DNA of 64,000 nucleotides from Escherichia coli (GTDB lineage Bacteria > Pseudomonadota > Gammaproteobacteria > Enterobacterales > Enterobacteriaceae): NCBI RefSeq assembly GCF_030013595.1, contig NZ_CP122769.1; one strand, written 5' to 3'. Below, in pieces: positions 1 to 64,000 of this stretch. Both the position numbers and the translations under genes were made by a program. The number at the start of each line of letters is the position of its first letter. The stretch's first letter is position 1. The notes below the pieces were generated by a model that worked only from the letters and a program-made list of their open reading frames with translations, was not told where the DNA came from and made no database searches.

Positions 1-1
1 C

Positions 2-448
2 CGGGCGGCAGAGCAGCTGCGCAAGGATGGCTCGTGGACCCGTCAAATCACAGTCTTCATTCAGAGCAGCAATTATGCGCAAGGTGAAAACCGCTACAGC
101 AATTGTGGTATCGAGCCGCTTACCGCTACACAGGACACCCGCGATCTGGTTGATGCAGCCATGACCATCCTGAACCGCATTTACAAACCCGGGATAGCGT
201 ATGCGAAAGCTGGGGTAATGCTCTCCGCTATGACTGACGGCACAGAGCAACTCAGCCTGTTTGATGAGCGCCCGGCCAGGCCTGGCAGTCAGGCACTGAT
301 GAAAGTTATGGACCGGTTCAATAAAGAAAAGCGCGGAGCTCTGTTTTTGCTGGGGGAAGGCATTCAACAGGATTTTCGTATGAAACAGGCCATGCTATCA
401 CCGAGATATACGACCCGCTGGGATGAATTACTCGTTGTAAAAGCGTAG
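2..448 (+). CDS. umuC: Y-family DNA polymerase V subunit UmuC/MucB-like, C-terminal fragment (5' end outside window)
   Basis: Frame open from base 2 to TAG 446-448; tail LSLFDE..ALMKVMDRFNKEKRG..GIQQDFRMKQAMLSPRYTTRWDELLVVKA matches the conserved UmuC C-terminus. Confidence 0.8.
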   Translation, partial: RAAEQLRKDGSWTRQITVFIQSSNYAQGENRYSNCGIEPLTATQDTRDLVDAAMTILNRIYKPGIAYAKAGVMLSAMTDGTEQLSLFDERPARPGSQALMKVMDRFNKEKRGALFLLGEGIQQDFRMKQAMLSPRYTTRWDELLVVKA

Positions 449-484
449 CGGCCATGACCGGCATGGCCGTACTCATCAAAAGTG

Positions 485-495
485 AAAGTAACTTT
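485..495. repeat. Palindromic box AAAGTNACTTT, copy 1 (gAAAGTAACTTTa)
   Basis: Read directly; lies between convergent umuC-like and DsbA-like genes. Confidence 0.8.
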
Positions 496-1303
496 AGGCC
501 CCGCGAGCTTTTTCGATTGCGCCCTGCAAAGTTGCTGCGTCCATAGCCCCGGGGATAAATGTGGTAGTCGCCGCATTCGGCTTTTTCATATTCATAATGA
601 TGAAGCCGGGTGTGCCGGTGATCCCAAGCGCTTCGCCCAGCTGCATGTTGCCGGAGATCACGTTTTCATATCGGTTTTTTTCCCTGTCAGAAAACGTGCT
701 GTTAAACCCTGACTTATCCACCACAGTATTAAAGTCGCTGAGTTCGAATTTGCGTTGAGAGGTCATGAAGGTATGAGCCACAGCCATCAGGTTGTTGTGG
801 TATTTACGATAGGCTTCAGCACCGAAATTCTGATAGACGTGCAGACCCGTAGCGGCCCCCATGGCAGATACAGGTTTTGAACCGGCAAAAATCGGGAATT
901 CTTTAAAGAAGAATTTTACATCTTTGCTCTGATTCATTACCGATTCAACAACAGGTGTAACCCGCATGCAGTAAATACACTGATAGTCGAAGAACTCGAT
1001 TACCGCGACGTCGGCGTCATCCGGGCCGATGTTTGGCGTCTCCTTGGTATCCAGCAGAGCTGGCGCATATGGAATTATTCGTTCCACTGAGGCACTTACG
1101 TTCTGATTTTCCAGCGCCTTACCTGCTTCCACTAAATAATGGGGATTTTTTACCAGGTAAGTAGCGGCAATTTTGCCAATTTCTTCCTCACTGAGCACCT
1201 TCGGTTTAAAATAAGTTGCCGCGATTAACGCCGAGGCAGCGGTAGCAATTACCGCAGAAATTAAAATCGTGGCCATCGGTTTTAAATAAAATTCTTTAGA
1301 CAT
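494..1303 (-). CDS. DsbA-family thiol:disulfide oxidoreductase, N-terminally membrane-anchored
   Basis: 269-aa ORF; N-terminal hydrophobic helix; thioredoxin-type CxxC (FFDYQCIYCMR); C-terminal GITGTPGFII typical of DsbA fold. Confidence 0.75.
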   Translation of the reverse strand: MSKEFYLKPMATILISAVIATAASALIAATYFKPKVLSEEEIGKIAATYLVKNPHYLVEAGKALENQNVSASVERIIPYAPALLDTKETPNIGPDDADVAVIEFFDYQCIYCMRVTPVVESVMNQSKDVKFFFKEFPIFAGSKPVSAMGAATGLHVYQNFGAEAYRKYHNNLMAVAHTFMTSQRKFELSDFNTVVDKSGFNSTFSDREKNRYENVISGNMQLGEALGITGTPGFIIMNMKKPNAATTTFIPGAMDAATLQGAIEKARGA

Positions 1304-1409
1304 AGCTACCTTTATGCTTTTCAGCCTGTTAGTTATTAACCTGCGATGGATTATACTGGCCCGGTAAATCGGAATTATTCGTGAAACAATGCTTTTTGGA
1401 GATTAAAGG

Positions 1410-2021
1410 ATGATTAGGCAGGGCTTTATACTCACAACCGCAATGCTTTTGAGTGGTTGTGGATATCATTTCGCAAACCAGGTAGATGCGTACGATCTAA
1501 TGCCTCGTCCTGTTACAAATAAAAGGTTTCAGATAGTCCCTCCGGACGAAAGTATTCAGTCCAGAATGTTTTCAGGCCGTTTTGCTGATGGATTAGCAAA
1601 AAAAGGAGTCATTATTTCCACTCACCAGCCAGATTATGTGCTCAGGTTCCGAATGAGCAGCTCACAGGAGAACATGCAGTATAGCGAGCAGCTTCTTACT
1701 GGGGTGACAGGCTACGTTGTAGATAAAAAGACAACGAGAACTGACAAGCATGGCGAATCGCATACTGACTATGACTACAGGCCGGTCGATGGGGTAATAG
1801 GCACTGAGACGATGTCGCAGATGCACTATATGCGACAGCTGGATGTCGAGGTATACCCGTCAGCGAAAGGAGCAAAGCAGGTTCTGAAAGTGAGTATGCA
1901 AAGCAATGCACCTGTGCCGTCAGACAGCATTGCTTATTCAGCAATGATCGACGCCTTTACTGATAAATTTGATGCGCCGCTGCGTTCCGGAAATTATGTT
2001 GCAGTGATCCCCTGGAACTGA
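1410..2021 (+). CDS. Lipoprotein of unknown function
   Basis: 203-aa ORF; lipobox AMLLSGC near N-terminus; GGAG upstream of ATG. Confidence 0.6.
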   Translation: MIRQGFILTTAMLLSGCGYHFANQVDAYDLMPRPVTNKRFQIVPPDESIQSRMFSGRFADGLAKKGVIISTHQPDYVLRFRMSSSQENMQYSEQLLTGVTGYVVDKKTTRTDKHGESHTDYDYRPVDGVIGTETMSQMHYMRQLDVEVYPSAKGAKQVLKVSMQSNAPVPSDSIAYSAMIDAFTDKFDAPLRSGNYVAVIPWN

Positions 2022-2048
2022 AAGCAGACGGCGGGAAGAGAATGTTCA

Positions 2049-2059
2049 AAAGTGACTTT
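2049..2059. repeat. Palindromic box, copy 2 (aAAAGTGACTTTt, centre G)
   Basis: Read directly; between convergent stops at 2021 and 2081. Confidence 0.7.
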
Positions 2060-2080
2060 TGGACACGCACATAAACGTGG

Positions 2081-2503
2081 CTATCGCCCTCCCCCATTAA
2101 AATCATAAAGTCGGTAAAGATCGCCCATCGTGATGGAATTGGGCTTATTAATGATTAGATACTGTAACTGTTCTTTATGTTGAGTACTGGCGGCTGCATT
2201 CATAAGCACTTCCAGGTAGAACTTGTAGCCTATGCTTCGCTCTGAATACATATACTGGAACTGCATCAGTAAAATGCCTGACATAACATACAACAGCAGC
2301 AGACTGAGTAACACAGTGCTATCAGGCTGTTCCAGTGCCATACTGACATACCCTGAACCCAGAATGCACAGAAGCCAACCCGTCATTAGAGCAGGCACCC
2401 TACGACTCAGACGTTCATAACAACGTTTTATTACGGGATCCCGGAGATACTTTTTGTCAGGTATCCCCGTTGCCCTGATGACGAAGTTACTGAGTATCGA
2501 CAT
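2081..2503 (-). CDS. Membrane protein of unknown function
   Basis: 140-aa ORF; two to three hydrophobic helices; AAGGAAAAAAG before ATG. Confidence 0.55.
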   Translation of the reverse strand: MSILSNFVIRATGIPDKKYLRDPVIKRCYERLSRRVPALMTGWLLCILGSGYVSMALEQPDSTVLLSLLLLYVMSGILLMQFQYMYSERSIGYKFYLEVLMNAAASTQHKEQLQYLIINKPNSITMGDLYRLYDFNGGGR

Positions 2504-2536
2504 CTTTTTTCCTTCTGGACGCTCTCAGTCAATAAA

Positions 2537-2929
2537 TCAGGCCAGGCGCTCATTGAAAGCTACCACGAGCTGCGAATCGGGATTTTTTACCAGTTCGGGC
2601 CGGATAACTTTTAGTTGCCTCGTTGGGGCGAGCTCATCTGTAGGCCTGATGGTGGTATTACCCGGCCCCTTGCGGGTACTGTCGGTGTTTACCTTGAGCT
2701 TTTTATTTCCCAGGTAGCTTTCCATCTTTTTAGAGATGGTGTCACCTGTGGTCGCAACACCAGAGAGTTCCTTTAGTTGTTCACCTTGATCCATTTGTAC
2801 CGATGACATCAGAAATACGATTCCTGGATCGTTTTCCGTTCCACAGGCTCCGTACTGACATTGTGCAGCGAAAACGGGCTGTACACCTACAGCAACCAGC
2901 ATTAACGTACTCAGTAAAGTAGATTTCAT
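2537..2929 (-). CDS. Secreted protein of unknown function
   Basis: ORF with ATG at 2929 (MKSTLLSTLMLVAVGVQPVFA signal-like peptide); GAGGTG upstream; track ORF starts 2 codons earlier at GTG. Confidence 0.55.
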   Translation of the reverse strand: MKSTLLSTLMLVAVGVQPVFAAQCQYGACGTENDPGIVFLMSSVQMDQGEQLKELSGVATTGDTISKKMESYLGNKKLKVNTDSTRKGPGNTTIRPTDELAPTRQLKVIRPELVKNPDSQLVVAFNERLA

Positions 2930-2949
2930 ACACACCTCTTACAGTCGGA

Positions 2950-2960
2950 AAAGTTACTTT
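2950..2960. repeat. Palindromic box, copy 3 (ggAAAAGTTACTTTTg)
   Basis: Read directly; spans the DsbC-like stop codon and the 18-bp gap to the next gene start. Confidence 0.8.
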
Positions 2961-3703
2961 TGCGCAGCGCCCATTTGGGTCACCAGGTTTTCCGGGCTCA
3001 GCCACCCCGTAAATAACTGCGGTTTGCCGCTTAGTGTCACCATGGTAGGAGTACCTTGCAGCGGGATTGTTGAGGCCACCTGGAAATGCGATTTGATAAT
3101 GTTTAAGCAAGCCTCATCAGGACGTCCTTCCGGGATAGTTGAAACCGGATTCATCGCTGCATCCAGAGCTTCGTTTGGCTTTGCTGAACACCAGATTTTG
3201 GCCATGTTCCCGGCTACTACCGAGTTCAGTCCTGCACGTGGGAATGCAAGAAACTTAATCGAAATACCGGCATCAAGATAAGACTTCAGATCATGATGCA
3301 GTTTTTGGCAGTATCCACAGGTTATATCGGTAAAGATAGCAAGCCGGTATTTTTCGTTTGGTGATTTGTAGTCGATGGATTTTGTTTTGGATGCGAATTC
3401 CCGGACGCCCATTAAAATGGCCTGCTCAGTGGTGTTTACCACATCTTTACCTTTCACGTGGAATAAGCTTCCGGTAAAAATGTAATCTCCGTCTTTGCTC
3501 ACGTAACTTACCCCCTCCCTGGAAATCACCGTAAAAATATCTTTTACTGGCGAGGGTTCGACGTGCTCGATTGAAAGCCCAATGGCTTTGAGCTTATCCC
3601 GGGCTGCATCTGGCAGTACCATTGTATTAACCGGCTCGGCATTCATCGTGAAGGCGGTACTTAATGAAAGAAGTAATACCGATGCCTTAATAATTTTTTT
3701 CAT
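2954..3703 (-). CDS. dsbC: DsbC-like periplasmic disulfide isomerase
   Basis: 249-aa ORF; signal peptide MKKIIKASVLLLSLSTAFT; CGYC active site (FTDITCGYCQKLH); AAGGAG SD. Confidence 0.8.
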   Translation of the reverse strand: MKKIIKASVLLLSLSTAFTMNAEPVNTMVLPDAARDKLKAIGLSIEHVEPSPVKDIFTVISREGVSYVSKDGDYIFTGSLFHVKGKDVVNTTEQAILMGVREFASKTKSIDYKSPNEKYRLAIFTDITCGYCQKLHHDLKSYLDAGISIKFLAFPRAGLNSVVAGNMAKIWCSAKPNEALDAAMNPVSTIPEGRPDEACLNIIKSHFQVASTIPLQGTPTMVTLSGKPQLFTGWLSPENLVTQMGAAQK

Positions 3704-3850
3704 TTATGCTCCTTGAATCGAGCACTAATATTATCACGCCCAAAAATTCCAGAATTTTGCTTAAACGCTTAAATCAACGGGTAAAGCCGAAAGAAAGTCG
3801 ATAGATATATGGGAGAATAGATAAAACGTAGATTCAGTGGAGAAATCGTT

Positions 3851-4390
3851 GTGTTTACACCACCAGCAGATGATGTGAAACCTATTCCCGTTCCTGATGA
3901 GATTTACACTCAGTGCATTACGGATGCCGCCCGCTTCTTCGGAATTGATGCCGAACTGGTTTTTACGTTGTTTGACAATGAAGGCGGTAAGGTTGGTACT
4001 TTCAGCAGGAATACTAACGGCACTTATGATATTGGCCCGATGCAGATCAACTCATCCAATCTGCCTGAAATAAAAAAGCATTTCCCGACTGTAACGTGGC
4101 GGGTTCTGGCTTACGATGCTTGCGCTAGTTTCTGGGTTGGAACATGGTGGCTCTACAGAAAAATTGTTGATCGCAAGGGCAATGTGTTTGAAGGGATTGC
4201 AGATTACAACAGCAAAACCCCAAAGGTACGTGCAAAGTACATATTTAACTTCATGGTAAAGTACAATCGCCGGATCCAGCAGCGTAACGGGATGGGTGAG
4301 CTTTATCAATGGACCCAACAACCTCCTCGATACAATGGCCATATAGCTAAAAATGTCCCGGAGCAAAACCCGACTCCTGTTGTTAAATAA
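3851..4390 (+). CDS. Lytic transglycosylase (SLT domain), T4SS-associated
   Basis: 179-aa ORF (GTG start); LFDNEGGKVGT..NGTYDIGPMQINSSNL is the SLT/IagB-type catalytic Glu and GPMQI motif. Confidence 0.75.
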   Translation: MFTPPADDVKPIPVPDEIYTQCITDAARFFGIDAELVFTLFDNEGGKVGTFSRNTNGTYDIGPMQINSSNLPEIKKHFPTVTWRVLAYDACASFWVGTWWLYRKIVDRKGNVFEGIADYNSKTPKVRAKYIFNFMVKYNRRIQQRNGMGELYQWTQQPPRYNGHIAKNVPEQNPTPVVK

Positions 4391-4472
4391 ATTCAACCTG
4401 ATATTACAGAAGATCATCGAGTAGCTTGGGTACCCCCCCGCAAAAAATTCGCATAGACTCAGGGGTAATAAA

Positions 4473-5039
4473 TTGTCTTTTTCTGCAAGAAATATATTTA
4501 AGATTCTCTCTTCTTTCTTGATGCAGAAAAGCCCTCTTCATGAAGAAGTATGTGTTCCTGAAGAAACAACAGCTGGTTTATGGGGCCCTCTCCCTGATTC
4601 GCATGTCGTGCTTTTCTTAGATTTCGATGGGGTTTGTCACAGGTGCAAAAATGAAACCTTTGAGCGAATGCCATTGGTGGAAAAATTACTGGATAAATGC
4701 CCTTCCATGGTGATTGTCATCTCCAGTTCGTGGCGTGAATGTGCCAGTATAACTTACCTGAAATCTCTTTTCCGGCTACCTTATAGAGACAAAGTCATAG
4801 GTGCTACCGATTCGGTATATTTAAAACCTAATCAGTCAGGTGTGCGGGCTGCTGAGTGTGAGGACTTTGTATTTTCACATCGAGTTAAAGCATTTATCTG
4901 CCTTGATGACGACGAATCATTATTCCCGGTCGGTTATCCACATTTGCAAAAAACCAATTATTACACCGGCCTCACCGAATCTGATCTTGCAGCTCTTAAC
5001 ACCAGGTATCATCTGCTTATGAAACGTTGGGCTTCCTGA
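4473..5039 (+). CDS. HAD-like domain protein of unknown function
   Basis: 188-aa ORF (TTG start; ATG alternative at 4521); VVLFLDFDGVCH resembles the HAD DxDG motif. Confidence 0.5.
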   Translation: MSFSARNIFKILSSFLMQKSPLHEEVCVPEETTAGLWGPLPDSHVVLFLDFDGVCHRCKNETFERMPLVEKLLDKCPSMVIVISSSWRECASITYLKSLFRLPYRDKVIGATDSVYLKPNQSGVRAAECEDFVFSHRVKAFICLDDDESLFPVGYPHLQKTNYYTGLTESDLAALNTRYHLLMKRWAS

Positions 5040-5042
5040 ATT

Positions 5043-5053
5043 AAAGTAACTTT
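5043..5053. repeat. Palindromic box, copy 4 (ttAAAGTAACTTTTac)
   Basis: Read directly; 4 nt after the stop of the 4473..5039 gene. Confidence 0.8.
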
Positions 5054-5146
5054 TACGGAGAGCATGCCCGCATTATCAGTTCTATGCTTCTCCATTTCTG
5101 CCCCGGGTCAAAGCATTGCACAGTTGGAAGAAAACATGCCGGTCTC

Positions 5147-6436
5147 TTAAGCTTGCTGCTCAGTTTGGTTCCGGTGCTGAAAAACCTGCCAACGGTGCTT
5201 TAGGAATTCAGTATTGATGGGTTTACGCAGCGGCTTAATAAACTCTCCTTGATATGCCGCTAAATCATGATCTACCGCCAAAGCTTCAGCGAGAATGTTA
5301 ACCTCCAACGTCACCGGATGAATGGCAATCATGTTTGCGTCGAAAAGATCGTGTATATCATGGCGTAAGAGCAACCCATTTGTATAATGGTCTACTCCTC
5401 CGTTACGATGCTCCATCAGATGAGCAGCCTCAGTGCGCTGGCGCAGTCTAGAGCCTGTAATCACACATTGGTCATAACAGTTGTTGCGGACGGCTTCTGC
5501 AAATGAGGCCTGATCTGGTCGTGTCTCGACAGTTGTCTTACTACCCTTACGCTTACCCGGTACAGTAGTTTCATCAGGAATATTCGGCTGAAGCTCCTTT
5601 TCTTCTATACCATCAGTCTTCATAGCGACCATAATCGCGGCCGGTGGAGATTTAGGCTGATCTTCCTGCGATCTTTCGCGGCCACCAACTGGATACCCTA
5701 GAAAACCCTCAATGATCTCTAGTGGAGGTAATGTAGCGTTTGAACGTGCATAAATAGCGAACTCTGCGGCACGTCCGCCGGGAATATATCTACGTACCAG
5801 TATTGGAAGAGAGGCTTCTTCATCTGGTTCCTCTTTTTCCGACAGGATTATTCGTTCGGTGAGACGGGCTGAATTTTTTTTCATTTCACTCAACAGTCTA
5901 TTGCGTTCTTTTACCTTTCGGTCATTATCCTCCAACATCTTACGATGACTAACCTTAGCCAGATGGTCTTCCAGTTCCTGTATATATTCGGGATCGATAG
6001 TGTCAATTAGACCGAACGCCATCAACCGCTCCCCCCTTGTTTTACAAGATTCTAGCCGAACGCGAATGTACTCCTTACGCTTGGCCATCAAATGTTCTTT
6101 TTGTTTTTTTTCTCGAATTACACGGAGCTGAGTATTGTAATTAGAATAAACGGTTTCGCTATTCTGCTCTGTCTCTAGAGCAAATTTTTGTAGGTGTTCA
6201 CGTAGTTTTTTACGGGTATTTTTGGGGGCATGCATTACGGTACGCTCAATGTATGAGCCTGTGCAGCGTAAAGAAAGTACAGTTTCAGCATGGGAATAAC
6301 CAGCATTGAGACGATAGCGGGCAATTTTAAGCAAATTATTAAAGTGTGCACCATTACATATACCTAGTTCTTCCAAGACACGACGTTCTCTATCATTAAT
6401 AGATGGATGGTTAATATCTTTTACTTTGTTTGCCAT
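5147..6436 (-). CDS. HNH endonuclease-domain protein with long coiled-coil N-terminal part
   Basis: 429-aa ORF; C-terminus CVITGSRL..AAHLMEHRNGGVDHYTNGLLLRHDIHDLFDANMIAIHP fits the HNH (HNH_2-type) pattern. Confidence 0.7.
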   Translation of the reverse strand: MANKVKDINHPSINDRERRVLEELGICNGAHFNNLLKIARYRLNAGYSHAETVLSLRCTGSYIERTVMHAPKNTRKKLREHLQKFALETEQNSETVYSNYNTQLRVIREKKQKEHLMAKRKEYIRVRLESCKTRGERLMAFGLIDTIDPEYIQELEDHLAKVSHRKMLEDNDRKVKERNRLLSEMKKNSARLTERIILSEKEEPDEEASLPILVRRYIPGGRAAEFAIYARSNATLPPLEIIEGFLGYPVGGRERSQEDQPKSPPAAIMVAMKTDGIEEKELQPNIPDETTVPGKRKGSKTTVETRPDQASFAEAVRNNCYDQCVITGSRLRQRTEAAHLMEHRNGGVDHYTNGLLLRHDIHDLFDANMIAIHPVTLEVNILAEALAVDHDLAAYQGEFIKPLRKPINTEFLKHRWQVFQHRNQTEQQA

Positions 6437-6518
6437 GTCCTGTGTCTCAGTGCCTATTCAGCCGGAACATCTACTACATAAAGAACGAGATTGTACAGAA
6501 ATCAGCTAAGTTTATGAA

Positions 6519-6552
6519 TAAAAAAGGCCGCAAATTTATACTTTGCGGCCTT
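6519..6552 (-). terminator. Rho-independent terminator after trhG
   Basis: Minus strand GAAGGCCGCAAAGTATAAATTTGCGGCCTTTTTTATT: GC stem plus T-run, 65 nt after the stop. Confidence 0.75.
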
Positions 6553-6616
6553 CACTGTTTAACACCATATTTTAGTAAATACGTTTAATTTTCATTAGGT
6601 TATATTTGAAACTCAC

Positions 6617-9600
6617 CTACCTTTTATTTTCATTAAGCCACTGATCCGCTTTATCGACACGTGACTGGTAAGGCTCATTTGTGTTGCTCAGCTCTGACTT
6701 CATGTACTGAATGAATTCATCTGCTTTCTGAGGCCCAAAGCGTGGGTCATCCGTCAATTGCTGCCGGATAGCCCTTTCAGAGTTCTGCGCTGCATTCGCA
6801 TAAGTCGAAACGCCGTCGCTGCTAATACTCTGATACCGGTCACTTACAGCTGCGACGCCATCAGACATCTGCATGTGATTAAGGACTTTACCCTGGAGAG
6901 AATCAGGCATATTTGCAGGGTTAGAGGCATCATTTGCTATCGATGTCTGGGTTTGAAGGATGCCCGCTCCCGTAAGCATCTCATTTACCGGTTTCGCCCC
7001 AACGCTGGTTAGCGTATCCGAAACAAATTGCTGGCCCCCGAGTAGCGCACCAGAAATCGCGCCCCGCTCAGTGTTGGCCTCTATCTTTTCCCCAACCAAG
7101 CGATCTGTGACGGTCTGAGTGCGGTTACCAACGAGACCACCGCCCGACCCACCCTCTCCTAGGTTTGCCCGTACGACTGACTCAAGTGAACCATCAGCTC
7201 TGTTATGAGTGTTGAAACTGCTATGGATGCTCTGAACGTCATTCATACTCCAGTTAACGTTATAGTTACCCAGTTCATTAAGGATCTTCTGGGTATCCGC
7301 TTTGAGCTGCTCTCTTTCGGCACCGGTAGCCATGGTGCTGGCACCATAGGTAAAGACAGCTTGCTGTGCCAATTCAGCTCGCTTATCGTCCCGGCTTAAG
7401 TTCGGGTTGTTGGCAACACGACTAAAGTAGTTATCAGTGTTATTAGATAAGCCACGAACTTGACCGCTCTGATACATACTGTTCAAAGCAGTGGCTCGTT
7501 GATCCATTCCATCACCAACCACCCGACCTCCGGTAGCCTTTTCCAGATCGTTAAATGTGCCTTCTGCATTTCTGACATCCTGACCTGAATTGACGACTTT
7601 CTCTACACCCTGATTATTCAGTACAGGGCCATTCGTTTTGAGAGAATTGAGCACATTCCTTTCTTCATCAGAATAAGTGCGGCCCACGTTGTTGTTATGT
7701 ATTCCCTGAATATCGCCTTTGCCCGCGTTATCAAGGTTATACGGAGTAAAGCCAGCTTCACTTTTTCCAGGGACACGCTGAGTCGCGTCCTGAGCGTTGG
7801 AGGAAAGACCGAGTTTAGCCTGCGAATCAACACTTCCACCCAGTTCCCCTACGCGTGACGCACTCATCACGCCAGACGTATTTACGCTGTCAGGAGTTCT
7901 ATCCTGTGCCTGAGTGATAGTATTAATTCCTGACCCTTCGCCTGAAATTCTGTCGAGCTGATTGGTGATAGGTAGCAGCTGCTGTGCATTACCACCGAAG
8001 TCGGAAACCAGACTTTTAAGCAGGCTGGAGGTTTCACGGAGATCCTGTTTATTACTTTCGGCCGTCTCTCCCCGGGCGGTATCAATCGCAATTTTTTGCT
8101 CACTGAAATCTCGTGTTGCAGCCACAAGCGCGTCAGTACGTTGAAGCTGCGAACCAAGCTGATTACTGGCCTTGAAGGTATCGTTATAGGAGTTAAATTT
8201 CTCCATAAACGCATTCTCATCCAGCCCATTCTTACGAGCAAAATTCCTTACATCATCATCACTGAAGTTTTTGTTGCGAATAGAATCGGAGAACCTGTCC
8301 AGGTTAATGCTTTGTTTAGAATCAAGGCTCATTCCACTATTGGAGCTGGCGTTAGTCGATACCGATGTAGAAATGTTTTGCGCCATCGTCTGTGTCGCCT
8401 GGTTCATTTTCGACGATGCTTCTTTAAACGCATTAGTATTGGATATCTGATCGCTGCTTACCTGAGACGCCGCTTTACTGAACTGGTCAGTCAAAGCAGA
8501 ATCCTGGCTAAGCTGATTCGTGATTGCTTTTGAAAGGTCATTTGAAAGCGAGTCACTGCCTGTATTGGTCTTAGATGCGCCGCTACTCAATTGCCCTGCT
8601 ACAGCTGCTTTCAGCCCGGCTCCGTTGCCAGTTCCAGCACCTCCATTAAGCCCAGCGTTTAGAATAACATTTGAAGCAATGCTGGCCATCTGAGACGCAC
8701 TCACCCCATGTTTCGTTGCAATACCTTCTGCTACAGAGGCACCAATCTTATCCGAGATCTGCTTCATTGTTTGCAGGTTGGTTGAGAACTGCTGGCTCGA
8801 CTGTCCTGACCTTCCAATTTCACTCATCTGACTGTAACCAGCCTGGAATGAATTACTTGCCGCACTCATAACTGATGAGGTTACAGCTGATCCTTGCCCC
8901 TGGCTGTTAGCGATACTTGAACCAGCATTCCACATTCCAAGACGGAAATTACTTGAATCAACTGCGCCGCCATCGCTGTATCCCTGACCGGTACTGGTCA
9001 AGGCGGTTCGTGTCACGTCACCAAATGAAGATTTACCGCTGTTAGGGCCATCCCATACTTTGGGCGTTACATGACCAGTATCCACCGGCGCATCGGGGGT
9101 CACTCCCTTAACCGCATTCATCATCGGGTGAATCGACTGTGTCATCAGGAATAATGTGAGTACCGGAATCAGAGCATAAAGCGCGGAAGCAACAGACAGG
9201 TATGAACTGTATGTTTCCGCAAGCCCTGGGAGCCCCATCCACGTGACGGCATTATTCTGGCTGTTGAGGGTGCTCCAGGTATCCAGATCGGCCGTCGCGA
9301 CTTTCTTCACATACGCGTTGACCATTACTGCCGTAAGCGGCCACATATTCACGAAGAGAATAAGTTGCAAATATTTCGCCGCAGCGGCAACACCATTACC
9401 ACCTAACGCCAGCAGCATAAGCAAAGCAAATGGAGCAACCATGTAAGCAAACATCTCAAGGAATGCGATTGCTGCTCCAGACAGTTGTAACCACAACTGG
9501 CCCTGTGAAGCCATTGTGTTGGTTCGCTTCAGAGAAGCCTCAAACAACTGCATATCGGAAGCCAGACCGAGTGGGGTCTTATATTTGCTTGCGCCATTTC

Positions 9601-10570
9601 TGAGCTCATTCATTATGAACAGGTTCAGGGTGGCGTCATACGAACCAATAGCCTTACCGTACATACCATTTGCTGACGCCATAACATCAGTAAAACTTGC
9701 GCCGGTAGGTGCACCATTTGCTTCGTCTGGAGTAAGGATGCCGTTTGTCTGTCCTATAAGGGAAATAGTCTGGCGAGCTTCAGCTGTACTGGTAACCTGT
9801 TTCACAGTTGACCAGACCTCATCACACGTACCAGATTTTGAACCGTTAGCGCCAACAATACTGGCAGAGGCATTCTTCAGTGCGCCTTTCATCGCCTGAT
9901 TAATCCGGTCCATGCTATCTGCCAGATTAGCTGAGAAAATATCGTTAAAAATAGTTTCTTTACCGGCAATATTTGCGCTTGAGTTTTGGGTAGCCTTCAG
10001 GCAGTTGTATGCAAGAGACTGAACGGTAGCACATACGTTCATTGGCCCTAGCCCGCTGGCCGGTTCAGGAAATGCAGAACAGTAGCCCTGGCTATCGCCG
10101 CCCCATTGCAAAAACTTCACGAATCGGATCATCGGACCGAGGGTGATGTCATCGTCCAGAGTTGTTGCAGACAGGTCCACCGGAGAAAGCGGATCAAACG
10201 CAGTTTTATAATCCTTCAGCAAACCCTGGCTTAAGTTAGTGGTGACGGTGGCCATCGCAGCAATAAAAATTGGAATTCCGTCGACGTTTCTGACCTCTCC
10301 CGACTTTACAGATTCAATAGTTACATCCACTCGAACCATTGCCATCATGAAAAGGATCAACCCCAAAAACCAGGAGAAAAACGGTAATTCATTTTTGGTC
10401 GGAGCCTGAAGCCATAGCCACGTTTTATAGAATAGGCTCACACCTGCTACAACGGCGGCCGTGGTCAGGAACTCTTTTACACCAGTATATTGAGAAAAGA
10501 TTAGGGCAATACCGGTAAAAGCCGACCAGACAAAATCAATATCACCCAGGGTATATATGTTGTAATCCAT
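6617..10570 (-). CDS. trhG: F-type T4SS mating-pair stabilisation/assembly protein TraG (IncHI TrhG)
   Basis: 1317-aa ORF; polytopic N-terminal half, long S/N/Q-rich C-terminal half; directly follows TraH as in MPF-F systems. Confidence 0.8.
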   Translation of the reverse strand: MDYNIYTLGDIDFVWSAFTGIALIFSQYTGVKEFLTTAAVVAGVSLFYKTWLWLQAPTKNELPFFSWFLGLILFMMAMVRVDVTIESVKSGEVRNVDGIPIFIAAMATVTTNLSQGLLKDYKTAFDPLSPVDLSATTLDDDITLGPMIRFVKFLQWGGDSQGYCSAFPEPASGLGPMNVCATVQSLAYNCLKATQNSSANIAGKETIFNDIFSANLADSMDRINQAMKGALKNASASIVGANGSKSGTCDEVWSTVKQVTSTAEARQTISLIGQTNGILTPDEANGAPTGASFTDVMASANGMYGKAIGSYDATLNLFIMNELRNGASKYKTPLGLASDMQLFEASLKRTNTMASQGQLWLQLSGAAIAFLEMFAYMVAPFALLMLLALGGNGVAAAAKYLQLILFVNMWPLTAVMVNAYVKKVATADLDTWSTLNSQNNAVTWMGLPGLAETYSSYLSVASALYALIPVLTLFLMTQSIHPMMNAVKGVTPDAPVDTGHVTPKVWDGPNSGKSSFGDVTRTALTSTGQGYSDGGAVDSSNFRLGMWNAGSSIANSQGQGSAVTSSVMSAASNSFQAGYSQMSEIGRSGQSSQQFSTNLQTMKQISDKIGASVAEGIATKHGVSASQMASIASNVILNAGLNGGAGTGNGAGLKAAVAGQLSSGASKTNTGSDSLSNDLSKAITNQLSQDSALTDQFSKAASQVSSDQISNTNAFKEASSKMNQATQTMAQNISTSVSTNASSNSGMSLDSKQSINLDRFSDSIRNKNFSDDDVRNFARKNGLDENAFMEKFNSYNDTFKASNQLGSQLQRTDALVAATRDFSEQKIAIDTARGETAESNKQDLRETSSLLKSLVSDFGGNAQQLLPITNQLDRISGEGSGINTITQAQDRTPDSVNTSGVMSASRVGELGGSVDSQAKLGLSSNAQDATQRVPGKSEAGFTPYNLDNAGKGDIQGIHNNNVGRTYSDEERNVLNSLKTNGPVLNNQGVEKVVNSGQDVRNAEGTFNDLEKATGGRVVGDGMDQRATALNSMYQSGQVRGLSNNTDNYFSRVANNPNLSRDDKRAELAQQAVFTYGASTMATGAEREQLKADTQKILNELGNYNVNWSMNDVQSIHSSFNTHNRADGSLESVVRANLGEGGSGGGLVGNRTQTVTDRLVGEKIEANTERGAISGALLGGQQFVSDTLTSVGAKPVNEMLTGAGILQTQTSIANDASNPANMPDSLQGKVLNHMQMSDGVAAVSDRYQSISSDGVSTYANAAQNSERAIRQQLTDDPRFGPQKADEFIQYMKSELSNTNEPYQSRVDKADQWLNENKR

Positions 10571-10578
10571 GTCAGACC

Positions 10579-11994
10579 TCAGTTACGTGTGCCACGAATA
10601 CTTTCAGTGAAAGCCTTCCGTTGCAGGCGACGGTTATCCCAGGTTGAAATGACGTCCGAGCTGGTACCGACCTGGCTGTGCGATAGCTCATAGGCGGCTT
10701 TAACCTGTTTTGAGAGATTGTCTGTTAATCGGTTGAGATCATCCCTTTTACCCGACAGCGACTCACTCGGTATGCTCATGGTTGAAATTTTGGCCTCAAC
10801 CTGGCGCAACATGTTGATTACGAGGCTCGTCGCAGCAATAGTGCTTATGTCCTGAATGTATGCGTACCCTTCCGGTGCTTCGAATGTTTGCAAAGAGTCG
10901 ATAATGGTCGGGATGCCGATATAGGAGATAATGCGTAATTCATCATCTGAAACACGAACGTCGTTGATGATTTTTTTCTGTACGTTTAAAAGAAGATCAG
11001 AAATGGTATCCTTCAATCCCTTAAAACCACCGTCATTAACTTCTGACATGACAAGGCACTGAGCCTTTCGTGGGGATGATGGATCTGGTGCCGGAGAACA
11101 CTTGAGCATTTTAATTGATCCGCCAGCTGGTGGCCCCATGATGTAATCCGTGACAGTCATGGTAGACGGGCGGACTTCCATTCCCGCTTTTTCGCCTTTG
11201 CTATCCCAGTTGATAATGACAGTACCCACGAGAGACATAAGTTGTTCTGCCAATTTATAACCGGATAACTCCGTTACCCCTCCGATGTTCATTGTTCCCT
11301 TATCAATATCCATGAACGACATATAGAAGAGGTTACCACTGAATTTTTCAGCGAACTCTTCGGGATCCTTTGCTTTAACCTGAGAAGTGACAGCTTCAGG
11401 TGACTTTGTCATCGATGAGCCAAAATCAGGAATGAGACCATTAATCGATCCCAGAATTGAGGCTGGTCCAGAGCTAACTGAGTTAGCGAACTGGCTTGGC
11501 GTACCCACGTTTTCAGAAAGGAAAGAGTAAGTTGCATTGCATGAATCTTTCGCAAATTTATTTAGCGCTTGCAGTTTGTTTTGGATGTCATTAATCGTTG
11601 CAGCACAGTCAGCACAAATAGCTGAAACAGCAACGTTAAAAGCATAGATAGCCGCACCCTGGGCAATACCACGGGCCACCTGCACAAGCTGGTCCCCGTT
11701 GATCATGCTGAAGGACCCAAGAAAAACGTCAATACCATTACAACCGACAGAAGCTTTTGGAAACGACATGGAAACAAGGTTGGTATTAACGTTTGTTGTT
11801 CGGTAAGACATTGACCCGCCAACTATGCCTGTACGGGTTGCTGTGGAAAAGGTGGCCGGGCTGGTAGACGTCATCATGCCATTGAAAATGTTACGCATTG
11901 CGTTGTCTGCATTTGCAGTCGGGGCTAAAATTGCAGCACAAACAGAAAGAGACAAAAGTAACTTTTTGAAGTTGAAAACGGCATTACTGCGCAT
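10579..11994 (-). CDS. trhH: F-type T4SS protein TraH (IncHI TrhH)
   Basis: Start set at ATG 11994 (MRSNAVFNFKKLLLSLSVCAAILAPTANA signal peptide); SVGCNGIDVFLGSFSMINGDQL matches the TraH GCGGIDxFxGSFSxIN block. Confidence 0.85.
   Translation of the reverse strand: MRSNAVFNFKKLLLSLSVCAAILAPTANADNAMRNIFNGMMTSTSPATFSTATRTGIVGGSMSYRTTNVNTNLVSMSFPKASVGCNGIDVFLGSFSMINGDQLVQVARGIAQGAAIYAFNVAVSAICADCAATINDIQNKLQALNKFAKDSCNATYSFLSENVGTPSQFANSVSSGPASILGSINGLIPDFGSSMTKSPEAVTSQVKAKDPEEFAEKFSGNLFYMSFMDIDKGTMNIGGVTELSGYKLAEQLMSLVGTVIINWDSKGEKAGMEVRPSTMTVTDYIMGPPAGGSIKMLKCSPAPDPSSPRKAQCLVMSEVNDGGFKGLKDTISDLLLNVQKKIINDVRVSDDELRIISYIGIPTIIDSLQTFEAPEGYAYIQDISTIAATSLVINMLRQVEAKISTMSIPSESLSGKRDDLNRLTDNLSKQVKAAYELSHSQVGTSSDVISTWDNRRLQRKAFTESIRGTRN
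11955..11965. repeat. Palindromic box, copy 5 (cAAAAGTAACTTTTTg), inside the trhH signal-peptide codons
   Basis: Read directly; about 20 nt from the trhF stop / trhH start junction. Confidence 0.75.
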
Positions 11995-13030
11995 AAGTGC
12001 CTCCAAAACTGCCGCCAGCATTGAGATAATTGACCGGATCGGCCGTAGGCATGTCATAGCCTTCGAGTTTTTGGTCCATTATTTTTTGAAGTAAGAATGG
12101 GTCTGATTCCATTTCGGATTTATTAACGGTAATAACGCCATCATCACCGATGGTATATTGCCTTTTAATATCTAGAGTTGACTGAAACGAAGCGTCATCG
12201 ATCAGATTCATGCCCTTCGCGGCAAGTATAATAGTGTTCTTTAATTCATCAGCGGAGATCATGCCTTCACTAATGCGCTGAGCTGATGTCCCATCCTTTG
12301 AAACCAGGAAAATTGTAGGTACCTCTCGAATTTTAAATTGATCAATAATTTGTGCATTGGGGATGTTAAAATCCTGAAAAAGGCCATTATGCAATGGCCT
12401 TCCATCCATACTGATTGGAAGAATATCTACCGAATAATAGTTCTGCATAAATTGAAGTATTTGGCTCTCTTCGTGGCAAAACTGGCAAGTACTCTGGAAA
12501 AAGAAAAATAAACCTGACTTAGTAAAGATATCTTTCATTACCGTTTGCTGATTTTTTTCAACAACAGTGCGGTGAGCATCCAGTGCCACCTTTTCCACTG
12601 GTTGCCTGCGTTTTTCAGACATCATCGGGTTTTTAAGAAAATAATCTTTTGATTTGTCAGAAAAACGCGTACTGATATCCAGCATTAACCTTTGCGCCGT
12701 GTAATAACGTGATAGATTTTCTGCGGTAGGGTTATCCATTGCCTGCGTTAACAGTCGAGGCATATTCTCTTTTAGCCATTTTGAATTTAAATCTACCTTT
12801 TCCTCTTTTGAAGGCGAGCTAGCAGCACCGGTTGGTGGCAAAACCTTTTCTTCTTCAGCTTCGCTTTTTTTAGCAGGATCGTCATACCAGAAGAAACCCT
12901 TCTTATAAGCCTGGCCTGATACAAAGGGCGTATCTTTTATTAGGGGTTGCTCAGGGCTGGCGTGGGCACCAGTAATTACCAAAGACATAAGCAAAACCAT
13001 CTTTGAAGGCGCTAATGCAATACGAGTCAT
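11984..13030 (-). CDS. trhF: F-type T4SS thioredoxin-fold protein TraF (IncHI TrhF)
   Basis: 348-aa ORF; signal peptide; FFFQSTCQFCHEESQIL parallels the TraF/TrbB CxxC thioredoxin block; AAGGAG SD. Confidence 0.8.
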   Translation of the reverse strand: MTRIALAPSKMVLLMSLVITGAHASPEQPLIKDTPFVSGQAYKKGFFWYDDPAKKSEAEEEKVLPPTGAASSPSKEEKVDLNSKWLKENMPRLLTQAMDNPTAENLSRYYTAQRLMLDISTRFSDKSKDYFLKNPMMSEKRRQPVEKVALDAHRTVVEKNQQTVMKDIFTKSGLFFFFQSTCQFCHEESQILQFMQNYYSVDILPISMDGRPLHNGLFQDFNIPNAQIIDQFKIREVPTIFLVSKDGTSAQRISEGMISADELKNTIILAAKGMNLIDDASFQSTLDIKRQYTIGDDGVITVNKSEMESDPFLLQKIMDQKLEGYDMPTADPVNYLNAGGSFGGTYAQ

Positions 13031-13623
13031 AGACCGTTCTCCTTTTCTGATGCGGTTATGATGGCATACAAAAAAAAGGTTAGAGCTCGTATAGCATGGT
13101 CGTTTTTATGTTGAAAAGGACGGAAAAGGAGTGCTGACTAAGAAGATAGTCTCGGTGATGGAAAGATCATCCATCTTGCACATTGTGAAAAATCCGGTGT
13201 AACAAAAACATGGTTTTATCGAATATCTAAAAGCAAATATTGCTTTGAAAACAGGTGTATTAAGAGCTGAAAAAAATCATCACCAGTAACGCTGTTTCTA
13301 TATTTCAAAGAAGGAATAGCTAAGGATCAAAGAAGCGAACTTAGGCAAGAATATAAAATATATTAATTGAAAGCGATTAAGAAGTCGTCATGCATAGAAG
13401 GTTTTAGAGAACCTAAGTAGTTTTACGTTTTCAACAGAAAAAAAGGTGAACATTTTTTGGAACGAAGAAAGACTGTATAAAGAAAAATCAAATTATATCT
13501 TTACTTGTCAAGAGTTAATATTTAAGTTGTAACTAATATTTGATTGTAAAGCAAACAACAGAATTTGACTTAAGTCAATATTTAGATTCAGACAAGGCAA
13601 GTTTCGCGATATCTTTTTTAAAT
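13031..13623 (-). promoter_or_regulatory. AT-rich non-coding region upstream of trhF operon (candidate promoter region)
   Basis: About 590 bp without a credible ORF; many A/T tracts; sits between the regulator pair and trhF. Confidence 0.4.
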
Positions 13624-14136
13624 TTAATCTAATTCTTCTTGAGAATACCTCTCTATGGCTGAAGCAGTTGAAGATAATCTGCAACGTGGACAATAAGCAT
13701 CATTTGTCACTGGCACAATGTATGGGCGTTTACATTTTTCGCAGGCACCTAGTTCTTCAATTTCTTTCATAGAAGTAAGGATTTCTATTATTTTATTAAC
13801 TTCCGGTGCGCATACAAAGTATCCCAGATTATGAAGGACACTCATTATTCGGTTGAAGTCAATTTGCCGAAAACTCGCTTCCGGATTTATTGGATCAAAA
13901 CCAAAATAGTTAACTGCGACATCAATAACAGCAGAAAAAGCTCGGCGGTTATCTGTGCGTTTGCTCCAGCCCCGGATACCTTTTTTGAGTTTTGTTTTTG
14001 CACCAGGCTCAAAATCGATATTTTCAGCAACATGATTACCGTACAAAATTCGTATTGTATTTTTATTTGCCCCAAGCGACATAGTCCTTGCTGCTCGCAA
14101 TAGAGCATTAGCTTTTGTTTGATCGACCTTTGCCAT
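13624..14136 (-). CDS. trhY: FlhC-like zinc-ribbon transcription activator subunit (candidate IncHI TrhY)
   Basis: 170-aa ORF; C-terminal CEKC-x15-CPRC like the FlhC zinc site; N-terminal ARTMSLGANKNTI resembles FlhC AMELITLGARLQM; start 1 nt after the upstream stop. Confidence 0.5.
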   Translation of the reverse strand: MAKVDQTKANALLRAARTMSLGANKNTIRILYGNHVAENIDFEPGAKTKLKKGIRGWSKRTDNRRAFSAVIDVAVNYFGFDPINPEASFRQIDFNRIMSVLHNLGYFVCAPEVNKIIEILTSMKEIEELGACEKCKRPYIVPVTNDAYCPRCRLSSTASAIERYSQEELD

Positions 14137-14137
14137 A

Positions 14138-14938
14138 TTAATAATCCTTTAACATAACTTTATTTGTTAAAGTGTTGAACACATCCTGACGGTGACTGGT
14201 GAACATAGTGTCATAACGTAATAGTTCCATCAAATCATCACTAACTTTTCCTAACCGGATGTCAGCAGACAATTCATAAGCCCAGGCAAAAACTTTCGTT
14301 TTAAGTGAAACACTCTCTTCAATATGCCCTTGTGAGAAAGCAATTGTACGTGGGAAAAGAACGACATCGTTAATTGTTTTTAACGATGAATAACCAATGT
14401 CTTTAATAGCATCAGCTGTAGTTGGTTTTAAACCAAAGAAAACACTTACAAACTCTGGTGCGAGCATTGAGATAAAGAACACCTGCATAAAGTAGTCATT
14501 CTGTATATCAACACATTTAGAACGCAACTCATGAATCTTCTTGGGATTATAGATATCCACTGTACCATTCAGAAAAGTCACTTTTTCACCGGCATCGTAA
14601 ATACCATAGTCAATATCATTTGTATCATATTCACGAATTACATTGGAATCACCGTCCAAGACCGCAGAAAAAAACCTCTCCCATGTAATTTCCTTTCCGA
14701 GTGTACGCGGAACCAAAAAACTACCTGGACGTGTTTCCACTTCAAAAGCTAAATCAGCGGCTGTACTAAATCCTTTCCCAAATAGGCGACGCTGGAGAAG
14801 AGGAGTCCCAGTTTGATATGCAGAAGATCCATGCACAGGCAATAACATTAAAAATGCACGGTAACTACGAATAAGCGAAATCTCAGTGCGGAAAAGTTTA
14901 CCGAGTAAGCTACGAGTTAAATTATCAGATTCTGACAT
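14138..14938 (-). CDS. trhR: Transfer activator subunit, C-terminal part weakly FlhD-like (candidate IncHI TrhR)
   Basis: 266-aa ORF, first gene leftward of the divergent region; position matches trhR of the R27 Tra1 map as I recall it; FlhD likeness is an eyeball alignment only. Confidence 0.45.
   Translation of the reverse strand: MSESDNLTRSLLGKLFRTEISLIRSYRAFLMLLPVHGSSAYQTGTPLLQRRLFGKGFSTAADLAFEVETRPGSFLVPRTLGKEITWERFFSAVLDGDSNVIREYDTNDIDYGIYDAGEKVTFLNGTVDIYNPKKIHELRSKCVDIQNDYFMQVFFISMLAPEFVSVFFGLKPTTADAIKDIGYSSLKTINDVVLFPRTIAFSQGHIEESVSLKTKVFAWAYELSADIRLGKVSDDLMELLRYDTMFTSHRQDVFNTLTNKVMLKDY
14574..14584. repeat. Palindromic box, copy 6 (gAAAAGTCACTTTTTc, centre C), inside trhR-candidate CDS
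   Basis: Read directly. Confidence 0.7.
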
Positions 14939-15014
14939 GTGCTGATTGTCCTTGCGCCATTACAATTGTTCAAATCTTCAACATGGATTTTTTGTTAGGT
15001 GTTCGGTAGGGTGA

Positions 15015-15025
15015 AAAGTAACTTT
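15015..15025. repeat. Palindromic box, copy 7 (gAAAAGTAACTTTTag)
   Basis: Read directly; about 80 bp from the trhR-candidate start. Confidence 0.8.
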
Positions 15026-15409
15026 TAGTATTTTCTTAAGGCTTGAATAAGCCTTAAATCTATCCCTTCAACCACACCGCTTACTTGTAACACTTTTTAA
15101 CCAAACTGACCAGAATTTTATCAAAATTTCTTCGCATGCTAACGAAATGTGAAGCGATTAAAAAAAAACCTAAATCCAGCCCCTCCCAACGTTGGATTAG
15201 AATAACGACGTCTTTCACTGACCGTCATAAACTGACATTTTTACTTTTCATCAACCTCATGCTTACATAGGATCACTAAACAAAAGTGTCACTATGGACA
15301 AAGTTCCATAGGGTCATTTTTTTTGGAAAAGTGGCACTAGATATATGTATAACTTTAATAGAGCAATGCACATTATCAAAAGCAATAATCCACAATGGTC
15401 ATTCCCTCA

Positions 15410-15420
15410 AAAGTAACTTT
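15410..15420. repeat. Palindromic box, copy 8 (cAAAAGTAACTTTag)
   Basis: Read directly; about 190 bp upstream of the traH-like start. Confidence 0.8.
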
Positions 15421-15606
15421 AGAGGGTAGCGATGGAAGTGAGGCTAAACTCGCTGTTACTGTTTCTGAAGGCCCCTCCCGAATGGGGGAAACAGCGAGTG
15501 CATTACATCTGTTCAATTCCCTCATCAAAGAGCATTCAAAAATCTTCTGTTCGTGAAAAAAAACGGAAATTTCCTCCGGTATAGTAATTTCACATCAGGA
15601 GGCGTC

Positions 15607-16092
15607 ATGAGTAATTCGAATCTTATAAGTTCTATAGAGCTAACACGTAAAAATTTACGTGCTCAGATTGAAGGTTTGCGTGTTGAGGCTGAAGATCTCA
15701 TTACAAAATACTGGATCAAGTGGAAGGAACGAAACCACCAAGAGATTAACCTTACCCGACATAGCAAAGTTCCAAAGAGGGAGTATCTGGGTTCTTACGC
15801 ACCAAAAGTTGAGCTAATTGGTAATGCCAGAAAAGTAACGATCACTTGGCATCAGTTCAGCCCTTATAAAACAAGAGCGCCTAGTCACATGTCAAAACGG
15901 GTGCAACCAATGAAAAGTGGAAAATATTCTAAGAACTGTTTTGTAAACCATGCCAGCTGGGAATACGAAATGATTTCTGAAACGGAAGCATTGCTGGAGC
16001 CTTACAGAGAAATGCTTGAGCTCTATCATTCAGCATATATCGAACTTGGACGAAAAATCCGTCAATACTCAAAAACTAAGGTGGCACAATGA
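15607..16092 (+). CDS. traH: Relaxosome accessory protein candidate (IncHI TraH position)
   Basis: ATG at 15607 preceded by AGGAGG (track ORF starts earlier at 15553); first gene rightward of the oriT region; no motif recognised. Confidence 0.5.
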   Translation: MSNSNLISSIELTRKNLRAQIEGLRVEAEDLITKYWIKWKERNHQEINLTRHSKVPKREYLGSYAPKVELIGNARKVTITWHQFSPYKTRAPSHMSKRVQPMKSGKYSKNCFVNHASWEYEMISETEALLEPYREMLELYHSAYIELGRKIRQYSKTKVAQ

Positions 16093-16826
16093 CCGACGCA
16101 ATTATCACGGACAATGAGCGTATTAACATTGAACCAAAAGATGTAATGGTAAAAGGTTCAAATAAAAAGCAAGGCGTAAACGCTCAAACTTCTACTCAAC
16201 GTAGACCAGAGCACCAGGGTATGGCCAAAGTTATTATTAACCCCGGCACCCCAGATTTTAACCGGTTTTTAACTGCCAGAAATGGAGCAGTCATCAGAGG
16301 TTTTGATGATGTGAGTATCGCTATTTCCTCTCTCTTTAAAACGGTTGATGCAGTTAAACATCCTGACCTTGTTCAGGCTATTCAGGATTGGTTCAACGAG
16401 CTGCATGAAGAAAACAATAAGATGAAAGAAAATCTTGTTGCTTATATTAAGTCAATTGAGTTCGACAAGAATGACTCATTCATGTCATCAACTCAGTTTG
16501 TACCTTTCAGTTTTGAACCAGTACAACTCAACTTCAATAACCACAACACCATGAGGTTTTACAAGTACATCTTCGAGATGAACCAGCTCATGAACACAAT
16601 GTATGAGTACAACTCATTGGGTTTACTGGCTGTAAGCGACTATCCGGTTATGTCTCACAACATTATAAAGAGTATTAATTTATATGTTGAGAATGTGAAA
16701 AAGACTCTGAATGTTTCTCGCCGTAAGGATGGGCCATACAGTCCAGCAGAGTTCATCACCAAAGTAATGCAATATAAAAGTGTGCAGGCATACATTGCAG
16801 CCGAACTGTCAGGCAAACGTCGATAA
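16089..16826 (+). CDS. Hypothetical protein in Dtr operon
   Basis: 245-aa ORF; ATGA start/stop overlap with the upstream gene. Confidence 0.6.
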   Translation: MTDAIITDNERINIEPKDVMVKGSNKKQGVNAQTSTQRRPEHQGMAKVIINPGTPDFNRFLTARNGAVIRGFDDVSIAISSLFKTVDAVKHPDLVQAIQDWFNELHEENNKMKENLVAYIKSIEFDKNDSFMSSTQFVPFSFEPVQLNFNNHNTMRFYKYIFEMNQLMNTMYEYNSLGLLAVSDYPVMSHNIIKSINLYVENVKKTLNVSRRKDGPYSPAEFITKVMQYKSVQAYIAAELSGKRR

Positions 16827-16829
16827 GGT

Positions 16830-19800
16830 ATGATGATGAATTTCAGGGCGCTGTATTTATGTATTAAACGGATTTTGGGGATATTCTCATCTCAGGAGAA
16901 TGATGCAACCTCTGTAATGATTGAGGATATATCAAGCCTCTCTCCTTTTGCGCAGATTCTAGGAGATCAGAAGTACACTGTTCCTGATCATCCAAATCCA
17001 GAAGTCCTGAAATTCATCGAGTATCCAACTCGTCCGACGGGCATACAGACATTTAATGAACAGTCAATCCTGTCTCTGTATCGGGAAAAGCTGCACTCAA
17101 TTTCAATGATGTTAGCTATCAGCGATAGCGACATCAGGGACGATGCATATACATTTACTAATTTAGTATTAAAGCCCTTGGTTGAATATGTTCGCTGGAT
17201 ACATCTTTTGCCAGCTTCCGAAAATCATCATCATAATGGTATTGGTGGGTTACTTTCTCACAGCCTGGAAGTGGCCATACTCTCTTTAAAAAATGCGCAT
17301 CACTCAGAACTGAGACCAATCGGATATCAAGATGAAGAAGTAGTCCGTAGAAAAGTATATCTCTATGCTGCGTTTATCTGTGGTTTAGTCCATGATGCCG
17401 GAAAGGTTTACGATCTCGATATTGTAAGCCTGAATTTAGCTAGTCCGATCATTTGGACGCCAAGCTCACAAAGTCTTCTTGACTGGGCACGTGAAAATGA
17501 CGTGGTTGAATACGAAATCCACTGGCGAAAGCGTATTCATAATCAACATAATATCTGGTCCAGCGTTTTCCTTGAGCGAATCCTAAACCCGGTATGTCTT
17601 GCATTTTTGGATCGGGTAAATAAAGAACGTGTTTATTCAAAAATGATCACCGCCCTAAACGTTTATACTGATGGGAATGACTTTTTGTCTAAATGCGTGA
17701 GGACCGCTGATTTCTATTCTACTGGTACAGACCTTAATGTTTTACGTGACCCTATCATGGGTCTGCGTTCTAATGATGCAGCAGCAAGGGCCATTAGTAC
17801 CATCAAGCACAACTTTACCAGTATCAATATCAACAATTACAATGCTAAGCCTATGCACATCATTATCGTAAATGGTGAGGTATACCTTAACGAGAACGCA
17901 TTCCTTGATTTTGTTCTCAATGATTTCGAATTACATAAATATAACTTCCCTCAGGGAGAGGCTGGTAAGACGGTATTGGTAGAATCCCTAGTTCAACGTG
18001 GTTACGTCGAGCCCTATGATGATGAGCGTGTCGTTCACTACTTCATTCCGGGTATCTATTCGGAAAACGAAATATCAAACATCTTTAGAAATGGGATAGG
18101 GAAACTAGAATTCTATAACCTTCTTAAGCTAAGGTGGATTGGTTTAATCTTTGATTCCTATAAAATCCCTGACTCAGTGCCGGGTCTTTTTAGCGTTAAT
18201 GCCAATAAAGACTTTATTTACATTGACGAGCAAAAAACAGTTACTGAATACAGAAGACCAGTGCCCGGTCGGGACGCTATAACTAAAATTACTGATACTG
18301 TTGAGACGGCTGTTCTTAAGGTTAATGATTTAGGCCGCTCCACTGCCTCTATTGATGTTGATATACATTCTAAGAAAAATGAAGGCTCATCCGACGATTT
18401 TGAGAAGAAAGCCGAAAGTGATAATGAAATTGATAATGACACGCAGATAGTTAAATCTGAGGGTGAGGAAGCAGCTGATCCTGTCATTCCTGATATAGAA
18501 GAAAGTGAAGATGAATCGGCAAAGGACACGGAATCCCATGTCCTGGTCAACCAACTTCATGAACTCCTTTTAAGCGCTCCACTTTCCAATGACTATATAG
18601 TGTGTGTAGATGCTGTCCCCTACCTCAACATAGATGCCACTATGGCATTGCTGCCGGGATTAGATGAAAAAGCATTTAGTGAAGAGCCCTATTTCCAACT
18701 GACATTCAGAGAAGGCTCTCTCGATGGAATGTGGATAGTAAGGGACATTGACGATCTGCGTTTAGTCCAGCTCGGCGATAACTGCGCCGGGTTCCAGCTC
18801 ACCTATCATGAGCCAAGAAGGCCAACAACTTTAAAGTCACTTTTCAATACTTCTATGTATCAGGCATTAGTGATTAATGATGAGTCTTCTGTTGAAAACT
18901 CTGCCCCACGTCCAAAGCAAACGCTTGAGCTGCCTCCCCCACGTGTAAATGCACTCGAAGAACATTCTGGCGACGTGGAATATCATGGAACCGATAGTGC
19001 ATCCGCGACTGGTCCGCTGAAAACTGAGGCTGTGGAATATGAACATTATCAACATCTTTTTGAGGAAGAAGATGAAGAGCATGAGATCATTGATTATACC
19101 GATTTCACACAGCTTAGTGTTTCTCGGCCAGAAGTCGGTAGTTGTGCAACAAGCTCTTCGGTCCATAATGAAAAGCTTCTCCCCGAGCCGTCAGAATTAC
19201 CAGAACTTAACCGAGAACAGAACGCTGATCCCCAGGGTACGATTGAACGCTCTATGGATGTTTCTGTAGGACAAGAAAACTCAGAACCAGATACTGAGGG
19301 TAACTGCCCACCACCAGCTGAAGTTGTGTATTCCCAGACCGAAGCAGCCGCAACCAGTGTGATGGCAAGTGAAGAGCCCGCCTTACCTCCTGTACTTGAA
19401 GAATCAAATGGAGAGCATGCGCCCACAGACGCTAAGGGGCATCATCTTTCGCCAGCACTGGCCAGACTGTTCGCCCCAACAGCACCGGTAGAAAAACAAA
19501 ATCCCAAGCGCAACCGGAATAAATCATCGGACAAAGCAGAAGTACAAAAACCAGCATCACCTGTTTCTGGTCACAATCTGAACAGTAAAGTCTTTGCAAC
19601 TACTGAATCAGACCAAAATGGTGAATTCTCGCTTATAAGCGAAGGTGACGTTACAGAGCTTGAATTTGTAGAAATTGCGTCAGTACTGCATCAAATTCTG
19701 TCCAAAATGGAGGTGGCGTTTAAAAGAAAGCGCAAAAACAGATTTATGGTAAGTACTCCTAATACTCTCTATCTGACCCAATCTTGCGTGGAAAAATTTG

Positions 19801-19982
19801 GGTCGCAGTTAGAGGCTCAAGATCTTTTCAATAAGCTTCCTCAGTACCTCGTTAATTCTGGTGCTGTGATCAATACAAAATGCCATGCATTTAACATGCC
19901 TACTTTGCTGGCCGCATCAGACCGGGCGAAAGTGGACATTGAACGAATTATCAATAACCTGAAAGAGGCTGGGAACCTATAA
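16830..19982 (+). CDS. traI: MOBH-family conjugative relaxase TraI with HD domain
   Basis: 1050-aa ORF; HHHNGIGGLLSHSLEV and GLVHDAGKVYD form the HD-domain signature of MOBH relaxases; acidic/Pro-rich disordered region about residues 500-900. Confidence 0.85.
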   Translation: MMMNFRALYLCIKRILGIFSSQENDATSVMIEDISSLSPFAQILGDQKYTVPDHPNPEVLKFIEYPTRPTGIQTFNEQSILSLYREKLHSISMMLAISDSDIRDDAYTFTNLVLKPLVEYVRWIHLLPASENHHHNGIGGLLSHSLEVAILSLKNAHHSELRPIGYQDEEVVRRKVYLYAAFICGLVHDAGKVYDLDIVSLNLASPIIWTPSSQSLLDWARENDVVEYEIHWRKRIHNQHNIWSSVFLERILNPVCLAFLDRVNKERVYSKMITALNVYTDGNDFLSKCVRTADFYSTGTDLNVLRDPIMGLRSNDAAARAISTIKHNFTSININNYNAKPMHIIIVNGEVYLNENAFLDFVLNDFELHKYNFPQGEAGKTVLVESLVQRGYVEPYDDERVVHYFIPGIYSENEISNIFRNGIGKLEFYNLLKLRWIGLIFDSYKIPDSVPGLFSVNANKDFIYIDEQKTVTEYRRPVPGRDAITKITDTVETAVLKVNDLGRSTASIDVDIHSKKNEGSSDDFEKKAESDNEIDNDTQIVKSEGEEAADPVIPDIEESEDESAKDTESHVLVNQLHELLLSAPLSNDYIVCVDAVPYLNIDATMALLPGLDEKAFSEEPYFQLTFREGSLDGMWIVRDIDDLRLVQLGDNCAGFQLTYHEPRRPTTLKSLFNTSMYQALVINDESSVENSAPRPKQTLELPPPRVNALEEHSGDVEYHGTDSASATGPLKTEAVEYEHYQHLFEEEDEEHEIIDYTDFTQLSVSRPEVGSCATSSSVHNEKLLPEPSELPELNREQNADPQGTIERSMDVSVGQENSEPDTEGNCPPPAEVVYSQTEAAATSVMASEEPALPPVLEESNGEHAPTDAKGHHLSPALARLFAPTAPVEKQNPKRNRNKSSDKAEVQKPASPVSGHNLNSKVFATTESDQNGEFSLISEGDVTELEFVEIASVLHQILSKMEVAFKRKRKNRFMVSTPNTLYLTQSCVEKFGSQLEAQDLFNKLPQYLVNSGAVINTKCHAFNMPTLLAASDRAKVDIERIINNLKEAGNL
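18833..18843. repeat. Palindromic box, copy 9 (ttAAAGTCACTTTTc, centre C), inside traI
   Basis: Read directly. Confidence 0.65.
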
Positions 19983-22066
19983 TGTCAGATTCGAAGAGGA
20001 CTAACCTCCATGCACAAGAGAATTTTTATCGGCCTATTCTTGAGTATCGTAGTGCCTCAATACTTTTGATTTGTTCGGTTTCTATGCTTTATATGGGACT
20101 TTCTTCAGACGGACTGGACATCGCCCCAATAGTTCTGTTCACCTCAATATTGCTTTTTTTGCTGTGCCTTTATCGTTGCAAAACAGCAGCGCCATTCTTG
20201 ATGGCTCATTGGCGTGTATTCAAGCGACATTTCATGTTCGTTAGTCTTGATTCACTGCGTGTAATTAACAAAAGTAACTTTTTCTCCAATGAGCGAAAGT
20301 ATCGTCAACTGGTTCAGGATTATCAAAATAAAAATAAGGATATACCCGAGCGAAAGTCCTATTTTTGTGATGGGTTTGAGTGGGGCCCGGAACATGCGGA
20401 TCGGGCATATCAAATAGCTAACCTCTCCAGTGATAAACGTGAGATCGAGTTGCCATTCGTCTTCAACCCAATTAAGAGACATTTTGACGCAATGGCTCGT
20501 AAGATGGGCGGCAGCAATGCAATTTTTGCTGTGGAACGTAGGGAACCCATATTTGTAACTGAAGACAATTGGTTTGGTCATACTCTGATAACCGGAAACG
20601 TGGGTACCGGGAAAACGGTGCTACAGCGTTTACTAAGCATTAGCATGCTTCATCTTGGTCATGTTGTTGTTGTCATAGATCCAAAGAACGATGCAGAGTG
20701 GCGAGAATCTCTAATGGAAGAGGCTAAGACCCTCGGTCTTCCTTTCTATAAATTTCATCCTGGCCAGCCAGCATCTTCGGTCTGTATTGATGTCTGCAAC
20801 ACCTATACTAATGTTTCTGACCTAACATCTCGTCTTTTGAGCTTGGTGACAGTTCCCGGTGAGGTTAACCCATTCGTTCAGTATGCCAAGGCTCTCGTTT
20901 CCAATGTGATTTCCGGGCTTTCTTACATAGAGAAAAAGCCTTCTATTTATCTGATTCACAAGAACATGAAAAGCCACATGTCTATTGTGAATCTTACAGT
21001 CAAGGTAATGGAGTCATGTTACGCGAGATATTATGGTTACGATGTCTGGACCGAAAAAGTTAAGTACGTCGCTAACGAAACCTTGCCGGTACGTTTCAAG
21101 CGTCTCGCTGAATGGTTTACGGCTCATTTCATGAATTACGAGGGGTCCGAACAAATAGACTGGTTAGATACTGTTTCCCAGCTTATTGATTACTCAATGT
21201 CCGACCCAGAGCATATGGCTAAAATGACCGCAGGTATTATGCCTGTTTTCGATATGCTCATTGAAAAACCTTTAAATGAGCTTTTATCTCCTAACCCGAA
21301 CTCAGTATCATCAAGAGAAATTGTAACAAGCGAAGGGATGTTCAGCACTGGCGGGGTGCTATACATTTCGCTTGATGGCCTTTCAAACCCCGATACAGCA
21401 GCTGCTATTTCTCAATTAATAATGTCAGATCTGACCTCCTGTGCCGGTAGTCGCTACAACGCTCAGGATGGTGATATGTCAGCTAATTCCAGGATAAGTA
21501 TTTTTGTTGATGAGGCACACTCAGCCATTAACAACCCTATGATTAACCTTCTGGCGCAGGGTCGTGCAGCGAAAATTGCACTGTTTATTTGCACCCAAAC
21601 CATCTCCGACTTTATTGCTGCGGCAAGTGTTGAAACTGCCAATCGAATTACGGGGCTCTGCAACAATTATATAAGCTTGCGAGTCAACGATACTCCTACT
21701 CAGACGCTTGTTGTAGAGAACTTTGGTAAGAGTGCGATAAGCACAAATATGGTCACTTATACGACCGGTTCAGAAACATCTTTGCCGCATAATAACTTCT
21801 CAGGTTCAATCTCAGAAAGAAAGCAGACAACTTTAGAAGAGAGTATTCCAAAGGATCTCTTGGGTCAGGTCCCTATGTTTCACATAGTTGCCAGGCTTCA
21901 AGATGGCAGGAAGGTTGTAGGCCAAATCCCTATTGCTGTTGCTGAGAAACAAATGAAGCCAAACACAACTCTGTCGGAAATGCTTTTCAAGAAGGCCGGA
22001 AAAGTTACTTTGCGTCAAAATCTCGATATCAAAAATCTTAATAAATTTCTAAGGAAGTTGCATTGA
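19982..22066 (+). CDS. traG: Type IV coupling protein (TraD/TraG-family ATPase; IncHI TraG)
   Basis: 694-aa ORF; N-terminal TM helices; Walker A ITGNVGTGKTV; Walker B SIFVDEAHS; ATG overlaps the traI stop. Confidence 0.85.
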   Translation: MSDSKRTNLHAQENFYRPILEYRSASILLICSVSMLYMGLSSDGLDIAPIVLFTSILLFLLCLYRCKTAAPFLMAHWRVFKRHFMFVSLDSLRVINKSNFFSNERKYRQLVQDYQNKNKDIPERKSYFCDGFEWGPEHADRAYQIANLSSDKREIELPFVFNPIKRHFDAMARKMGGSNAIFAVERREPIFVTEDNWFGHTLITGNVGTGKTVLQRLLSISMLHLGHVVVVIDPKNDAEWRESLMEEAKTLGLPFYKFHPGQPASSVCIDVCNTYTNVSDLTSRLLSLVTVPGEVNPFVQYAKALVSNVISGLSYIEKKPSIYLIHKNMKSHMSIVNLTVKVMESCYARYYGYDVWTEKVKYVANETLPVRFKRLAEWFTAHFMNYEGSEQIDWLDTVSQLIDYSMSDPEHMAKMTAGIMPVFDMLIEKPLNELLSPNPNSVSSREIVTSEGMFSTGGVLYISLDGLSNPDTAAAISQLIMSDLTSCAGSRYNAQDGDMSANSRISIFVDEAHSAINNPMINLLAQGRAAKIALFICTQTISDFIAAASVETANRITGLCNNYISLRVNDTPTQTLVVENFGKSAISTNMVTYTTGSETSLPHNNFSGSISERKQTTLEESIPKDLLGQVPMFHIVARLQDGRKVVGQIPIAVAEKQMKPNTTLSEMLFKKAGKVTLRQNLDIKNLNKFLRKLH
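20271..20281. repeat. Palindromic box, copy 10 (cAAAAGTAACTTTTTc), inside traG
   Basis: Read directly. Confidence 0.7.
22001..22011. repeat. Palindromic box, copy 11 (ggAAAAGTTACTTTgc), 3' end of traG
   Basis: Read directly; 55 nt before the next gene start. Confidence 0.7.
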
Positions 22067-23175
22067 TGGATGAAAAAATTGTCCTGACGCGCCAGCAAAT
22101 TTTAAGCTCTGCACTAAAAGTCAGCAAATGTCGCTCGCTCGTAAAAAGGCGCTTTCAGTCTTTGGGTTTAAAGTACGCAGATTCTCAGGAAGTTCGAGAT
22201 CGGCTAACTAAGATAGAAAAAAACGCGTTTCATCATTTGGGAAAATTTTGTCAGAGCAACGATATCGATTCCCTATTCTCCATGGCAAATACCCTGTCTG
22301 AGCTTTTCCTTTTAAAGGGAGAGTTGATCACGACTGATCCCTTTGGGGACCGTGAAACCAGCTACTGGTCGGTACCACAAGGTTCATGCCATGAATGGAT
22401 TCAATCGCTGACCACCAGCGAAGGTCCTGAACGTAAATTCGTTAGTTTCCGTATTTCTTTCGATAACAATGACGAACGGTGTGATCTTGTAAAGAAGAAT
22501 GCCCGTATGCTTGGTTGTTATCTTTTGCCTTATTTCGTCGATTTGACACGCACGGTGGGCGCATTCATTAATTTGCCAGGTAGTGTCTCTTTTAAACAAG
22601 TACAGCGCATCAAACCCCAGATTCATCCAGAAACAACACATAGTCATATAGTTACTATTGAGGACTCTCCCTTTCTTTCTCGGTTAAAATTTAAAATCAT
22701 TACTGCCATAGATCGGCTTCCTGACCCTAATGGCCTTTATACAAACACCTTTAACAGCATTATTGACCGTGCACTGCTGACTCATCTCAAAACCGAACAG
22801 GAAAAAATAGATAGTCCAAGAGTCTGCAAAAATGTGATTTCGGCTTTTGCCGACTCAACTCTTTCTCTGCCGGTGTTTAACATCGGCCTAAACGAGCAGT
22901 ACAGATACTGGACGCCGTGGGGCATCAACTTTATAGAATTTTCCCGCCAGGCCGCAAAAGCAAGGACCGCTGTATTTGTTCCTGATGTGGGACAGATCGA
23001 GTGGAAAAGCGCAGAGCATAAAGAACTGGCGGAGTTAAGCCTCATCGACCAAATCATACCTAAACAGTACCACTGGCTCCTGGGTATCCCGACGATGTGG
23101 CGTAACAACTATTGCAATCACGATCAGAGGCTAGCTCTTTTTCGTGAATGGAGGGAAAGCAATGGCTGCGGATAA
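22066..23175 (+). CDS. Hypothetical protein in Dtr operon
   Basis: ATG 22066 overlaps the traG TGA by 1 nt; AAGGAAG SD; about 369 aa; no motif recognised. Confidence 0.6.
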   Translation: MDEKIVLTRQQILSSALKVSKCRSLVKRRFQSLGLKYADSQEVRDRLTKIEKNAFHHLGKFCQSNDIDSLFSMANTLSELFLLKGELITTDPFGDRETSYWSVPQGSCHEWIQSLTTSEGPERKFVSFRISFDNNDERCDLVKKNARMLGCYLLPYFVDLTRTVGAFINLPGSVSFKQVQRIKPQIHPETTHSHIVTIEDSPFLSRLKFKIITAIDRLPDPNGLYTNTFNSIIDRALLTHLKTEQEKIDSPRVCKNVISAFADSTLSLPVFNIGLNEQYRYWTPWGINFIEFSRQAAKARTAVFVPDVGQIEWKSAEHKELAELSLIDQIIPKQYHWLLGIPTMWRNNYCNHDQRLALFREWRESNGCG

Positions 23176-23824
23176 TACAAGCAGAGCAGCAGTGCTCAGA
23201 ACAATGCTTTTTTTTGGCATGGTCATTTATTTTGGTTACAGCCTGGCTTTCCAGAATACTGAGGAGCTCAAATATCAGATTACTCAGGAGGTTAATGCAA
23301 GCCGGTCCATCATATCAAATGACCGTTGGAAGTCTGTTATTGCAAATAGTGAAGCGACTTTAAATTGGTTGGTACATGACTATAAGTTAATTGACTATCT
23401 GAATACTATTCTGATCCCTGACACCAAAAAACCAGCCAGAGGTATTAACATTGTTGCTGAAAAATTTACCTCTATTAATTACACTATGGCCAAAAACATA
23501 CCCCTCTTACTTTATCAGTCCATTTTCCGGTGGAACTTAATCCTGGGGTGGCTAATCGTTTTTCTGCCCTATCTATTTGCCATGCTAGCAGATGGAATGT
23601 ACCAGTGGAAATTGAAGAGGTACGTATTTGGTAAGGTTACAGTTCAGTTTTATCGTATTTGGTTTCGAGCATTTTGGGTGATCAGTGCTTTAACGATGGT
23701 CTACCTGGTCATGCCGAATATGTCACTATTTAACAATATCGCTCAACTTTTCCCACCAGTCGCTTTATTGATACTGGGAATTGCATTGAATCGCTTGTGG
23801 TCTAACTTTCAAAAACTCATGTAA
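23162..23824 (+). CDS. traJ: Polytopic membrane protein (IncHI TraJ position)
   Basis: ATG 23162 preceded by GGAGGG; four predicted TM helices; symbol assigned from gene order only. Confidence 0.45.
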   Translation: MAADNTSRAAVLRTMLFFGMVIYFGYSLAFQNTEELKYQITQEVNASRSIISNDRWKSVIANSEATLNWLVHDYKLIDYLNTILIPDTKKPARGINIVAEKFTSINYTMAKNIPLLLYQSIFRWNLILGWLIVFLPYLFAMLADGMYQWKLKRYVFGKVTVQFYRIWFRAFWVISALTMVYLVMPNMSLFNNIAQLFPPVALLILGIALNRLWSNFQKLM

Positions 23825-23834
23825 AGGTGGTCAG

Positions 23835-25016
23835 ATGTTAAGCAGTAAAAAAAGGAAGTCCCCTACAAATATCAAAGAATCGCTCAATGATAACGCTGAC
23901 CGTTTTTATAAGATGTTTCGCATTCATACCACGGCAAAAGTTGCTATGTCGCTAATTGCCATGACCGCTGTAGGGTTTTCTTTCTACAATCTTTACGAAC
24001 AATGGCAGGACGCTGAAGGGAAGAAAGACCATATAGCTGTAATACGGATTTCTGGCGAGATGGGTACCGGCTCGGAAACGGGCGATGGAACAGTGATCGC
24101 AACAGCTCTTGCCAAAGCTTACAATAATCCCCATGCCAAAGCAGTTATTATCGAGGCAGAGTCAGGTGGTGGTGGTCCCTCTGACGCCATCATTATTTAC
24201 CGCCAGATAAACGCGCTTAAAAACCACCAGCCACAGATTGAACGCGTATCAGATGCCGGTTGCTCTCTTTCATCTGTAGCCGCTGACAAGAGTAACAAAA
24301 CCGGGAGCACAGAACGTGGCGATGAAGCACGGTCGAAGCAAAACTCCCTCGAAGTACTCTCCAGCGGTACCGGTCGTTTTTTCTCTGATATCGCAGACTC
24401 ATATAAACCAATCATCGTTAGTGTGAAAGGCATATGCGCATCCGCATGCTATTACGCGGTATCGCCCGCTGATGCAATTTATGCCGACAGTAATGCCCTG
24501 ATCGGTTCTATCGGTGTGCGTATGGACCACTGGAATCTGTCAGAGATCATGAGCACAGTAGGCGTCAAGAATGAGCCCCTTACGGCCGGTGAGTTCAAAG
24601 ATGCTCTTGACCCCTTCCACCCATTGTCCGATTCAACGAGGGAGTTCATGCAGAAGGAGATCCTGAACACGATGCATGAAAAATTTATAACTGATGTTGA
24701 ACTTGGACGGGGTAAAAAGCTTCTCTCGCGTCATGATGCCGATGCTGTTTCTCTCTATTCAGGCCGTGTATGGCCAACACCTCAGGCAGTTAAGTACGGC
24801 CTGGTGGATGGAGATCTTACGTCAGTAGAGATCCGTACACGTCTTTCAAAAATGTACTCCACTGACACGTTCAAAAACTACAATGAGCCTCATCGTAATC
24901 TCCGTTCTGCACTCGGCATGCTGATGAGCCTGTCTTCAAATATTGAGAGCCTTACCGGTACCACTACCCGCTTGGTAGAATCTGTTAATGCCACCAGCTA
25001 CCCCTCTGTGAGGTAA
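23835..25016 (+). CDS. S49-family (SppA-like) membrane-anchored serine peptidase
   Basis: 393-aa ORF; N-terminal TM helix; CASACYYAVSPADAIYADSNALIGSIGV aligns to the SppA AASGGYY..GSIGV block. Confidence 0.7.
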   Translation: MLSSKKRKSPTNIKESLNDNADRFYKMFRIHTTAKVAMSLIAMTAVGFSFYNLYEQWQDAEGKKDHIAVIRISGEMGTGSETGDGTVIATALAKAYNNPHAKAVIIEAESGGGGPSDAIIIYRQINALKNHQPQIERVSDAGCSLSSVAADKSNKTGSTERGDEARSKQNSLEVLSSGTGRFFSDIADSYKPIIVSVKGICASACYYAVSPADAIYADSNALIGSIGVRMDHWNLSEIMSTVGVKNEPLTAGEFKDALDPFHPLSDSTREFMQKEILNTMHEKFITDVELGRGKKLLSRHDADAVSLYSGRVWPTPQAVKYGLVDGDLTSVEIRTRLSKMYSTDTFKNYNEPHRNLRSALGMLMSLSSNIESLTGTTTRLVESVNATSYPSVR

Positions 25017-25017
25017 C

Positions 25018-25749
25018 ATGGATGCTTTCAATCTGCTGTGGAGCATTACGGGGGTAGCTTTCATTATCCTTATTTTCGTCGTGTTGCTGTGTCTGTTGGG
25101 TTTTATGACCTCTGCCATAGCGGAACGGCGGACTGCAAAGGCAATTGAATCTGGGCTTCCTGAAGAAGCTCAGGGGCTACTTAGTGATCTCACCTTTCAG
25201 TTGTCGGCTCATAGCACTACTCAGGTTGATCACATTCTCGTAGCCCCACATGGTATATACGTCATAGAGCAGAAAAACTACGTAGGCAAGCTCTACGGTA
25301 CTCTGGAGGAAAGCCACTGGCGGAAATGGACTCAGTCCCGAACCCTCAAGTTGCAGAACCCGTTTAAGCAAAACCAGGGGCACATCAGGGCTATTCAGTC
25401 TGCTCTTAAGGCTAGAGAACTGGAATGTATCAATGTCGTCATCATAAACGGACGTTGTAAGTTTGATGGCATCAAGCCGGAATGGTTATGTATGGGGATG
25501 GACGATTTTATCCATAAAGTCAAACAACGACGAGGGCTACGGTTGTTCACACCGGAGTCTGTTCAGCACATCTGTTCGGTGTTGAAGTCAACAAGGAAGT
25601 CGCCAGGGCTCTATACGGACCTTACTCATATTCACAACATAACGACAAAGTACAAAGCCCCGATGAAATTCGAGCAACGAGTAACATACATTCTGCTCAA
25701 CTTTATCCATTATCTGTGGGCAAGTCTGTTCACTAAGCAGAAGCCTTAG
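25018..25749 (+). CDS. Membrane-anchored NERD (nuclease-related domain) protein
   Basis: 243-aa ORF; TM helix, then HILVAPHGIYVIEQKNYVGKLYG..NPFKQNQGHIRAIQ typical of NERD domains. Confidence 0.65.
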   Translation: MDAFNLLWSITGVAFIILIFVVLLCLLGFMTSAIAERRTAKAIESGLPEEAQGLLSDLTFQLSAHSTTQVDHILVAPHGIYVIEQKNYVGKLYGTLEESHWRKWTQSRTLKLQNPFKQNQGHIRAIQSALKARELECINVVIINGRCKFDGIKPEWLCMGMDDFIHKVKQRRGLRLFTPESVQHICSVLKSTRKSPGLYTDLTHIHNITTKYKAPMKFEQRVTYILLNFIHYLWASLFTKQKP

Positions 25750-25787
25750 CGCTCTATCATTGGTAAGGCTGTAAAATGTCTGCAAAA

Positions 25788-25820
25788 GGCCCCATCGGTA
25801 AATTGTTGGGGCTTTTTCTT
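25788..25820 (+). terminator. Rho-independent terminator ending the Dtr operon
   Basis: GGCCCCA-loop-TGGGGC followed by TTTTTCTTT, 40 nt after the NERD stop. Confidence 0.7.
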
Positions 25821-26035
25821 TGCGTAGTTCTGATACGGTTTATCCTGTGGAGCATTATGGCCACCAGCCAGCTGGTGACTGGCCAACGCTTTGTATGACG
25901 TAGCCTACTCAGGGCAGGCTATTTTAGAGGGACCGATTTTTATCCGGGCTAATTTAGAAAGAGATAATTTGAACTTAGGCGGGCTGACCACCAGCAGAGA
26001 GGTAAATCACTAGCCGGTGATATTGACAGAAGTCG

Positions 26036-26389
26036 TCAGGGGTTTAACGCCGGAATATTTTGCCAGGCCTCCTGCAAGGTCTGCAAGACTTCTACAAGTG
26101 ATAGTGACGGCCACAGGACTGTTTCCGTCATTATCACTCCAGGTGGCTCGCACTCTACTGGTACCAGAATTAAAACAACACGAGTTCCTTTTACCTGGTA
26201 GGCAAGGTTTACTGCCGGTTGGCGGTAGGAGGCCAGTACACCCTCACCATATTGAGCAGGGTTACTTGCCCAGTTCCGCACCATTGCATACACCTGAGGC
26301 ATATACCGACTATCCAGATCCCCTTTGGGCCGTCTGAACGGCACGATTTCTTCTGAGCGGTAGGTGGTCGTTGTTGTATTGGTTGTCAT
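26036..26389 (-). CDS. Hypothetical protein
   Basis: ATG 26389 preceded by GGGGAGGTG; preferred over the overlapping plus-strand ORF 26017..26337, which lacks an SD. Confidence 0.5.
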   Translation of the reverse strand: MTTNTTTTTYRSEEIVPFRRPKGDLDSRYMPQVYAMVRNWASNPAQYGEGVLASYRQPAVNLAYQVKGTRVVLILVPVECEPPGVIMTETVLWPSLSLVEVLQTLQEAWQNIPALNP

Positions 26390-26454
26390 CTTTGTCACCT
26401 CCCCTGTTCGTCCATTTAGAGTTTTAAGCTGCTTTACACATCACACTCAACTGA

Positions 26455-26739
26455 TTATTTAAGCTGGTCATCGTCTCTGGCCAGCATAGCCCAACCATTC
26501 GACTGGTTTTCGCGGGAGTAAGGATTCATTTCAAAATAACTATCTACCGCGTCGCTGTCCGCAACAGAACTGTTGTTAGCTCTCTTTGAACCCTGAACCA
26601 CTACAGCATCAACCTCTGCGGCTTTCCCGTTGCGCTGTACCAGGATTTTAACCGTCTTGGGCTTACGTCTTGCGAGCAGTTTGTTGGCGATAAAAAGCAC
26701 AACAATCCAGGCCAAAAGCACGTATAAAAATTTATTCAT
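26455..26739 (-). CDS. Small membrane-anchored protein
   Basis: 94-aa ORF; N-terminal TM helix; AAGGAGG SD. Confidence 0.6.
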   Translation of the reverse strand: MNKFLYVLLAWIVVLFIANKLLARRKPKTVKILVQRNGKAAEVDAVVVQGSKRANNSSVADSDAVDSYFEMNPYSRENQSNGWAMLARDDDQLK

Positions 26740-26902
26740 AATGCCCTCCTTTGTATGTGATTATTATACCTGCTTCCATTGCAGGCCAAACAGGTTCGGT
26801 GTATGAAAAATAGACTTCTCTCCGGCGTATAGCAATCTACTTACTGATCTGTTTTCGTATCAAACTGTATGGCATAACCGAGGGGCGTACGTGGTGAGTC
26901 AG

Positions 26903-26913
26903 AAAGTTACTTT
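26903..26913. repeat. Palindromic box, copy 12 (cagAAAGTTACTTTTcc)
   Basis: Read directly; intergenic, about 165 bp upstream of the 26739 start. Confidence 0.8.
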
Positions 26914-27095
26914 TCCGTAATAGTTAATTTCAGATCCTTCTTCCAGTTACGCTTCAGTATAAAACCGATACCCTCTAATTCAGCATCCTTCACGTTTAAT
27001 ACGCTTCACTTTAAGGCAGGGCTTTTCGGTTGATATGAATTCTTTTTCCGGTTGCTGGACATGGGTTTCATCCTGATAGTTAAAATTGCAGGCTA

Positions 27096-27203
27096 TCAGT
27101 CACCACCACCACCTCCTCCTCCTCCTCCTCCACCGCCACCATCACAACCACCAGCTATGCTATTTTCACCATTACAATCACCTCCGAGGGGGTTCAAATG
27201 GCT
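27096..27203 (-). pseudogene. 3' part of IS66-split small ORF (poly-Gly tail)
   Basis: Joining to 29736..29938 after removing the IS and one duplication copy gives a 100-aa ORF ending ..NPLGGDCNGENSIAGGCDGGGGGGGGGGGGGD. Confidence 0.6.
27196..27203. repeat. 8-bp target-site duplication AAATGGCT (left copy) of IS66-family element
   Basis: Identical octamer at 29736-29743, immediately outside both inverted repeats. Confidence 0.9.
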
Positions 27204-27288
27204 GTAAGCGTAAACTGACCGCCGTATGTAGCCATCAGACGAGAATTGGTAACTTAGACGCCCATCTGATATAGACGGACATCTAAGT

Positions 27289-27714
27289 ATGGAATTACAG
27301 GACTGGCGAAAAGAACCTCGTAAAAACTATTCGAATGAATTCAAACTTCGTATGGTGGAACTGGCATCACAACCTGGAGCTTGTGTTGCACAGATTGCAC
27401 GTGAAAATGGCGTCAATGATAATGTTATTTTCAAATGGCTCAGGCTCTGGCAGAACGAAGGGCGTGTTTCGCGGCGTCTTCCGGTAACGACCTCTTCTGA
27501 CACTGGCGTTGAATTATTACCTGTAGAAATAACGCCGGATGAGCAGAAAGAACCTGTGGCGGCCATTGCGCCGTCTTTATCCACTTCCACTCAGACCAGA
27601 GTCAGTGCCAGTTCCTGCAAGGTGGAATTCCGTCACGGTAACATGACGCTGGAAAATCCATCGCCAGAGCTGCTCACGGTGTTGATCCGTGAACTGACCG
27701 GGAGGGGAAGATGA
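27289..27714 (+). CDS. tnpA: IS66-family accessory protein TnpA (orf1)
   Basis: 141-aa ORF; HTH-like N-terminus; first gene of the IS66-type trio. Confidence 0.85.
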   Translation: MELQDWRKEPRKNYSNEFKLRMVELASQPGACVAQIARENGVNDNVIFKWLRLWQNEGRVSRRLPVTTSSDTGVELLPVEITPDEQKEPVAAIAPSLSTSTQTRVSASSCKVEFRHGNMTLENPSPELLTVLIRELTGRGR

Positions 27715-28061
27715 TCTCACTCCCATCAGGTACCCGTATCTGGCTCGTTGCCGGCGTTACCGATATGCGTAAATCCTTCAACGGACTGGGAGAACAGGTA
27801 CAACATGTGCTGAATGATAATCCCTTCTCCGGTCACCTGTTTATCTTCCGTGGCCGACGGGGTGACACCGTCAAAATTCTTTGGGCTGATGCTGATGGTC
27901 TGTGCCTGTTCACCAAACGCCTGGAGGAAGGCCAGTTTATCTGGCCTGCGGTACGTGACGGCAAGGTATCCATTACCCGCTCGCAACTGGCAATGCTCCT
28001 CGATAAGCTGGACTGGCGTCAGCCAAAAACATCCAGCCGTAACTCACTGACAATGTTGTAA
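27711..28061 (+). CDS. tnpB: IS66-family accessory protein TnpB (orf2)
   Basis: 116-aa ORF; ATGA overlap with tnpA; RIWLVAGVTDMRKSFNGL is the typical IS66 orf2 start. Confidence 0.88.
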   Translation: MISLPSGTRIWLVAGVTDMRKSFNGLGEQVQHVLNDNPFSGHLFIFRGRRGDTVKILWADADGLCLFTKRLEEGQFIWPAVRDGKVSITRSQLAMLLDKLDWRQPKTSSRNSLTML

Positions 28062-28091
28062 AAAACTCCTGACCGCATTATAAAAACGGTC

Positions 28092-29705
28092 ATGAGTCAG
28101 AAATACCTCATTCGCATCGCAGAGCTGGAAAGGTTGCTCTCTGAGCAGGCTGAAGCCCTCCGTCAGAAAGACCAGCAACTGAGTCTGGTTGAAGAGACGG
28201 AAGCCTTCCTGCGCTCTGCACTGACACGTGCCGAAGAAAAGATCGAAGAAGATGAACGGGAAATAGAACATCTGCGGGCTCAGATAGAAAAACTGCGCCG
28301 GATGCTGTTCGGTACCCGTTCTGAAAAACTGCGTCGTGAAGTTGAACTGGCTGAGGCTCTGCTGAAACAACGTGAACAGGACAGCGATCGTTACAGTGGG
28401 CGGGAAGACGATCCTCAGGTTCCCCGCCAGTTGCGACAGTCGCGCCATCGTCGTCCGTTACCGGCACACCTTCCCCGTGAAATACACCGCCTGGAGCCAG
28501 AAGAAAGCTGTTGCCCGGAGTGTGGCGGTGAGCTGGATTATCTGGGGGAAGTCAGCGCTGAACAGCTGGAACTGGTGAGCAGTGCCCTGAAAGTGATCCG
28601 CACAGAACGGGTAAAAAAAGCCTGTACAAAATGTGACTGTATTGTTGAAGCACCGGCGCCGTCCCGCCCGATAGAGCGTGGTATCGCGGGCCCCGGATTA
28701 CTTGCCCGCGTGTTAACGGGAAAATACTGCGAACATCTGCCACTGTATCGTCAGAGTGAAATCTTTGCCCGCCAGGGTGTCGAACTGAGCCGGGCCTTAC
28801 TCTCCAACTGGGTTGACGCGTGCTGCCAGTTAATGACACCGGTGAATGATGCCCTGTACCGTTATGTAATGAACACCCGCAAGGTTCACACTGATGACAC
28901 ACCGGTAAAGGTACTGGCACCGGGTCAGAAAAAGGCGAAAACAGGGCGTATCTGGACGTATGTCCGGGATGATCGCAATGTGGGTTCGTCATCTCCTCCA
29001 GCGGTCTGGTTCGCGTACTCGCCGAACCGGCAGGGGAAACACCCGGAGCAACACCTCCGCCCCTTCCGGGGTATCCTGCAGGCGGATGCGTTCACAGGTT
29101 ACGACAGGTTGTTCAGTGCAGAACGTGAAGGTGGTGCACTGACAGAAGTTGCGTGCTGGGCCCATGCCCGGCGAAAAATCCACGATGTATACATCAGCAG
29201 CAAAAGTGCGACGGCAGAAGAAGCCCTGAAGCGAATCAGTGAACTGTACGCCATCGAGGATGAAATACGGGGATTACCGGAGTCAGAGCGTCTTGCCGTC
29301 AGGCAGCAGCGAAGCAAAGTGTTACTGACGTCGCTGCATGAATGGATGGTGGAGAAGAATGGTACGCTGTCGAAAAAATCCAGACTGGGCGAAGCGTTCA
29401 GCTATGTACTGAATCAGTGGGATGCCCTCTGTTATTACAGTGATGACGGTCTGGCGGAGGCGGATAATAATGCTGCGGAAAGAGCGCTTCGTGCAGTCTG
29501 TCTCGGAAAGAAAAACTTTATGTTCTTTGGCAGCGATCACGGCGGCGAGCGTGGAGCACTGTTGTACGGGCTGATCGGCACCTGCCGTCTGAACGGTATC
29601 GATCCGGAAGCGTATCTGCGCCATATCCTGAGCGTACTGCCGGAATGGCCTTCCAACCGAGTTGATGAACTCCTGCCATGGAACGTAGTACTCACCAATA
29701 AATAA
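28092..29705 (+). CDS. tnpC: IS66-family DDE transposase TnpC
   Basis: 537-aa ORF; leucine-zipper N-terminus; CPECGG zinc motif; conserved HTDDTP and ADNNAAERALR blocks. Confidence 0.9.
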   Translation: MSQKYLIRIAELERLLSEQAEALRQKDQQLSLVEETEAFLRSALTRAEEKIEEDEREIEHLRAQIEKLRRMLFGTRSEKLRREVELAEALLKQREQDSDRYSGREDDPQVPRQLRQSRHRRPLPAHLPREIHRLEPEESCCPECGGELDYLGEVSAEQLELVSSALKVIRTERVKKACTKCDCIVEAPAPSRPIERGIAGPGLLARVLTGKYCEHLPLYRQSEIFARQGVELSRALLSNWVDACCQLMTPVNDALYRYVMNTRKVHTDDTPVKVLAPGQKKAKTGRIWTYVRDDRNVGSSSPPAVWFAYSPNRQGKHPEQHLRPFRGILQADAFTGYDRLFSAEREGGALTEVACWAHARRKIHDVYISSKSATAEEALKRISELYAIEDEIRGLPESERLAVRQQRSKVLLTSLHEWMVEKNGTLSKKSRLGEAFSYVLNQWDALCYYSDDGLAEADNNAAERALRAVCLGKKNFMFFGSDHGGERGALLYGLIGTCRLNGIDPEAYLRHILSVLPEWPSNRVDELLPWNVVLTNK

Positions 29706-29735
29706 GCGTCAATACGGTGCTCCGTTGACGCTTAC

Positions 29736-29743
29736 AAATGGCT
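29736..29743. repeat. 8-bp target-site duplication AAATGGCT (right copy)
   Basis: See 27196-27203. Confidence 0.9.
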
Positions 29744-29938
29744 GCTCCCCTGTAGATGGTGTCCTTGCCAGATCGAACCCGAACCAGCGCCTCCTGAGCG
29801 TCTTTGCTTGCCCTGAGGCAATTGTGCAGGCTCACCAGCACCGGCGGTCCCAAAAATGTCCCGGGCAATTTTATAAAGAAGGTAAAAAGGTACGCCCAGC
29901 ATCATAAAAAAGATTACTGAAAATATTACACGTTCCAT
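29736..29938 (-). pseudogene. 5' part of IS66-split small ORF (TM helix N-terminus)
   Basis: ATG 29938 with CAGGAGA SD; MERVIFSVIFFMMLGVPFYLLYKIA TM segment; the reading frame runs into the IS end. Confidence 0.6.
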
Positions 29939-30370
29939 TGATGATCTCCTGTCTTGTGAGAGACCAGTTATATCAGGGTGATTCAGTATTTCCGTTTAGA
30001 AAAGAGTACTAATTTGGCCCTGTTCGATCTTAATTTGCCATCCGGGAAAAAGTCATAGGGATAGGCCTGCCAGAGTCAATAACTTCCAGTGATCTGGAGG
30101 AGACCCCGGCTCTCTGAGCCCTCATGGATGGTACGGCTTTACCCCCTGTAAACAGATTCACGTTCCGCAGGACAAACATCGACTACTGACGTCTCATATT
30201 TGCTGACGCTAATCCGACGTCTCATTGCCGTCTGCTTGTTTTCTTTAAAGGGTGTATTAGACGAATATCAAATCGGAATGGTAGGGGATGTGTGGGCACC
30301 ATGCCCGGCCCTCTTTGAGCATCTGAGAGATTGGAGACCTAGCCGGGTAAGATAGCTACTTTCTTACGGG

Positions 30371-30739
30371 TTACCCTTCAAATCCAAAGACGAAACGGAC
30401 GCTGCCGTTCTCCACGTGGAGACGCTTTACTTCTTCGACAAATTCCTGGATCACCTCTCCGGCGTTATCGGGTGGTATGGCTGACAAAATTTCTTCCGAA
30501 GTCAGCCATGAGTATGAATGTTCACCGAATAAATCATCATCTTCGGACGGTATATCATCAGGTAATCCGCGTAATGCGTGGATAAAAACTGCTGATGTGC
30601 TCGCCCTTTCACGATCTACATCAAATCCGAGCCAGGCAAAGTGGAGATATGATCGGTCCCCTTTATAATTGCTTGATAAATTAATCCATTTACCAGGCTT
30701 TTCTTCCCTTTGAAATCGCCAGCAGATATCAACGCCCAT
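30371..30739 (-). CDS. Hypothetical protein
   Basis: 122-aa ORF with weak SD; no motif recognised. Confidence 0.5.
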   Translation of the reverse strand: MGVDICWRFQREEKPGKWINLSSNYKGDRSYLHFAWLGFDVDRERASTSAVFIHALRGLPDDIPSEDDDLFGEHSYSWLTSEEILSAIPPDNAGEVIQEFVEEVKRLHVENGSVRFVFGFEG

Positions 30740-30903
30740 TAAGAAACTCCATTACTATCGTTCGTATGAGATAACTATCATTTCAGAATACTATGACTTC
30801 TTCCCGTATAGAACTAATCGCTCACGCCAACTGGGCGAAGCCAACCGGTTCCGCCACTTCGCTCATTGGTTTTTAGGCGTAAGCACTGAAGCCAGTCTCC
30901 ATG

Positions 30904-31446
30904 CTAACTGGCGAGCCTGCGAAAGTCAGACTCGTTGTTATAAAGCGGCATATCGTAAGCGGTGTCTGAAATGAACATGCGGATCTGCTCAAGCGTCATG
31001 CCACAATGAAAACGGTTTACGCTCACATTGGCCCGGGGGAAGTCAGCACAAAACGCATTCAAAACATTTTCATGGACAATGCCAATGTTGATCAACGCAG
31101 CTGGCCCGTTGTCACGGAAGGATACGACACGGAATCCCCCATACCAGCCTGAATGGGAGAAAAATGAAAATGCGCCGGATGCCAGACCATTAGACAGGTC
31201 ATAGCGCAATTTCCCGCACAGAGACTGGCTGTCTTTGCTGTACACGCGATTAATGAAAATACCGGGACCAACTTCTACCGGCTGCTTGTTGCTTGCTAAA
31301 CACGGAAAGCCCACCAGCGAAACCTCCCTTTCTCCTGACCAGTTTACCTGATACCCGGCAGTGAGAAAGTCCGTCAGTTCTACGCCAGAAAGAGCATTAA
31401 TGGCCGCGATATCGGTAGTCAAAATATTTACGTTTTTCATATTCAT
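30904..31446 (-). CDS. Hypothetical protein
   Basis: 180-aa ORF; no motif recognised. Confidence 0.55.
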   Translation of the reverse strand: MNMKNVNILTTDIAAINALSGVELTDFLTAGYQVNWSGEREVSLVGFPCLASNKQPVEVGPGIFINRVYSKDSQSLCGKLRYDLSNGLASGAFSFFSHSGWYGGFRVVSFRDNGPAALINIGIVHENVLNAFCADFPRANVSVNRFHCGMTLEQIRMFISDTAYDMPLYNNESDFRRLAS

Positions 31447-31507
31447 CTCATCTTTATTCTAAAGTGCGTTTTTTGTCTATCAGCCCGAGGATTGAAAATT
31501 TGAATAT

Positions 31508-31945
31508 TTAATGTGACAGATAAATACCTGTCACTTTTTCAAAAACAGCCTGTAATTGAATATCGAGAGAGTTCATTTTAAAATCCACCAGCTCAGCTTT
31601 ATTATCGCAAACCAAATAAAAATAGGAGTCAAATGCGTCTGTATCTTCATCTTTAAAAATACGGAAGGAATTAATTTTATCATGCCCTTCAAATTCGGCA
31701 TGAATACCATAGCGAACCGAGCCGTCATCGAACTGAACAACCCGTCGTACAGAATTAATCCGGACGTACTGTTTTAAGGCCCTCGCGAAATCGGCATTTA
31801 ACGCCAACGCTCGTAAGATTGAATCAGCGGTTTCATTCTGCTTTTTACGATCGTATTCAAATATCCCACAGCCGGTGTTACGAAAGACCGGCTGAAGAGC
31901 ATTAACCAGGTTGAAGGAATCCACGTTTCTGTCGTTTCTGTACAT
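31508..31945 (-). CDS. Hypothetical protein
   Basis: 145-aa ORF; AGGAG SD. Confidence 0.6.
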   Translation of the reverse strand: MYRNDRNVDSFNLVNALQPVFRNTGCGIFEYDRKKQNETADSILRALALNADFARALKQYVRINSVRRVVQFDDGSVRYGIHAEFEGHDKINSFRIFKDEDTDAFDSYFYLVCDNKAELVDFKMNSLDIQLQAVFEKVTGIYLSH

Positions 31946-31989
31946 GAGATATCTCCTGCCCCTCCGCTATACGAAGGGGCTTGATAGGG

Positions 31990-32286
31990 TTACTGCCAGG
32001 CTGCGATCACTTCTTCGCACTGGAAATGAGATAAGCACTGCTGGAGTAGAAGAGCCAGCACCGCTGTGTTAGGGACGCGATTGTTACACCACGCGTTGAA
32101 AAGCAGCTGCCATGGACCGGCATAATACCCGGCCAGTTTCTTTTTTTGTTTAGCTGTACGGCAGCGGGAAATGGCCTGCTGATAAAGGCTTTCATTCTCA
32201 TCACCAGCCCGTTTTTGCAGAGTGCGATAAATATACGAATAAAGACTGTCAGAACAGTTTGAAGCGTACGCCAGTTGTTTTTTCAT
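31990..32286 (-). CDS. Hypothetical protein
   Basis: 98-aa ORF; AGGAGG SD; conserved promoter module directly upstream. Confidence 0.6.
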   Translation of the reverse strand: MKKQLAYASNCSDSLYSYIYRTLQKRAGDENESLYQQAISRCRTAKQKKKLAGYYAGPWQLLFNAWCNNRVPNTAVLALLLQQCLSHFQCEEVIAAWQ

Positions 32287-32306
32287 AATACCTCCTGTTT
32301 AGAAGT

Positions 32307-32344
32307 ATTATATGTAAACAGCCTCAGCGGCTAATAACCCGTAG
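32307..32344 (-). promoter_or_regulatory. Conserved promoter module, copy 1
   Basis: Minus strand CGGGTTATTAGCC, 16 nt, TATAAT; about 20 nt upstream of the 31990..32286 SD. Confidence 0.6.
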
Positions 32345-32406
32345 CAATATAATTTGCATTTTTTCTATTTCTGAAGACGCTTTTTAAATTAATATTTACT
32401 GAGTTA

Positions 32407-32685
32407 TCACAACTTATTATTCTTCCCGTCTGCTGTTTTATTAATCCCCCAGTTAGTAATCACGCCAAGTCGGCGCAATTTTTCACGTTGTTCATAAATA
32501 AAAAAATCGCCAAGGCAGTCTTTTAAAACTTCACTATCCTGATATTTTATTTTTTGAAGCATCCTCGCAACTATGGCGCGTTTCAGGAATATGGCTGCAT
32601 CAGACTCAAGCATTTGTGAGGACTGTCTGACGGTCTCCTGCATGTCGACGATACTGCTGAGCTTTCGTCTGACCACGCTTAGCAT
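32407..32685 (-). CDS. Hypothetical protein (start uncertain)
   Basis: 92-aa ORF; no clear SD at any of three candidate ATGs. Confidence 0.4.
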   Translation of the reverse strand: MLSVVRRKLSSIVDMQETVRQSSQMLESDAAIFLKRAIVARMLQKIKYQDSEVLKDCLGDFFIYEQREKLRRLGVITNWGINKTADGKNNKL

Positions 32686-32869
32686 AGTGTCCGGGAACCG
32701 CTTAGCGGCTGAATGTAACCCGCAACAACGTTACGCATTGTTTTACTCACTGCAATTTTCCATTTAAGTCTGTTTGTTCCACCAGCTGCTAACATCAGCG
32801 TTATTCATCCTGAGGTTTCGCCCGCGATTGACAGATCAGAGGCAGCATGGATGAAATTGCCAGAGTAGA

Positions 32870-33151
32870 TCACTGCATACGCGAATAGTGGTTTGTATTC
32901 AGTTCTGCGTTTGCCTGCTTTTCCAGTGCTGTCATAACCCGGCGGAGCATCGCCAGAGCCTGAACAGGCGAGCTCCCAAACTGCACTTTCACTTCAGCCG
33001 TATCATGATCCTGAATCAGGTCGAGTATATTCACTTCGATCCCTGCCCCGTTTTCATCTTTTGCCGTGCACTGAATACTTACCCGGGTCACCGAATCCGT
33101 CAGGACTGGCAGTGGGTTAGTTTTGTCTACGTTGATAACAGCCTTCTTCAT
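32870..33151 (-). CDS. Hypothetical protein downstream of ParB-like gene
   Basis: 93-aa ORF; purine-rich SD region. Confidence 0.55.
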   Translation of the reverse strand: MKKAVINVDKTNPLPVLTDSVTRVSIQCTAKDENGAGIEVNILDLIQDHDTAEVKVQFGSSPVQALAMLRRVMTALEKQANAELNTNHYSRMQ

Positions 33152-33171
33152 TGCCCTGTTTCCCCTTGTCC

Positions 33172-33209
33172 TGAAAAAGTTACCGACCCGTCCGGATGGA
33201 GGGGTCGGT
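33172..33209 (-). terminator. Stem-loop/terminator after ParB-like gene
   Basis: Minus strand ACCGACCC-12 nt-GGGTCGGT followed by AACTTTTT. Confidence 0.55.
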
Positions 33210-33216
33210 CAGAAAA

Positions 33217-34401
33217 TCATGACTGTCCCTTGTTCATCTTATCAGCATGCTTACGCAGGTACTCTTTCAGGTCAGCATGAGCGTTGATGATATCGTTCAT
33301 TTCATCATTGGTCAGAACAAGCGTGTAAGTATCAGTACTGACAGATTCACCTTCTTTAAGCTTGGCTTCTTCAGCAATACGTTCAAAAATCGGGATCGCG
33401 GTGTCTGCAATGACGGTCACAGTCTTTTTGTTCAGAACGCTGGACATGGAAGGTGCTTTACCTGCCGGGTTCTGTTTAGGAGCGCTGTCCTTTGGAGCTG
33501 GAGCCGGTTCCTGTACCGGTGGCGTATCCAGCGTCTCCGTATTGCTTTCATCGTTCAGTTGATCCGGTACCGGGGTGTTATCGGTAGTATCATCTGCCGG
33601 TTGCTCAGCACCGATGTTTTCCGGAGTCTGCGGATCTGCCATGCGCTCTTCTACCTTGGCAGCTTTGACGAATTTCAGCGTGTTTTTCGTCGCCTTGCCA
33701 TAGATGGAGATCGCTTTGTTGATGTTATCTACCGCATCCTCACCGCTGTACATATACTCGTCCAGTGCAACGTACATGCTCACCTGATCGCTCACAAGCA
33801 TGGTCTGTAGTTCAGAAGGCAGGTCCAGTACGCGAACCATCTGGCGAAGATGCTGCTCTGATTTACCACGTTTTTTTGCCAGTTCCGCAAAGGTCTTAGG
33901 CTCTTCTTTATCTTCAACCAGACGCTTAATTGAAAGCGCTTCAGCTACGACAGACAGCGCCAGGTTGGAGTTGCCGGTCAGGGTGAAGAGTTCTGCTTTT
34001 GAAGCGCTACCGCGAAACTCTTCGCAGCGAATACGAGTAATGCGTTCACGCCCTTCTGCTTCCAGCTGGCGGTTTGCAATAGCGATGGAACGGATACGGC
34101 AAGCCCCCTGACGCAGTACAGGTACGCCATTAACCATCTGAACAACGATAGGCGTCACGCTGAACGGGTCTTCCATGTAGGCATCGGCCAGGCTGTTCAG
34201 GTGTTCCACAACGTGAGGCATTGAATAGTAGAGCTCGCCCATACCGGCCGTGCGGGTGTTAAAGCCTTCCTGCTCTACAACAACCGAAGGGTCAATGATA
34301 AGGCCGTTGCCTTTACGGGCACCGTTACCAGTGCGTTCCAGGTAACCACGAAGGCTGATTTCGTTGCTGTTGTTTTTTACTTCAGTTTCGATTGCGGACA
34401 T
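33217..34401 (-). CDS. Orphan ParB/KorB-like DNA-binding protein (no adjacent ParA)
   Basis: 394-aa ORF; ParB N-domain arginine patch variant VLRQGACRIRSIAIA (cf. GERRxRA); HTH-like FAELAKKRGKSEQHLRQMVRVLDLP; acidic/Pro linker; C-terminal domain. Confidence 0.65.
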   Translation of the reverse strand: MSAIETEVKNNSNEISLRGYLERTGNGARKGNGLIIDPSVVVEQEGFNTRTAGMGELYYSMPHVVEHLNSLADAYMEDPFSVTPIVVQMVNGVPVLRQGACRIRSIAIANRQLEAEGRERITRIRCEEFRGSASKAELFTLTGNSNLALSVVAEALSIKRLVEDKEEPKTFAELAKKRGKSEQHLRQMVRVLDLPSELQTMLVSDQVSMYVALDEYMYSGEDAVDNINKAISIYGKATKNTLKFVKAAKVEERMADPQTPENIGAEQPADDTTDNTPVPDQLNDESNTETLDTPPVQEPAPAPKDSAPKQNPAGKAPSMSSVLNKKTVTVIADTAIPIFERIAEEAKLKEGESVSTDTYTLVLTNDEMNDIINAHADLKEYLRKHADKMNKGQS

Positions 34402-34446
34402 TTTTGTTCTCTTTTTTGGTTGGTTGTTTAACTGCGCTACAACACA

Positions 34447-34484
34447 ACAATACCAGGTTCGACATTTTTCCTAATAGGTTGCGG
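34447..34484 (-). promoter_or_regulatory. Conserved promoter module, copy 2 (variant) driving ParB-like gene
   Basis: Minus strand CAACCTATTAGGA, 16 nt, TATTGT; a palindromic box starts 8 bp upstream of it. Confidence 0.5.
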
Positions 34485-34491
34485 AGAAGAA

Positions 34492-34502
34492 AAAGTAACT
34501 TT
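34492..34502. repeat. Palindromic box, copy 13 (gaAAAAGTAACTTTTTt), abutting the ParB-like promoter
   Basis: Read directly. Confidence 0.85.
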
Positions 34503-34617
34503 TTTTAAAAATTTTCCTGAGGCAATACTACTCGATCCGTCCGTTTTAAATCTTCACAACAGTGGGCCGTTTTTACGTTTAAGCAAAATAACTGGTTCAG
34601 AAGGTGACTCAGAGAGA

Positions 34618-34628
34618 AAAGTTACTTT
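34618..34628. repeat. Palindromic box, copy 14 (gAAAAGTTACTTTTCc)
   Basis: Read directly; 126 bp from copy 13 in the same intergenic region. Confidence 0.85.
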
Positions 34629-34816
34629 TCCGGTTGTCTGGGCCAGTGATGGGAGAGTGGCAGGACAGGAATGGCTAAACCGGTGCGGGTCTCTTGTAAG
34701 TCGCAGGGGATTCAGGAGATATAGAGGTAAACTGGTACGTTCAGTTTTTGGATTGAGCCGGGCTTTTGGCCCGGGCTTAAGGAAGCAGAAATTTGAACGA
34801 ACTGGCAGGTAATGCT

Positions 34817-34993
34817 TTATGCCGCCGACAGCTGGCCGTCAGTGCTTTGCTGTTCTGGTTTGACAGTTGGGGGATAACCGGCAGTTAGCCGCTGGCATTC
34901 CGCATCACAGAAAGCCCTGAGGTTGCTGAAGACGGACTCCATGAAATCAGCATGAGCATACGAGTCTACAGGACGTGTCTTGTTATCTTTCAT
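34817..34993 (-). CDS. Small hypothetical protein
   Basis: ATG 34993 preceded by GAGGAG (track ORF begins earlier at 35047); 58 aa. Confidence 0.45.
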   Translation of the reverse strand: MKDNKTRPVDSYAHADFMESVFSNLRAFCDAECQRLTAGYPPTVKPEQQSTDGQLSAA

Positions 34994-35502
34994 CTTGTTC
35001 TCCTCAATCATTATTAAAACCAGCGGATTTAGTTTCTGGCGCTCCATCTGCTGACCGGCTTTCCCAGAGAGCAGCGATGTGTCGGGTTCTTTTTCTCATT
35101 TTATCGTTTTCATCGGGCCCATCCGGGCGTATAAGAGACCGATTTGGCATGTTTAGGAAACGTACTGGCGTAATTAAAAGCTGAGGTTGGATTTGGAATA
35201 AAAGGATGCTTTTCCCGTTTGTCGGGTCTTTCGCCACCGCTGCACGATGATTCTGTCAGGCATTCTGCGCCCTCCCAGGCTGCACATCTGGAAACAAGCG
35301 TTGGGATGTTCCCTTCCCCTGCTCACCGTAGAAAGATCGGCAAGTCCCGACGGTCGTTCCGTACGAGCCGGGTCCAAATAATGAATAAATAAAACGCCGC
35401 TTCAATTGTATTGACAATAGAAGTCAGGAGGATCATAGTGTCATTCATGGTGCGGCTTTCGCACCACCGCCCCGGCGGTACCGGGCAGAACTGGAGTACC
35501 TC

Positions 35503-36447
35503 ATGAAACTTTCCCGTCAGACGACTTCTGATACTTCTGTTGATGGCCGTTCACGCGCATATGCCTGGGGCCGTGTCCATTATTTCATTATCGAACATGC
35601 ACCAATGGCTGAGCTGGTCGCTATTGACGAGCTGCTGGAAAAAGCTGGCTGGAGCAATGACGGCTGTCCGAACTATGAGAAAGATGACGAGTTTGGTAAT
35701 GCTGGTTACAGCTGTGGTTACTGGATCGATATTGACAGCGTGGGAAGCTTCAAGGCTGACTACAAACGTCTTAAGGGGGAGATTAGTGCGCATATCGCCT
35801 CAAAGGCGGCAGAGGTGGAGATCCGCGTACTGGACTCGATGTCCGACAAAGAATGTAAAGATGTTGCCTCGGTGGCATCTACTGTTCGCCGTGACTTACG
35901 TACGCAGTCCGAATCGCTTCATTCACTGCGTACAATCGTAACGGTTGATCATTACAATCCCTATGTGACCACCAGCCGCCCGCTGAGCATTTCCGCCTGG
36001 ACACTTATCCACGACTGTCTGAAAACAGGCACCATCAATGACGTCTGTTCACGGTTGAGTTCATTAATCCTGCACTCTGAAGCCGCGATTGCCCGTTGTA
36101 AGGGAAGCTCCGACTACTCTTCGGAACACGCTCAGCTATCGTTTTTTGCTGGTAACGACTATGTCACCAGACGCACCCTTGTTGATGCAGCTCACGAAGA
36201 GGCTCTGCGAATGAACCGCCGCTTTGATGAACGCATTGCAATGAACGCGGATTCTGATGCCAGAAGGCTCCAGTGCGAATTCAACCTTAGCAACCATGTC
36301 GTACAGCGTAGGACCGTTGAATCTGCTCATATCCAGGCACTCAATGAAGACGTCACCCGTTCACAGGCGGAACCACGCTGCCCTGGAAAGCTTCTTCTGA
36401 ATATGACCAGTCATGAGGAAGTGCGGGACTCACTGAGCGCCTGTTAG
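35503..36447 (+). CDS. Hypothetical protein
   Basis: 314-aa ORF; GGAG SD; TTGACA-17-CATAGT promoter-like sequence near 35411. Confidence 0.6.
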   Translation: MKLSRQTTSDTSVDGRSRAYAWGRVHYFIIEHAPMAELVAIDELLEKAGWSNDGCPNYEKDDEFGNAGYSCGYWIDIDSVGSFKADYKRLKGEISAHIASKAAEVEIRVLDSMSDKECKDVASVASTVRRDLRTQSESLHSLRTIVTVDHYNPYVTTSRPLSISAWTLIHDCLKTGTINDVCSRLSSLILHSEAAIARCKGSSDYSSEHAQLSFFAGNDYVTRRTLVDAAHEEALRMNRRFDERIAMNADSDARRLQCEFNLSNHVVQRRTVESAHIQALNEDVTRSQAEPRCPGKLLLNMTSHEEVRDSLSAC

Positions 36448-36543
36448 TCCAGCGACACCCCCTGCGGCTCTACTACCGGGCCGCAGTCTGCTCCTGCCCA
36501 GATGGTGCCAGTGGTGTAATGAATTTGTTTAATAAGGCTAAGT

Positions 36544-37146
36544 ATGATGAATAAAGAACAACTAATCGACAAACTGGAACGCGTGGTATGTGGTCAGTAC
36601 TCCTACGAAATGCAGGAGCTTGCGTATTCGGCCCTCTGCTGCATTAAAGGCACCCCGGACGACTGCGCTAAGTTCCCTGTTACGCGTCCGCTGCCTGACA
36701 CCTTAGTGGACGTATGGGACGAAATCGGGCAATACCTTGGCACAGGCAAAGCCATTGAAACTCGCAGTTGCGGCGTTTCGCTTCTGCTTCATGGACACTG
36801 CTACGATTCAAATCATGTGCTTTACTGGCGCAATGCTGGCGCACTTCCAGCAGCTTGCGATACGCCACTGGCTGGTGGGTCTCGCAAACTGTTCACCTGC
36901 TCAGCCTGTGGAGTGGACGGTCTGGATGAACCACCTGAAACCAGTTGCCACTGCTGCACAGAGGGGGCCCACTGGGTTGAGAGCAGGCTCTTCACCTCCG
37001 GGCAGGCAGACCCTGAAGAATTTAGACCCGTGGCGGTCGTGAAAGAGTGTGCAGGCTCAACGCCGGATGATCGGCTCATCTGGAGTGTGATTGAACAGCT
37101 CAACGGCGAACTGGCGGAAGGCGATAAACTATTTAAGCGACGCTGA
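36544..37146 (+). CDS. Hypothetical Cys-rich protein
   Basis: 200-aa ORF; several CxxC-like pairs (CSACG, CHCC). Confidence 0.55.
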   Translation: MMNKEQLIDKLERVVCGQYSYEMQELAYSALCCIKGTPDDCAKFPVTRPLPDTLVDVWDEIGQYLGTGKAIETRSCGVSLLLHGHCYDSNHVLYWRNAGALPAACDTPLAGGSRKLFTCSACGVDGLDEPPETSCHCCTEGAHWVESRLFTSGQADPEEFRPVAVVKECAGSTPDDRLIWSVIEQLNGELAEGDKLFKRR

Positions 37147-37199
37147 CAGATCACGGCAGCATTTATAACAGACGAACTCCAGAATAATTTAAAGCAACC

Positions 37200-37556
37200 A
37201 TGAACATGAAAAAGCCCAAAGCTGCATTACAGAATGCCATGAAAGAAGATGTGCCAGCTGTGACACAGATTCAGATGCGATCTACGGTTTCCAGAAAGGT
37301 TCGCTATGTAAAACAGGCAAATCGAGAGGGTCTGAAATTATCTGAGTGGATGTCGCGGCATCTCGACGCTGTCTGTGATACCGCAGATGAGATTCATAAA
37401 GGCAAACGCTCAACTCCGGTTGCGCCTGGGAAGATTCCCCCAGAGGTATACCAGGTGATATACGATCAGTGCGGCGGGTTCGTGGAGTGTGATGCTAATG
37501 CCCAGGTTATCTGGGAAGCCTGCCGTAATGCCATTCTTAACGGAGACAAAGGGTAA
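37200..37556 (+). CDS. Hypothetical protein
   Basis: 118-aa ORF. Confidence 0.5.
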   Translation: MNMKKPKAALQNAMKEDVPAVTQIQMRSTVSRKVRYVKQANREGLKLSEWMSRHLDAVCDTADEIHKGKRSTPVAPGKIPPEVYQVIYDQCGGFVECDANAQVIWEACRNAILNGDKG

Positions 37557-37601
37557 ACGGCAGGTATCGCCTGTCATTTTACCCTTGTGAGGACAATACT
37601 G

Positions 37602-37805
37602 ATGAACCATGAGAGCCGAACTGTATACCTGAACACGGCCATTGAGGCCCTGCTGAAAGCTGAGGCGGCTCTGAACGATCTGGCATTAGCCTATGAGCTT
37701 AAACCTGATGAAAAGGCAAGCGCATGCCATCCCAGAACCGGCACACTTTCCACTGCGTCCCAGGTAAAAAAACTCCGCCGTGTCCTTGAGAAGCAGAAGG
37801 TATGA
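37602..37805 (+). CDS. Small hypothetical protein
   Basis: ATG 37602 preceded by GAGGA (track ORF starts at GTG 37587). Confidence 0.45.
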   Translation: MNHESRTVYLNTAIEALLKAEAALNDLALAYELKPDEKASACHPRTGTLSTASQVKKLRRVLEKQKV

Positions 37806-38118
37806 AGGGCTGCATCAGCCAGGCCCGGATATAAATACATGCTCTGCCAGGTGAGTACCACTGCCCGGTAGCCGAATGATAAGTTTTGATTTCACGGTTG
37901 CAATTTCTCCCTCTGGCATCACTGCTCCACGATGCACCCCGATCAGCTTAGCGTCTGAAAATGAAGATGCACCGGACCTGCATGAAGCGGAACGGTGCCC
38001 AGCTGAGTGTTTGTGGGCACAATGAACCGCAATTTCATGATGGGAATGAAAGATGGCTGGTGGCCCGCTGATATGAACGCTTACCCTGCATAACGTTACT
38101 AACCACAATCTTTTCACT

Positions 38119-38156
38119 AAAAGAAAAAAGGGTTCCTCCGCTTTAGAGGAACCCTT
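38119..38156 (-). terminator. hok mRNA terminator, now separated from hok by IS21
   Basis: Minus strand AAGGGTTCCTC-TAAAGCG-GAGGAACCCTT followed by TTTTCTTTT; preceded by a second hairpin at 38195-38216. Confidence 0.65.
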
Positions 38157-38222
38157 TCAAAAGGTGCCGATGGCATACTAATCCACACCCTGAAAAGAGG
38201 GGGTTGCCCCCCTCTTTGTCAG

Positions 38223-38247
38223 CTACTTACCGGATTCGTAGGCCAGG
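38223..38247 (-). pseudogene. hok: Displaced last codons of hok (..AYESGK stop)
   Basis: Minus strand CCTGG CC TAC GAA TCC GGT AAG TAG continues the hok frame once the IS and one CCAGG copy are removed. Confidence 0.8.
38243..38247. repeat. 5-bp target-site duplication CCAGG (left copy) of IS21-family element
   Basis: Same pentamer at 40374-40378, flanking both ends. Confidence 0.85.
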
Positions 38248-38302
38248 TGTCAACGCCAAGATTTATGGCCGGTTTTCGCCATTTTTAATGTCCGCTATTT
38301 GA

Positions 38303-40272
<1,970 letters not shown>

Positions 40273-40353
40273 GTCGATGTCCTTTCTGGTGTGAGAACCT
40301 CAAGGAAACAACATGTTGGGTGGAGCGGACAACCCAAATGGCGAATTACAGTC

Positions 40354-40512
40354 TTATATCATTGGCGCTAACACCAGGATAGCAAATACCTCCCTTGTTC
40401 CGTCTTTCATCCGCAACTCGCAAAGCGAGTTTCGTGTGAGCCAGGTGAATATCAACAGCGTTAAACAAACTATTAATATGCACAAAACAATGGGTTGGTT
40501 CGGCATTTTCAT
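40354..40512 (-). pseudogene. hok: Hok-family membrane toxin gene with IS21-derived C-terminus
   Basis: [45 protein letters not shown] matches Hok; after codon 46 the frame enters the IS end (LVLAPMI stop) instead of LAYESGK. Confidence 0.85.
40374..40378. repeat. 5-bp target-site duplication CCAGG (right copy)
   Basis: See 38243-38247. Confidence 0.85.
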
Positions 40513-40560
40513 GGCCTTCTTCTCCTTGCATTTAAGCAGGCAAGAGGCTACGCTGTGTGT

Positions 40561-40617
40561 GACTAGCATACAGGGGCCTCGGGTTAATTGAAAAATTACT
40601 CGGGGCTTTCTGCTTTT
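40561..40617 (+). ncRNA. sok: Sok-like antisense RNA (ends approximate)
   Basis: Plus-strand TTGCAT, 17 nt, TACGCT promoter at 40526-40554; antisense to the hok leader; ends in a CCTCGGGTTAATT/AATTACTCGGGG hairpin plus a T-rich run; layout as in R1 hok/sok. Confidence 0.5.
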
Positions 40618-40673
40618 ACCACAGTCAAACAGTGTTACCGCTGGCTGGGGCAAAAGCCTCCAGCACCAGCGTC

Positions 40674-40702
40674 ATTATATCACTCTGCCCTGATCAGCCA
40701 AA
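40674..40702 (-). promoter_or_regulatory. hok mRNA promoter
   Basis: Minus strand TTGGCT, 16 nt, TATAAT, about 160 nt upstream of the hok ATG. Confidence 0.5.
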
Positions 40703-40866
40703 CACCCTGCCTGCATAAATCATTGATTTATAATTTATTTGACATGAGTCACTTCCGGTTGTCGGAGACAGTCTTTTTACACTAAAGAAAAGGGTAACGG
40801 GCAGCTGCTTGGTCGGAACATACAGTGCAGTTCCTGCCCGTTTAATTTCCGGATGCAATGGTAGGA

Positions 40867-41472
40867 TCAGGAGGCACTGGTTCCGTTGATTAGGGAAAGC
40901 TTATGTGCCTGAATACGGCTGTATTCGAGATGGGATGGAATATTACAGATGCGCTCCAGTCGATCATGCAGCCTCGTGTAGGTCAGTCGATGAATACCGG
41001 ACATTTCATCAAGTAGCCAGCGCTTGATGTAAGGGTTACAGGAAAGCCGGGCAAGATCGTCGTCATCCACTTCGTCAAAGAACCAGTACTGCTCCATCGG
41101 GACTACCTGAAATATCCACGGCCGGGGATAGTCCCCTGTGACAACCAAAAACCATGCGAGAAAGCATAGACACAGCTCAACGATCATCAGCATCGAAAAT
41201 TGCGAATAACTTAGACCAGGCACATAGGGTGAACTATCCGCAACATACCCCCTGAACAATTCCGCCACAAGGTAGCCCAATAGCGACAAGGCCAGCATCA
41301 GGGTCAGGATTAATCCCCCATTAAACGCTACCGAAGCCTTTTGAACCCGATCAGGTGCTGTCCGGCTGCGATAGTTGGTCACTACTCTTTCTACAAGTGC
41401 CCTTATGGCAGCCTGTTCTTTACTGACATCAGCTCCGGAAAAACCGGACGGGCTTTTATTTAATTCAGTCAT
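40867..41472 (-). CDS. Membrane protein of unknown function
   Basis: 201-aa ORF; AGGAG SD; three hydrophobic helices. Confidence 0.6.
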   Translation of the reverse strand: MTELNKSPSGFSGADVSKEQAAIRALVERVVTNYRSRTAPDRVQKASVAFNGGLILTLMLALSLLGYLVAELFRGYVADSSPYVPGLSYSQFSMLMIVELCLCFLAWFLVVTGDYPRPWIFQVVPMEQYWFFDEVDDDDLARLSCNPYIKRWLLDEMSGIHRLTYTRLHDRLERICNIPSHLEYSRIQAHKLSLINGTSAS

Positions 41473-41687
41473 ACCCCACTCCTGTTATGTGCTCTACTGA
41501 ACAAACACGTAGATCATACAGAGCTCACGGACGCACTCCTGCCAGATAAAGGAGGGAATTTGGCTGTAAGACGGTTAGCCAACAGTTCAGGTTATGCGTG
41601 GGATCCGGCCAGTCAGAAAGGATTCCGTTATTAACAGGCAAGGTTAAAGGCAGATGGACGTTGAAATTGTGGATGCTAAAAGGGGTA

Positions 41688-41969
41688 TTACTCTTTTTCC
41701 TGCATAGCGGCTTTTTCAGCCCGGGTGGCCAGGCGAGCATTTCCGAAAGGTTCACGGACAAGCAGGGGCTTCTCCTTCTTCCAGCCCCTGATAGCCGTTT
41801 CTCCAAAACGACGTGGTGCATTGCCGTTCCAGCGAGCAATCACATGATTATCATGAATTTCTATAATGACAACGGGGTGGACAATGACCGTTGTAATGGT
41901 GGTATTTCCCATTTTGGTACGGGTTACAGACCAAACCTGCATCCCGGATTCCAGCTGGCTGATTTTCAT
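41688..41969 (-). CDS. Hypothetical protein
   Basis: 93-aa ORF; AAGGAT SD; preferred over overlapping ORFs 41525..41839 and 41598..42011. Confidence 0.55.
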   Translation of the reverse strand: MKISQLESGMQVWSVTRTKMGNTTITTVIVHPVVIIEIHDNHVIARWNGNAPRRFGETAIRGWKKEKPLLVREPFGNARLATRAEKAAMQEKE

Positions 41970-42074
41970 ATTATATCCTTAAGCCAACACGAACTGCGCC
42001 ACAAAAATTAATGTGGCGCAATTTACCATAAACAATAAACATCAGATACCCGTGAAGAGATTTCCCTTTATTTT

Positions 42075-42112
42075 AAAATTCTTCTGGAGAAAAAATGATA
42101 TTTCCAGAAGAA
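42075..42112 (-). terminator. Stem-loop/terminator
   Basis: Perfect 10-bp inverted repeat TTCTTCTGGA / TCCAGAAGAA with 14-nt spacer, followed on the minus strand by TTTTAAAAT. Confidence 0.5.
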
Positions 42113-42194
42113 GTCAGCGAAATTCAGAAACGGCCATCACAATGGTGCTGCGCTGACGCTGGCGTTCTGCCTTGCGCTGCCTGCGGCGATAGAT

Positions 42195-42290
42195 CTATTT
42201 TGCGCTGACGTAAGGGCAGTCCTCACGGGTATACCAGCAGCAGCCGCAAGGTTCGGGCCGGGGTTTTCCGGCAAGTCCAAATGGTTTCAT
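42195..42290 (-). CDS. Possible 31-aa Cys-rich peptide (below ORF-track cutoff)
   Basis: MKPFGLAGKPRPEPCGCCWYTREDCPYVSAK; AAGGTG SD; stem-loop downstream. Confidence 0.3.
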   Translation of the reverse strand: MKPFGLAGKPRPEPCGCCWYTREDCPYVSAK

Positions 42291-42343
42291 CAAGTCACCT
42301 TTTTAATATTTTTAATGGCAAGATACTTCCCTAACACATTGTT

Positions 42344-42655
42344 TTATCGCATATAACGCTGTTGCATAAACAGATACAGATAACCCTCAGGAGAAAACAT
42401 GCAAAGGTTATCAGTGATAACCGCATCCAGATACCGAGTGTCAGTCTGTAAACGTTTTATCACCAGAAAATGTGCTGCCGCAGCCTTAATGCCAGAACTA
42501 CCGTTTACAACATTATGTATACCCGCTTCGAATAACGAACGAGCATGAATTACCTTTTCCCGGGCCGCTTCGATCTCCGCATTAATAACGCATTGCCGCG
42601 CCTGGATGACTGCCTCTCCGGTTAAATCGCGGAAATTCATTAGAGATGTGATCAT
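42344..42655 (-). CDS. Hypothetical protein
   Basis: 103-aa ORF; GGAGAG SD; conserved promoter module upstream. Confidence 0.6.
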   Translation of the reverse strand: MITSLMNFRDLTGEAVIQARQCVINAEIEAAREKVIHARSLFEAGIHNVVNGSSGIKAAAAHFLVIKRLQTDTRYLDAVITDNLCMFSPEGYLYLFMQQRYMR

Positions 42656-42682
42656 GATTAACTCTCCAGATTATGTGGAATC

Positions 42683-42719
42683 ATTATAACAACTGGCATC
42701 CCGCCACAAATAACCTGAG
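42683..42719 (-). promoter_or_regulatory. Conserved promoter module, copy 3 (variant)
   Basis: Minus strand CTCAGGTTATTTGTGG, then TATAAT with 16-nt spacing. Confidence 0.55.
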
Positions 42720-42877
42720 AAAAATTCTTTGAAATATTCCTATATATAAGGAATTACAGTCGGAAAAGAAACGATGAAATAGCGCCGACCGCTTAAAATC
42801 GATAAATTAAAATGGACGGCACTGGAATGAAAAACTGAAAGTAGTAAGACCGTAATTATCCTTCACGGATGTAAGCT

Positions 42878-43078
42878 TTATAAGAGGAGTACTGGCAAAG
42901 CTTTGCCAAGTACTTCGGCGGTTGTGTCTACGATTTTACGGATGTCATCGATCTGCGAAGGCTTATTCAACACCACCGTAAAAAGCTCTCCTTCGTTATC
43001 AGCCTGCTCGCAGTTTCCGTATCGGCTCCCGTCGTACAGCTGCACAATACGTGACATAGAAGACTTTGTTTGTTTCAT
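42878..43078 (-). CDS. Small hypothetical protein
   Basis: 66-aa ORF; AGGTG SD. Confidence 0.5.
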   Translation of the reverse strand: MKQTKSSMSRIVQLYDGSRYGNCEQADNEGELFTVVLNKPSQIDDIRKIVDTTAEVLGKALPVLLL

Positions 43079-43117
43079 GGCTTTGCACCTGCTTTTAGGC
43101 AGTTTGGTTACTGGTTA

Positions 43118-43342
43118 TCAGAAGCTGGTTTCATGCGCTTCCGGCTGGGACACGAACTGGTATTTGACGCCGCCAGGCACACCTACTGCTTCGGCAATAG
43201 AGTCGCAAAGCCGCGATAAATCATTTAGTGTCATCGGATATTCAATATCTACAGAATATAAAGCACCTGCATTTTCAGCATCTTCGATGTTTTTATACTG
43301 GGCACTAAATATAGCAATGGTCTGAATTTCGTGGTTATGCAT
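43118..43342 (-). CDS. Small protein, paralogue of 48307..48546
   Basis: 74-aa ORF; shares DIEYPMTLNDLSRLCDSIAEAVGVPGGVKY with the 48307 product. Confidence 0.65.
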   Translation of the reverse strand: MHNHEIQTIAIFSAQYKNIEDAENAGALYSVDIEYPMTLNDLSRLCDSIAEAVGVPGGVKYQFVSQPEAHETSF

Positions 43343-43364
43343 GAACCGGTCCTTATTAAATTAT

Positions 43365-43386
43365 AAAAGCCACCCGAGAGTGGCCT
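43365..43386 (-). terminator. Stem-loop/terminator
   Basis: Minus strand GCCAC-TCTCGG-GTGGC followed by TTTTATAA, 10 nt after the stop at 43397. Confidence 0.45.
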
Positions 43387-43396
43387 GAGTTGAAAC

Positions 43397-43600
43397 TTAA
43401 ATCTGTGAAGTATTTTTGAGAGATTTTTTGCGATCCAGATGCCGGGCAACAATGGTTCCGATAACAAGTAGCATGATGACCGCACTGAAGAAGGTGCTGT
43501 CAGGGACGCCCTGGAAAAAATCACTGAAACTGTAAACAATAAAAATCAATGCGCAAAAATAGAAAACGATACGAACATAAGGGGTAAAAAACATTTTCAT
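43397..43600 (-). CDS. Small two-helix membrane protein
   Basis: 67-aa ORF; GGAAGG SD; two hydrophobic segments. Confidence 0.55.
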   Translation of the reverse strand: MKMFFTPYVRIVFYFCALIFIVYSFSDFFQGVPDSTFFSAVIMLLVIGTIVARHLDRKKSLKNTSQI

Positions 43601-43740
43601 CGGTTGCCTTCCATTCAGGGAGAATTCTCAGTAATTACATCACACCTGAAGAGAAACTATTTTCGTATAAATGAGCATTTTCGACATATCAGAGGGGGGG
43701 TTTACTCATAAATGAGGTAGTAAGGGTCACACTTGAGGTG

Positions 43741-43751
43741 AAAGTTACTTT
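43741..43751. repeat. Palindromic box, copy 15 (gAAAGTTACTTTcc)
   Basis: Read directly; intergenic. Confidence 0.8.
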
Positions 43752-43779
43752 CCTGGCTGCGAACGAACTATCTCAAATG

Positions 43780-44073
43780 TTAGAGGTGTGCGTTCGCCTT
43801 GAGAGCCTCATGCCCTGAGGAGCTCAACTTGAGCCGATAGTATAAACCTGGCTCCAGATGGCTTGCTGGCTGGCATAACTCCACGAGGCCGAGCCGGAAC
43901 AGGACCGGAGAGCTCCTGCACGTCACATCATCAGGATTCCCCATAAACGTACGCCGTTCTCTGGCCCGTCTGAAATTGCCAGAGATATCATAGACCGTGC
44001 CGGATGCCATCCGTCGTAACACGTAAATCTGTGCCATTGTAAGCTTCTGGGCGGAACTGCTTAAACCTGACAT
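43780..44073 (-). CDS. Hypothetical protein
   Basis: 97-aa ORF; GGAGGGGAAGG SD. Confidence 0.6.
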   Translation of the reverse strand: MSGLSSSAQKLTMAQIYVLRRMASGTVYDISGNFRRARERRTFMGNPDDVTCRSSPVLFRLGLVELCQPASHLEPGLYYRLKLSSSGHEALKANAHL

Positions 44074-44098
44074 ACCTTCCCCTCCTTATATAAAACAA

Positions 44099-44122
44099 TC
44101 CGCCAGCAGCTCGACTGGCGGA
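44099..44122 (-). terminator. Stem-loop/terminator
   Basis: TCCGCCAG-8 nt-CTGGCGGA followed on the minus strand by TTGTTTTAT. Confidence 0.5.
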
Positions 44123-44152
44123 CAATGTTTGACTGGCAACAGCAAGGACATA

Positions 44153-44644
44153 CTATTTAGTGACAAGTTTGATCTTGGTTTCACTCATTCGAAGTCGAAA
44201 CTCCTGAAAACCCTGCTCTACCGCTAACTCCAGCCACTCAACGGGAATGGTATAGCTACAATCAGACCCACCCAAAGCGGCATCACAAGCGTAATCCCAG
44301 TCCTCATCCAGTTTTGGATTCATCCCCTGGGCGTAAGCCACAGTATCGCGGGATGCGGGAGAGCCCTCAAGCTCAGCATTAGTGATCAGGTATACACCAT
44401 GACTGTGCGCGAGAAGCACTTTTGGCACCAGATGTGTGCTGGCAATTTTTGAGGATGAGGGAAAGAAAACCCTACCAGCTTTACGCGCCTCTTCTTCAGT
44501 CTGTCCCTCAGCGTTAAGGAGGGCTCCCCCCGGATAGCATGCCGGGTCATAGATCTGATCTGCGGTGACCGAAAACGTTTTTGCGGTGCGAATTTCTTCG
44601 ATCAGTTTATTAATATCCGCCATTTCAAATACGAGAGTGGTCAC
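44153..44644 (-). CDS. Hypothetical protein
   Basis: 163-aa ORF (GTG start); GGGAGAG SD; 4 nt after the upstream stop. Confidence 0.6.
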   Translation of the reverse strand: MTTLVFEMADINKLIEEIRTAKTFSVTADQIYDPACYPGGALLNAEGQTEEEARKAGRVFFPSSSKIASTHLVPKVLLAHSHGVYLITNAELEGSPASRDTVAYAQGMNPKLDEDWDYACDAALGGSDCSYTIPVEWLELAVEQGFQEFRLRMSETKIKLVTK

Positions 44645-44648
44645 AGGC

Positions 44649-44960
44649 TTACTCTCCCTCTTCAGTGGACAACATCAGATACTTTGTTGCCAGCAGAAGC
44701 TCTCCCACATCCTTGAGGGACAATTCAGCTTTGCCTTCTACGGCAAGCTGCAAGCGCTGTCGAATTGCATGAACAGAATCTGAAGATAAAGATGCCATTT
44801 TGCGCAAAACGGCATTAGCCTTTTCTACAGCAGGATACAGAATTTCTGAGTTGGTATTATCTTCGTCATTATCAAAGATAATTTCAGAATCCATATTGAT
44901 GTTATCTTCAAGCCAGCTTGAAAGCACTTCAAGTAATGACATCACCTTTTCAATTTGCAT
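44649..44960 (-). CDS. Hypothetical acidic protein
   Basis: ATG 44960 preceded by AGGAGG (track ORF begins at 44996). Confidence 0.6.
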   Translation of the reverse strand: MQIEKVMSLLEVLSSWLEDNINMDSEIIFDNDEDNTNSEILYPAVEKANAVLRKMASLSSDSVHAIRQRLQLAVEGKAELSLKDVGELLLATKYLMLSTEEGE

Positions 44961-44986
44961 ATCGCCTCCTCTGTTAATGTGAAACA

Positions 44987-45023
44987 AATATAACAAAGTG
45001 GCTTACCCGGCTAATAACCTGAG
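44987..45023 (-). promoter_or_regulatory. Conserved promoter module, copy 4
   Basis: Minus strand CTCAGGTTATTAGCC, 16 nt, TATATT. Confidence 0.6.
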
Positions 45024-45070
45024 CAGAAAGTTTTCGCACTTTGTTTGAAAACAACTTTTCTGCTCAGGTT
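45016..45070. repeat. Long imperfect inverted repeat overlapping the promoter box
   Basis: AACCTGAGCAGAAAGTTTTC .. GAAAACAACTTTTCTGCTCAGGTT; 14 perfect bp plus 5 more after a bulge. Confidence 0.7.
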
Positions 45071-45260
45071 AATGTTAAAGTCGCTGTGTAAAAGATAAAG
45101 GGCACTAAAGATGATTTAAGCATCAAACAGACTAAATCGGATTCCGTCTTTTATATCGCTTTTAAAATAGAATGAATGAAATATAAATTTAGCGTTTATG
45201 ATTGAACGCTGTAGAGGTTGATTTATCCAGTGATATTCAGTTTGGGGCCTTAAAAAGGTT

Positions 45261-45491
45261 TTATTTTGGATTCGAATTACAAAGGGAGCACCGACATTTT
45301 TCTGGGGGCTCCCGCAGAGAAAAAGCGGTGAGGCTATGAAGACGAAGAGGAGGTATTCGACGAAATACTGTATGGCCACAGGAGAGCTTCAGCACCCATA
45401 TCCTGCCGTCTCGCTCGCCTGTAATGATTTCAACATGTACAACGTCATACCACGTAGTTGTATTTCTCACTTTGTTTATGCTTCCTGACAC
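45261..45491 (-). CDS. Small Cys-containing protein (start uncertain: GTG 45491 or GTG 45470)
   Basis: 76-aa ORF with SCGH..CRCSLC; preferred over the overlapping AT-rich ORF 45116..45379. Confidence 0.45.
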   Translation of the reverse strand: MSGSINKVRNTTTWYDVVHVEIITGERDGRIWVLKLSCGHTVFRRIPPLRLHSLTAFSLREPPEKCRCSLCNSNPK

Positions 45492-45796
45492 CGTGTGAAC
45501 GCAATCTTCGTCTGGATGCGTTCATAGATGGAAAACTGCCTTTCAATGGAACCGGCATTAGACAGTAATTCATGAAGCTCAGCAGAGTCTGTATCGGGAA
45601 CGATAGCTACAGAAACTCCATATCTCCGTCCAATTTTGATTAGGTGCGCAAGCTGTTCTTTTTCGGATTCTGTGAGCATTGCCAGATCTCTTCCGGACAC
45701 CTGCTCTATAAACGAACCAAGGTTTTTGGGAAAAAAGGGTTCGGCATCAGAGTTATGTGCTGGGCGCGTCTGCGGCTTATCGAAGCTATTGGGCAT
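45476..45796 (-). CDS. Hypothetical protein
   Basis: 106-aa ORF. Confidence 0.55.
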   Translation of the reverse strand: MPNSFDKPQTRPAHNSDAEPFFPKNLGSFIEQVSGRDLAMLTESEKEQLAHLIKIGRRYGVSVAIVPDTDSAELHELLSNAGSIERQFSIYERIQTKIAFTRCQEA

Positions 45797-45947
45797 GAAT
45801 AGAACCTATACAGTTAGAGAACTGGAGAATGGATAAAGACTCTATGAAAATCAGTTGTGCTACACTCGAATGCTAATCAAGCTTTATGATGGCTTTAGTA
45901 GGGATGGCCGTCAACTTAAACCGATAAGAAGGGAGCCATTTATCGTT

Positions 45948-45958
45948 AAAGTAACTTT
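45948..45958. repeat. Palindromic box, copy 16 (ttAAAGTAACTTTcccgg)
   Basis: Read directly; intergenic. Confidence 0.8.
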
Positions 45959-45975
45959 CCCGGATGATGCTCTTT

Positions 45976-46203
45976 TTACGAAATAAGTTTCTCACACTCC
46001 TGTATAAGAGTCGCCCTGGAACGAGATCGACTGGCTTTGCTTAATGAAGAGCGTAGTTGATGTTCATCAACCCCATCAGCGATAAACTGACCGATTTTTG
46101 TTTCAAGCCGCTGCATTGCCTCGTAAAGCTTGGCATCCGCATTATTTTTAAGAAACCTCAGTATATAATCAGCAATAATTTGGACGGGAGTGAACTTATA
46201 CAT
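45976..46203 (-). CDS. Small hypothetical protein
   Basis: 75-aa ORF; AAGGAT SD. Confidence 0.55.
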   Translation of the reverse strand: MYKFTPVQIIADYILRFLKNNADAKLYEAMQRLETKIGQFIADGVDEHQLRSSLSKASRSRSRATLIQECEKLIS

Positions 46204-46263
46204 TATGTATCCTTAAGACGTTGTGTTAAATGATTCAAAAAAATTTATAACCAGACGTAAATT

Positions 46264-46302
46264 ATTATACATAAGTAAGCACTTTAGCTAACAAGCTGGA
46301 GG
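46264..46302 (-). promoter_or_regulatory. Conserved promoter module, copy 5 (variant)
   Basis: Minus strand CCAGCTTGTTAGCT, 16 nt, TATAAT. Confidence 0.5.
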
Positions 46303-46430
46303 AGTGAATTTCGGTTAGCAACTATATTTTAGAAGCTGATTGCTGAATAGACAAAGCCCGGCTTACCGGGCATTCATTTAATTAGATGCTAGAAATCTGA
46401 CCCGTCGTCTGACTTTTATTCCAGGCAGAG

Positions 46431-47042
46431 TTAGGAACTAATAATGATGGCCTGGTCAGTTTGAGGAAGCCGGTTTCCTCTGATAAATGCAGGGTGGTTT
46501 AAACGAGAAGAAGAAATGGTCATCGCCAGAAATGTCTCTTCACGCGAACGCAGAAATTCCCCCCATGAATAGGTTTCCCATACGTCGTGAGAAAGGTCGG
46601 ATTCCTTTATGTACCGGGATTGCATTGTTGGCTCAAAATCGACAGGGGCTAAACTGTCATAGGATGGATGAACACGGTACCCCAATCCCTCCTCCGTCTG
46701 ATGGTATGCATGTGCCAAAAGGACATCGTGGGAGACCAGGTCATAGTCGTTGTCCTGAACGAGCGTTTTTACGGTATGACTAATTTCCCCAAAGCCGTCT
46801 ATTTCCCAGAGCGTTATCATTGTGAACTCAGCTAAAGTTCGTGGGCTCTTTACCAGAAAGCCATTTAATGCTCGTCGCCCCTTCAGCATGCCAACGTGGT
46901 AGGTCTTGTTGGGATAGGGTTTCATTGCCACCAGCGAATCAGCTTTAAGCTCAAGTGACAATTCAGGGACAGACACGGACATGAGAGTACACTTGTTTTT
47001 CATATGGTGAAGAATACGTGGCACAAGATGCAGATACATCAT
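46431..47042 (-). CDS. Hypothetical protein
   Basis: 203-aa ORF; AAGGAG SD. Confidence 0.6.
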   Translation of the reverse strand: MMYLHLVPRILHHMKNKCTLMSVSVPELSLELKADSLVAMKPYPNKTYHVGMLKGRRALNGFLVKSPRTLAEFTMITLWEIDGFGEISHTVKTLVQDNDYDLVSHDVLLAHAYHQTEEGLGYRVHPSYDSLAPVDFEPTMQSRYIKESDLSHDVWETYSWGEFLRSREETFLAMTISSSRLNHPAFIRGNRLPQTDQAIIISS

Positions 47043-47153
47043 TTTCTCCTTTTATGGATATAACTGGCAGATCCTCAGCAGCATCAAAATAGTTAATAGA
47101 CTTTTTTAATTGGTTAACCACTGTTGATTGACTTGTTTTATGTCTCTGAGAAA

Positions 47154-47720
47154 TTATTCGTTTTGTTTCTGTTCGTTATACTGCTCAAACCAGAAGACGA
47201 CCGGTTTTACTACAATATGAAGCAAACCAAAACGTTCTGCGGTACGGAAATTCACGCTATATGCGCGAGCCCGTTCAACCTGTTTGGTAATTTCATTTCT
47301 CATTCCTTCAACACTAAAAGCTCCTTTAAAAAGGTTGCAGGGAGCGCATGATGGAAATAAGTTTTCTATTGCATGCAGTTCAGGGTGCATAACCTTACCC
47401 GTACTTCGGGCAACATGAGTTACGCCGCTGCCGACCGGGGCTCTCACCAGTTCAAAGTCGCGTCGAACAGGCTCAACATGATCGGCATGCCACCCTTTTT
47501 CAGGAAGCTTGCAACCACAATAGGCACAACGCCCCCCAAATTTCATTCGCAGCTCAGCTCGCTGTATTTTAGAGATCTTATTTTTAGGTTTTGAGAACCT
47601 ACCATCAGGTGATTCCGCTTTGGATAACTTTGCTGAGGGCTCAGGTAACTCAACTAAATTCCCGTTGATATTTATCACCTTGACCATATCATTTTCCGCC
47701 TTTACTAATCTCACGGGCAC
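47154..47720 (-). CDS. HNH endonuclease
   Basis: 188-aa ORF (GTG start; ATG alternative at 47687); CAYCGC..WHADHVEPV..HAIENLFPSCAPCNLFK is a classic HNH zinc-finger nuclease motif. Confidence 0.75.
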   Translation of the reverse strand: MPVRLVKAENDMVKVININGNLVELPEPSAKLSKAESPDGRFSKPKNKISKIQRAELRMKFGGRCAYCGCKLPEKGWHADHVEPVRRDFELVRAPVGSGVTHVARSTGKVMHPELHAIENLFPSCAPCNLFKGAFSVEGMRNEITKQVERARAYSVNFRTAERFGLLHIVVKPVVFWFEQYNEQKQNE

Positions 47721-47747
47721 AGGAGCTGGCTTAAGTAACCGCTGAAG

Positions 47748-47936
47748 TTAACAGCCACTGACTGCCTCTACCCAGACCTTCTGTTTATACTCAATAGGCC
47801 ACCCCTCTTTATCTGCCCGGATGACGCAATCATTTACCGTGGTGCGTGACCGGATACGAACATCAAGCGGAAGCGAATCGTTATCCACACGAGCCTGTGC
47901 CTCATTTAAAATGCGTAAAAACATCTCTTTGGTCAT
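47748..47936 (-). CDS. Small hypothetical protein
   Basis: 62-aa ORF; ATGA overlap with the upstream gene. Confidence 0.5.
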   Translation of the reverse strand: MTKEMFLRILNEAQARVDNDSLPLDVRIRSRTTVNDCVIRADKEGWPIEYKQKVWVEAVSGC

Positions 47937-48244
47937 TCAGATACCCCCTCAACTTTGCGAATTTTGATCAGATGAGGGCGATTCAGTTTACAAAGTTGTT
48001 CTGTCGCTTCATCAATCGAATTGAACCGATGAGCCTCTTCGATATTTAAAGTCCAGTATTTCGCTTTCCCTTCTCCCAGATCGGACTCAAAATAATTTCG
48101 CTTTACATCCATTTTTTTAGGCCTGCCATTTATCTTGACGACATTATGTCTGTCATCAAAAAGAAATTCGTCCCCCTCAAAAGTGATTAATACAAATGGC
48201 CCCTCAGGCTTGGAAGTCCGGGGACTTCCCATTTTCAAAGTCAT
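47933..48244 (-). CDS. Hypothetical protein
   Basis: 103-aa ORF; GAGAGG SD. Confidence 0.55.
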   Translation of the reverse strand: MTLKMGSPRTSKPEGPFVLITFEGDEFLFDDRHNVVKINGRPKKMDVKRNYFESDLGEGKAKYWTLNIEEAHRFNSIDEATEQLCKLNRPHLIKIRKVEGVSE

Positions 48245-48306
48245 ACTTCAGCCTCTCGATAGAACTCATGAAACCTCAAATTAAAATGGACTCACACCAC
48301 ACTGAT

Positions 48307-48546
48307 TCAGTATTCCTCCTGAACCCCATTAGGCTCTGTTGTGATTTCATATTTAATACCGCCAGGTGCTCCCACAGCGTCCGCGACCGACTCACACAGC
48401 AGCGAGAGATCGTTGAGGGTCATTGGGTGTTCAATGTCCAGCGTGAAGAGTTTCCCGGCTTGCTTGGCGGCTGTCTTGTCAGCATGTTCAGCATTAAAAA
48501 GGTATACGGTGTGTTTTTCCTGAGCGGGGGTATTTTGATTTTGCAT
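48307..48546 (-). CDS. Small protein, paralogue of 43118..43342
   Basis: 79-aa ORF; DIEHPMTLNDLSLLCESVADAVGAPGGIKY shared block; AAAGGA SD. Confidence 0.65.
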   Translation of the reverse strand: MQNQNTPAQEKHTVYLFNAEHADKTAAKQAGKLFTLDIEHPMTLNDLSLLCESVADAVGAPGGIKYEITTEPNGVQEEY

Positions 48547-48678
48547 TGATGATCCTTTTGTTTAGTTCCCCGATTCCGGGGGTGAGTGAATTAATTTAAA
48601 TTTATATTTGTCTGGTTTAATTAGAACGTTTCCAGGCTATGCGTAAACAGGTAATGCAAAGGCTGTATCAACAGGATT

Positions 48679-48689
48679 AAAGTTACTTT
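48679..48689. repeat. Palindromic box, copy 17 (ttAAAGTTACTTTTctgg)
   Basis: Read directly; intergenic. Confidence 0.8.
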
Positions 48690-48795
48690 TCTGGATGCAG
48701 CAACGCTTGGACATGATGTCCACATTACATCACGATCAAAGCTAAGTTTTTTTTGTATAACCCCTTCATTTTCGTGTGTTTCGCGTTTCAGACGC

Positions 48796-51180
48796 TTATA
48801 CGACCTGCCTGACCATCCTCATCAGAAGGCGGTTTAACAGTCCTTTCGCTGTCGGGCGATTGCTATCGACATAGTAAAAACCTGTTTTGGTCGTACCGTG
48901 AGCACTGCTCAGCACCCTCAGTTCCCAGATAACGTCACGGATAACGCCGCCATTTTCTGGCTTAAGGCATTCAGATAAATGGCGCATGAAACGAGCTCTT
49001 ACGGCACGGTAATAGCGGAACTCCTCTGGCTGGTTAGTATTTTCTTTCACCCGGAGTCGCTGGTTACACAGAGTTAGAACTGCATCCATCATTCCCGCCT
49101 TCAGCTTCGCCTGGATCGCACCTTGTTGCTGTTCCCTCTCACCTTCGAGTAACGTTAAGATTCTTTCTCCGAGTGCCGTCTTGTTGTGTACGTGCAACTG
49201 TACACAGGCAGCTACGCATGCCCAGAATCTGAACTTTTTTATCTGTCCACGCAATTTCCGGGCTACAACCTGACGGTATGCAGTATCGCTGAGTATTTTA
49301 AAACGCCGACTGGCAACCAGCTCTGGAAGCGACACTCTTTCGCCTATCCCCAGGCGGGAAAAGGTTTGTCCCCGTTGTGCGAGACGATGATAGACAGCGC
49401 CCTTCCCTTTTGAAATTCGGACCGCGCCATAACGAAGAAGATACTGAGCAGCAGTCGTTGGAGTAAACTCACCGTCAGCGATGCTCTGGCGTAACCCGTC
49501 GTATTCATGCCAGATAATCCAGGACGCCGTATCTTCTTCAACAGTCAGCTCATCCTCTTCCTCGAATGCCACGACGACAGAACTGCTCTCTCCGGTCTTT
49601 AGGCTACGTGAAGCCCTGGGGTCAGCCTGCCCGTCAAAATAGGTCATCAGCGGCAACGTATCAGTCAGTCCATCATAAGCTGTACCGAACCGGCCTCCGG
49701 GCAGTTTCATCCAGAGTGGAGCTGGCATTGGTGTACGGGCCACAGGCAGCATGTCAGGCTCATCCTCAAGAAGGTCCAGATCGGCCTCTTCCCAGACTCT
49801 GCGATAGATCTCAATTGCCCGAAACGGGCGAGGGTTGAAACAGTGCAACGACCAGAGGAAATCAACGTGGATCACGTTTGCTTCATGTACAAGCCGAAAT
49901 TGTGGCTCAGCCATACGACGGTTATAAGCCGTATCGTCCACCTCGCCGGAAAGTAGCTTTCTGCGATGCTTTGCCGCACGTCTGGCTTCAACATAATCAA
50001 GGCTGCAACAGACATGAAAAAGACGTTCAGTCAGGGACGAAGAAAAGATATTGGGTTGAAGACGCACATACCCGCCTTCGAACACTTTACGACCGATATA
50101 ATCCCGCAGGCTCCAGTCGTACTGGATCTTAGAAAGAAATCGCTGAAGACGACTTAGGCCTGCCTGATAACCATATTTCTCAGGGTCAGTGCGAAGGAGC
50201 GTTTCCATTGAATGGTCAACCCCTACGGCTGTGCAAAGCGAGCACCCATATCTAGCCCCACAAGCTGAGGTTCGCGTGGGTTTCTCCGGCGACCAGATAC
50301 ACTCTCCGGTGGCGTCTTTATAAAGCGTTGCCAGGCTGAAGTTATCCGGCATAAAGCTTGGTAAAGGGAAGCGGGATTCGGAACCACAGGCCATTAGAAA
50401 AGACCAGATGTCCTGAGTGCGCCACTCCTTTACTGGATAGAGTTCACCACCGTGCTCAGTCAGGGTTACTTTCCTCGCCTGCCCTCCCATTTTGAGGATA
50501 TTTCCGGCCCTTCGGGCACTTTCATCATCCCTGGAGCCCAGCATCAGGCATACCCTGCTTCGTACGGATGCCGGGGCGTTTTTTAGATAACGAGCTTTGG
50601 CCTTGCGCAGGGGGGCGATTTTGTAGTCGGTTGAGCACTGACGGGTTGAAGAATTAGTCCAGGTCGGAAGTCCACGTCCAGTCAGAATGCGGCCTACCCA
50701 GCTCTGCGTAAGAGACGGTTGGGCGACAAGGACTGTGACCGGTAGCTGGTGTTCAGCAATGAACATTCTAAGCTGGTTGAGAACCTGTGAAGCCTGATAG
50801 TGCATCTCAGGGTTTTCGATCAGCGTATCGGACATCTGAATGAAATGATGTTCGCTGATATTTGTGCCGTTACGTACTGCCCTGATCAATGCCATCAGAA
50901 ATAGGTGAAGAAGAGAATGGGAGTCTTTACCGCCACTGTATCCCACGCACATCGTCCATCCGTCCGTAATAGCCTGATAAATAGCAGATGTGGCTGACGT
51001 GACCAGAGAAGAAAGACTCACAGTCTCCTTTTCATCGGTATAGTTCAGATCGGCATCGGTTGTCAGGGTCTCCCAAACATCAGCCCATTTATCATGTTTC
51101 AAAATGGCAGCATTAGCCGCCTCAGGAAAAATAACTTCTGAGGGTAATTCAAGGAATGAGTCACTTTTTTCAATAAACAT
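48796..51180 (-). CDS. Large PP-loop ATPase of the PAPS-reductase/DndC-like family
   Basis: 794-aa ORF; PP-loop VGYSGGKDSHSL; RQCSTDYKIAPL, LGSRDDESARRA and ACGARYGCSLC parallel the DndC RWCT..KIxP, RxxES and FGCWxC blocks; about 400-aa unknown C-terminal extension. Confidence 0.7.
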   Translation of the reverse strand: MFIEKSDSFLELPSEVIFPEAANAAILKHDKWADVWETLTTDADLNYTDEKETVSLSSLVTSATSAIYQAITDGWTMCVGYSGGKDSHSLLHLFLMALIRAVRNGTNISEHHFIQMSDTLIENPEMHYQASQVLNQLRMFIAEHQLPVTVLVAQPSLTQSWVGRILTGRGLPTWTNSSTRQCSTDYKIAPLRKAKARYLKNAPASVRSRVCLMLGSRDDESARRAGNILKMGGQARKVTLTEHGGELYPVKEWRTQDIWSFLMACGSESRFPLPSFMPDNFSLATLYKDATGECIWSPEKPTRTSACGARYGCSLCTAVGVDHSMETLLRTDPEKYGYQAGLSRLQRFLSKIQYDWSLRDYIGRKVFEGGYVRLQPNIFSSSLTERLFHVCCSLDYVEARRAAKHRRKLLSGEVDDTAYNRRMAEPQFRLVHEANVIHVDFLWSLHCFNPRPFRAIEIYRRVWEEADLDLLEDEPDMLPVARTPMPAPLWMKLPGGRFGTAYDGLTDTLPLMTYFDGQADPRASRSLKTGESSSVVVAFEEEDELTVEEDTASWIIWHEYDGLRQSIADGEFTPTTAAQYLLRYGAVRISKGKGAVYHRLAQRGQTFSRLGIGERVSLPELVASRRFKILSDTAYRQVVARKLRGQIKKFRFWACVAACVQLHVHNKTALGERILTLLEGEREQQQGAIQAKLKAGMMDAVLTLCNQRLRVKENTNQPEEFRYYRAVRARFMRHLSECLKPENGGVIRDVIWELRVLSSAHGTTKTGFYYVDSNRPTAKGLLNRLLMRMVRQVV

Positions 51181-51352
51181 ATATTTTCCTGAACCACGGC
51201 ATATGCTGCATCACTGATATTTTTATTAGAACTTTAAAATAACTACAGCGCAACCATTTAGCGAAATTATATTAAATCAAAATCACGCAAATTTAATTCT
51301 TAAATAGATTTAAAATAAAAACCCATTGTAATTTAATCTCCCAGCACAGCTA

Positions 51353-51802
51353 TTAGATATAGGTTGGTGGTGTAATAAAAGCCGTGACATTTGTTTTCAA
51401 CTCAGACAGCGGAATTGAAGGAGTGTTAAGAGTCATGTCATCACCACAATGGCGTGGTAGAGCAGAAAGCTGAAATGAATCTTTCATCACCCTAATAACC
51501 GGGCATTCCGTACGTGCTGATGGCATTACTTCCCGCAGCATCGCTTCCTGCCTTGTGCTATCGCTATGCTTATATTCATCCTGGTCTGTTATTTCTTGAA
51601 TTTCATCTTCACCACAAAATGACCAGTTAGCGTCATAGAAGTAAAACTCAGTTAACTGAAGATCGTTTTTTTTCACGTATGTCGCCAATTTGCGGATACG
51701 CTGTTCAAGCATTGTATCTATCCGTAAGGAAACACTTTGCGGAACATCACTTGCAAAGTCATTGATGCAAACAACGGTAGATACTATGAATTTATTGGTC
51801 AT
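51353..51802 (-). CDS. Hypothetical protein
   Basis: 149-aa ORF; GGAG SD. Confidence 0.55.
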   Translation of the reverse strand: MTNKFIVSTVVCINDFASDVPQSVSLRIDTMLEQRIRKLATYVKKNDLQLTEFYFYDANWSFCGEDEIQEITDQDEYKHSDSTRQEAMLREVMPSARTECPVIRVMKDSFQLSALPRHCGDDMTLNTPSIPLSELKTNVTAFITPPTYI

Positions 51803-51853
51803 GGCAGGCTCCAGGCCACCGGGGGAACCGGTGGCTACGGTTATCAGGCAGGC

Positions 51854-52645
51854 TTATGCGCCGCAAAGGGTGTCAAGGGAAGGAAGAAGCTTGCTCAGCT
51901 TGTCGTAATCGAGCGGAGACAGTTCTGTAACGAGTTCGACCGAAAGACTGGTGTTGTCTTCTTCACTCAGAATATAGATTCCGTCTTCTGGCTCTTTTCC
52001 GGCACATGCCTTCAGTCGTCTGTTAACGACCTCCTGGGCTGAATCCGCTACGTCGCAGCTCAGGACATAGCTTGCCACATAGCTGCTCTCACCGTGGTAA
52101 TGCGTCACTTTACACAGAGCATACTGGATACCGGCTTTGTGAGCCTCATTCATGAGACGAGAAAACTGACAGCCATCCTGGTAATAGTGGGTATCCTTTG
52201 TGACCAGAATAGTCATACCCCCAAATTCATCTGTCCGGCTTTTACTGCATGTAAATGCAGCAGTAATTGTTACCATTTCCGGGAGGTCGAATACCGACAG
52301 CACGGCAGTTGTGAGGCAAATTGCATGGTCAAGATCAATAGTCTCTCCATGAAAAACTGACAGCCCACTGCTGTTAACTTCTGTTGCGAACGACAGTTCA
52401 TAATTACAGTCTGGGCAGGATGGTTGCCCAAAGCTCGGCTCTGAAGGGTCATACTCAGGGTGGTTCTCAATAATACTGAGAATCAGCTTCTCAGTCAGAG
52501 AACAATCTGCCAGTGGCTTATCAAGCAAACGCTCACCTTCTGCAATTTCTGCTTCGGTAACGAATGTGATTGCTTCTTGTGCCATTTTAGCCTGCTCCTG
52601 AGTGCAGGGAATAATAAACGACGCCAGAGTATAATTATCTGCCAC
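51854..52645 (-). CDS. Hypothetical protein
   Basis: 263-aa ORF (GTG start) with AAGGAG SD; conserved promoter module upstream. Confidence 0.6.
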   Translation of the reverse strand: MADNYTLASFIIPCTQEQAKMAQEAITFVTEAEIAEGERLLDKPLADCSLTEKLILSIIENHPEYDPSEPSFGQPSCPDCNYELSFATEVNSSGLSVFHGETIDLDHAICLTTAVLSVFDLPEMVTITAAFTCSKSRTDEFGGMTILVTKDTHYYQDGCQFSRLMNEAHKAGIQYALCKVTHYHGESSYVASYVLSCDVADSAQEVVNRRLKACAGKEPEDGIYILSEEDNTSLSVELVTELSPLDYDKLSKLLPSLDTLCGA

Positions 52646-52687
52646 AGTTGACTCCTTGATTATTTAATTAATGTATTTGATGAGAAG

Positions 52688-52726
52688 ATCATAACAAACA
52701 CACTACTACCAACTAATAACCTGAAG
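52688..52726 (-). promoter_or_regulatory. Conserved promoter module, copy 6
   Basis: Minus strand CTTCAGGTTATTAGTT, 17 nt, TATGAT. Confidence 0.55.
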
Positions 52727-52814
52727 TCGTTTTTTTAGAAAAAATATTAAGAAGAATATGAACACCACCTCATCTTAAATTAATATTGTTCAGGATTAAT
52801 ATTCATTTTTGCAA

Positions 52815-52840
52815 ATAAAAACCGCCAGACGGCGGCTTTT
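52815..52840 (-). terminator. Rho-independent terminator
   Basis: Minus strand AGCCGCC-GTCT-GGCGGT followed by TTTTTATTT, 30 nt after the stop at 52872. Confidence 0.6.
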
Positions 52841-52871
52841 ATAAAGAGGGAAATATCATTGGAAGCTGAAA

Positions 52872-53129
52872 TTACTTCACGGCAGGCCGACAAATTACGC
52901 GACTGCTGTGAGCTGAAGCGAAACTTGTAGAGGAAACTATAATCACCTTTTCTAAGTCGTCGGCACTGTCGGCAATATGATGCCGAAAAGCCTCCTCTGC
53001 ATCACCAGGGGAATCGGCTTCGACCGGGTAGGCCTGATCATCATCATCAAACATAATGCGCCCGGAAATGAGATAAAGTCGGCTCAAATCTGGCGTCGCT
53101 GCGCTCGTGCTTCGTTCGTTCAGATTCAT
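52872..53129 (-). CDS. Small acidic hypothetical protein
   Basis: 85-aa ORF; ACGGAGAA SD. Confidence 0.55.
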   Translation of the reverse strand: MNLNERSTSAATPDLSRLYLISGRIMFDDDDQAYPVEADSPGDAEEAFRHHIADSADDLEKVIIVSSTSFASAHSSRVICRPAVK

Positions 53130-53194
53130 TTTTTCTCCGTCTGTTGCTCGTAAAAAGAATGACGCCGGTTTAAAAGGCGTCGCCAGGGTTCAGG

Positions 53195-53521
53195 CTAAAA
53201 CGCAGGGTTGCCATCGAGGAAGCTCATTGGCTGGCCAATAGCGGATGCCACCCTGAGAATTTCACCTGGTGTGGCATAGCGCAGCATTTCTGAGCGTCCA
53301 AATTTCTGATACTCATCTACTGACATCTTTCTCCACTCGGGGTGAGGATCTTTTCCGCACAGTGACCAGTTGCTTTCAGAGGAATCACGACGGAGAACGT
53401 ACACATCAAGCGAGGCTGTAAGCCCGCTTCCATATCCCCGCTGCGCTACAATACGAACCTGAGAACCATCGTCGCGTTGCAACGTCTGGGTTAATTTCGT
53501 GATAGGATCCTGAGAATGCAT
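53195..53521 (-). CDS. Hypothetical protein
   Basis: 108-aa ORF; GAGGT SD. Confidence 0.6.
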   Translation of the reverse strand: MHSQDPITKLTQTLQRDDGSQVRIVAQRGYGSGLTASLDVYVLRRDSSESNWSLCGKDPHPEWRKMSVDEYQKFGRSEMLRYATPGEILRVASAIGQPMSFLDGNPAF

Positions 53522-53559
53522 GCCATTTACCTCGTTTTTAAAAGAATTACCGTAAGTAA

Positions 53560-53598
53560 ATGATACCGAATCGAGAATTCTGGCTAATAGGTCAGAAG
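53560..53598 (-). promoter_or_regulatory. Conserved promoter module, copy 7 (variant)
   Basis: Minus strand CTTCTGACCTATTAGCC, 16 nt, TATCAT. Confidence 0.5.
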
Positions 53599-53727
53599 AA
53601 AAAATATTGCATATTTTTGAAGTGTAGGATAATGATTAGAATAAAATGGCCTGAATAAATCGTTAGCTTTAACTCTGCTTATTTCAGAAAAACTCTGAAT
53701 TAGTAGTGATGGAAAACGACGCGGTGA

Positions 53728-53738
53728 AAAGTAACTTT
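53728..53738. repeat. Palindromic box, copy 18 (ggtgAAAAGTAACTTTTacacc)
   Basis: Read directly; 130 bp upstream of promoter module copy 7; flanks extend the palindrome (GGTG..CACC). Confidence 0.85.
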
Positions 53739-53762
53739 TACACCGCAATTCAGAAAAAAGTT

Positions 53763-54083
53763 TCAGTTAGTCACATTACGAATAACCCGGCTTACTTTCG
53801 CATGTGCGTTCCCCTGCATGTTAAAGTAAAGCCCTCCGGGCAGACTCGTCGCCCACTTAACGCCTCGCTCAGCCATACGCTTCGGTGTTTCCAGCCAACC
53901 ACGAGGAATATTGCCCGGAACGTTACCGATAACCCGTCAAATGCATGCTGCTACCCGGATGCCGCCGGGAATATCGCATTTGGATTCAACAATATGCATG
54001 ACCTCAGATAAAGCACCATGCCGCTGGACATGATCGCCAATGTGCAACTCGATAGGAGAAGCCATTTCTGAATCTGACTTCAT
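53763..54083 (-). pseudogene. Gene with in-frame TGA at codon 49 (48-aa product, or 106 aa if read through)
   Basis: ATG 54083 with AAAGGTGG SD; frame MKSDSEMASPIELHIGDHVQRHGALSEVMHIVESKCDIPGGIRVAACI-TGA-RVIGNVPGNIPRGWLETPKRMAERGVKWATSLPGGLYFNMQGNAHAKVSRVIRNVTN. Confidence 0.5.
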
Positions 54084-54363
54084 ATCTGTCCACCTTTAAT
54101 TTAGAAACCGTCTAAATTACCAAATTAGTTAATCCAACAACATCTGTATCACAACCATCAATTTGTTTTTGTTGGGTCTATATCGTAGAAACAAGTGAAT
54201 AATGAATACACTCGTTAATACAGACAACCGGAAATGAATGACTACCTGATTATCTCAGCGGTATATGCTAAGCCGTTAATATTGCCATTCTCTGGTGGAA
54301 CCACTGCTAAATGAATAAACCGTTTGTCGCTTCAAACCACTTTATCAAAACCGTTAACTTGCA

Positions 54364-55614
54364 TTAAGTCCGATACAGTTCGGCGAGCTCATCCAGCATG
54401 GGGTTACTCTTATATCCCGGTGCGGCCGTAAAAAGGTTTCGGGAAATCGCCAGCCACTCCATGATTTTGTCCGTCGCCAGCCAACGTCTGCCAAGTCGCT
54501 CGGCTGCGATGGGGACTTTATGCAAGCCAGCGAAGGGATCTACAACAAGATCTCCCGGCTCTGTCAAAAACTCAATCAGAAACGCTGCAAGCCTGGTAGG
54601 AGACGTTGCACCGTGCAGCGGAAAACCGAGCTCGCGGGCAATGGAATGGCAAAATCTCGTATCAGCGCAGCTATTGCCGTAAAACAAAGTATTCTTGGGG
54701 ATCGTTCCTTCTGTTTTATTTCCAAAGGAACCGCTTTTAAGCTGGTACGCCCCATCACCATAAAAGGTCGTGCGATTTTCACCGCCTGCTGCCTGCAATT
54801 TTAGATGCTGGTCTGAATGCGGTTGTAGTACACGTAAGTTGTTTGAACGAACCTTACTCGCATCATTGGTAAACCACAGCACAGGCTCATACGATGAGCA
54901 GAGCTGCACCCGTTGCTTACATGCCCAGTGCGTTGGCGATGGGGGCTTACTGCGATTCACCCACTGAAGCCTGTCCATGAGCTCAAGCCCCAGCTTGTCA
55001 CATAATGCCAGTGTCAGACGCTCCAGATACAGAGAACGTGAAGGCCTACCCCTATTAAAGCTATCTTGAGTGATATTCAATGCCACACTTGCGCCCGGTA
55101 CAAGCTGTTTCACGATCGGTTCGAGGATACGCAGAAGCCAGTCAATATAAGCCTGCTCGCCACGCCCCCCTCCGTGCCCGTAGTCTCTTGAATTTCGAAG
55201 GAGGTAAGGTGGCGAGGTCAGGCAAAGATGAATTTGCTCGGTGATATTGCTGAAGAAGGCATAGGCGTTTCCAAAAACCGATGCCCCAAGAGAAGTTGAG
55301 AAACCGACAACACAGAGCTTTTCCCATGACTCATGCAGGTTTGTTTTCGTCTTAGAGGCGTATCTCCAGACGCCCCGTTTTTCTGGAACGCGTTCGATGA
55401 CCCCGGCCTGACGGAGAGTCTGCTGAAACCAGCGAACCTTATGTTTGACGCCGCTGGTTCTGGTTTTATCTGACCCAAATTCTTTCAGTTCGTGCAATTC
55501 GGCATCCGACATGCCAGTTTTACGCTGCACTTCGCGATAAAGCTCGTCGTTGGTCAACGGCGATTCGGAGGCAGCGTAGATATGCGCAATTAAGTCCGTA
55601 TTAATCGTACTCAT
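54364..55614 (-). CDS. Orphan DNA methyltransferase (beta-class N4-C/N6-A, SPPY type) with extra N-terminal domain
   Basis: 416-aa ORF; catalytic motif IV CLTSPPYLL precedes SAM motif I VVDPFAGLH..ERLGRRWLATD (IV-before-I order). Confidence 0.75.
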   Translation of the reverse strand: MSTINTDLIAHIYAASESPLTNDELYREVQRKTGMSDAELHELKEFGSDKTRTSGVKHKVRWFQQTLRQAGVIERVPEKRGVWRYASKTKTNLHESWEKLCVVGFSTSLGASVFGNAYAFFSNITEQIHLCLTSPPYLLRNSRDYGHGGGRGEQAYIDWLLRILEPIVKQLVPGASVALNITQDSFNRGRPSRSLYLERLTLALCDKLGLELMDRLQWVNRSKPPSPTHWACKQRVQLCSSYEPVLWFTNDASKVRSNNLRVLQPHSDQHLKLQAAGGENRTTFYGDGAYQLKSGSFGNKTEGTIPKNTLFYGNSCADTRFCHSIARELGFPLHGATSPTRLAAFLIEFLTEPGDLVVDPFAGLHKVPIAAERLGRRWLATDKIMEWLAISRNLFTAAPGYKSNPMLDELAELYRT

Positions 55615-55782
55615 CAGCCATCCTAATGGGGATACAGTTATTATATCGGCCTGATGGTTGGAAGTGAGATTACTAAATCAGACCGATCTGGTTTGTTGAA
55701 GACTTTGCCAAATCATGCAGCACAGCTGGGCTTGCACAGAGCGAGCCGGGCTCCTTTAGCGGAGACACCTTCGCAAGTTGGA

Positions 55783-56391
55783 TTAATCAGCCTCAAGATT
55801 CTGGAACTCAATGAGCTTTTGCTCACACTCCTCCCTGCCCCACGATCCCTGCCAGTCACAGATGTCCCGGTACTTACTTTCCAGCTTATCCATCTGTGCG
55901 AGATTAGCTGTTGCGAAGTCTGTCCATATGTCATGCCAGCAAGCGTTGTACGTAACGCCAGCTGGTGGACAATACTCCATTGCATCAGCATTAATAATTT
56001 CAACGCGAAGATCGGTTGCAAACGAGGCTGCAACGAGGTTAATAACATCCTGTTCTTTTTCGATTACCGTGACATGGGTTACATCGTCTTTCTGAAGAAT
56101 GGCGTGGAGCACCATACCAAGACCAAGACCATTAATGAGCACCCGCCCGGTGGCTCGCTCTATAAAATCCTGGCAGGTTCGGATCTCCATCGGGGTATTG
56201 GACATCACCACATCCCAGCCGTTGGACAAGCGGCGATATCTACCGGGCGGGATAAACTCATCTGTATTACCAGTACACTCGGCACGAAGGGCGAGGGTCA
56301 GCGCCTTATCTGTGGTAATTTCGAAAGTGTCCAGTTTCCAAGTTCCGGACTTGCCGTCTTTAACGGGTAAATCAGAAAAGCAGCTCTTCAT
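55783..56391 (-). CDS. Class I SAM-dependent methyltransferase-fold protein
   Basis: ORF with VLINGLGLGMVLHAIL..VTVIEKEQDVI (GxGxG SAM loop plus acidic residue); start uncertain (ATG 56391 or TTG 56403). Confidence 0.6.
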   Translation of the reverse strand: MKSCFSDLPVKDGKSGTWKLDTFEITTDKALTLALRAECTGNTDEFIPPGRYRRLSNGWDVVMSNTPMEIRTCQDFIERATGRVLINGLGLGMVLHAILQKDDVTHVTVIEKEQDVINLVAASFATDLRVEIINADAMEYCPPAGVTYNACWHDIWTDFATANLAQMDKLESKYRDICDWQGSWGREECEQKLIEFQNLEAD

Positions 56392-56546
56392 CGAGGCAAC
56401 CAAAATTCCAGTAGTTTTGTTACGCTGAACCTACCACAAACCCGCTCTTAATGAAGGCATCAGGAGCGATAGCGATCTTTGAGGCATCGTTTAAAACAGC
56501 GGCATCCTGTAACAGACACCCGATATTTTTTTTAATGCCGCAGGTG

Positions 56547-56804
56547 TTAAAGGTAGCGTTGCAAAGTTGCAACATCTTCAGGGGCAACCTCCACGCAGCT
56601 CCTGACACTGTAGTGATTTTCGCCGTTGTAGTCATAAACCCCACCGTCTTCAAAACTCAGCTGTTCAACCTCGCCAGCACACTCGGAAATCAGTGCCGTC
56701 TGGCAAGCATTTTTCTCACAATCGCTGACGAGTATACGAACATAGCTTTTCTCATGGTCGCCGTTACGGTTCTGGATCTTTACGATAAAGTGTTTTTCAG
56801 ACAT
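56547..56804 (-). CDS. Small hypothetical protein
   Basis: 85-aa ORF; preferred over overlapping ORF 56420..56653. Confidence 0.5.
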   Translation of the reverse strand: MSEKHFIVKIQNRNGDHEKSYVRILVSDCEKNACQTALISECAGEVEQLSFEDGGVYDYNGENHYSVRSCVEVAPEDVATLQRYL

Positions 56805-56868
56805 TTGTGCCTCCAGCTCAGGTTGAGGTTAATTTAGCGTTGCCCCGGTTCACCGGGGCAAGAATAAA

Positions 56869-57297
56869 TCAACCCTTAATGAAATTGTGCCCCCAGGTGT
56901 TAGGCTTAAATGCCTGCTCTTTGATATATGTTTTCATTACCTTGCAGGTTTTTTTCAGGGCTTTGGTATTGGCATCGGTTACTGGGATAAAATGGCGAGA
57001 ATGACGGTTTTCCCGGTACTGCTTATCAGCGTTTGGGTCAATTGCTTCGCTTTGCAGGAGCCCTTCGTGCCTGCCAATTACTATTACGTAGTTCATTTCA
57101 CCTGAAACACGATCCGTGAGTAATTGAAGGGAAATATCAGCTGCTCGCGTGGCCTGGCTTGCAGATATTTTTGCATGCAAGAAAGCCCCCTTTCTGAATT
57201 TGGCCGGAGTTAGCCCTGTAATATCCTCAACACTAAAATTAAGTGAGGAAAGAATTGAAAATAAGTCGCAGCTAATGACTTCAGTATTATTAGGCAT
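56869..57297 (-). CDS. Hypothetical protein
   Basis: 142-aa ORF. Confidence 0.55.
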   Translation of the reverse strand: MPNNTEVISCDLFSILSSLNFSVEDITGLTPAKFRKGAFLHAKISASQATRAADISLQLLTDRVSGEMNYVIVIGRHEGLLQSEAIDPNADKQYRENRHSRHFIPVTDANTKALKKTCKVMKTYIKEQAFKPNTWGHNFIKG

Positions 57298-57391
57298 TTT
57301 ACCCGTCCCCGTCCATATTCATGATACGGTAATGATACCAGGTCGATATCATTACCTAATAACTTGGTGAAAGAAAATCTGTAATTTTTAG

Positions 57392-57769
57392 TTAACTAAA
57401 ATTAATAGTCTCAATACTGCTCAAGAATTCTTTTTTTACGTCCGGTGTAAAAGGTATACGTTCAATGTATTTATAAAGTGTCGCAAATGTTTTGGGTTCA
57501 ATGTTTCGGGAGATAATGTCATCAATCGGATCTTCGAACATATTGATAAAGATATCGACATGCTGCTCTCCGCTTTCTGATGCCTTTGAAAGAAGACTGA
57601 CCACTTCAATGTAGCGATTATCCTGCTCTGCAATGAACAACCAGTGCCCTTCGTTAAAGGCGGGTGCAGCGCTGTAGCGTTTAACAACAATTTCTGAAAG
57701 ATTATATCCTGCCTGATTCAGCAGATTATTAAAGTTGAGTTGAGTTGAAATCACGTCTAACGTTTTCAT
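57392..57769 (-). CDS. Hypothetical protein
   Basis: 125-aa ORF; AGGAGG SD; conserved promoter module upstream. Confidence 0.6.
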   Translation of the reverse strand: MKTLDVISTQLNFNNLLNQAGYNLSEIVVKRYSAAPAFNEGHWLFIAEQDNRYIEVVSLLSKASESGEQHVDIFINMFEDPIDDIISRNIEPKTFATLYKYIERIPFTPDVKKEFLSSIETINFS

Positions 57770-57793
57770 AAAACCTCCTTTTCATCTGTACTT

Positions 57794-57830
57794 ATTATAC
57801 TGTTACCCAACCCCCAGCTAATAACCTCCC
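57794..57830 (-). promoter_or_regulatory. Conserved promoter module, copy 8
   Basis: Minus strand GGGAGGTTATTAGCT, 16 nt, TATAAT. Confidence 0.6.
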
Positions 57831-57939
57831 AGCAAATTTTCAGAAAAAAAACACCGCCTTTTATTTAAGATTGAACACATCCTTTTTAAATACCAACAAT
57901 GATTATGAAACCACAATGTAAGTGAAGCGCCATTATGGA

Positions 57940-57950
57940 AAAGTAACTTT
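57940..57950. repeat. Palindromic box, copy 19 (ggAAAAGTAACTTTTgtg)
   Basis: Read directly; 110 bp upstream of promoter module copy 8. Confidence 0.85.
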
Positions 57951-58176
57951 TGTGCAGCTCATAAATTTTATTTATTAGTTACGTTCCTTTGTCTTGTGGT
58001 CGAAGTTCATCAGGCGAGGCCTAAGAAGAATATGTGTGGTTTCAGCCAATGCGGTGATCGGGCATTATAATTTGGTCGGGCTATTATACGTGGGTAAAGG
58101 TAGTGGTAGGGAGAGGATCAGGTTAAATTGCATTTTCCCGGTTGCCTTCCCTGGCCTACCGGTTTCAGGTCAGACG

Positions 58177-59358
58177 CTAAGACCAGCGGTAATACTTAAA
58201 GTAGTCCTCATTTACAGCCAAAAACTCCCTTAAACCGTTCATTAATCCCTTTTCAAACGCTGTAACGATAAACCGGTATCCGTCCAGTGTTTCAATGTAG
58301 TAGATCCCGCCCGGTGTTATTCCAACATGCAACACCTCGGCTGTCATCATAAACTGGCCTTCCGGAAAATCATGCGACAGGTATATAAAACCCGTCGTGG
58401 CCGGTGCGGGTGTGGCATTCACTAAGACACCGTTAAACTGCTGCCCGTGCCTCGCCGGTACAAGCTCACTTCCCCTGGTTGACTTATCGAGCAGCCCCTT
58501 AACATCTTTTTGCTCTTTAGATGAGGTATAGCCCCGCACATCACTCCCATCACCTGGGCGAGAGCCGGTGCCGACATGTGCAAGACGACGGTAAGCGCTG
58601 CGCATATTGATGTGGCAGGATGCCCCGGCTCTACCCTGAAGCCTTACGCCAAAATCTTCGCAAAGTAATAAAATCTGACGTAGCTGGTGTTCATACACGG
58701 ACGCAGAAAGTGAAAGGTTGAAACTGGAAAAGGTCAGTTCTAAAACCTTTTCCCGTTTGTCATTGAAATGTGCTTCCAGCCTGATGATTGGCTTTTCCGA
58801 CATTGCAAAAGCTTTGTCCGTTGCTCTGTACCGGCATTCATCTCCGAAACATTCTTCAACAACGCTGGCTATAACCGTGTCGTGATCGCCATCTTCCGGA
58901 GCTGGCACAAAGATTTCAAATTGTGCCGGTGTCTCCGGCTCCAGCAGAACGGGATATAAACGCGGAGAATTAAGCAATGCGCATTCAGAATTAATGAGCT
59001 TAACCCAGGCGCTTTTGTCGTCCGGATCCTTAAGCTGCTGTCCAAGGTTATCGCAAAAGTCTACTATCTGACGGGTATGCTCATCCGTGACTGCACAGAT
59101 CAGGTTAAGACCATGCGTGGCCATACTCAATTCCCGGGTTCGGGACTGGGAATTGATCGACCAGGGGTTAAGTGAAAGCGAAATAGGGCTTATGGAAGGG
59201 ACGACCGTCTCATTCTGCAAATCTGTAAGCTGGCAGTTCGCAGTAGGCTTCGGGGAAAGGGTACTAAATATGTAACTTGCCTGTTGTTTAGTACTGGCCT
59301 GGATATAAAACATCGCGTCCATGCTTGTATCCCGGGATGAAATTGAAAATAGCTTCAT
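58177..59358 (-). CDS. 393-aa protein of unknown function, translationally linked to the HigB-like toxin
   Basis: ATG 9 nt after the toxin stop (TAAGGTTAAAAATG); no HTH or other motif recognised. Confidence 0.6.
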   Translation of the reverse strand: MKLFSISSRDTSMDAMFYIQASTKQQASYIFSTLSPKPTANCQLTDLQNETVVPSISPISLSLNPWSINSQSRTRELSMATHGLNLICAVTDEHTRQIVDFCDNLGQQLKDPDDKSAWVKLINSECALLNSPRLYPVLLEPETPAQFEIFVPAPEDGDHDTVIASVVEECFGDECRYRATDKAFAMSEKPIIRLEAHFNDKREKVLELTFSSFNLSLSASVYEHQLRQILLLCEDFGVRLQGRAGASCHINMRSAYRRLAHVGTGSRPGDGSDVRGYTSSKEQKDVKGLLDKSTRGSELVPARHGQQFNGVLVNATPAPATTGFIYLSHDFPEGQFMMTAEVLHVGITPGGIYYIETLDGYRFIVTAFEKGLMNGLREFLAVNEDYFKYYRWS

Positions 59359-59366
59359 TTTTAACC

Positions 59367-59663
59367 TTAATGGATGAGCGATTTATAGTCATGTGCTGAC
59401 AAATGGACATTATGTGCGCCATCATTCCATTCAAAGAATAATCGATACTTAGAGTTTACTCGAATGGAGGAATAACGGTTTGACGTCATTCTTAAGCGTT
59501 CATAACGCAAGCTGTTGGATAATAACTCCCGCTCACTCTGGACATTATCCAGCGTTTCGAGTCGACACAGAATCGCGTTAATAATTTCAGAAGGAATACC
59601 TGCCGTTGTTTTTCCATTACGGAAGAACTTTTCAAGCCGTCTGTCTTTAAATGAATGGATCAT
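59367..59663 (-). CDS. higB: HigB-like (RelE/ParE superfamily, 'plasmid maintenance system killer') toxin
   Basis: 98-aa ORF; MIHSFKDRRLEKFF..G..IP.., ..RYERLR....YSIRVNSKYRLFFEWNDG.A..V.L..DY matches the MIxSFxxK..E..F / SIRIN..WRI.F.W pattern of this family. Confidence 0.7.
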   Translation of the reverse strand: MIHSFKDRRLEKFFRNGKTTAGIPSEIINAILCRLETLDNVQSERELLSNSLRYERLRMTSNRYSSIRVNSKYRLFFEWNDGAHNVHLSAHDYKSLIH

Positions 59664-59712
59664 AGTTCCTCCGTAATAATTGACCTTAAAATTAAATTAA
59701 AAGGGCTTTGAA

Positions 59713-60183
59713 TTAATGAATCCCTAAAATGCGGGCGGCGACTGCCAGCTGCTTATCACTTAACTGACGCTGGTGGGTTAAAGAAGACTTAAGGCTTTCC
59801 AGAAAATTATTACTGCTGGATTGCTGGGTGATTGCATCAACCATTTTTTGATGAGATCTGCACCATGCATTGAACGCAGAGTTGTGGGCGTTTTCAGTCC
59901 TCAAACGCTCGTTTTGCAAGGATGCTGACACTTTGCGGGCAGCTTGAGCATTAATGCGGTACAGCGCATTCAGCGTGTAAGAAGTGCGGGTCGTTTCGAG
60001 GCTGTAACCCGTGGCTTTACAAGCCATACAGCGACTTCTATAAAAATGCTTACGCTCTCCCCGACCATTGCATTTATCGCAAAGAATACGAAAAGTATAT
60101 TCCGCAGTACCTTTTACAGAATCAACACAGCGGATTTTTGCGCTGGAGATTTCAATTCCACTGCGATCATAATATTTGGTCAT
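59713..60183 (-). CDS. Zinc-finger (DnaJ-type CxxCxGxG) protein of unknown function
   Basis: 156-aa ORF; CDKCNGRG and CMACKATG repeats; GGAGGA SD. Confidence 0.6.
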   Translation of the reverse strand: MTKYYDRSGIEISSAKIRCVDSVKGTAEYTFRILCDKCNGRGERKHFYRSRCMACKATGYSLETTRTSYTLNALYRINAQAARKVSASLQNERLRTENAHNSAFNAWCRSHQKMVDAITQQSSSNNFLESLKSSLTHQRQLSDKQLAVAARILGIH

Positions 60184-60213
60184 AATGTGATTCCTCCGGT
60201 TAGTTCTGGAGTA

Positions 60214-60250
60214 ATCATGACAGAATGAATCTACTGGCTAATAACCTGAG
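60214..60250 (-). promoter_or_regulatory. Conserved promoter module, copy 9
   Basis: Minus strand CTCAGGTTATTAGCC, 16 nt, CATGAT. Confidence 0.55.
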
Positions 60251-60617
60251 AGTAAATATTTTAAAAAAACATTGAGAGAGGGTCTGCAAATTTATACACG
60301 AAGGATTCAAATATAATTTTGTTTAAAAAATTAAGAGCATTCTGAAGTAAAAGTGCATCAAAAAGCATTCATGGATAAATCATGTACTGGTGCCAGCCAT
60401 TTAAACGCGGGCATTGTTCCGGAGTGATTAAACGGTTTAGCATCATAGATTAAAACCAAAAGGAAGGCGTCCTTCCCGTCTCGGGAATATTACTTTCCCG
60501 TTTGCAATTTAAGAGCCACTTAATGAGAAAGTAATAATTAAGTCATGCTCAACTCTACATATTACATTGAGGATGGCGTAACAGGGTACGGCATACTACC
60601 GCACCCTTCTGAAGAGC

Positions 60618-63007
60618 TTATGTTTGAGGGAATTCTATAGCAAATGTGGCCGTGCCAGATTGACCACTTACAGCGGGAGTAACGGGATACGTGCGCTCTT
60701 CACCATTACCAAGATCCAGTGACAGCGATTTAGTTTCACCAGGCTGGACCGTAACTCCGGCAACCGTAACGCCGAACTGGGCATTTTTCTGAACAGTCAG
60801 GGTTCCGTTTAACTGTCCGGTAATGATAGAACCGTCCTGACGCCGCAACACACTGGTTCGGATGATGGCCAGCGGCGTGTTGTCCGTTGCTTTCAGTGCT
60901 ACGGCTGTGGCCAGCGTCTTGAGATTATCCAGCATAATCAGATTCGCAGGCTGGTAGGTAAAATTAAGCGTTTTAGTGGTCCGGTTACCTGATTCGTCAA
61001 TAGCCAGTGCCTCCAGATGATACATCTGTCCCGATTCGTCAGTGTTGGGGAAGATTCTGGGGTATTCCGGAATAAAGACATCCTTGGATAACGGCGTGAA
61101 TGCCAGGGTGACCTTTTCAGAGTTAGGTCCACCAGCGAGCTGAAGCGATGTCAGGGAAGCATCCCCAGAGGCATCAGTAACGCTTATGCGAAGGTTCTCA
61201 AGCCCTTTAACCAGTTTTCCTTCTGCGTCTGCGCCATTAAAACTGAACGCGATAACCGGAAGCGTTGAGTCAATTTTCAGCGGTGCATTAAGCGTTTTGG
61301 TTCCGGTGTTTCCAACAAGATCCGTGGCAGAGACGCTAACCACCGTATAATCCCCGTCCGGTAGACCAGCGTATGAGAAGGTGGCGTTTTTGGTTTATAA
61401 TCGCTTTCACTGACGGTCACAGGCTTCAGCGTGAAAGGTTCCCCCCGGGCATTTTTAAGGGTGGCTTCGAAAACTTTGGTATCCCAGTAGCTGATGTTCC
61501 AGGCGTTGACGCGATCATTATCGGTGGCCGTCATAGTGATTGTCTTGGAGGCCTTGTTTACCTGAGCGACATTAACCACCGGTGGGTTGTTATCCCAGAT
61601 AACCGTAAAATTACCAGCAAGCGCATCGAATATGCTGTCACCATCTTTTCCCGAGTAAAGGTGCAGATACTCAAATCCTTTGTCACTGGTGTAGTTGAAG
61701 TTAACCGTCATCTCGCATGAACTTTGTCCGATAGGTATAGTGCAGAACCAGGCTGCATTTTTTACCGTTCTGAACTTTTGCACGTATGGTCGGGGTTCAG
61801 CGGTTACCTTTATGCGGCTAATGGTGGCGGTTTTAACGCTGATTGAGGCCTGAGTTAACCACTCACTGGTATCACTCCGGTACATCTCTTTAGCCACTAT
61901 CTTCGGGGCTATTTCCATCGCCGGGGCTGGAGTGAAGTTGAGGGAGTTATGATGAATTCGTCTTACTCCTCCTGCCAGAGTCTGGAATTCATGATAAGTA
62001 TCCCCCACATTGGGATATATGTATTTGAAAGTATAAATATTATAAGTGCTATCGGACGTCTGGAAATTCGAGTCCGCCCAGCCATATTTGGAACCGTTAA
62101 CAGCAGTAAAGTCACTTTTTTTCCTTAATACCCGTACGGAAATAGGGTTCTGGAAGACGGTCATGCCAGACTGATAAGTGACCCATGATCCGGTAGTGGC
62201 GTCCTGCACCTGGATGATATCGTCAGGCTTAACCCGATCAATTACGCTTCGGCGGCTTAGTTCGATCCTGTTTCCCGCTTTGTCATAAAGGTAGATCCCC
62301 ACTTTATATTCAGAGCGGTTTTCCGGTGCCAGGGCATTGCTGCTTGCGTCGGCGACTTGAACGGTTACGCTACCTTCCACTGTATTAATTTCCGCTGGCT
62401 TTTTACGCTCCACTCCAGCGGCATCGGTTATGAAATATTCAGCATTAGCAAGCCCGGAACCTTTATCACTCAGTCCATTAAAGACCAGTGCCTGGACGCT
62501 GGCGTACTGCATACCGGCTGGTACTGAAGTGAAGATCGCTTCGCTGCCAAAGTTCCACCCGTTTCTCGTATAACTTATGGTACCCGTTGCCGGAGGCGTT
62601 CGGTCAATTGCAAGCGGGTAATCCTGCCGGGAGACCTCCTTCCCTTGCAAGTCGGTAATCACCTCTCTGAGGGTGAAGCTATCTTCTCCCATCGCTGGTA
62701 CGGTCAGAGTCTTGCCGTAATAATCAAAGCCTGTCGAAGATGTGGTACGGTCATCTACGGTAACCAGGCTGCTTTTCGTGCTCCAGATGAGGCTCCCGTC
62801 ACTTTTCAGCAGACTGAGCGTAATATAACGGTCCAGACCGGAAATAACGGCAACGTCAAAGCTCGTTACCGGATTAATCCATACGGATGCAGGCGATACG
62901 GTCTTTTTAACGTTCAGGGTATCTTTAAAGCTGAATTCTGCGATTTCAGCGGAAGCTCCTGCGCTGAAACCTGCAAATGCAATAAGCAGGGCTAGTTTGA
63001 TTTTCAT
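60618..63007 (-). pseudogene. Secreted multi-Ig-like (Big-type) surface protein, split by a frameshift in an A5 run
   Basis: Signal peptide MKIKLALLIAFAGFSAGASA; repeated ..D.AGN.. beta-sandwich motifs; ORFs 61277..63034 and 60618..61343 join if sense A5 (plus T5 61387-61391) were A6, giving about 796 aa. Confidence 0.7.
62108..62118. repeat. Palindromic box, copy 20 (tAAAGTCACTTTtt, centre C), inside Ig-like gene
   Basis: Read directly. Confidence 0.65.
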
Positions 63008-63142
63008 GGGTTGTCTCCTGATCAGGTTCCCCATGATACTTTTTCAGTGTTCGAGATCTTTTCGGGAAAATAGCTAATTTTAATGTTTTTCTTTTCTGCC
63101 CGGCGGGACTTGTTTTGTTTACGTAAATGCAAAAATACAAGA

Positions 63143-63153
63143 AAAGTTACTTT
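63143..63153. repeat. Palindromic box, copy 21 (gAAAAGTTACTTTTTg)
   Basis: Read directly; about 135 bp upstream of the Ig-like gene start. Confidence 0.85.
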
Positions 63154-63410
63154 TTGATAGGGTTAAAATTAGGTTTTCCCAATTTCCAGAAGCAAGCGAA
63201 AGCAGAACTAGCTTAATAGCCATTAAAAACGCCATGCCTATTGATAAATAAAGCTCATTACATTTAATGATTAGAGCATTTAAAACTGAATTAGCGAAAG
63301 AATTTCGGTTAGCTTTTTATTGCATGAGTGAAACAGTATTAATAATCCGGAGCCATCAGAACGTACTCTAAAGACTCCGGTATACAGATATCTTGCCAGT
63401 AAAAATGGCC

Positions 63411-63662
63411 TTACTCCTCATCATCCCCCAGCGCTTTTTTGATGGCGCGGCGGCGGGCTGCATCACCTACACGATATCCGACTGAATATACGTCATTCAA
63501 CCGGCGCAGAATAAGATTTATTTCCTCATCCTGAATGTAGGCAGGTAAACACAGAACTACGTCGCCATCTTCATCATAGACTCGAACAACTTCCTTCTGC
63601 CCATCTCGCTCGCGAATAATCTGGACATGCTGAACCCTGGTGTAATCTGGGATTACGCTCAT
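63411..63662 (-). CDS. Small hypothetical protein
   Basis: 83-aa ORF; AAGAGAG SD. Confidence 0.55.
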   Translation of the reverse strand: MSVIPDYTRVQHVQIIRERDGQKEVVRVYDEDGDVVLCLPAYIQDEEINLILRRLNDVYSVGYRVGDAARRRAIKKALGDDEE

Positions 63663-63694
63663 TTTAAATATCTCTCTTTAATTGTTGTTACCAG

Positions 63695-63898
63695 TTAGCT
63701 ATAAGCCGGTTTATTCAGGTACTCAGTGTTCTGCACAGCAATCGCCTGTTCGTGGATCATTAACACTGCTGGGCGGGCTTTAAGGCGCTTGCTGGTGAGA
63801 AAACGCTTCACTTCTTTAAGTTCGCTGCCAGCCGACAGCATATTGAAGACATGCTGTTTGAGACTGTTGTTATTTTTGGCCACTTGTTTCTCCATCAT
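63695..63898 (-). CDS. Small hypothetical protein (start uncertain)
   Basis: Start placed at the MMEKQ ATG pair; the track ORF extends to 63937 and would overlap the upstream frame. Confidence 0.4.
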   Translation of the reverse strand: MMEKQVAKNNNSLKQHVFNMLSAGSELKEVKRFLTSKRLKARPAVLMIHEQAIAVQNTEYLNKPAYS

Positions 63899-64000
63899 CT
63901 TTGTACATGGTTGTGTCGGGCTGGCCTGCCAGATCACACACGTTATCCATATGCTTTTGGACCCAGTCTGTTAGACCCAGGCCTTCGGCCTTTGCCTGAT
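63870..64000 (-). CDS. 3' end of a gene whose start lies beyond the window
   Basis: Open frame from the window edge: ..QAKAEGLGLTDWVQKHMDNVCDLAGQPDTTMYKDDGETSGQK stop. Confidence 0.3.
   Translation of the reverse strand, partial: QAKAEGLGLTDWVQKHMDNVCDLAGQPDTTMYKDDGETSGQK

Follow-up and report, generated by a model that had tools for sequence, protein, structure and literature searches.

A palindromic box dispersed over the IncHI plasmid backbone, a candidate docking site for a ParB-family protein

Background

Why should one short palindrome recur again and again over the backbone of a large conjugative plasmid, and which protein might recognize it? This question is raised by the sequence AAAGTNACTTT, for which the original prediction listed 21 copies in a 64,000-nt stretch of Escherichia coli DNA (hereafter the window, which is IncHI2 plasmid backbone), suggesting a site for a dimeric protein in a layout like that of the KorB operators of IncP plasmids. 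Here we describe the box, its distribution in IncHI plasmids and their relatives, and the plasmid-encoded proteins that could bind it.

Results and discussion

The box is short, sharply defined and highly enriched

All 21 exact matches to AAAGTNACTTT were found in the window at the predicted starts, where about 0.1 would be expected; in dinucleotide shuffles of the window (n = 100) the mean was 0.13 and the maximum 2. The further claim that most copies extend to GAAAAGTNACTTTTC did not hold, given that this 15-mer is present at a single site (34616-34630), while the 13-mer AAAAGTNACTTTT is found in 11 of the 21 (0.00 expected) and GA/TC flanks occur on both sides of one site, on one side of ten and on neither side of the other ten. 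When the half-sites of the 51 copies of a complete IncHI2 plasmid (see below) were pooled, position -6 was A in 65% and position -7 was G in only 38%, with no conserved position outside -7. The box is a palindrome of 11-13 bp (AAAAGT-W-ACTTTT). Variants with one mismatch show no enrichment in the window (1 observed vs 2.75 expected), and after leaving out IS copies the box is the only dispersed palindrome.

The boxes are mostly intergenic

With the RefSeq annotation transferred onto the window, 14 of the 21 sites are strictly intergenic, and one more, the 13-mer at 2950-2960 in the junction of two co-directional minus-strand genes, overlaps only the last bases of a thioredoxin-fold gene (2954-3703), reproducing the predicted division into 15 intergenic and six coding sites. 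The annotated non-coding fraction is 23%, and the probability of at least 14 intergenic sites out of 21 is 2e-5. Seventeen sites have A/T as the centre base and four have C/G (G at 2049; C at 14574, 18833 and 62108), three of these four being in coding sequence, and this part of the prediction was also recovered from sites and annotation.

Eleven sites precede a start codon by 82-222 bp. As predicted, two of them flank the oriT/divergent trhR-mobI region, one on the left of the oriT repeats (15015-15025, a 13-mer, 82 bp ahead of the trhR start codon) and one on the right (15410-15420, 192 bp upstream of mobI), and two precede a minus-strand gene (33217-34401) for a 394-aa orphan ParB-family protein, which we call P1: a proximal box (AAAAAAGTAACTTTTT, 34492-34502) at 96 bp and a distal box (34618-34628), the only full 15-mer (GAAAAGTTACTTTTC), at 222 bp. 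The others are intergenic boxes at 26903-26913 (169 bp upstream of the start of a small minus-strand gene, 26455-26739), 43741-43751 (146 bp upstream of a small minus-strand gene with its 5' side at 43600), 45948-45958 (157 bp upstream of the minus-strand gene 45476-45796), 48679-48689 (138 bp upstream of the minus-strand gene 48307-48546 and 112 bp downstream of a PAPS-reductase-like gene), 53728-53738 (a 13-mer, 212 bp upstream of the minus-strand gene 53195-53521), 57940-57950 (a 13-mer, 176 bp upstream of the minus-strand gene 57392-57769) and 63143-63153 (a 13-mer, 141 bp upstream of an Ig-like-domain gene). The copy at 53728 lies within the imperfect 22-bp palindrome GGTGAAAAGTAACTTTTACACC, as had been noted for one copy.

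Four sites are situated between convergent gene ends, among them 485-495 (AAAGTAACTTT, in the 45-bp gap between umuC on the plus strand and a DsbA-family gene on the minus strand), 2049-2059 (the 13-mer AAAAGTGACTTTT, between two small genes) and 5043-5053 (between HAD-domain (+) and HNH (-) genes). The six coding sites are 11955-11965 (a 13-mer, 34 bp into trhH, where this gene meets the thioredoxin/TraF-like gene upstream), 14574-14584 (a 13-mer inside trhR), 18833-18843 (inside the relaxase gene traI/mobH), 20271-20281 (a 13-mer, 294 bp inside the coupling-protein gene traG/traD), 22001-22011 (60 bp before the traG/traD stop) and 62108-62118 (inside the Ig-like-domain gene). Of the plasmid's two other Ig-like genes, one (pSE 252612-255068) is likewise preceded by boxes, at about 160-220 bp, and the other has no upstream box.

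The boxes are restricted to the IncHI backbone and keep their positions

Counting over a complete replicon, as the original prediction proposed, gave 51 boxes in the IncHI2 plasmid pSE08-00436-1, all of them in the backbone and none in the accessory/resistance region of about 70 kb (P = 2e-7). The box is also enriched in IncHI1, IncHI1B, IncHI1A-type and Yersinia/Buttiauxella/Leclercia-type relatives: there are nine boxes in 22.7 kb of IncHI1 (L008), 15 in 41 kb, 23 in 40.6 kb and nine in 18.7 kb of IncHI1B, seven in 40.6 kb of L027, eight in 16 kb of L030, and 7, 5 and 7 boxes per 21 kb in relatives with a 44-51% identical P1. No box was found in 40.6 kb of an IncC plasmid (L010) or in about 99 kb from five IncC-type or other loci.

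Of nine sites that can be aligned between IncHI2 and IncHI1, eight are unchanged at all ten specified bases, in flanks that are only 67-79% identical (P ~3e-11), and the conserved sites, which include those in trhR, trhH and traG, vary in their centre base. The boxes at 11955, 14574 (with a different centre base), 15015, 15410 and 20271 are kept in both IncHI1 and L030, and that at 22001 in IncHI1; IncHI1B carries two boxes at the junction corresponding to 11955 and also two in the intergenic region of 15410. The box at 18833 has no counterpart in IncHI1 or L030; it may have arisen recently or by chance. The strong positional conservation of the other boxes, another of the proposed checks, is evidence for selection on the box.

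P1 is the best candidate for the binding protein

P1 comprises a ParB/Srx-like N-terminal domain (with FNTR, RQGACRIR and GN motifs), a ParB-type HTH matching PF17762 (HTH_ParB), a disordered, Pro/Glu-rich linker (residues 256-321) and a helical C-terminal domain. Its AF2 model (pLDDT 72, with 247 residues at or above 70) resembles CTP-bound ParB, Noc and RK2 KorB, with target-normalised TM-scores of 0.64-0.67 against the KorB-KorA-DNA structure 8qa9 and 0.59 against Caulobacter ParB-parS. Because the phosphate-motif position reads GACRIR instead of GxRRxR, nucleotide binding by P1 is uncertain; the same position is GARRYR in KorB, so that both proteins have Ala for the Glu of GERRxR.

Of the seven lineages examined, six have two to six perfect boxes before the P1 gene, the chance of at least two boxes in 250 bp being 0.002 per lineage. 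Two perfect, A/T-extended boxes are present in IncHI2, IncHI1, L011 and L015 (and in L024 by alignment) and five or six in IncHI1B, while in the Leclercia-type contig L013 the distal box is exact and the proximal one degenerate. The proximal box is an exact copy at about -100 to -120 in IncHI1, L024, L011, L015 and IncHI1B, with a conserved candidate promoter (34445-34475, minus strand) just downstream of it. Within the recognition helix of P1, E182 and Q183 do not vary among orthologs with identities as low as about 42%.

One of the two closest precedents is the KorB operator OB of the IncP plasmids RK2/RP4 (TTTAGCSGCTAAA), which like the IncHI box is a 13-bp palindrome with a one-base centre, dispersed over the backbone at, upstream of and far from promoters. 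KorB and P1 share the ParB fold, with a nucleotide-binding-type N-terminal domain, HTH, flexible linker and C-terminal domain, as well as autoregulation, which for P1 is inferred. Nevertheless, OB differs from the box in sequence (no OB-like site occurs in the window) and is present in about a dozen or more copies, the IncHI boxes being about four times as numerous. Unlike KorB, P1 lacks the Pfam KorB domain (PF08535), its gene does not adjoin one for ParA (IncC), and no KorA partner was identified; sequence similarity between the two is confined to the HTH, and CTP binding, sliding and repression by P1 are putative. P1 also recalls Noc of the Bacillus chromosome, an orphan ParB paralog without ParA partner whose binding sites are many, dispersed and sharply defined palindromes, and the Noc structures 7ol9, 7nfu and 6y93 are among the top fold matches of the P1 model. 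Noc differs in being chromosomal, in its N-terminal amphipathic helix that tethers it to the membrane, in its role in division-site selection and in the sequence of its site, and P1 scores 19 bits against the NCBIfam Noc model (cutoff 315).

A direct analogue has been published for the IncC/IncA plasmids, related to IncHI plasmids by their MOBH relaxase and F-type mating-pair system. IncC plasmids carry 14 scattered parS palindromes that are bound in EMSA by their own ParB (parAB053) (PMC10954446), and in IncC/IncA the 12-14 perfectly conserved cores lie across the conserved backbone, most of them intergenic and some intragenic (PMC10954446), as in IncHI. One parS copy is near the gene of a "ParB-like regulator", a homologue of P1 (32% identity), and in two IncC-type elements the palindrome is found about 108-125 bp and 285 bp upstream of the P1-homologue gene, mirroring the IncHI layout. 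In contrast to the IncHI box, IncC parS is 22 bp long with an even centre (AAAC-TTTCACATGTGAAA-GTTT; no copy in the window), and its proven binder is a KorB-domain ParB encoded with ParA. IncHI plasmids are without such a protein, their ParA-linked ParB being of the P1-phage type, and the orphan paralogs are the only ParB-family candidates left.

Taken together, conservation, backbone restriction and the KorB/ParB/Noc-like predicted fold of P1 support the KorB-like layout and the dimeric-protein site of the original prediction. In our best explanation, to which we give about an even chance, the box AAAAGT-W-ACTTTT serves a dimeric ParB-family protein encoded by the plasmid, most likely P1, as its specific docking site, either an operator or a loading site. 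A P1 dimer would dock on box DNA (AAAAGTWACTTTT), occupying the two boxes before its own gene and so setting its own level. It would also occupy the approximately 50 boxes throughout the IncHI backbone, including both flanks of the oriT/trhR-mobI divergent promoter region, the long intergenic regions before many small genes, and further boxes that precede two of the three Ig-like genes or lie at operon junctions and the ends of some genes. If the analogy with KorB holds, bound P1 might repress or insulate adjacent promoters, and it may slide off the box as a nucleotide-gated clamp, the result being a single control circuit across the backbone. Against this explanation are the four sites between convergent gene ends, where repression would have no promoter to act on, the replacement of E182 and Q183 by V and T in IncHI1B with the box unchanged, and the failure to find a ParA gene or a KorA-like partner adjoining P1.

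Alternative explanations

It is possible, although we hold it to be distinctly less probable, that the box is a true binding site for another IncHI-encoded protein, either the paralog P2 (alone or with P1), a tra regulator (TrhR, TrhY or HtdA) or an unrecognised DNA-binding protein, P1 being a regulated target. IncC-type elements, too, have a palindrome about 110 bp upstream of their P1-family gene, yet the protein that binds it is another ParB, one with a KorB domain (PMC10954446); a box before P1 could likewise mark a target instead of the binder. P2 (pSE 259009-260172) is a ParB-HTH protein conserved in IncHI2, IncHI1A-type and IncHI1B plasmids, and upstream of its gene there is a conserved variant of the box with one mismatch (AAAAGTACCTTTT) in IncHI2 and L027 and an exact box at -117 in IncHI1B, so that the autoregulation argument is not exclusive to P1. 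However, P2 has one imperfect upstream site where P1 in most lineages has two to six perfect ones, and the P2 recognition helix differs strongly from lineage to lineage (KSPTTISSLIR vs ISEMAVRQIIS), more than that of P1, while the box is invariant. A third paralog, P3, was not found adjoining P2 in the IncHI1B locus examined, where box density peaks, and tblastn shows only two places for P1-like genes in the IncHI1B records. The par1 ParB is of the P1-phage type (PF08775), and the par1 operon lacks the box and carries an array of its own, with about ten repeats of 249 bp. These comparisons weaken par1 ParB, P3 and P2 as rival binders. As for the tra regulators, there are boxes within trhR and 82 bp before it, as well as in the htdA operon, but TrhR and TrhY have no recognisable DNA-binding domain and most boxes are remote from the tra operons.

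Somewhat more doubtful is a mainly physical role for a ParB-family binder, with the boxes serving as extra centromere-like sites, in positioning or compaction, as a Noc-like mark, or in organising DNA around oriT for transfer or establishment in the recipient. Exact copies greatly outnumber those with one mismatch, a pattern that parS or Noc-binding sites typically show and degenerate operators do not. Sites at convergent gene ends and inside genes, places where a promoter would not be expected, are conserved, the oriT repeats have a box on either side in every lineage examined, and the IncC analogue acts in partition and incompatibility (PMC10954446). On the other hand, no ParA-type ATPase is encoded adjoining P1, IncHI plasmids already have two complete partition systems (ParA/ParB and ParM), and the intergenic bias and the placement 80-220 bp upstream of genes favour promoter-related action.

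A target of DNA modification or restriction (by orphan methyltransferases or HNH nucleases), or of a Tus/Ter-like, SlmA-like or MatP-like host factor, seems very improbable. The plasmid does encode several methyltransferases, HNH proteins and a Tus-like protein, and the box is as sharp as recognition sequences are; nevertheless, modification and restriction targets are normally avoided, not at least 150-fold enriched and intergenic, and a host-factor site would not be confined to the IncHI backbone, nor would 70 kb of accessory DNA and the IncC plasmids that share these hosts be free of it. To our knowledge, the consensus sequences of Ter, SBS and matS do not match the box.

Finally, that the box is non-functional, whether a product of composition or chance, a remnant of a mobile repeat (REP/MITE-like) or part of a terminator, is effectively refuted: the sequence is A/T-rich and some copies are at gene ends, but none of the 100 shuffles reached three copies, positions are kept in flanks diverged by 21-33%, the lack of flank conservation beyond +/-7 argues against a mobile repeat, Rfam finds only sok RNA, and, as originally argued, a one-base centre leaves no hairpin loop, with no excess folding energy (mean MFE of 51-nt windows -7.5 kcal/mol at sites vs -8.8 at random). 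The box is a real feature.

Conclusions

In agreement with the original prediction, no earlier description of this box for IncHI plasmids was found in the literature searched, and both the box and the plasmid-wide network that we infer from it apparently have not been described. If P1 does act through these sites, they would constitute an undescribed plasmid-wide control network in a clinically important family of multidrug-resistance plasmids.

Abundance and distribution of the box

All 21 copies of the palindromic core AAAGTNACTTT (full box AAAAGTAACTTTT, AAAAGT-W-ACTTTT) were found in the window where the original prediction had placed them, compared to a mean of 0.13 copies, and never more than two, in 100 dinucleotide-preserving shuffles. 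The division into 15 intergenic and six coding copies was also reproduced, as was the composition of the centre base, which is A/T in 17 copies and C/G in four, three of these four lying in coding sequence. Given that 23% of the window is non-coding, the location of at least 14 of the 21 boxes in intergenic sequence is a significant excess (P = 2e-5). The proposed general extension to the 15-mer GAAAAGTNACTTTTC did not hold, as it is present at a single site, while the 13-mer AAAAGTNACTTTT (AAAAGT-N-ACTTTT) occurs in 11 of the 21. A logo pooled from the 51 plasmid sites gained information only at ±6 (A/T, 65%), with no conservation beyond ±7, and the 15-mer was therefore dropped as an extended consensus. 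One-mismatch variants, for which a count had been suggested, proved to be unenriched in the window (one vs 2.75 expected) and about twofold enriched in the whole plasmid (25 vs 12.6). The box is thus remarkably sharp, and the half-site AAAGTNAC alone shows no clear excess over composition, with the oriT repeats and the iteron-like repeats of RepHI2 as exceptions.

Over an 8-kb stretch, the window shows 100% identity with hundreds of IncHI2/IncHI2A plasmids of Escherichia, Salmonella and Enterobacter, and the entire sequence of the Salmonella plasmid pSE08-00436-1 (pSE; NZ_CP020493.1, 264,914 bp) served as annotated reference. The window runs from umuC through the Tra1 transfer region (trhG, trhH and trhR), oriT, mobI, traI/mobH and traG/traD into a long series of small genes on the minus strand, among them hok/sok, methyltransferases, a ParB-like gene and an Ig-like gene. 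In comparison with pSE, it contains an IS66-family and an IS21-family insertion, is missing 90 bp in oriT and has 1 bp deleted from the Ig-like gene. The IS66-family element (27096-29938), with three ORFs matching HTH_Tnp_1, TnpB_IS66 and DDE_Tnp_IS66, disrupts a hypothetical gene, and the IS21-family element (38303-40272), with IstA-like and IstB-like ORFs, adjoins hok/sok; both are missing from pSE and neither contains a box. Because the 1-bp deletion splits the Ig-like-domain gene (60618-63007) into two ORFs (60618-61343 and 61277-63034), this gene is probably a pseudogene in the window or reflects a sequencing error. The sok antitoxin RNA (40510-40668, minus strand, 81 bits), adjoining a hok-family toxin gene, is the sole Rfam match in the window.

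The complete IncHI2 plasmid contains 51 boxes, none of which lies in the transposon/integron/resistance region of about 70 kb at 110-180 kb (P = 2e-7). In an unbiased scan with half-sites of 5-7 bases and gaps of 0-8, the box was the only dispersed palindrome; no second one that could serve the other ParB paralogs was found, all remaining enriched palindromes being inside six ISApl1 copies. The box was also the top palindrome in each IncHI-type comparison locus tabulated, with 9 copies in 22.7 kb of the IncHI1 plasmid pHCM1 (L008), 15 in 41 kb, 23 in 40.6 kb and 9 in 18.7 kb of three IncHI1B/pNDM-MAR-type loci from Klebsiella (L009, L028 and L029), 7 in 40.6 kb of an IncHI1A-type locus (L027), 8 in 16 kb of a K. 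michiganensis fragment (L030), and 7, 5 and 7 per 21 kb in Yersinia, Leclercia-type and Buttiauxella contigs (L011, L013 and L015). One IncC plasmid contained no copy of AAAGTNACTTT over 40.6 kb, and no box was detected in five further loci that encode distant homologues of the ParB-like protein. When genome contigs were scanned for more distant relatives in which box and protein might covary, close IncHI-type loci alone came up, and no intermediate variant of the box was found, the IncC-type homologues being accompanied by the IncC parS or by no dispersed palindrome.

Positional conservation and placement

To assess conservation, ±120 bp around each box of the window were aligned to IncHI1. 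All ten specified bases were kept at eight of the nine reliably aligned sites, in flanks that are 67-79% identical, with a probability of about 3e-11 of this occurring by chance; the centre base often differs between IncHI2 and IncHI1 at conserved boxes. Conservation extends to the box within trhR, the one at the trhH 5' end and those at either end of traG/traD, as well as to both boxes flanking oriT and both upstream of the ParB-like gene, the traI box (18833, centre C) being the only site without conservation. Even in IncHI1B, whose TrhR shares only 28% identity, the intergenic region between trhR and mobI holds two boxes, as does the traF/trhH junction.

Eleven boxes of the window lie 82-222 bp upstream of start codons, preceding trhR, mobI, the ParB-like gene (two sites), six small minus-strand genes and the Ig-like gene, with no shared promoter module visible downstream of the box at these 11 sites. 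Four others (485, 2049, 2950 and 5043) are located at convergent or tandem gene ends and the remaining six are intragenic, two of them, at 11955 (trhH) and 22001 (traG/traD), near a gene boundary. Outside the window, boxes of pSE precede the first Tra2 gene by 253 bp and trhF by 195 bp, another Ig-like gene is preceded by boxes at about 160 and 220 bp, and further boxes adjoin hha or lie in the divergent region upstream of parM.

The oriT array (15265-15340), flanked by the boxes at 15015 and 15410, consists of inverted-repeat units of about 45 bp, AAAAGTGACCCTATG-N9-10-CATAGGGTCACTTTT, in which the outermost 9 nt of the arms (AAAAGTGAC) correspond to half a box plus the centre base. The 90 bp missing from the window amount to two units (compare L001:15350-15450, L008 and L030), which are present in pSE, in IncHI1 and in the K. 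michiganensis fragment, and apparently in most other IncHI2 plasmids, whose matches are about 90 bp longer. Four iteron-like repeats CAGAAAGTSACTACCGT, spaced by about 81 bp, are found at pSE 249357-249843 (L007), 0.6-1.1 kb downstream of the stop codon of repHI2 (250416-251504, minus strand); they include AAAGTSACTAC, with two mismatches to the box, and are akin to AAAGTCACTAT upstream of the gene for P3, one of the ParB paralogs considered below.

An orphan ParB-family protein as candidate binder

IncHI2 plasmids encode four ParB-family proteins: the ParB of the par1 partition operon, a Pfam PF08775 protein (P1-phage type) whose gene adjoins that of ParA, and three orphan paralogs, P1, P2 and P3, which are 26-35% identical to the IncC 'ParB-like regulator'. 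P2 (pSE 259009-260172) and P3 (pSE 263383-264438, both in L007) are orphan ParB-HTH proteins with 32% and 26% identity to P1, so that each IncHI2 plasmid has three ParA-less ParB-like genes.

P1 (33217-34401, minus strand, 394 aa) is matched at its HTH by the Caulobacter ParB, and its only Pfam match is PF17762 (HTH_ParB), PF02195 and PF08535 being undetected. An AF2 model built with 19 orthologs (mean pLDDT 72) shows a confident core at residues 15-255, followed by a disordered linker (256-321) and a helical C-terminus, the C-terminal domain being of low confidence. Foldseek matched the model to ParB-CTP, Noc and RK2 KorB structures (E ~1e-8), with best TM-scores of 0.64-0.67 for the KorB-KorA-DNA complex 8qa9 and 0.59 for Caulobacter ParB-parS, and the predicted fold of residues ~15-255 resembles the N-terminal and DNA-binding domains of KorB/ParB. 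The invariant residues of P1 fall in the ParB boxes FNTR, RQGxCRxR and GN. Its phosphate motif is GACRIR, and Ala takes the place of Glu here as in the GARRYR motif of KorB, which nonetheless has CTPase activity without the catalytic Glu (PMC11790492).

Two boxes precede the P1 gene in IncHI2 (-96 and -222), in IncHI1, in the Yersinia and Buttiauxella contigs and, according to alignment, in L024. In the Leclercia-type contig the distal box (-257) is exact and the proximal one degenerate, and IncHI1B has five or six boxes at this place. The proximal box is lengthened to A5-6GTWACT5-6, and a conserved candidate promoter is found just downstream of it. P1 is the only paralog with several perfect boxes before its gene in nearly every lineage, and we consider it an evenly balanced proposition that P1 itself binds the boxes and regulates. 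The proposed mechanism, a control circuit spanning the backbone in which the boxes would serve P1 as operators or loading sites, is an inference with good support.

In some large E. coli and Salmonella plasmids from PLSDB (NZ_CP026936.2 and CP101356.1), tblastn with P1 gave only a P2-type match, at one place per record (31.7% over residues 36-256); these may be natural IncHI derivatives without P1, usable as natural knock-outs.

Alternative readings of the box

It is somewhat unlikely that the box is bound by a plasmid protein other than P1. A conserved one-mismatch variant of the box, AAAAGTACCTTTT, is located about 90 bp upstream of the P2 gene and is replaced by an exact box in IncHI1B (range ~90-117 bp), and in IncC-type elements the palindrome at the matching place before the P1-family gene is the IncC parS, assigned by EMSA to a different ParB (PMC10954446). 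Two residues of the P1 helix also differ in IncHI1B. On the other hand, the recognition helix of P2 varies markedly between lineages and the box does not. P3 is disfavoured as binder, given that no P3 homologue lies beside P2 in the examined IncHI1B locus, where box density peaks. The par1 ParB is likewise disfavoured, being of the P1-phage type, with its own 249-bp repeat array and no box nearby. About ten tandem copies of this repeat lie directly upstream of the par1 operon (pSE 13.4-16.1 kb, L003) and probably represent the par1 centromere or a regulatory region, unrelated to the box.

A mainly structural or partition-like role, which would make the boxes comparable to a centromere, is less probable still. 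No ParA gene adjoins P1 and no box is present within about 8 kb upstream of the par1 operon, at odds with the parS of a type Ia ParABS system. This ranking was drawn from the facts favouring P1 together with three caveats, namely the variant box before P2, the IncHI1B helix and the binder of the IncC parS.

The view that the box is neither a terminator nor a REP-like element was confirmed, since its one-base centre cannot close a hairpin, its flanks are unconserved and there is no folding excess, 51-nt box windows having -7.5 kcal/mol vs -8.8 ± 4.1 in random windows, with self-pairing of the box in 7 of 21 predicted structures. A REP/MITE-like repeat was rejected on these grounds, the flanks being random beyond ±7, and an intrinsic terminator because of the one-base centre and the A/T-rich arms. 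Of the terminator-like sites found between 43.5 and 63.4 kb, none falls on a box; the promoter/terminator scan was uninformative, promoter-like sites being fewer than in shuffles. An RNA element was discarded, as Rfam yields sok only. The box is enriched and favours intergenic sequence, contrary to what restriction targets show, and its restriction to IncHI backbones speaks against a site for a host factor.

Comparison with KorB operators, IncC parS and Noc

KorB/OB of RK2 and the scattered parS of IncC/IncA plasmids come closest to the box in both function and architecture. The KorB-operator-like layout noticed in the original prediction is apparent, since OB is a 13-bp palindrome with a one-base centre, present in 12 dispersed copies and bound by a ParB-fold regulator, and the box is a dispersed palindrome with a single-base centre occurring 21 times in the window and 51 times per IncHI2 plasmid, in the backbone only. 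However, the OB sequence TTTAGCSGCTAAA gives no match in the window at up to one mismatch. For P1, no KorB domain (PF08535), no neighbouring ParA (IncC) and no adjacent KorA-like partner were found, the small neighbouring ORFs having no HTH or other Pfam/NCBIfam match; a partner encoded farther away is possible.

IncC/IncA plasmids, which carry 14 scattered parS sites (PMC10954446), have a MOBH/MPF-F transfer backbone in common with IncHI, but their 14-bp core TTTCACATGTGAAA, with AAAC/GTTT flanks, also has no match in the window at up to one mismatch. The IncHI box therefore stands outside both systems, given that neither sequence occurs in the window and that the candidate binder appears to differ in family and partners. 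In IncC-type elements, the parS palindrome TCTTTCACATGTGAAAGA is found upstream of the gene for the IncC-type ParB-like regulator (L031 9716 and 9877, L034 9893), at about 108-125 bp and about 285 bp, and the IncHI boxes occupy matching relative positions before P1; in the outer arms of this parS (AACTTT...AAAGTT), the IncHI half-sites recur with their order exchanged. Noc, an orphan ParB paralog whose sharp sites are numerous and dispersed, also makes a good analogy, although P1 is not a member of that family (TIGR04285, 19 bits vs a cutoff of 315).

Significance for IncHI plasmids

The box is real, strongly selected and family-wide in IncHI. As the original prediction had supposed, no earlier description was found in the literature searched; an older account in subscription journals is possible. 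We regard the boxes as a dispersed set of ParB-type sites that belongs to another plasmid family, has a sequence of its own and probably goes with a ParA-less clade of ParB, which would extend the principle of KorB and the IncC parS to proteins without a ParA partner.

IncHI plasmids are major vectors of multidrug resistance, among them R27/pHCM1 in typhoid, IncHI2 plasmids with mcr-1 and mcr-9, and IncHI1B/pNDM-MAR in Klebsiella. To our knowledge, the known IncHI regulators (TrhR/TrhY, HtdA and H-NS/Hha) account for the tra genes only, and a conserved box in some 50 copies with a candidate ParB-family binder provides a concrete hypothesis of a backbone-wide regulon. The boxes are possible curing targets, as with the mimicry of IncC parS by SGI1. 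More speculatively, and in our view improbable as it stands, the orphan paralog or paralogs could act as a partner-less clamp similar to Noc or KorB, loading at at least 50 boxes and coating much of the 200-kb backbone. Such a clamp would constitute a plasmid-wide layer of self-silencing or self-marking apart from partition, bracketing oriT and transfer-adjacent genes, and might gate conjugation, the establishment of the plasmids in new hosts and their fitness cost beside H-NS/Hha thermoregulation.

Follow-up and report, generated by a model that had tools for sequence, protein, structure and literature searches.

A recurrent promoter module with a conserved box in place of the -35 element on IncHI plasmids, predicted to be read by a plasmid-encoded regulator

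One promoter design, placed before operons of mostly unknown genes, recurs at least ten times on the large IncHI2 resistance plasmid (MOBH, mcr-1-type backbone) of which the window, i.e., the whole 64-kb stretch of DNA analyzed here, is a part. Each copy comprises an upstream A/T tract, the core GTTATTAGCC, a spacer and a sigma-70 -10 hexamer, in many cases extended by TGn, and the copies are a predicted family of sigma-70 promoters. Judged from the sequence, this shared design points to a single undescribed regulator, and the likeliest function of the box, to which we assign a probability of about one half, would be that of an operator at which a global repressor encoded by the plasmid covers the -35 region. 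The box motif was not described in any paper found in our literature search.

Among the major vehicles of multidrug resistance in Salmonella Typhi are the IncHI1 and IncHI2 plasmids, which play the same part for mcr-1 and ESBL genes in E. coli, Salmonella and Enterobacter. Conserved genes without known function form a block that takes up about one-fifth of their backbone. A 2026 analysis detected no complete anti-defence system in the IncHI1A plasmid group (PTU-HI1A) and left open how R27 establishes in new hosts (PMC13478746). What is known of IncHI regulation (TrhR/TrhY, HtdA, H-NS/Hha) relates to the tra operons, which are devoid of the box. The shared promoter-operator is predicted to mark which of the array genes are co-regulated, including three orphan DNA methyltransferases; it can serve as a bait for finding the regulator, and it predicts testable on/off behaviour at plasmid entry.

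Results

The module copies apparently head separate transcription units, since terminator-like hairpins precede several of them, within an array of about 35 kb situated between the Tra1 relaxase operon and RepHI2. The genes of the array are co-oriented, all pointing towards oriT, and mostly uncharacterized; besides the methyltransferases they encode a ParB-like protein, a PAPS-reductase-family protein, a HigB-like toxin and DUF957/DUF3085/DUF6012 proteins. A near-identical plasmid record, NZ_CP117034.1 (232 kb), was used for whole-plasmid scans.

An earlier note on this DNA had reported nine copies, and all nine boxes lie on the minus strand where it had placed them, with the -10 hexamers it had named (TATAAT in four cases), at a distance of 16 nt in eight and 17 nt in one (52711), and with downstream start codons that agree with ORFs or RefSeq coding sequences (Table 1). 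The count itself was too low, as a further copy at 57354, a weak one at 1320(+) and three beyond the window (139978(-), 208251(+) and 227653(+) on NZ_CP117034.1) had escaped it, and two of the nine boxes are degenerate; the IncHI2 plasmid has about 13-14 candidate copies in total, including the weak 1320(+) and 227653(+). The matrix scan proposed in that note was performed with a position weight matrix built from the nine boxes and with 100 dinucleotide shuffles of the window as the control. It returned seven window matches of at least 15 bits, all on the minus strand and all at the reported sites (mean 0.34 and maximum 2 in the shuffles). The leave-one-out scores were 10.6-19.4 for seven sites, 6.6 for 34469 and 7.0 for 53582; the latter two are degenerate as boxes, yet are supported by orthology. 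Since a -10-like hexamer would turn up at a distance of 16 or 17 nt with a background probability of only 0.038 per site, its presence at nine of nine boxes is far beyond chance, and it was likewise found 16-17 nt downstream of all eight matches of at least 15 bits in the 232-kb record. Seven of these eight are the window matches, with a start codon at 57-97 nt; the remaining one lies 64 nt upstream of a plus-strand gene at record position 208315. The copy at 57354 scored 24.5 with a profile HMM, being itself among the profile-building sequences, and the 1320(+) copy was not recovered by the profile.

Table 1. Module copies and associated features in the window (positions are those of the window; box starts are given in brackets).
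Feature	Position	Strand	Box or motif	Spacer (nt)	-10 element	Genes downstream or domain evidence	Orthologues and remarks
Possible distant member	1320..1357	+	TTCAGCCTGTTAGTT	17	TATACT	ORF 1410-2021 (lipoprotein homologue)	13.8 bits; kept in R27 as TTCAACTTGTTAGTT, 17 nt, TATACT
Module copy	32307..32343	-	TACGGGTTATTAGCC (32329-32343)	16	TATAAT (32307-32312)	ORF 31990-32286 (98 aa) and downstream operon	IncHI1, IncHI1B: GGTTATTAGCC/T, TATAAT kept
394-aa ParB-type HTH protein	33217..34401	-				Pfam HTH_ParB 7e-6; PDB ParB chains 1.6e-4
Degenerate copy	34447..34483	-	CGCAACCTATTAGGA (34469)	16	TGG-TATTGT	394-aa ParB-HTH gene	Full CTCAGGTTATTAGGA at the same place in IncHI1 and IncHI1B
Palindrome	34492..34502	.	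AAAGTAACTTT				8 bp upstream of box 34469
Module copy	42683..42719	-	CTCAGGTTATTTGTG (42705)	16	TGT-TATAAT	ORF 42344-42655 (103 aa)	GGGTTGTTTGG and GGGTTATTTGG
Consensus copy	44987..45023	-	CTCAGGTTATTAGCC (45009)	16	TGT-TATATT	DUF957/DUF3085 operon (start 44960)	Conserved
Module copy	46264..46300	-	TCCAGCTTGTTAGCT (46286)	16	TATAAT	ORF 45976-46203 (75 aa)
Module copy	52688..52725	-	TTCAGGTTATTAGTT (52711)	17	TGT-TATGAT	Operon 51854-52645, 51353-51802, PAPS-reductase-family gene 48796-51180	IncHI1 keeps GGTTATTAGG
Degenerate copy	53560..53596	-	TCTGACCTATTAGCC (53582)	16	TATCAT	ORF 53195-53521 (108 aa)	TTATTAGCCAGA kept; IncHI1: CTTATTAGCCAGA with TGG-TAAAAT
Tenth copy	57332..57368	-	ACCAAGTTATTAGGT (57354-57368)	16	TGG-TATCAT (57332-57337)	ORF 56869-57297, then genes including DNA methyltransferase 54364-55614
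Module copy	57794..57830	-	GGGAGGTTATTAGCT (57816)	16	TATAAT	ORF 57392-57769 (125 aa)
Consensus copy	60214..60250	-	CTCAGGTTATTAGCC(AG) (60236)	16	TGT-CATGAT	156-aa zinc-finger protein 59713-60183, HigB-like toxin 59367-59663, 393-aa ORF 58177-59358	IncHI1: TTCAGGTTATTAGCCAG

The A/T-rich, UP-element-like tract lies upstream of about -44, and the core occupies positions of about -38 to -29, i.e., the place expected of a -35 hexamer. The hexamer found there, TTAGCC, is indeed the poor sigma-70 element it had been taken for, as it matches at three of six positions and a generic sigma-70 scan misses every copy. The spacer is exactly 16 nt long in 24 of 26 copies from three lineages, its sequence not being conserved. 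All ten minus-strand copies of the window have a TATAAT-like hexamer in which position 2 is A and position 6 is T, and boxes 57-97 nt from the start codon; TGn stands directly 5' of the hexamer in six of them and in 17 of the 26 copies over the three lineages. A perfect TATAAT occurs in 6 of 9 copies devoid of TGn versus 2 of 17 having it, and this trade-off suggests selection for intrinsic -10 strength. These canonical, often extended -10 elements do not support an alternative-sigma promoter, nor the dedicated sigma factor considered earlier. The box is asymmetric, with a weak dyad GGTTA-T-TAGCC (four of five pairs complementary), and its orientation relative to the genes is always the same; the similarity shared between copies extends over about 45-60 bp.

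The copies occupy orthologous positions in three plasmid lineages (IncHI2, IncHI1 and IncHI1B). Between the orthologous promoters of IncHI2 and IncHI1/IncHI1B, identity amounts to 92% in the core, 87% in the extended -10, and 49% both in the spacer and in the upstream 30 nt, which shows that the box and the -10, unlike the spacer, are under strong purifying selection. The values agree with the earlier view of one family sharing a selected site rather than nine independent promoters (core 92% versus spacer and upstream flank 49%). The conservation claimed upstream of the hexamer is confirmed for the constrained 10-bp core, but the left part of the box, CTCAGG, is only 60% conserved between lineages. 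Among the elements examined, the box was found only on IncHI1, IncHI1B and IncHI2, and in promoter context it was absent from those parts of IncC and IncA plasmids that were sampled. A related Klebsiella MOBH plasmid has a homologous gene array in which the conserved module is another one, ATAGGGGyTTGa-N17-TATCCTGGt, present six times. Because this sister plasmid carries another module and the IncC and IncA samples are devoid of the box, the factor is probably plasmid-specific rather than host-encoded.

The palindrome AAAGTWACTTT (AAAAGTWACTTTT) is present in 42 copies on the plasmid, clustered upstream of the ParB-like gene. There are 17 exact copies in the window, one being that of Table 1 and the others starting at 485, 2950, 5043, 11955, 15015, 15410, 20271, 22001, 26903, 34618, 43741, 45948, 48679, 53728, 57940 and 63143. 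A palindromic box had been placed 8, 110 and 130 bp upstream of three module copies, and AAAGTWACTTT does stand there (34492, 57940 and 53728, respectively), but it is a separate, far more abundant motif outside the module. The ParB-HTH gene has one module copy as a putative promoter and two AAAGTWACTTT palindromes in front of it, and in four lineages its orthologue is preceded by a cluster of palindromes. From this co-location only, the 394-aa ParB-like protein is a candidate for binding the palindrome rather than the box.

As for the reader of the box, Pfam and NCBIfam searches of 70 ORFs revealed no small HTH or RHH protein; MotA-, AsiA-, PhoB- or Ogr-like proteins were not detected, and neither a KorA homologue nor an ArdK-like protein was recognized. 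For the 156-aa zinc-finger protein, whose gene follows the best box, the model gave no structural match to DNA-binding proteins. The model of the 98-aa protein was unusable (pLDDT 47).

Discussion

We propose that a single plasmid-encoded DNA-binding protein reads the box. Since the A/T tract and the extended -10 should make a good -35 dispensable for the RNA polymerase of the host, the reader is most likely a repressor. Occupying the -35 region, it would hold the regulon down once the plasmid is established, and a cell just entered, still devoid of the repressor, would see a burst of expression. The global repressors known from IncP-1, IncN and IncW plasmids act in this manner.

Microarray data for R27 (PMC7366339), with array ORFs mapped by gene order and with probe intensities varying about 10-fold within one operon (R0088 339 versus R0089 3093), bear on this proposal. 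The good-box operon R0108/R0109, whose promoter has a perfect TATAAT, gave about 20 units in four conditions and was scored as not expressed by the authors; the block R0062-R0066, for which the ORF mapping is less secure, gave 11-118 units; and the degenerate-box genes R0098 (1175) and R0104, the ParB-HTH gene (2196), were expressed. Since R0108/R0109 is at background and R0098 and R0104 are expressed, a better box seems to go with lower expression as far as the order-mapped ORFs indicate. The silence of good-box operons would be explained just as well if H-NS acted on the A/T tracts or if an activator were missing. An activator replacing the -35 would account equally well for the rigid spacing of 16 nt and for the location of the box at the -35, and an asymmetric, weakly dyad-symmetric box is atypical for a dimeric repressor. 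Our leaning towards a repressor is on indirect grounds.

The main rival is an activator, which is possible, though rather unlikely. The box would then be a -35 surrogate at which a plasmid protein contacts or remodels sigma-70 region 4 and switches the regulon on, much as in class II activation, in activation of the PhoB type or, in T4, at the MotA box with AsiA. The core exactly at the -35 place with a poor hexamer there (3/6), the 16-nt distance to the -10 kept in 24 of 26 copies despite a scrambled spacer sequence, and the asymmetry and single orientation of the box all suit such a protein, and the best-box operons at background in four conditions in R27 are what its absence would give. However, activator-dependent promoters usually have a weak core, whereas the -10 is near-consensus here, often extended and accompanied by A/T tracts; moreover, expression of the degenerate-box genes R0098 and R0104 is the opposite of the prediction, and proteins of the MotA, AsiA, PhoB or Ogr kind were not detected in the searches.

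It is improbable that no dedicated factor is involved, i.e., that the promoter was duplicated with gene cassettes and the box kept for the host RNA polymerase (sigma region 4, alpha C-terminal domain). The modules are plainly homologous to each other, and the 16-17 nt distance and TTAGCC are compatible with weak direct recognition by sigma-70, but the conservation covers 10 bp (92% versus 49% in the flanks), with positions that lie outside any -35 hexamer, the consensus TTGACA, better for RNA polymerase, was adopted in none of the 26 copies, the sister plasmid lineage conserves a different box in the same hosts, and a TATAAT promoter is at background level in R27. Exploitation by the plasmid of a site for a chromosomal transcription factor is very improbable: the search did yield no nameable plasmid regulator, but related plasmids of the same enterobacterial host range have another box, and its restriction to the three IncHI lineages among the elements examined likewise speaks against a host protein. 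Nor is the box known to resemble an operator of E. coli or Salmonella.

Hardly credible is the view of the copies as single-stranded-DNA (Frpo/ssi-type) promoters or, as the earlier note had allowed, remains of a repeated mobile element: the genes do all point towards oriT, like leading-region genes, and copy 45009 adjoins a strong hairpin, but five of six modules fold as single-stranded DNA no better than shuffles (z +0.96 to -1.3), the hairpin of the 45009 region (z -3.75) is upstream of the promoter, there is no inverted box copy nearby, and the similarity ends within about 60 bp, without terminal repeats, at positions orthologous in three lineages and with orientation fixed relative to the genes. 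The box is thus a predicted protein-binding site under selection rather than a mobile-element relic or an Frpo-type promoter.

More speculatively, and with less than even chances by a wide measure, the box reader over the -35 of about a dozen promoters and the ParB-like protein at the 42 palindromes might jointly control the 35-kb block as a two-part silencing system analogous to KorA/KorB but made of unrelated parts, or the box reader might be a new activator redirecting sigma-70. In the two-part reading, the block so controlled may comprise genes for anti-defence or establishment, and the plasmids bearing it disseminate mcr-1 and the multidrug resistance of typhoid.

As in plasmid regulons, one putative operator is repeated here in several promoters and conserved at the IncHI1 and IncHI1B orthologues. 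Under the activator alternative only, T4 middle promoters are a valid comparison, in which a conserved 9-10 bp box (MotA, at -30) replaces the -35 at a fixed distance from a good, often extended -10; their sequence is different, and T4 needs MotA and AsiA, homologues of which were not seen here. Returning to the repressor, the CUP (conserved upstream) elements of the ArdK/ArdR regulon on the IncN plasmid pKM101, reportedly described by Delver and Belogurov in 1997, are similar in that several promoter-plus-operator cassettes head establishment and anti-restriction operons in a co-oriented array beside the transfer region. CUP elements exceed 100 bp and have a known repressor, whereas the IncHI module is about 45-60 bp long, unrelated in sequence and without a recognized ArdK-like protein. 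The IncW plasmid R388 is said to possess a repressor network (ArdK, StbA, KorA, TrwA and others), described by Fernandez-Lopez in 2006 and 2014. Strong backbone promoters are held down there by a few plasmid repressors at repeated sites, with an overshoot after transfer that by analogy may also occur in IncHI plasmids; the sites and proteins differ. In IncP-1 plasmids (RK2/RP4), the short KorA operator is repeated at a fixed position in many strong promoters, as is the IncHI box, but it is a 12-bp palindrome over the -10, and the asymmetric box at -38 to -29 falls outside this type. The dispersed 13-bp palindrome bound by the ParB-family protein KorB has its likeness on the IncHI plasmid in the 42 copies of AAAAGTWACTTTT together with the ParB-HTH gene.

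Repeated promoter modules in the gene array of the IncHI2 plasmid

Over a 20-kb test stretch (window positions 42000-62000), the sequence matches many IncHI2 plasmids of 200-290 kb, hosted by Salmonella, E. coli and Enterobacter, with 100% identity. One of them, NZ_CP117034.1 (hereafter the record), was typed as IncHI2A with a MOBH relaxase and MPF_F, and differs from the full 64-kb window in small indels. Genes on either side of oriT are oriented towards it, and umuDC is located across oriT from the array of co-oriented minus-strand genes (see the table); by analogy with SXT, the umuDC side would presumably be the leading one. About 40 conserved ORFs at 30-64 kb have no Pfam or NCBIfam family, and the families of the two array ORFs that were searched are confined to IncHI-like plasmids (14 and 29 homologue clusters among 5.8 billion proteins).

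The earlier note had described nine minus-strand promoters of this array sharing a conserved box in place of the -35 element. On recheck all nine 15-mer boxes, nine -10-like hexamers and nine start codons were found as claimed, with spacings of 16 nt in eight copies and 17 nt at 52711. The box is indeed a poor sigma-70 element, as TTAGCC agrees with TTGACA at only three positions, and for this reason a generic sigma-70 scan recovered none of the copies. A weight matrix derived from the nine boxes gave seven matches of at least 15 bits in 64 kb, all on the minus strand and all at sites already claimed, versus 0.34 on average and never more than 2 in 100 dinucleotide shuffles. A -10-like hexamer would be expected by chance at 16 or 17 nt with a frequency of 0.038 per position. 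In the leave-one-out test, 34469 and 53582 scored 6.6 and 7.0 bits, respectively, being poor boxes when taken alone.

The scan of the full plasmid and its relatives proposed in the earlier note brought additional copies on the plasmid, and the module recurs at orthologous promoters in IncHI1 and IncHI1B. In the complete 232-kb record, the copy at 208251 (+) was the sole match of at least 15 bits beyond the window sites. Three DNA methyltransferase genes are located downstream of module copies (window 54364-55614, record 209160 and record 227747). Among the longer gaps that precede array genes within the window, most hold either the module (10 gaps, with a box-to-start-codon distance of 57-97 nt) or no recognisable box.

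Features of the window and of the near-identical record NZ_CP117034.1
Feature	Position	Strand	Remarks
Tra1 region	5-26 kb		F operon, presumed oriT gap, mobI-mobH-traD operon
Two ORFs within Tra1 region			placed, by position, where R27 has trhR/trhY
Presumed oriT gap	~14.9-15.6 kb		in Tra1 region
IS66-family element	27.3-29.7 kb		interrupts region
Array	~30 kb to past right end of window	-	~45 genes, all minus strand
Plus-strand gene cluster	35.5-37.8 kb	+	
IS21 element	38.3-40.3 kb		inside array
hok/sok toxin-antitoxin locus	40355-40668		adjoins IS21 insertion inside array; Rfam sok, 81 bits
Nine module boxes	32329, 34469, 42705, 45009, 46286, 52711, 53582, 57816, 60236	-	
Tenth module copy	57332-57368	-	ACCAAGTTATTAGGT, 16 nt, TGG-TATCAT; upstream of ORF 56869-57297; new
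Weaker candidate module copy	1320-1357	+	kept in R27; new
Module copy	record 208251	+	just right of window; upstream of diverging operon with N6 methyltransferase
Module copy	record 139978	-	GCGTTATTAGAC, 16 nt, TGG-TATGAT; profile HMM
Marginal module copy	record 227653	+	upstream of Dam methyltransferase; profile HMM
AAAGTWACTTT, exact copies	485, 2950, 5043, 11955, 15015, 15410, 20271, 22001, 26903, 34492, 34618, 43741, 45948, 48679, 53728, 57940, 63143		n = 17
AAAGTWACTTTyCyGGnTG	34618, 43741, 45948, 48679		palindromes with common flank; three of four 143-162 nt upstream of start codons
TTATAC...GTGATGTAAT, first copy	43634-43670	-	upstream of ORF 43397-43600
TTATAC...GTGATGTAAT, second copy	48724-48760	-	in gap upstream of ORF 48307-48546
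Inverted repeat TAACCTGAGCAGAAAAGTT...AACTTTCTGCTCAGGTTA	45024-45075		fold z = -3.75; right arm is left half of box 45009; found at this copy alone
HigB/RelE-like toxin gene	59367-59663		followed by 393-aa ORF; RefSeq label 'flavin reductase' given to a shorter CDS at this locus
Conserved 393-aa ORF	58177-59358		without Pfam match or recognisable antitoxin domain

Anatomy and conservation of the module

Three lineages contributed the 26 aligned copies: IncHI2, IncHI1 (the Vietnamese plasmid L007, whose sites were found again in R27) and IncHI1B (pMB4528_1). UP-element-like T- and A-tracts lie upstream of about -44, followed by the box, which is asymmetric, oriented towards the gene in every copy and has a weak dyad (GGTTA-T-TAGCC). 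The spacer is not conserved in sequence and is 16 nt long in 24 of the 26 copies. TGn precedes the -10 hexamer in 17 copies, and a perfect TATAAT is present in six of the nine copies without TGn versus two of the 17 with it.

Synteny of the array extends to IncHI1, where protein identities are 43-90%, and to IncHI1B, with the module at the orthologous promoters of the gene for a 394-aa protein with a ParB-type HTH, of the DUF957 and zinc-finger/HigB operons, and of the genes for 98-aa, 103-aa and 108-aa proteins. In an ungapped comparison of orthologous promoters, identity was 92% in the core GTTATTAGCC, 87% in TGn plus hexamer, 60% in the left part of the box (CTCAGG), and 49% both in the spacer and in the upstream 30 nt. 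Such a distribution shows selection for a specific 10-bp site together with the -10 element in a fixed register. Where IncHI2 has the degenerate 34469 box, both IncHI1 and IncHI1B carry a full CTCAGGTTATTAGGA at the orthologous site, which means that the IncHI2 box has decayed from a normal one.

Possible mode of regulation

The reading that we favour, with a probability of about one half, is that a plasmid-encoded repressor occupies the -35 region; such a putative protein would sit over this region of the module promoters. A repressor is preferred since the core promoter seems able to work unaided (A/T tract, near-consensus -10, TGn), since TGn and hexamer quality seem to trade off, and since conjugative plasmids typically pair strong promoters with global repressors. 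The main rival, an activator replacing -35 recognition, agrees well with the rigid 16-nt register, the asymmetry of the box and the poor -35; given the apparently self-sufficient core promoter, we consider it less probable than a repressor.

Published R27 microarray data (Gibert et al., PMC7366339), the only expression measurements found, were related to the module by mapping the R27 ORFs by gene order, with hok (R0101), IS10 (R0076, R0085), corA (R0096) and the end of the H operon (R0115/R0116) as anchors. The good-box operon R0108/R0109, with a perfect TATAAT, gave about 20 units in four of four conditions, and the less securely mapped block R0062-R0066 gave 11-118 units, while the degenerate-box genes R0098 and R0104 reached 1175 and 2196 units. 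This pattern agrees weakly with repression, because the mapping is order-based and probe intensities vary about 10-fold within one operon, and because H-NS or a missing activator would likewise silence the genes.

A site for a host factor is improbable in view of the Klebsiella MOBH plasmid L011 (NZ_CP034040.1). Its homologous array, including the ParB-HTH, DUF957 and DUF6012 genes, carries at 6771-18830 six copies of a different conserved module, ATAGGGGyTTGa-N17-TATCCTGGt, several of them preceded by the palindrome AAAGTWACTTT. The box was absent from promoter contexts in those regions of IncC, IncA and pSTW0522-type plasmids that were sampled. A link with TrhR/TrhY/HtdA was rejected, as the tra operons had no upstream box in the whole-plasmid scan and the htdA mutation leaves R0108/R0109 silent, as it does R0062-R0066 (PMC7366339).

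A single-stranded-DNA promoter was likewise rejected: five of six modules fold as single-stranded DNA like shuffled sequence, and the only region with a strong hairpin, 45009, has it upstream of the box, whose left half it borrows. Nor is the module a mobile-element relic, since similarity between copies stops within about 60 bp, terminal repeats are lacking, orientation is fixed and positions are orthologous. The earlier note's observation stands and gains further copies, and its interpretation is supported in part; the dedicated sigma factor that it had also considered is rejected on account of the sigma-70 type of the -10.

Search for the regulator

No small HTH or RHH protein was detected by Pfam and NCBIfam among 70 ORFs from the array and next to it. 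The families found were the ParB-type HTH (394 aa), a HigB-like toxin, two methyltransferases, a PAPS-reductase domain and an HNH domain, along with DUF957, DUF3085, DUF6012 and DUF5417. A 97-aa ORF (43780-44073), winged-helix-like by sequence, cannot be the common factor because it is missing from IncHI1. The AGGTTA half-site invited an MqsA-like reading, which was discarded, since the zinc finger in the neighbouring 156-aa protein is of the DnaJ type and not an MqsA fold. This protein, encoded behind the best box, occurs only in IncHI-like plasmids (14 homologues), and its AlphaFold model (pLDDT 80) gave no significant PDB match and no DNA-binding fold. The model of the 98-aa first-gene protein was unusable (pLDDT 47), and the 393-aa ORF downstream of higB matched no PDB sequence.

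A second dispersed motif

The 'palindromic box' that the earlier note had seen upstream of some modules is AAAGTWACTTT, a perfect palindrome mostly lengthened to AAAAGTWACTTTT. With one mismatch allowed the window holds 22 copies versus 1.9 in shuffles, and the 232-kb plasmid holds 42 copies versus about 0.2 expected from base composition. According to the ORF list, 14 of the 17 exact window copies are intergenic, two of these flanking the oriT gap. The motif is rare (three copies) in the ~65-kb segment with tellurite, Tn7-like, metal-resistance and mcr genes (record 78-143 kb). IncHI1, IncHI1B and the Klebsiella lineage likewise have it in abundance, and none was found in those parts of IncC and IncA plasmids that were sampled.

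The palindrome is clustered immediately upstream of the ParB-HTH gene (33217-34401 in the window): IncHI2 and IncHI1 each have two copies there, IncHI1B has three and the Klebsiella plasmid six. This co-location suggests that the ParB-like protein might bind it. KorB binds dispersed OB sites, and the palindrome may, by analogy, be a site of that kind. The TTATAC...GTGATGTAAT pair and the AAAGTWACTTTyCyGGnTG set may represent further promoter classes.

Comparison with known plasmid regulons

Neither the box nor the palindrome is described in the literature searched on IncHI promoters, leading regions and R27 ORFs. The module is a useful and testable result for an important plasmid group, although not surprising in kind. 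In function it comes closest to the CUP/ArdK regulon of IncN, the KorA/KorB regulon of IncP-1 and the repressor network of R388. Compared with their operators, the IncHI box has another sequence, lies over the -35 and is asymmetric, and no regulator homologous to theirs was seen. We therefore regard the IncHI module as a plasmid regulon of the same type, defined by a repeated promoter-operator and standing outside every named family.

What the first reader, a model, noticed from the sequence alone, without database searches (positions are those of the whole stretch)
33217..34631. Orphan ParB/KorB-like protein with two palindromic boxes in its own upstream region: candidate global regulator
The 394-aa product has these parts:
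- a ParB N-domain with a degenerate arginine patch (QGACRIRS versus GERRxRA);
- an HTH-like segment (FAELAKKRGKSEQHLRQMVRVLDLP);
- an acidic/Pro-rich linker;
- a separate C-terminal domain.

No ParA gene lies next to it.

Its 415-bp upstream region carries box copies at 34492 and 34618. The first starts 8 bp from the -35-proximal end of the predicted promoter (34447..34484). That is the geometry of an autoregulated operator.

An orphan ParB-like protein plus many dispersed palindromic sites parallels the KorB/OB arrangement of IncP plasmids. The link between this protein and the box is inferred from adjacency only.
Basis: inference. Interest (0 to 1): 0.7.

Follow-up and report, generated by a model that had tools for sequence, protein, structure and literature searches.

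The report
Orphan ParB-like regulator with dispersed operator
An uncharacterised ParB-fold DNA-binding protein of IncHI resistance megaplasmids sits behind two copies of a 13-bp palindrome that occurs about 49 times across the plasmid backbone, often in front of conjugation and other operons; it probably forms a KorB-like plasmid-wide control network, but whether this protein is what binds the palindrome is still unproven.

Summary
The window is an IncHI2 plasmid (R478/pSTM6-275 type). The 394-aa ORF (33217-34401, minus strand) is real. By fold it has a full ParB/KorB architecture: ParB N-domain, ParB HTH, 66-aa acidic/Pro-rich disordered linker, small C-terminal domain. No ParA lies nearby. 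The phosphate motif is GACRIR (KorB: GARRYR).

Both boxes exist (34491-34503, 34617-34629). The core AAAGT-N-ACTTT is the dominant palindrome on the plasmid:
- 49 copies, 46 of them in the 170-kb backbone.
- 54% are intergenic.
- Copies lie upstream of trhA, trhF, trhR, traH/oriT and parM.

Across five orthologue clades (36-100% identity) a box or box-like site lies about 100-130 bp before the ATG. Four clades have two or more boxes upstream.

The protein-box link is still inferred. The plasmid has two more orphan ParB-like paralogues, and one has its own conserved near-box. Deletion variants lacking this gene keep the boxes. Klebsiella prophages carry box triplets without needing a ParB gene nearby. 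The claimed sigma-70 promoter was not detected; only an extended -10-like element is conserved.

Verdict: observation mostly confirmed, interpretation partly supported, apparently undescribed. It is a new variant of the KorB/VirB kind.

The parts
33217..34401 (-). Gene for the 394-aa orphan ParB-fold protein (R27 orthologue = R0104; WP_001272970.1)
   Evidence: ORF; 100% match to the annotated CDS; family and fold evidence.
33967..34353 (-). ParB/Srx-type N-terminal domain (aa 17-145), containing GFNTR (aa 46-50) and the RQGACRIR phosphate-loop motif (aa 97-104 = nt 34090-34113)
   Evidence: AF2 pLDDT 84-93. Foldseek hits to CTP-bound ParB/KorB/Noc. Invariant columns. KorB motif GARRYR for comparison.
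33637..33966 (-). ParB-type HTH DNA-binding domain (aa 146-255); recognition helix S181-E-Q-H-L-R-Q187
   Evidence: Pfam PF17762 E=7e-6. PDB phmmer hit to Caulobacter ParB DBD. hhalign to Spo0J, probability 92%. H184 and R186 invariant.
33439..33636 (-). Disordered acidic/Pro-rich linker (aa 256-321)
   Evidence: pLDDT <50. 13 Pro, 13 Asp/Glu, net charge -10. Length-variable in homologues.
33220..33438 (-). Conserved C-terminal domain (aa 322-394), probable dimerisation module
   Evidence: Conserved blocks KKTVT..DTAIP and TYTLVLTNDEM. Two helices predicted at low confidence. Function is inferred by analogy with the ParB/KorB C-terminal domains.
34491..34503 (.). Proximal box AAAAGTAACTTTT, 90 bp upstream of the ATG
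   Evidence: It is the best-conserved block of the upstream region across IncHI2, IncHI1 and Klebsiella plasmids.
34617..34629 (.). Distal box AAAAGTTACTTTT, 216 bp upstream of the ATG
   Evidence: A second upstream box is present in the IncHI-type orthologue loci and in L241.
34447..34455 (-). Extended -10-like element TGGTATTGT (putative promoter; weak evidence)
   Evidence: Conserved between IncHI2 and IncHI1. No full sigma-70 consensus found by the scan.
30371..33151 (-). Six co-directional small ORFs downstream of the gene (possible operon; no known domains)
   Evidence: ORFs. No Pfam hits. The R27 counterparts R0105-R0112 are mostly not expressed, so co-transcription is doubtful.
484..496 (.). 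Box copy (GAAAGTAACTTTA; core exact), between the umuC stop and a convergent DsbA-family gene
   Evidence: mapping.
2048..2060 (.). Box copy (exact), intergenic between convergent small genes
2949..2961 (.). Box copy (exact), at a gene junction upstream of a small ORF and downstream of a thioredoxin-fold gene
5042..5054 (.). Box copy (1 mismatch), just after the HAD-domain gene stop
11954..11966 (.). Box copy (exact), at the 3' end of trhH
14573..14585 (.). Box copy (exact), inside the trhR homologue
15014..15026 (.). Box copy (exact), 76 bp upstream of trhR in the divergent trhR / traH-mobI (oriT) region; position conserved in R27
15409..15421 (.). Box copy (1 mismatch), about 200 bp upstream of mobI/traH (H operon); position conserved in R27
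18832..18844 (.). Box copy (1 mismatch), inside the MobH relaxase gene
20270..20282 (.). Box copy (exact), inside the coupling-protein gene traD/traG
22000..22012 (.). Box copy (1 mismatch), at the 3' end of traD/traG
26902..26914 (.). Box copy (1 mismatch), intergenic, about 160 bp upstream of a small minus-strand ORF
43740..43752 (.). Box copy (core exact, both flanks mismatched), intergenic
45947..45959 (.). Box copy (core exact, both flanks mismatched), intergenic
48678..48690 (.). Box copy (1 mismatch), intergenic, about 130 bp upstream of a small ORF and downstream of the PAPS-reductase-family gene
53727..53739 (.). Box copy (exact), intergenic, about 200 bp upstream of a small ORF
57939..57951 (.). 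Box copy (exact), intergenic, about 170 bp upstream of a small ORF
62107..62119 (.). Box copy (1 mismatch), inside an Ig-like-domain gene
63142..63154 (.). Box copy (exact), in window-specific sequence not shared with pSTM6-275

Best explanation
The gene encodes an orphan ParB-CTPase-fold DNA-binding protein, the R0104 family of IncHI-type megaplasmids. Its architecture matches KorB: N-domain, ParB HTH, long flexible linker, C-terminal dimerisation module.

Most likely it binds as a dimer, through its HTH, to the 13-bp palindrome a-AAAGT-W-ACTTT-t. It would autoregulate through the two boxes 90 and 216 bp upstream of its start codon. It would also act at about 49 box sites spread over the plasmid backbone, about half of them 60-250 bp upstream of operons. 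These include the conjugation operons headed by trhA, trhF, trhR and traH/mobI, plus parM. That makes it a plasmid-wide transcriptional co-ordinator, either a repressor like KorB or an H-NS anti-silencer like VirB.

Shown: fold and architecture, reality and distribution of the box, and conserved gene-box linkage.

Inferred: that this protein, rather than a paralogue, binds the box; the sign of regulation; and any nucleotide-dependent clamp or sliding behaviour. The phosphate loop is GACRIR (KorB: GARRYR). It keeps two of three arginines and the KorB-like Ala, but has an invariant Cys. The ENLQR-type motif appears to have lost its Glu and Arg. Nucleotide binding is therefore possible but uncertain.
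For: Fold and architecture:
- (KorB-KorA 8qa9 and CTP-bound ParB are the top structural matches).
- KorB architecture and GARRYR motif.

The box is the only strongly over-represented palindrome on the plasmid:
- 23 exact 13-mers against a maximum of 2 in Markov simulations.
- 49 core copies against 0.32 for composition-matched controls.
- 46 copies in the 170-kb backbone against 3 in 106 kb of accessory DNA.
- 25 of 46 are intergenic, against 18% expected (p=5e-8), or 30% for AT-matched controls (p=4.5e-4).
- Flanks are not conserved, so it is not a mobile repeat.

Gene-box linkage is conserved over deep divergence:
- IncHI1/R27, 65% identity: 2-3 boxes.
- Buttiauxella type, 48%: 2 boxes.
- Klebsiella, 35-36%: 5 boxes.
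- P0035/P0180 type, 36%: a box-like site at -109, plus a perfect box at -277 in L241.
- The proximal site is always 100-130 bp before the ATG, and it is the best-conserved block of the upstream region.

Other points:
- H184 and R186 of the recognition helix are invariant in all orthologues. The paralogue-2/L035 clade has variable helices at similar divergence.
- The canonical ParA-linked ParB belongs to a different family (PHROG 1146) and has no box within about 800 bp of its cassette (nearest core box 824 bp downstream of parB).
- The R27 orthologue R0104 is strongly and constitutively expressed: 2196 and 2155 units at 25 and 37 C.
Against: - No direct binding evidence.
- No covariation. The box is identical in every relative found, so adjacency cannot be separated from shared ancestry.
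- Two paralogues of the same PHROG-1033 family are on the plasmid. Paralogue 2 (R27 R0042, even more highly expressed) has a conserved 1-mismatch box at -79/-96.
- Variants lacking this gene (pCF10-tmexCD1, p1194_11_1) retain many boxes, so the gene is dispensable for plasmid maintenance.
- Klebsiella lambdoid prophages carry box triplets, in two cases with no ParB-like gene within 12 kb. Only 4 of 76 prophages with the related ParB have boxes. Something acting in trans must recognise the boxes there.
- The H-x-R feature of the helix also occurs in the IncC orphan, whose plasmid region lacks the box.
- No sigma-70 consensus promoter was found.
Confidence: 0.5

Rival explanations
1. The box is the operator or loading site of a paralogue, the R0042/L035-type orphan ParB-like protein encoded near the Dam methylase and Tra2 end. 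The gene in the window is only one of its most tightly controlled targets, and its own DNA site, if any, is different.
For: - The paralogue family is present in every box-bearing plasmid examined, including the two variants that lack the window gene.
- It has its own conserved near-box upstream: AAAAGTACCTTTT at -79/-96, and two 1-mismatch boxes at -118/-297 in p1194_11_1.
- R0042 is among the most highly expressed R27 genes (6132 units; 20561 in the htdA mutant).
- It has the same fold family, PHROG 1033.
Against: - Its recognition helix is not conserved between lineages that share an identical box (PTTISS, STTIAA, EMAVRQ, EQNIRS, AVTVTN).
- Its own upstream sites are imperfect, whereas the window gene always has perfect ones.
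- The two orthologue-less plasmids are sporadic recent deletions: 7 of 8 sampled plasmids with the identical paralogue also carry the orthologue.
Confidence: 0.2
2. The box is recognised by a factor unrelated to ParB. Candidates are another plasmid regulator (for example the TrhR/TrhY/HtdA conjugation circuit) or a chromosomal enterobacterial protein. The ParB-like gene merely lies behind two such sites.
For: - Boxes lie upstream of the TrhR/TrhY-dependent tra operons (trhA, trhF, trhR, traH).
- Box triplets occur in Klebsiella prophages with no ParB-like gene in cis, as expected for a factor supplied in trans.
- TrhR, TrhY and HtdA have no recognisable domains, so they cannot be excluded.
Against: - Most boxes are outside tra regions.
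- 13-16-bp perfect palindromes are the typical targets of dimeric ParB-type HTH proteins.
- IncC plasmids, which live in the same hosts, lack the box.
- The box is nearly absent from 106 kb of accessory DNA on the same plasmid.
- RepB was tested and rejected: it has different iterons.
Confidence: 0.15
3. The protein is a true partition (centromere-binding) protein that works in trans with the plasmid's ParA, with the boxes serving as dispersed parS sites.
For: - ParB fold and dimeric architecture.
- Dispersed parS-like sites are known for chromosomal ParB.
Against: - No adjacent ParA. The plasmid's ParA has its own ParB, and there is a ParMR system as well.
- No ParA-interaction motif [LFI]G[KR]G[LFI].
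- TIGR00180 scores below its cut-off.
- The gene is lost in roughly 10% of related plasmids.
- Sites are enriched at promoters rather than clustered.
Confidence: 0.05
4. The protein is a leading-region 'establishment' or anti-defence factor. It would act early in the recipient, using its ParB/Srx-like N-domain with the invariant Cys for an enzymatic or nucleotide-dependent role, and it would not be a global regulator.
For: - The gene lies in an array of small ORFs next to Tra1, together with methyltransferases, a PAPS-reductase-family gene, HNH, DUF3085/DUF957 and Hok.
- Distant relatives sit beside PsiA, an N6/N4 methyltransferase and an AcrVA2-like gene.
- The invariant Cys occupies the position of the catalytic Cys of sulfiredoxin-type relatives (this is inference; the Srx fold hit 6ky4 is weak, E=0.05).
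Against: - A complete ParB HTH and a dimerisation domain argue for site-specific DNA binding.
- R0104 is constitutively and highly expressed in established R27 cells.
- This reading does not explain the conserved boxes.
- It is compatible with, rather than exclusive of, the main explanation.
Confidence: 0.1

Closest known systems
KorB of IncP-1 plasmid RK2 (ParB-CTPase-fold global repressor; operator OB)
   Same: - Top structural match: 8qa9, TMt 0.65.
- Same order of parts: N-domain, HTH DBD, about 50-65-aa flexible linker, C-terminal domain.
- Ala at the Glu position of GERRxR: KorB GARRYR against GACRIR here.
- A palindromic operator present many times on the plasmid, some promoter-proximal and some distal or intragenic. 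KorB has 12 sites, 4-10 bp or 45 to >1000 bp from promoters; here there are about 49 sites.
   Different: - No sequence-level membership: no KorB Pfam domains are detected, only HTH_ParB.
- No IncC/ParA partner and no N-terminal ParA-binding peptide.
- No adjacent KorA-like gene: the flanking small ORFs have no known domains.
- The first Arg of the phosphate loop is replaced by an invariant Cys.
- There are three paralogues on one plasmid.
- Binding to the box is unproven.
VirB of the Shigella virulence plasmid (orphan ParB-like, CTP-dependent H-NS anti-silencer)
   Same: - An orphan ParB-fold protein on a large AT-rich enterobacterial plasmid.
- It acts from inverted-repeat sites upstream of promoters without a ParA (papers listed; general knowledge).
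- IncHI plasmids are heavily H-NS/Hha-regulated and encode their own H-NS and Hha.
   Different: - VirB is related to P1-type ParB and binds a different site.
- No evidence was obtained here for anti-silencing or for CTP binding.
- R0104 is not thermoregulated.
BisD of ICEclc (ParB-like CTP clamp that activates genes at a distance)
   Same: An orphan ParB-like regulator of a conjugative element that controls transfer genes from specific loading sites (preprint listed).
   Different: It belongs to a different element family, and it is an activator working with partner proteins. No homology beyond the fold was tested here.
Noc / chromosomal ParB with dispersed sites
   Same: ParB fold (7ol9, 6sdk, 6t1f among the top hits), and many dispersed palindromic sites on one replicon.
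   Different: Noc and ParB keep GERRxRA and ENLQR. Noc has a membrane-targeting N-terminus, and ParB works with ParA. Neither feature is found here.
PHROG 1033 'ParB-like partition protein' family (prophage and plasmid orphan ParB-likes, including the IncC orphan ParB and R27 R0042)
   Same: This is the best sequence-family match: E=1.6e-21 for this protein, 1e-23 to 4e-70 for relatives. Members share the [VIL]RQG[HAN]CRxR-type loop.
   Different: None of these proteins has an assigned function. The prophage members do not travel with the box (4 of 76 loci), and the IncC orphan's plasmid region lacks the box.

Membership tests
KorB family (IncP-1 global repressor) | KorB-specific sequence domains (KorB DNA-binding and C-terminal domains in Pfam) | tested here: not met
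   A Pfam scan at E<=1 returns only HTH_ParB PF17762. The resemblance is at fold level only.
KorB family (IncP-1 global repressor) | Encoded in a korA-incC(parA)-korB operon, with an N-terminal IncC/ParA-binding peptide | tested here: not met
   No ParA in the window or adjacent. No [LFI]G[KR]G[LFI] motif. Neighbouring small ORFs have no domains.
KorB family (IncP-1 global repressor) | CTP binding and hydrolysis via GARRYR/N146, and clamp closure on operator DNA | not testable with these tools
   The motif is GACRIR, with invariant G99, C101, R102, R104 and N144. Biochemistry is needed.
KorB family (IncP-1 global repressor) | Binds a palindromic operator present at many promoter-proximal and distal sites on its plasmid | tested here: inconclusive
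   The sites exist and are distributed in this way. The conserved gene-box linkage is seen. Binding by this protein is not shown, and paralogues are rival binders.
Canonical ParB of ParABS partition systems (TIGR00180) | Score above the TIGR00180 cut-off, with GERRxRA and ENLQR motifs | tested here: not met
   TIGR00180 scores 29.5 bits against a cut-off of 58.45, and only the HTH region aligns. The motif is GACRIRS. GNSNLAL replaces ENLQRxDL; this is my manual alignment anchored on the hhalign match.
Canonical ParB of ParABS partition systems (TIGR00180) | Adjacent parA and a ParA-interaction motif | tested here: not met
ParB/Srx-fold N-domain plus ParB HTH superfamily | N-domain fold followed by a ParB-type HTH domain | tested here: met
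   AF2 model aa 17-255 at pLDDT about 85-93. Foldseek E=3e-8 to 1e-5 against ParB, KorB, Noc and Spo0J over 190-230 columns. Pfam HTH_ParB.
PHROG 1033 ParB-like proteins | Significant match to the PHROG 1033 profile over the N-domain and HTH | tested here: met
   E=1.6e-21, aa 24-255. Paralogues and relatives also match.
VirB-like anti-silencers | Relief of H-NS silencing from a cis site, dependent on CTP | not testable with these tools
   Only context is available: AT-rich plasmid encoding H-NS and Hha.

The most novel reading that the evidence does not exclude
IncHI-family megaplasmids may run a plasmid-wide control network in which up to three paralogous orphan ParB-fold proteins share one 13-bp loading site. 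These proteins have an unusual Cys-containing phosphate loop and may be switched by a nucleotide other than CTP, or by redox state. The shared site occurs about 49 times and would co-ordinate conjugation, maintenance and leading-region genes. Klebsiella prophages would carry triplet copies of the same plasmid operator as a sensor or decoy, and the plasmids' own type IV CRISPR arrays target that region.
Probability: 0.12. Interest if true: 0.85.

Novelty: new variant of a known kind. Interest (0 to 1): 0.6.

Why it matters
IncHI1, IncHI2 and IncHI1B/FIB(Mar) plasmids carry typhoid multidrug resistance, mcr-1/mcr-9 and carbapenemases. The DNA sites through which their backbone and thermosensitive conjugation genes are co-ordinated are not defined.

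A single, deeply conserved 13-bp operator lies in front of the trhA, trhF, trhR and traH/oriT regions and of dozens of uncharacterised operons. Together with a small set of candidate ParB-fold binders, it gives a directly testable handle on global regulation of these plasmids.

If the protein is a nucleotide-switched clamp with a Cys-substituted phosphate loop, it would also extend the known range of the ParB-CTPase switch. The prophage and CRISPR link hints at operator-level cross-talk between plasmids and phages.

Tried and rejected
1. **Covariation of box with protein.** I searched 185k species genomes, the plasmid collection and a 1.84-billion-protein library. Every relative with context has the same box, so no covariation test was possible.

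2. **Phage support.** I first inferred that a PHROG-1033 prophage ParB travels with box triplets, because 5 of 7 loci had both. The reverse test (4 of 76 loci) and a phage with boxes but no ParB show the two are independent mosaic modules. I withdrew the inference.

3. **Metagenome scan for box pairs**. More than 120 loci were found, but most are unrelated tandem repeats or iterons, for example the Rep_3 iterons AACGTTCAAAAAGTCACTTTT. The scan was uninformative.

4. **RepB-family initiator as binder.** Rejected. The metagenomic Rep is unrelated to IncHI RepB, and the IncHI2 repB region has its own TGAATG-type iterons.

5. **'Lineage with boxes but no orthologue'** (p1194_11_1, pCF10). These turned out to be sporadic deletion variants.

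6. **TrhR/TrhY/HtdA as binders.** They have no recognisable domains, so they can be neither supported nor excluded.

7. **RNA hairpin or terminator reading of the box.** Rejected by inspection: a 6-1-6 palindrome leaves a 1-nt loop, and half the copies are intragenic on either strand.

8. **Sigma-70 promoter at 34447-34484.** Not found by the scan.

9. **Profile alignment of the N-domain to Spo0J and PDB sequences.** Only the HTH aligns, so the motif correspondence in the N-domain rests on the fold match and manual alignment.

10. **Literature.** No paper in the searchable library mentions the box sequence or R0104.
Full report
**What the window is.**
Window 33100-35300 is 100% identical to many 210-280-kb conjugative IncHI2 (MOBH, MPF_F) plasmids of E. 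coli, Salmonella and Enterobacter, such as pSTM6-275. I assembled that plasmid from six fetched pieces. The window is collinear with plasmid positions 176699-238034, apart from three differences:
- an IS66-family insertion at window 27205-29734;
- a small repeat-number difference in the oriT region;
- a replaced segment at 38212-40581.

The gene lies about 5 kb beyond the end of the Tra1 (mobI-mobH-traD...) operon. It sits at the head of a run of small unannotated ORFs.

**The protein.**
The 394-aa ORF (33217-34401, minus strand) is annotated 'hypothetical' or 'DNA-binding protein'.
- Sequence methods see only the HTH. Pfam HTH_ParB covers aa 149-209 at E=7e-6. TIGR00180 scores below its cut-off. 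PDB phmmer hits cover only the ParB DNA-binding domain.
- The phage-protein library places aa 24-255 in PHROG 1033, 'ParB-like partition protein' (E=1.6e-21).
- An AlphaFold model built on 20 homologues is confident for aa 17-255. It is disordered for aa 256-321 and of low confidence for a helix-strand-helix C-terminal module.
- Foldseek against the PDB returns only ParB-fold proteins over both the N-domain and the HTH. These are CTP-gamma-S-bound Myxococcus ParB, the KorB-KorA complex 8qa9 (TMt 0.65, rmsd 5.1 over 232 columns), Noc, Spo0J and Caulobacter ParB.

The 'degenerate arginine patch' is RQGACRIR. G99, C101, R102 and R104 are invariant in all orthologues, as are GFNTR and N144. KorB itself has Ala at the Glu position (GARRYR) and is still a DNA-stimulated CTPase. 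The distinctive change here is therefore Arg to an invariant Cys. My manual alignment, anchored on the hhalign match, suggests that the Glu and Arg of the ENLQR motif are also lost.

No ParA-interaction motif is present.

**The family is small.**
- About 30 clusters at 90% identity, all from large Enterobacterales plasmids.
- 11 loci among 185,579 species genomes.
- 428 clusters at E<=1e-3, and 13 at E<=1e-30, among 1.84 billion representatives.

**The box.**
Both upstream copies are present, at 34491-34503 and 34617-34629.

On the whole plasmid, AAAAGT-N-ACTTTT is by far the most over-represented palindrome. There are 23 exact copies against at most 2 in Markov-simulated sequences. The other frequent palindromes are probably within repeated IS copies (not checked), and the second short motif found is the RepHI2 iteron.

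The core AAAGT-N-ACTTT occurs 49 times:
- 46 copies are in 169.6 kb of backbone, and 3 are in about 106 kb of accessory DNA.
- Composition-matched control motifs average 0.32 hits.
- 25 of 46 are intergenic, where 18% is expected (p=5e-8), or 30% for AT-matched controls (p=4.5e-4).

Flanks are not conserved beyond a 65% A/T at position +/-6 and a weak G/C preference at +/-7. The centre is A or T in 86% of sites. A 6-1-6 palindrome cannot form a useful hairpin, so this is a protein-binding site on duplex DNA.

Intergenic copies lie 60-250 bp upstream of start codons. They include those of trhA, trhF, trhR, traH/mobI (the oriT region) and parM. The two oriT-region positions are conserved in R27. 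The window holds 21 copies.

**Comparative evidence for a gene-box link.**
The same box is the top palindrome in every other orthologue locus examined, and it clusters upstream of the orthologue:

| Lineage | Protein identity | Boxes upstream of the orthologue |
|---|---|---|
| IncHI1, including R27 | 65% | 2, at -106 and -224 |
| Pseudocitrobacter | 64% | 3 |
| Buttiauxella | 48% | 2 |
| Klebsiella FIB/HI1B-type plasmids | 35-36% | 5 |
| New plasmid type with the shorter relatives P0035/P0180 | 36% | box-like site at -109 in both; perfect box at -277 in L241 |

The proximal box is the best-conserved block in otherwise diverged upstream regions.

It is still not proof. The box never changes, so there is no covariation.

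**Complications.**
1. tblastn showed two further orphan ParB-like paralogues on the IncHI2 plasmid, at 269897-271060 and 274270-275325. These are in addition to the canonical ParA/ParB and ParM/ParR cassettes. All three orphans belong to PHROG 1033, whereas the ParA-linked ParB belongs to PHROG 1146.
2. Paralogue 2 corresponds to R27 R0042. I assigned this from its position next to the Dam methylase and a zinc-finger gene. It has a conserved one-mismatch box 79-96 bp upstream.
3. Two plasmids lack the window gene but keep many boxes: pCF10-tmexCD1 and p1194_11_1. In p1194_11_1 the Tra1-adjacent slot holds unrelated genes and an IS1, and only one PHROG-1033 gene exists in 199 kb. The identical paralogue co-occurs with the orthologue in 7 of 8 sampled plasmids. 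These are therefore recent deletions. They show that the gene is dispensable, not who binds the box.
4. At comparable divergence the orthologue clade keeps S/T, H, [LIV] and R in the recognition helix. The paralogue-2/L035 clade does not. This favours the orthologue. However, H-x-R also occurs in the IncC orphan, whose plasmid region has no box, so the argument is weak.

**Phages and metagenomes.**
A scan for paired boxes found box triplets at a 48-bp period in Klebsiella lambdoid prophages. They lie about 480 bp upstream of a 97-aa ORF followed by ninB, ninG and Q.

A PHROG-1033 ParB gene lies 2-3 kb away in 5 of 7 testable loci, and I first read this as independent support. The reverse test removed that support. 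Only 4 of 76 prophages encoding that ParB have boxes, and phage ST16-OXA48phi5.1 has the triplet with no ParB-like gene within 12 kb. The boxes in phages must therefore be read in trans, which keeps a non-ParB or plasmid-supplied binder in play.

More than 120 metagenomic box-pair loci are mostly unrelated iterons and tandem repeats. RepB was excluded as the binder.

**Expression.**
By gene order the R27 orthologue is R0104: flmA/Hok is R0101, two small ORFs follow, and then comes the 401-aa gene. In the published R27 microarrays it gives 2196 and 2155 units at 25 and 37 C, and 5624 and 2597 in the derepressed htdA mutant (PMC7366339 supplement). It is therefore strongly and constitutively expressed. 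The small ORFs downstream are mostly silent.

**Promoter.**
A TGGTATTGT extended -10-like element at 34447-34455 is conserved between IncHI2 and IncHI1. If it is used, the proximal box centre lies about 45-57 bp upstream of the -10 and the start site. That placement is compatible with either repression or activation.

**Comparison with known systems.**
The closest analogue is KorB of RK2. It shares the domain order, the flexible linker and the Ala in the phosphate loop. It also has a palindromic operator at 12 sites, either 4-10 bp or 45 to >1000 bp from promoters, and it acts as a CTP-dependent sliding clamp locked by KorA.

VirB and BisD are other orphan ParB-fold regulators of mobile elements.

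Membership in the KorB family or in the canonical ParB family fails on the sequence and context criteria. What holds is membership of the ParB-fold superfamily and of PHROG 1033.

IncC plasmids offer a parallel. A different palindrome, TTTCACATGTGAAA, is dispersed there, with one copy 62 bp upstream of a parA / KorB-domain gene pair.

**Conclusion.**
I consider it likely that one or more IncHI orphan ParB-fold proteins read the box. My rough estimates for the binder are:
- the window protein: about 0.5;
- paralogue 2: about 0.2;
- another factor: about 0.15.

Nucleotide switching and the sign of regulation are open.

Noticed in passing
L006:40349-41512 (-) and L006:44722-45777 (-) (pSTM6-275 269897-271060 and 274270-275325; outside the window): Two further orphan ParB-like paralogues (387 and 351 aa, PHROG 1033, HTH_ParB) on the same IncHI2 plasmid. 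Paralogue 2 (R27 R0042, very highly expressed) has a conserved one-mismatch box, AAAAGTACCTTTT, 79-96 bp upstream.
   Followed up: partly
L031:9521-9630; L036:12823-12910; L023, L026, L028-L030, L032, L034: Klebsiella lambdoid prophages carry three copies of the same 13-bp box at a 48-bp period (27/48 bp in L036). They lie about 480 bp upstream of a conserved 97-aa ORF followed by ninB-ninG-Q, and they occur independently of any ParB-like gene in cis.
   Followed up: partly
L008:30540-31390 (Klebsiella plasmid NZ_CP034040.1): The plasmid's CRISPR array (repeat GTATTCCCCCCGTATGCGGGGGTTATCGG, next to Cas6 and helicase genes) has four spacers with 97-100% matches to that prophage family. One overlaps a box of the triplet, and another abuts a box in L024.
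   Followed up: partly
window:27205-29734: IS66-family element (141-aa, 116-aa and 537-aa ORFs) inserted in the window relative to pSTM6-275.
   Followed up: partly
window:15282-15333 (oriT intergenic region): The alignments to pSTM6-275 overlap here, and the window is about 90 bp shorter. This suggests a repeat-copy-number difference between trhR and mobI.
   Followed up: no
L006:30444-31644 (pSTM6-275 259992-261192): An array of TGACAAYGGTA-containing repeats, many at an 81-bp spacing, next to repHI2 (iterons). It is the second most frequent short motif on the plasmid.
   Followed up: no
L009: 290, 3874, 4333, 9648, 12984, 24028, 27443 (IncC plasmid Pp138-NDM): IncC plasmids lack the IncHI box but have a different dispersed palindrome, (C)TTTCACATGTGAAA(G). 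One copy lies 62 bp upstream of a parA / KorB-domain gene pair, which may be an analogous KorB-like network.
   Followed up: no
L002:23302-23856 (+), with boxes at 23092 and 23286: The third gene of the htdA operon region gives a near-threshold Whirly (ssDNA-binding) Pfam hit (E=1.2e-4, 22.4 bits against a cut-off of 23). Two exact boxes lie immediately before it.
   Followed up: no
L240 and L241 (Logan contigs SRR5240292_184 and SRR27755640_6236): The nearest non-IncHI relatives (318 and 323 aa) lie in leading-region-like arrays with PsiA, an Mrr_N/N6_N4 methyltransferase, an AcrVA2-like protein and HigB. This suggests the family is typical of plasmid leading or anti-defence regions.
   Followed up: partly
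L029:10341-10598 vs L021:1194-1451; L023:2597-2806 vs L008:8632-8841: Small ORFs of the prophage nin region are 77-80% identical at protein level to small ORFs in the Klebsiella plasmid small-ORF arrays. This indicates gene exchange between these phages and plasmids.
   Followed up: no
window:38212-40581: This segment is not shared with pSTM6-275, which has IS421, a Hok toxin gene and IS150 at the corresponding place.
   Followed up: no
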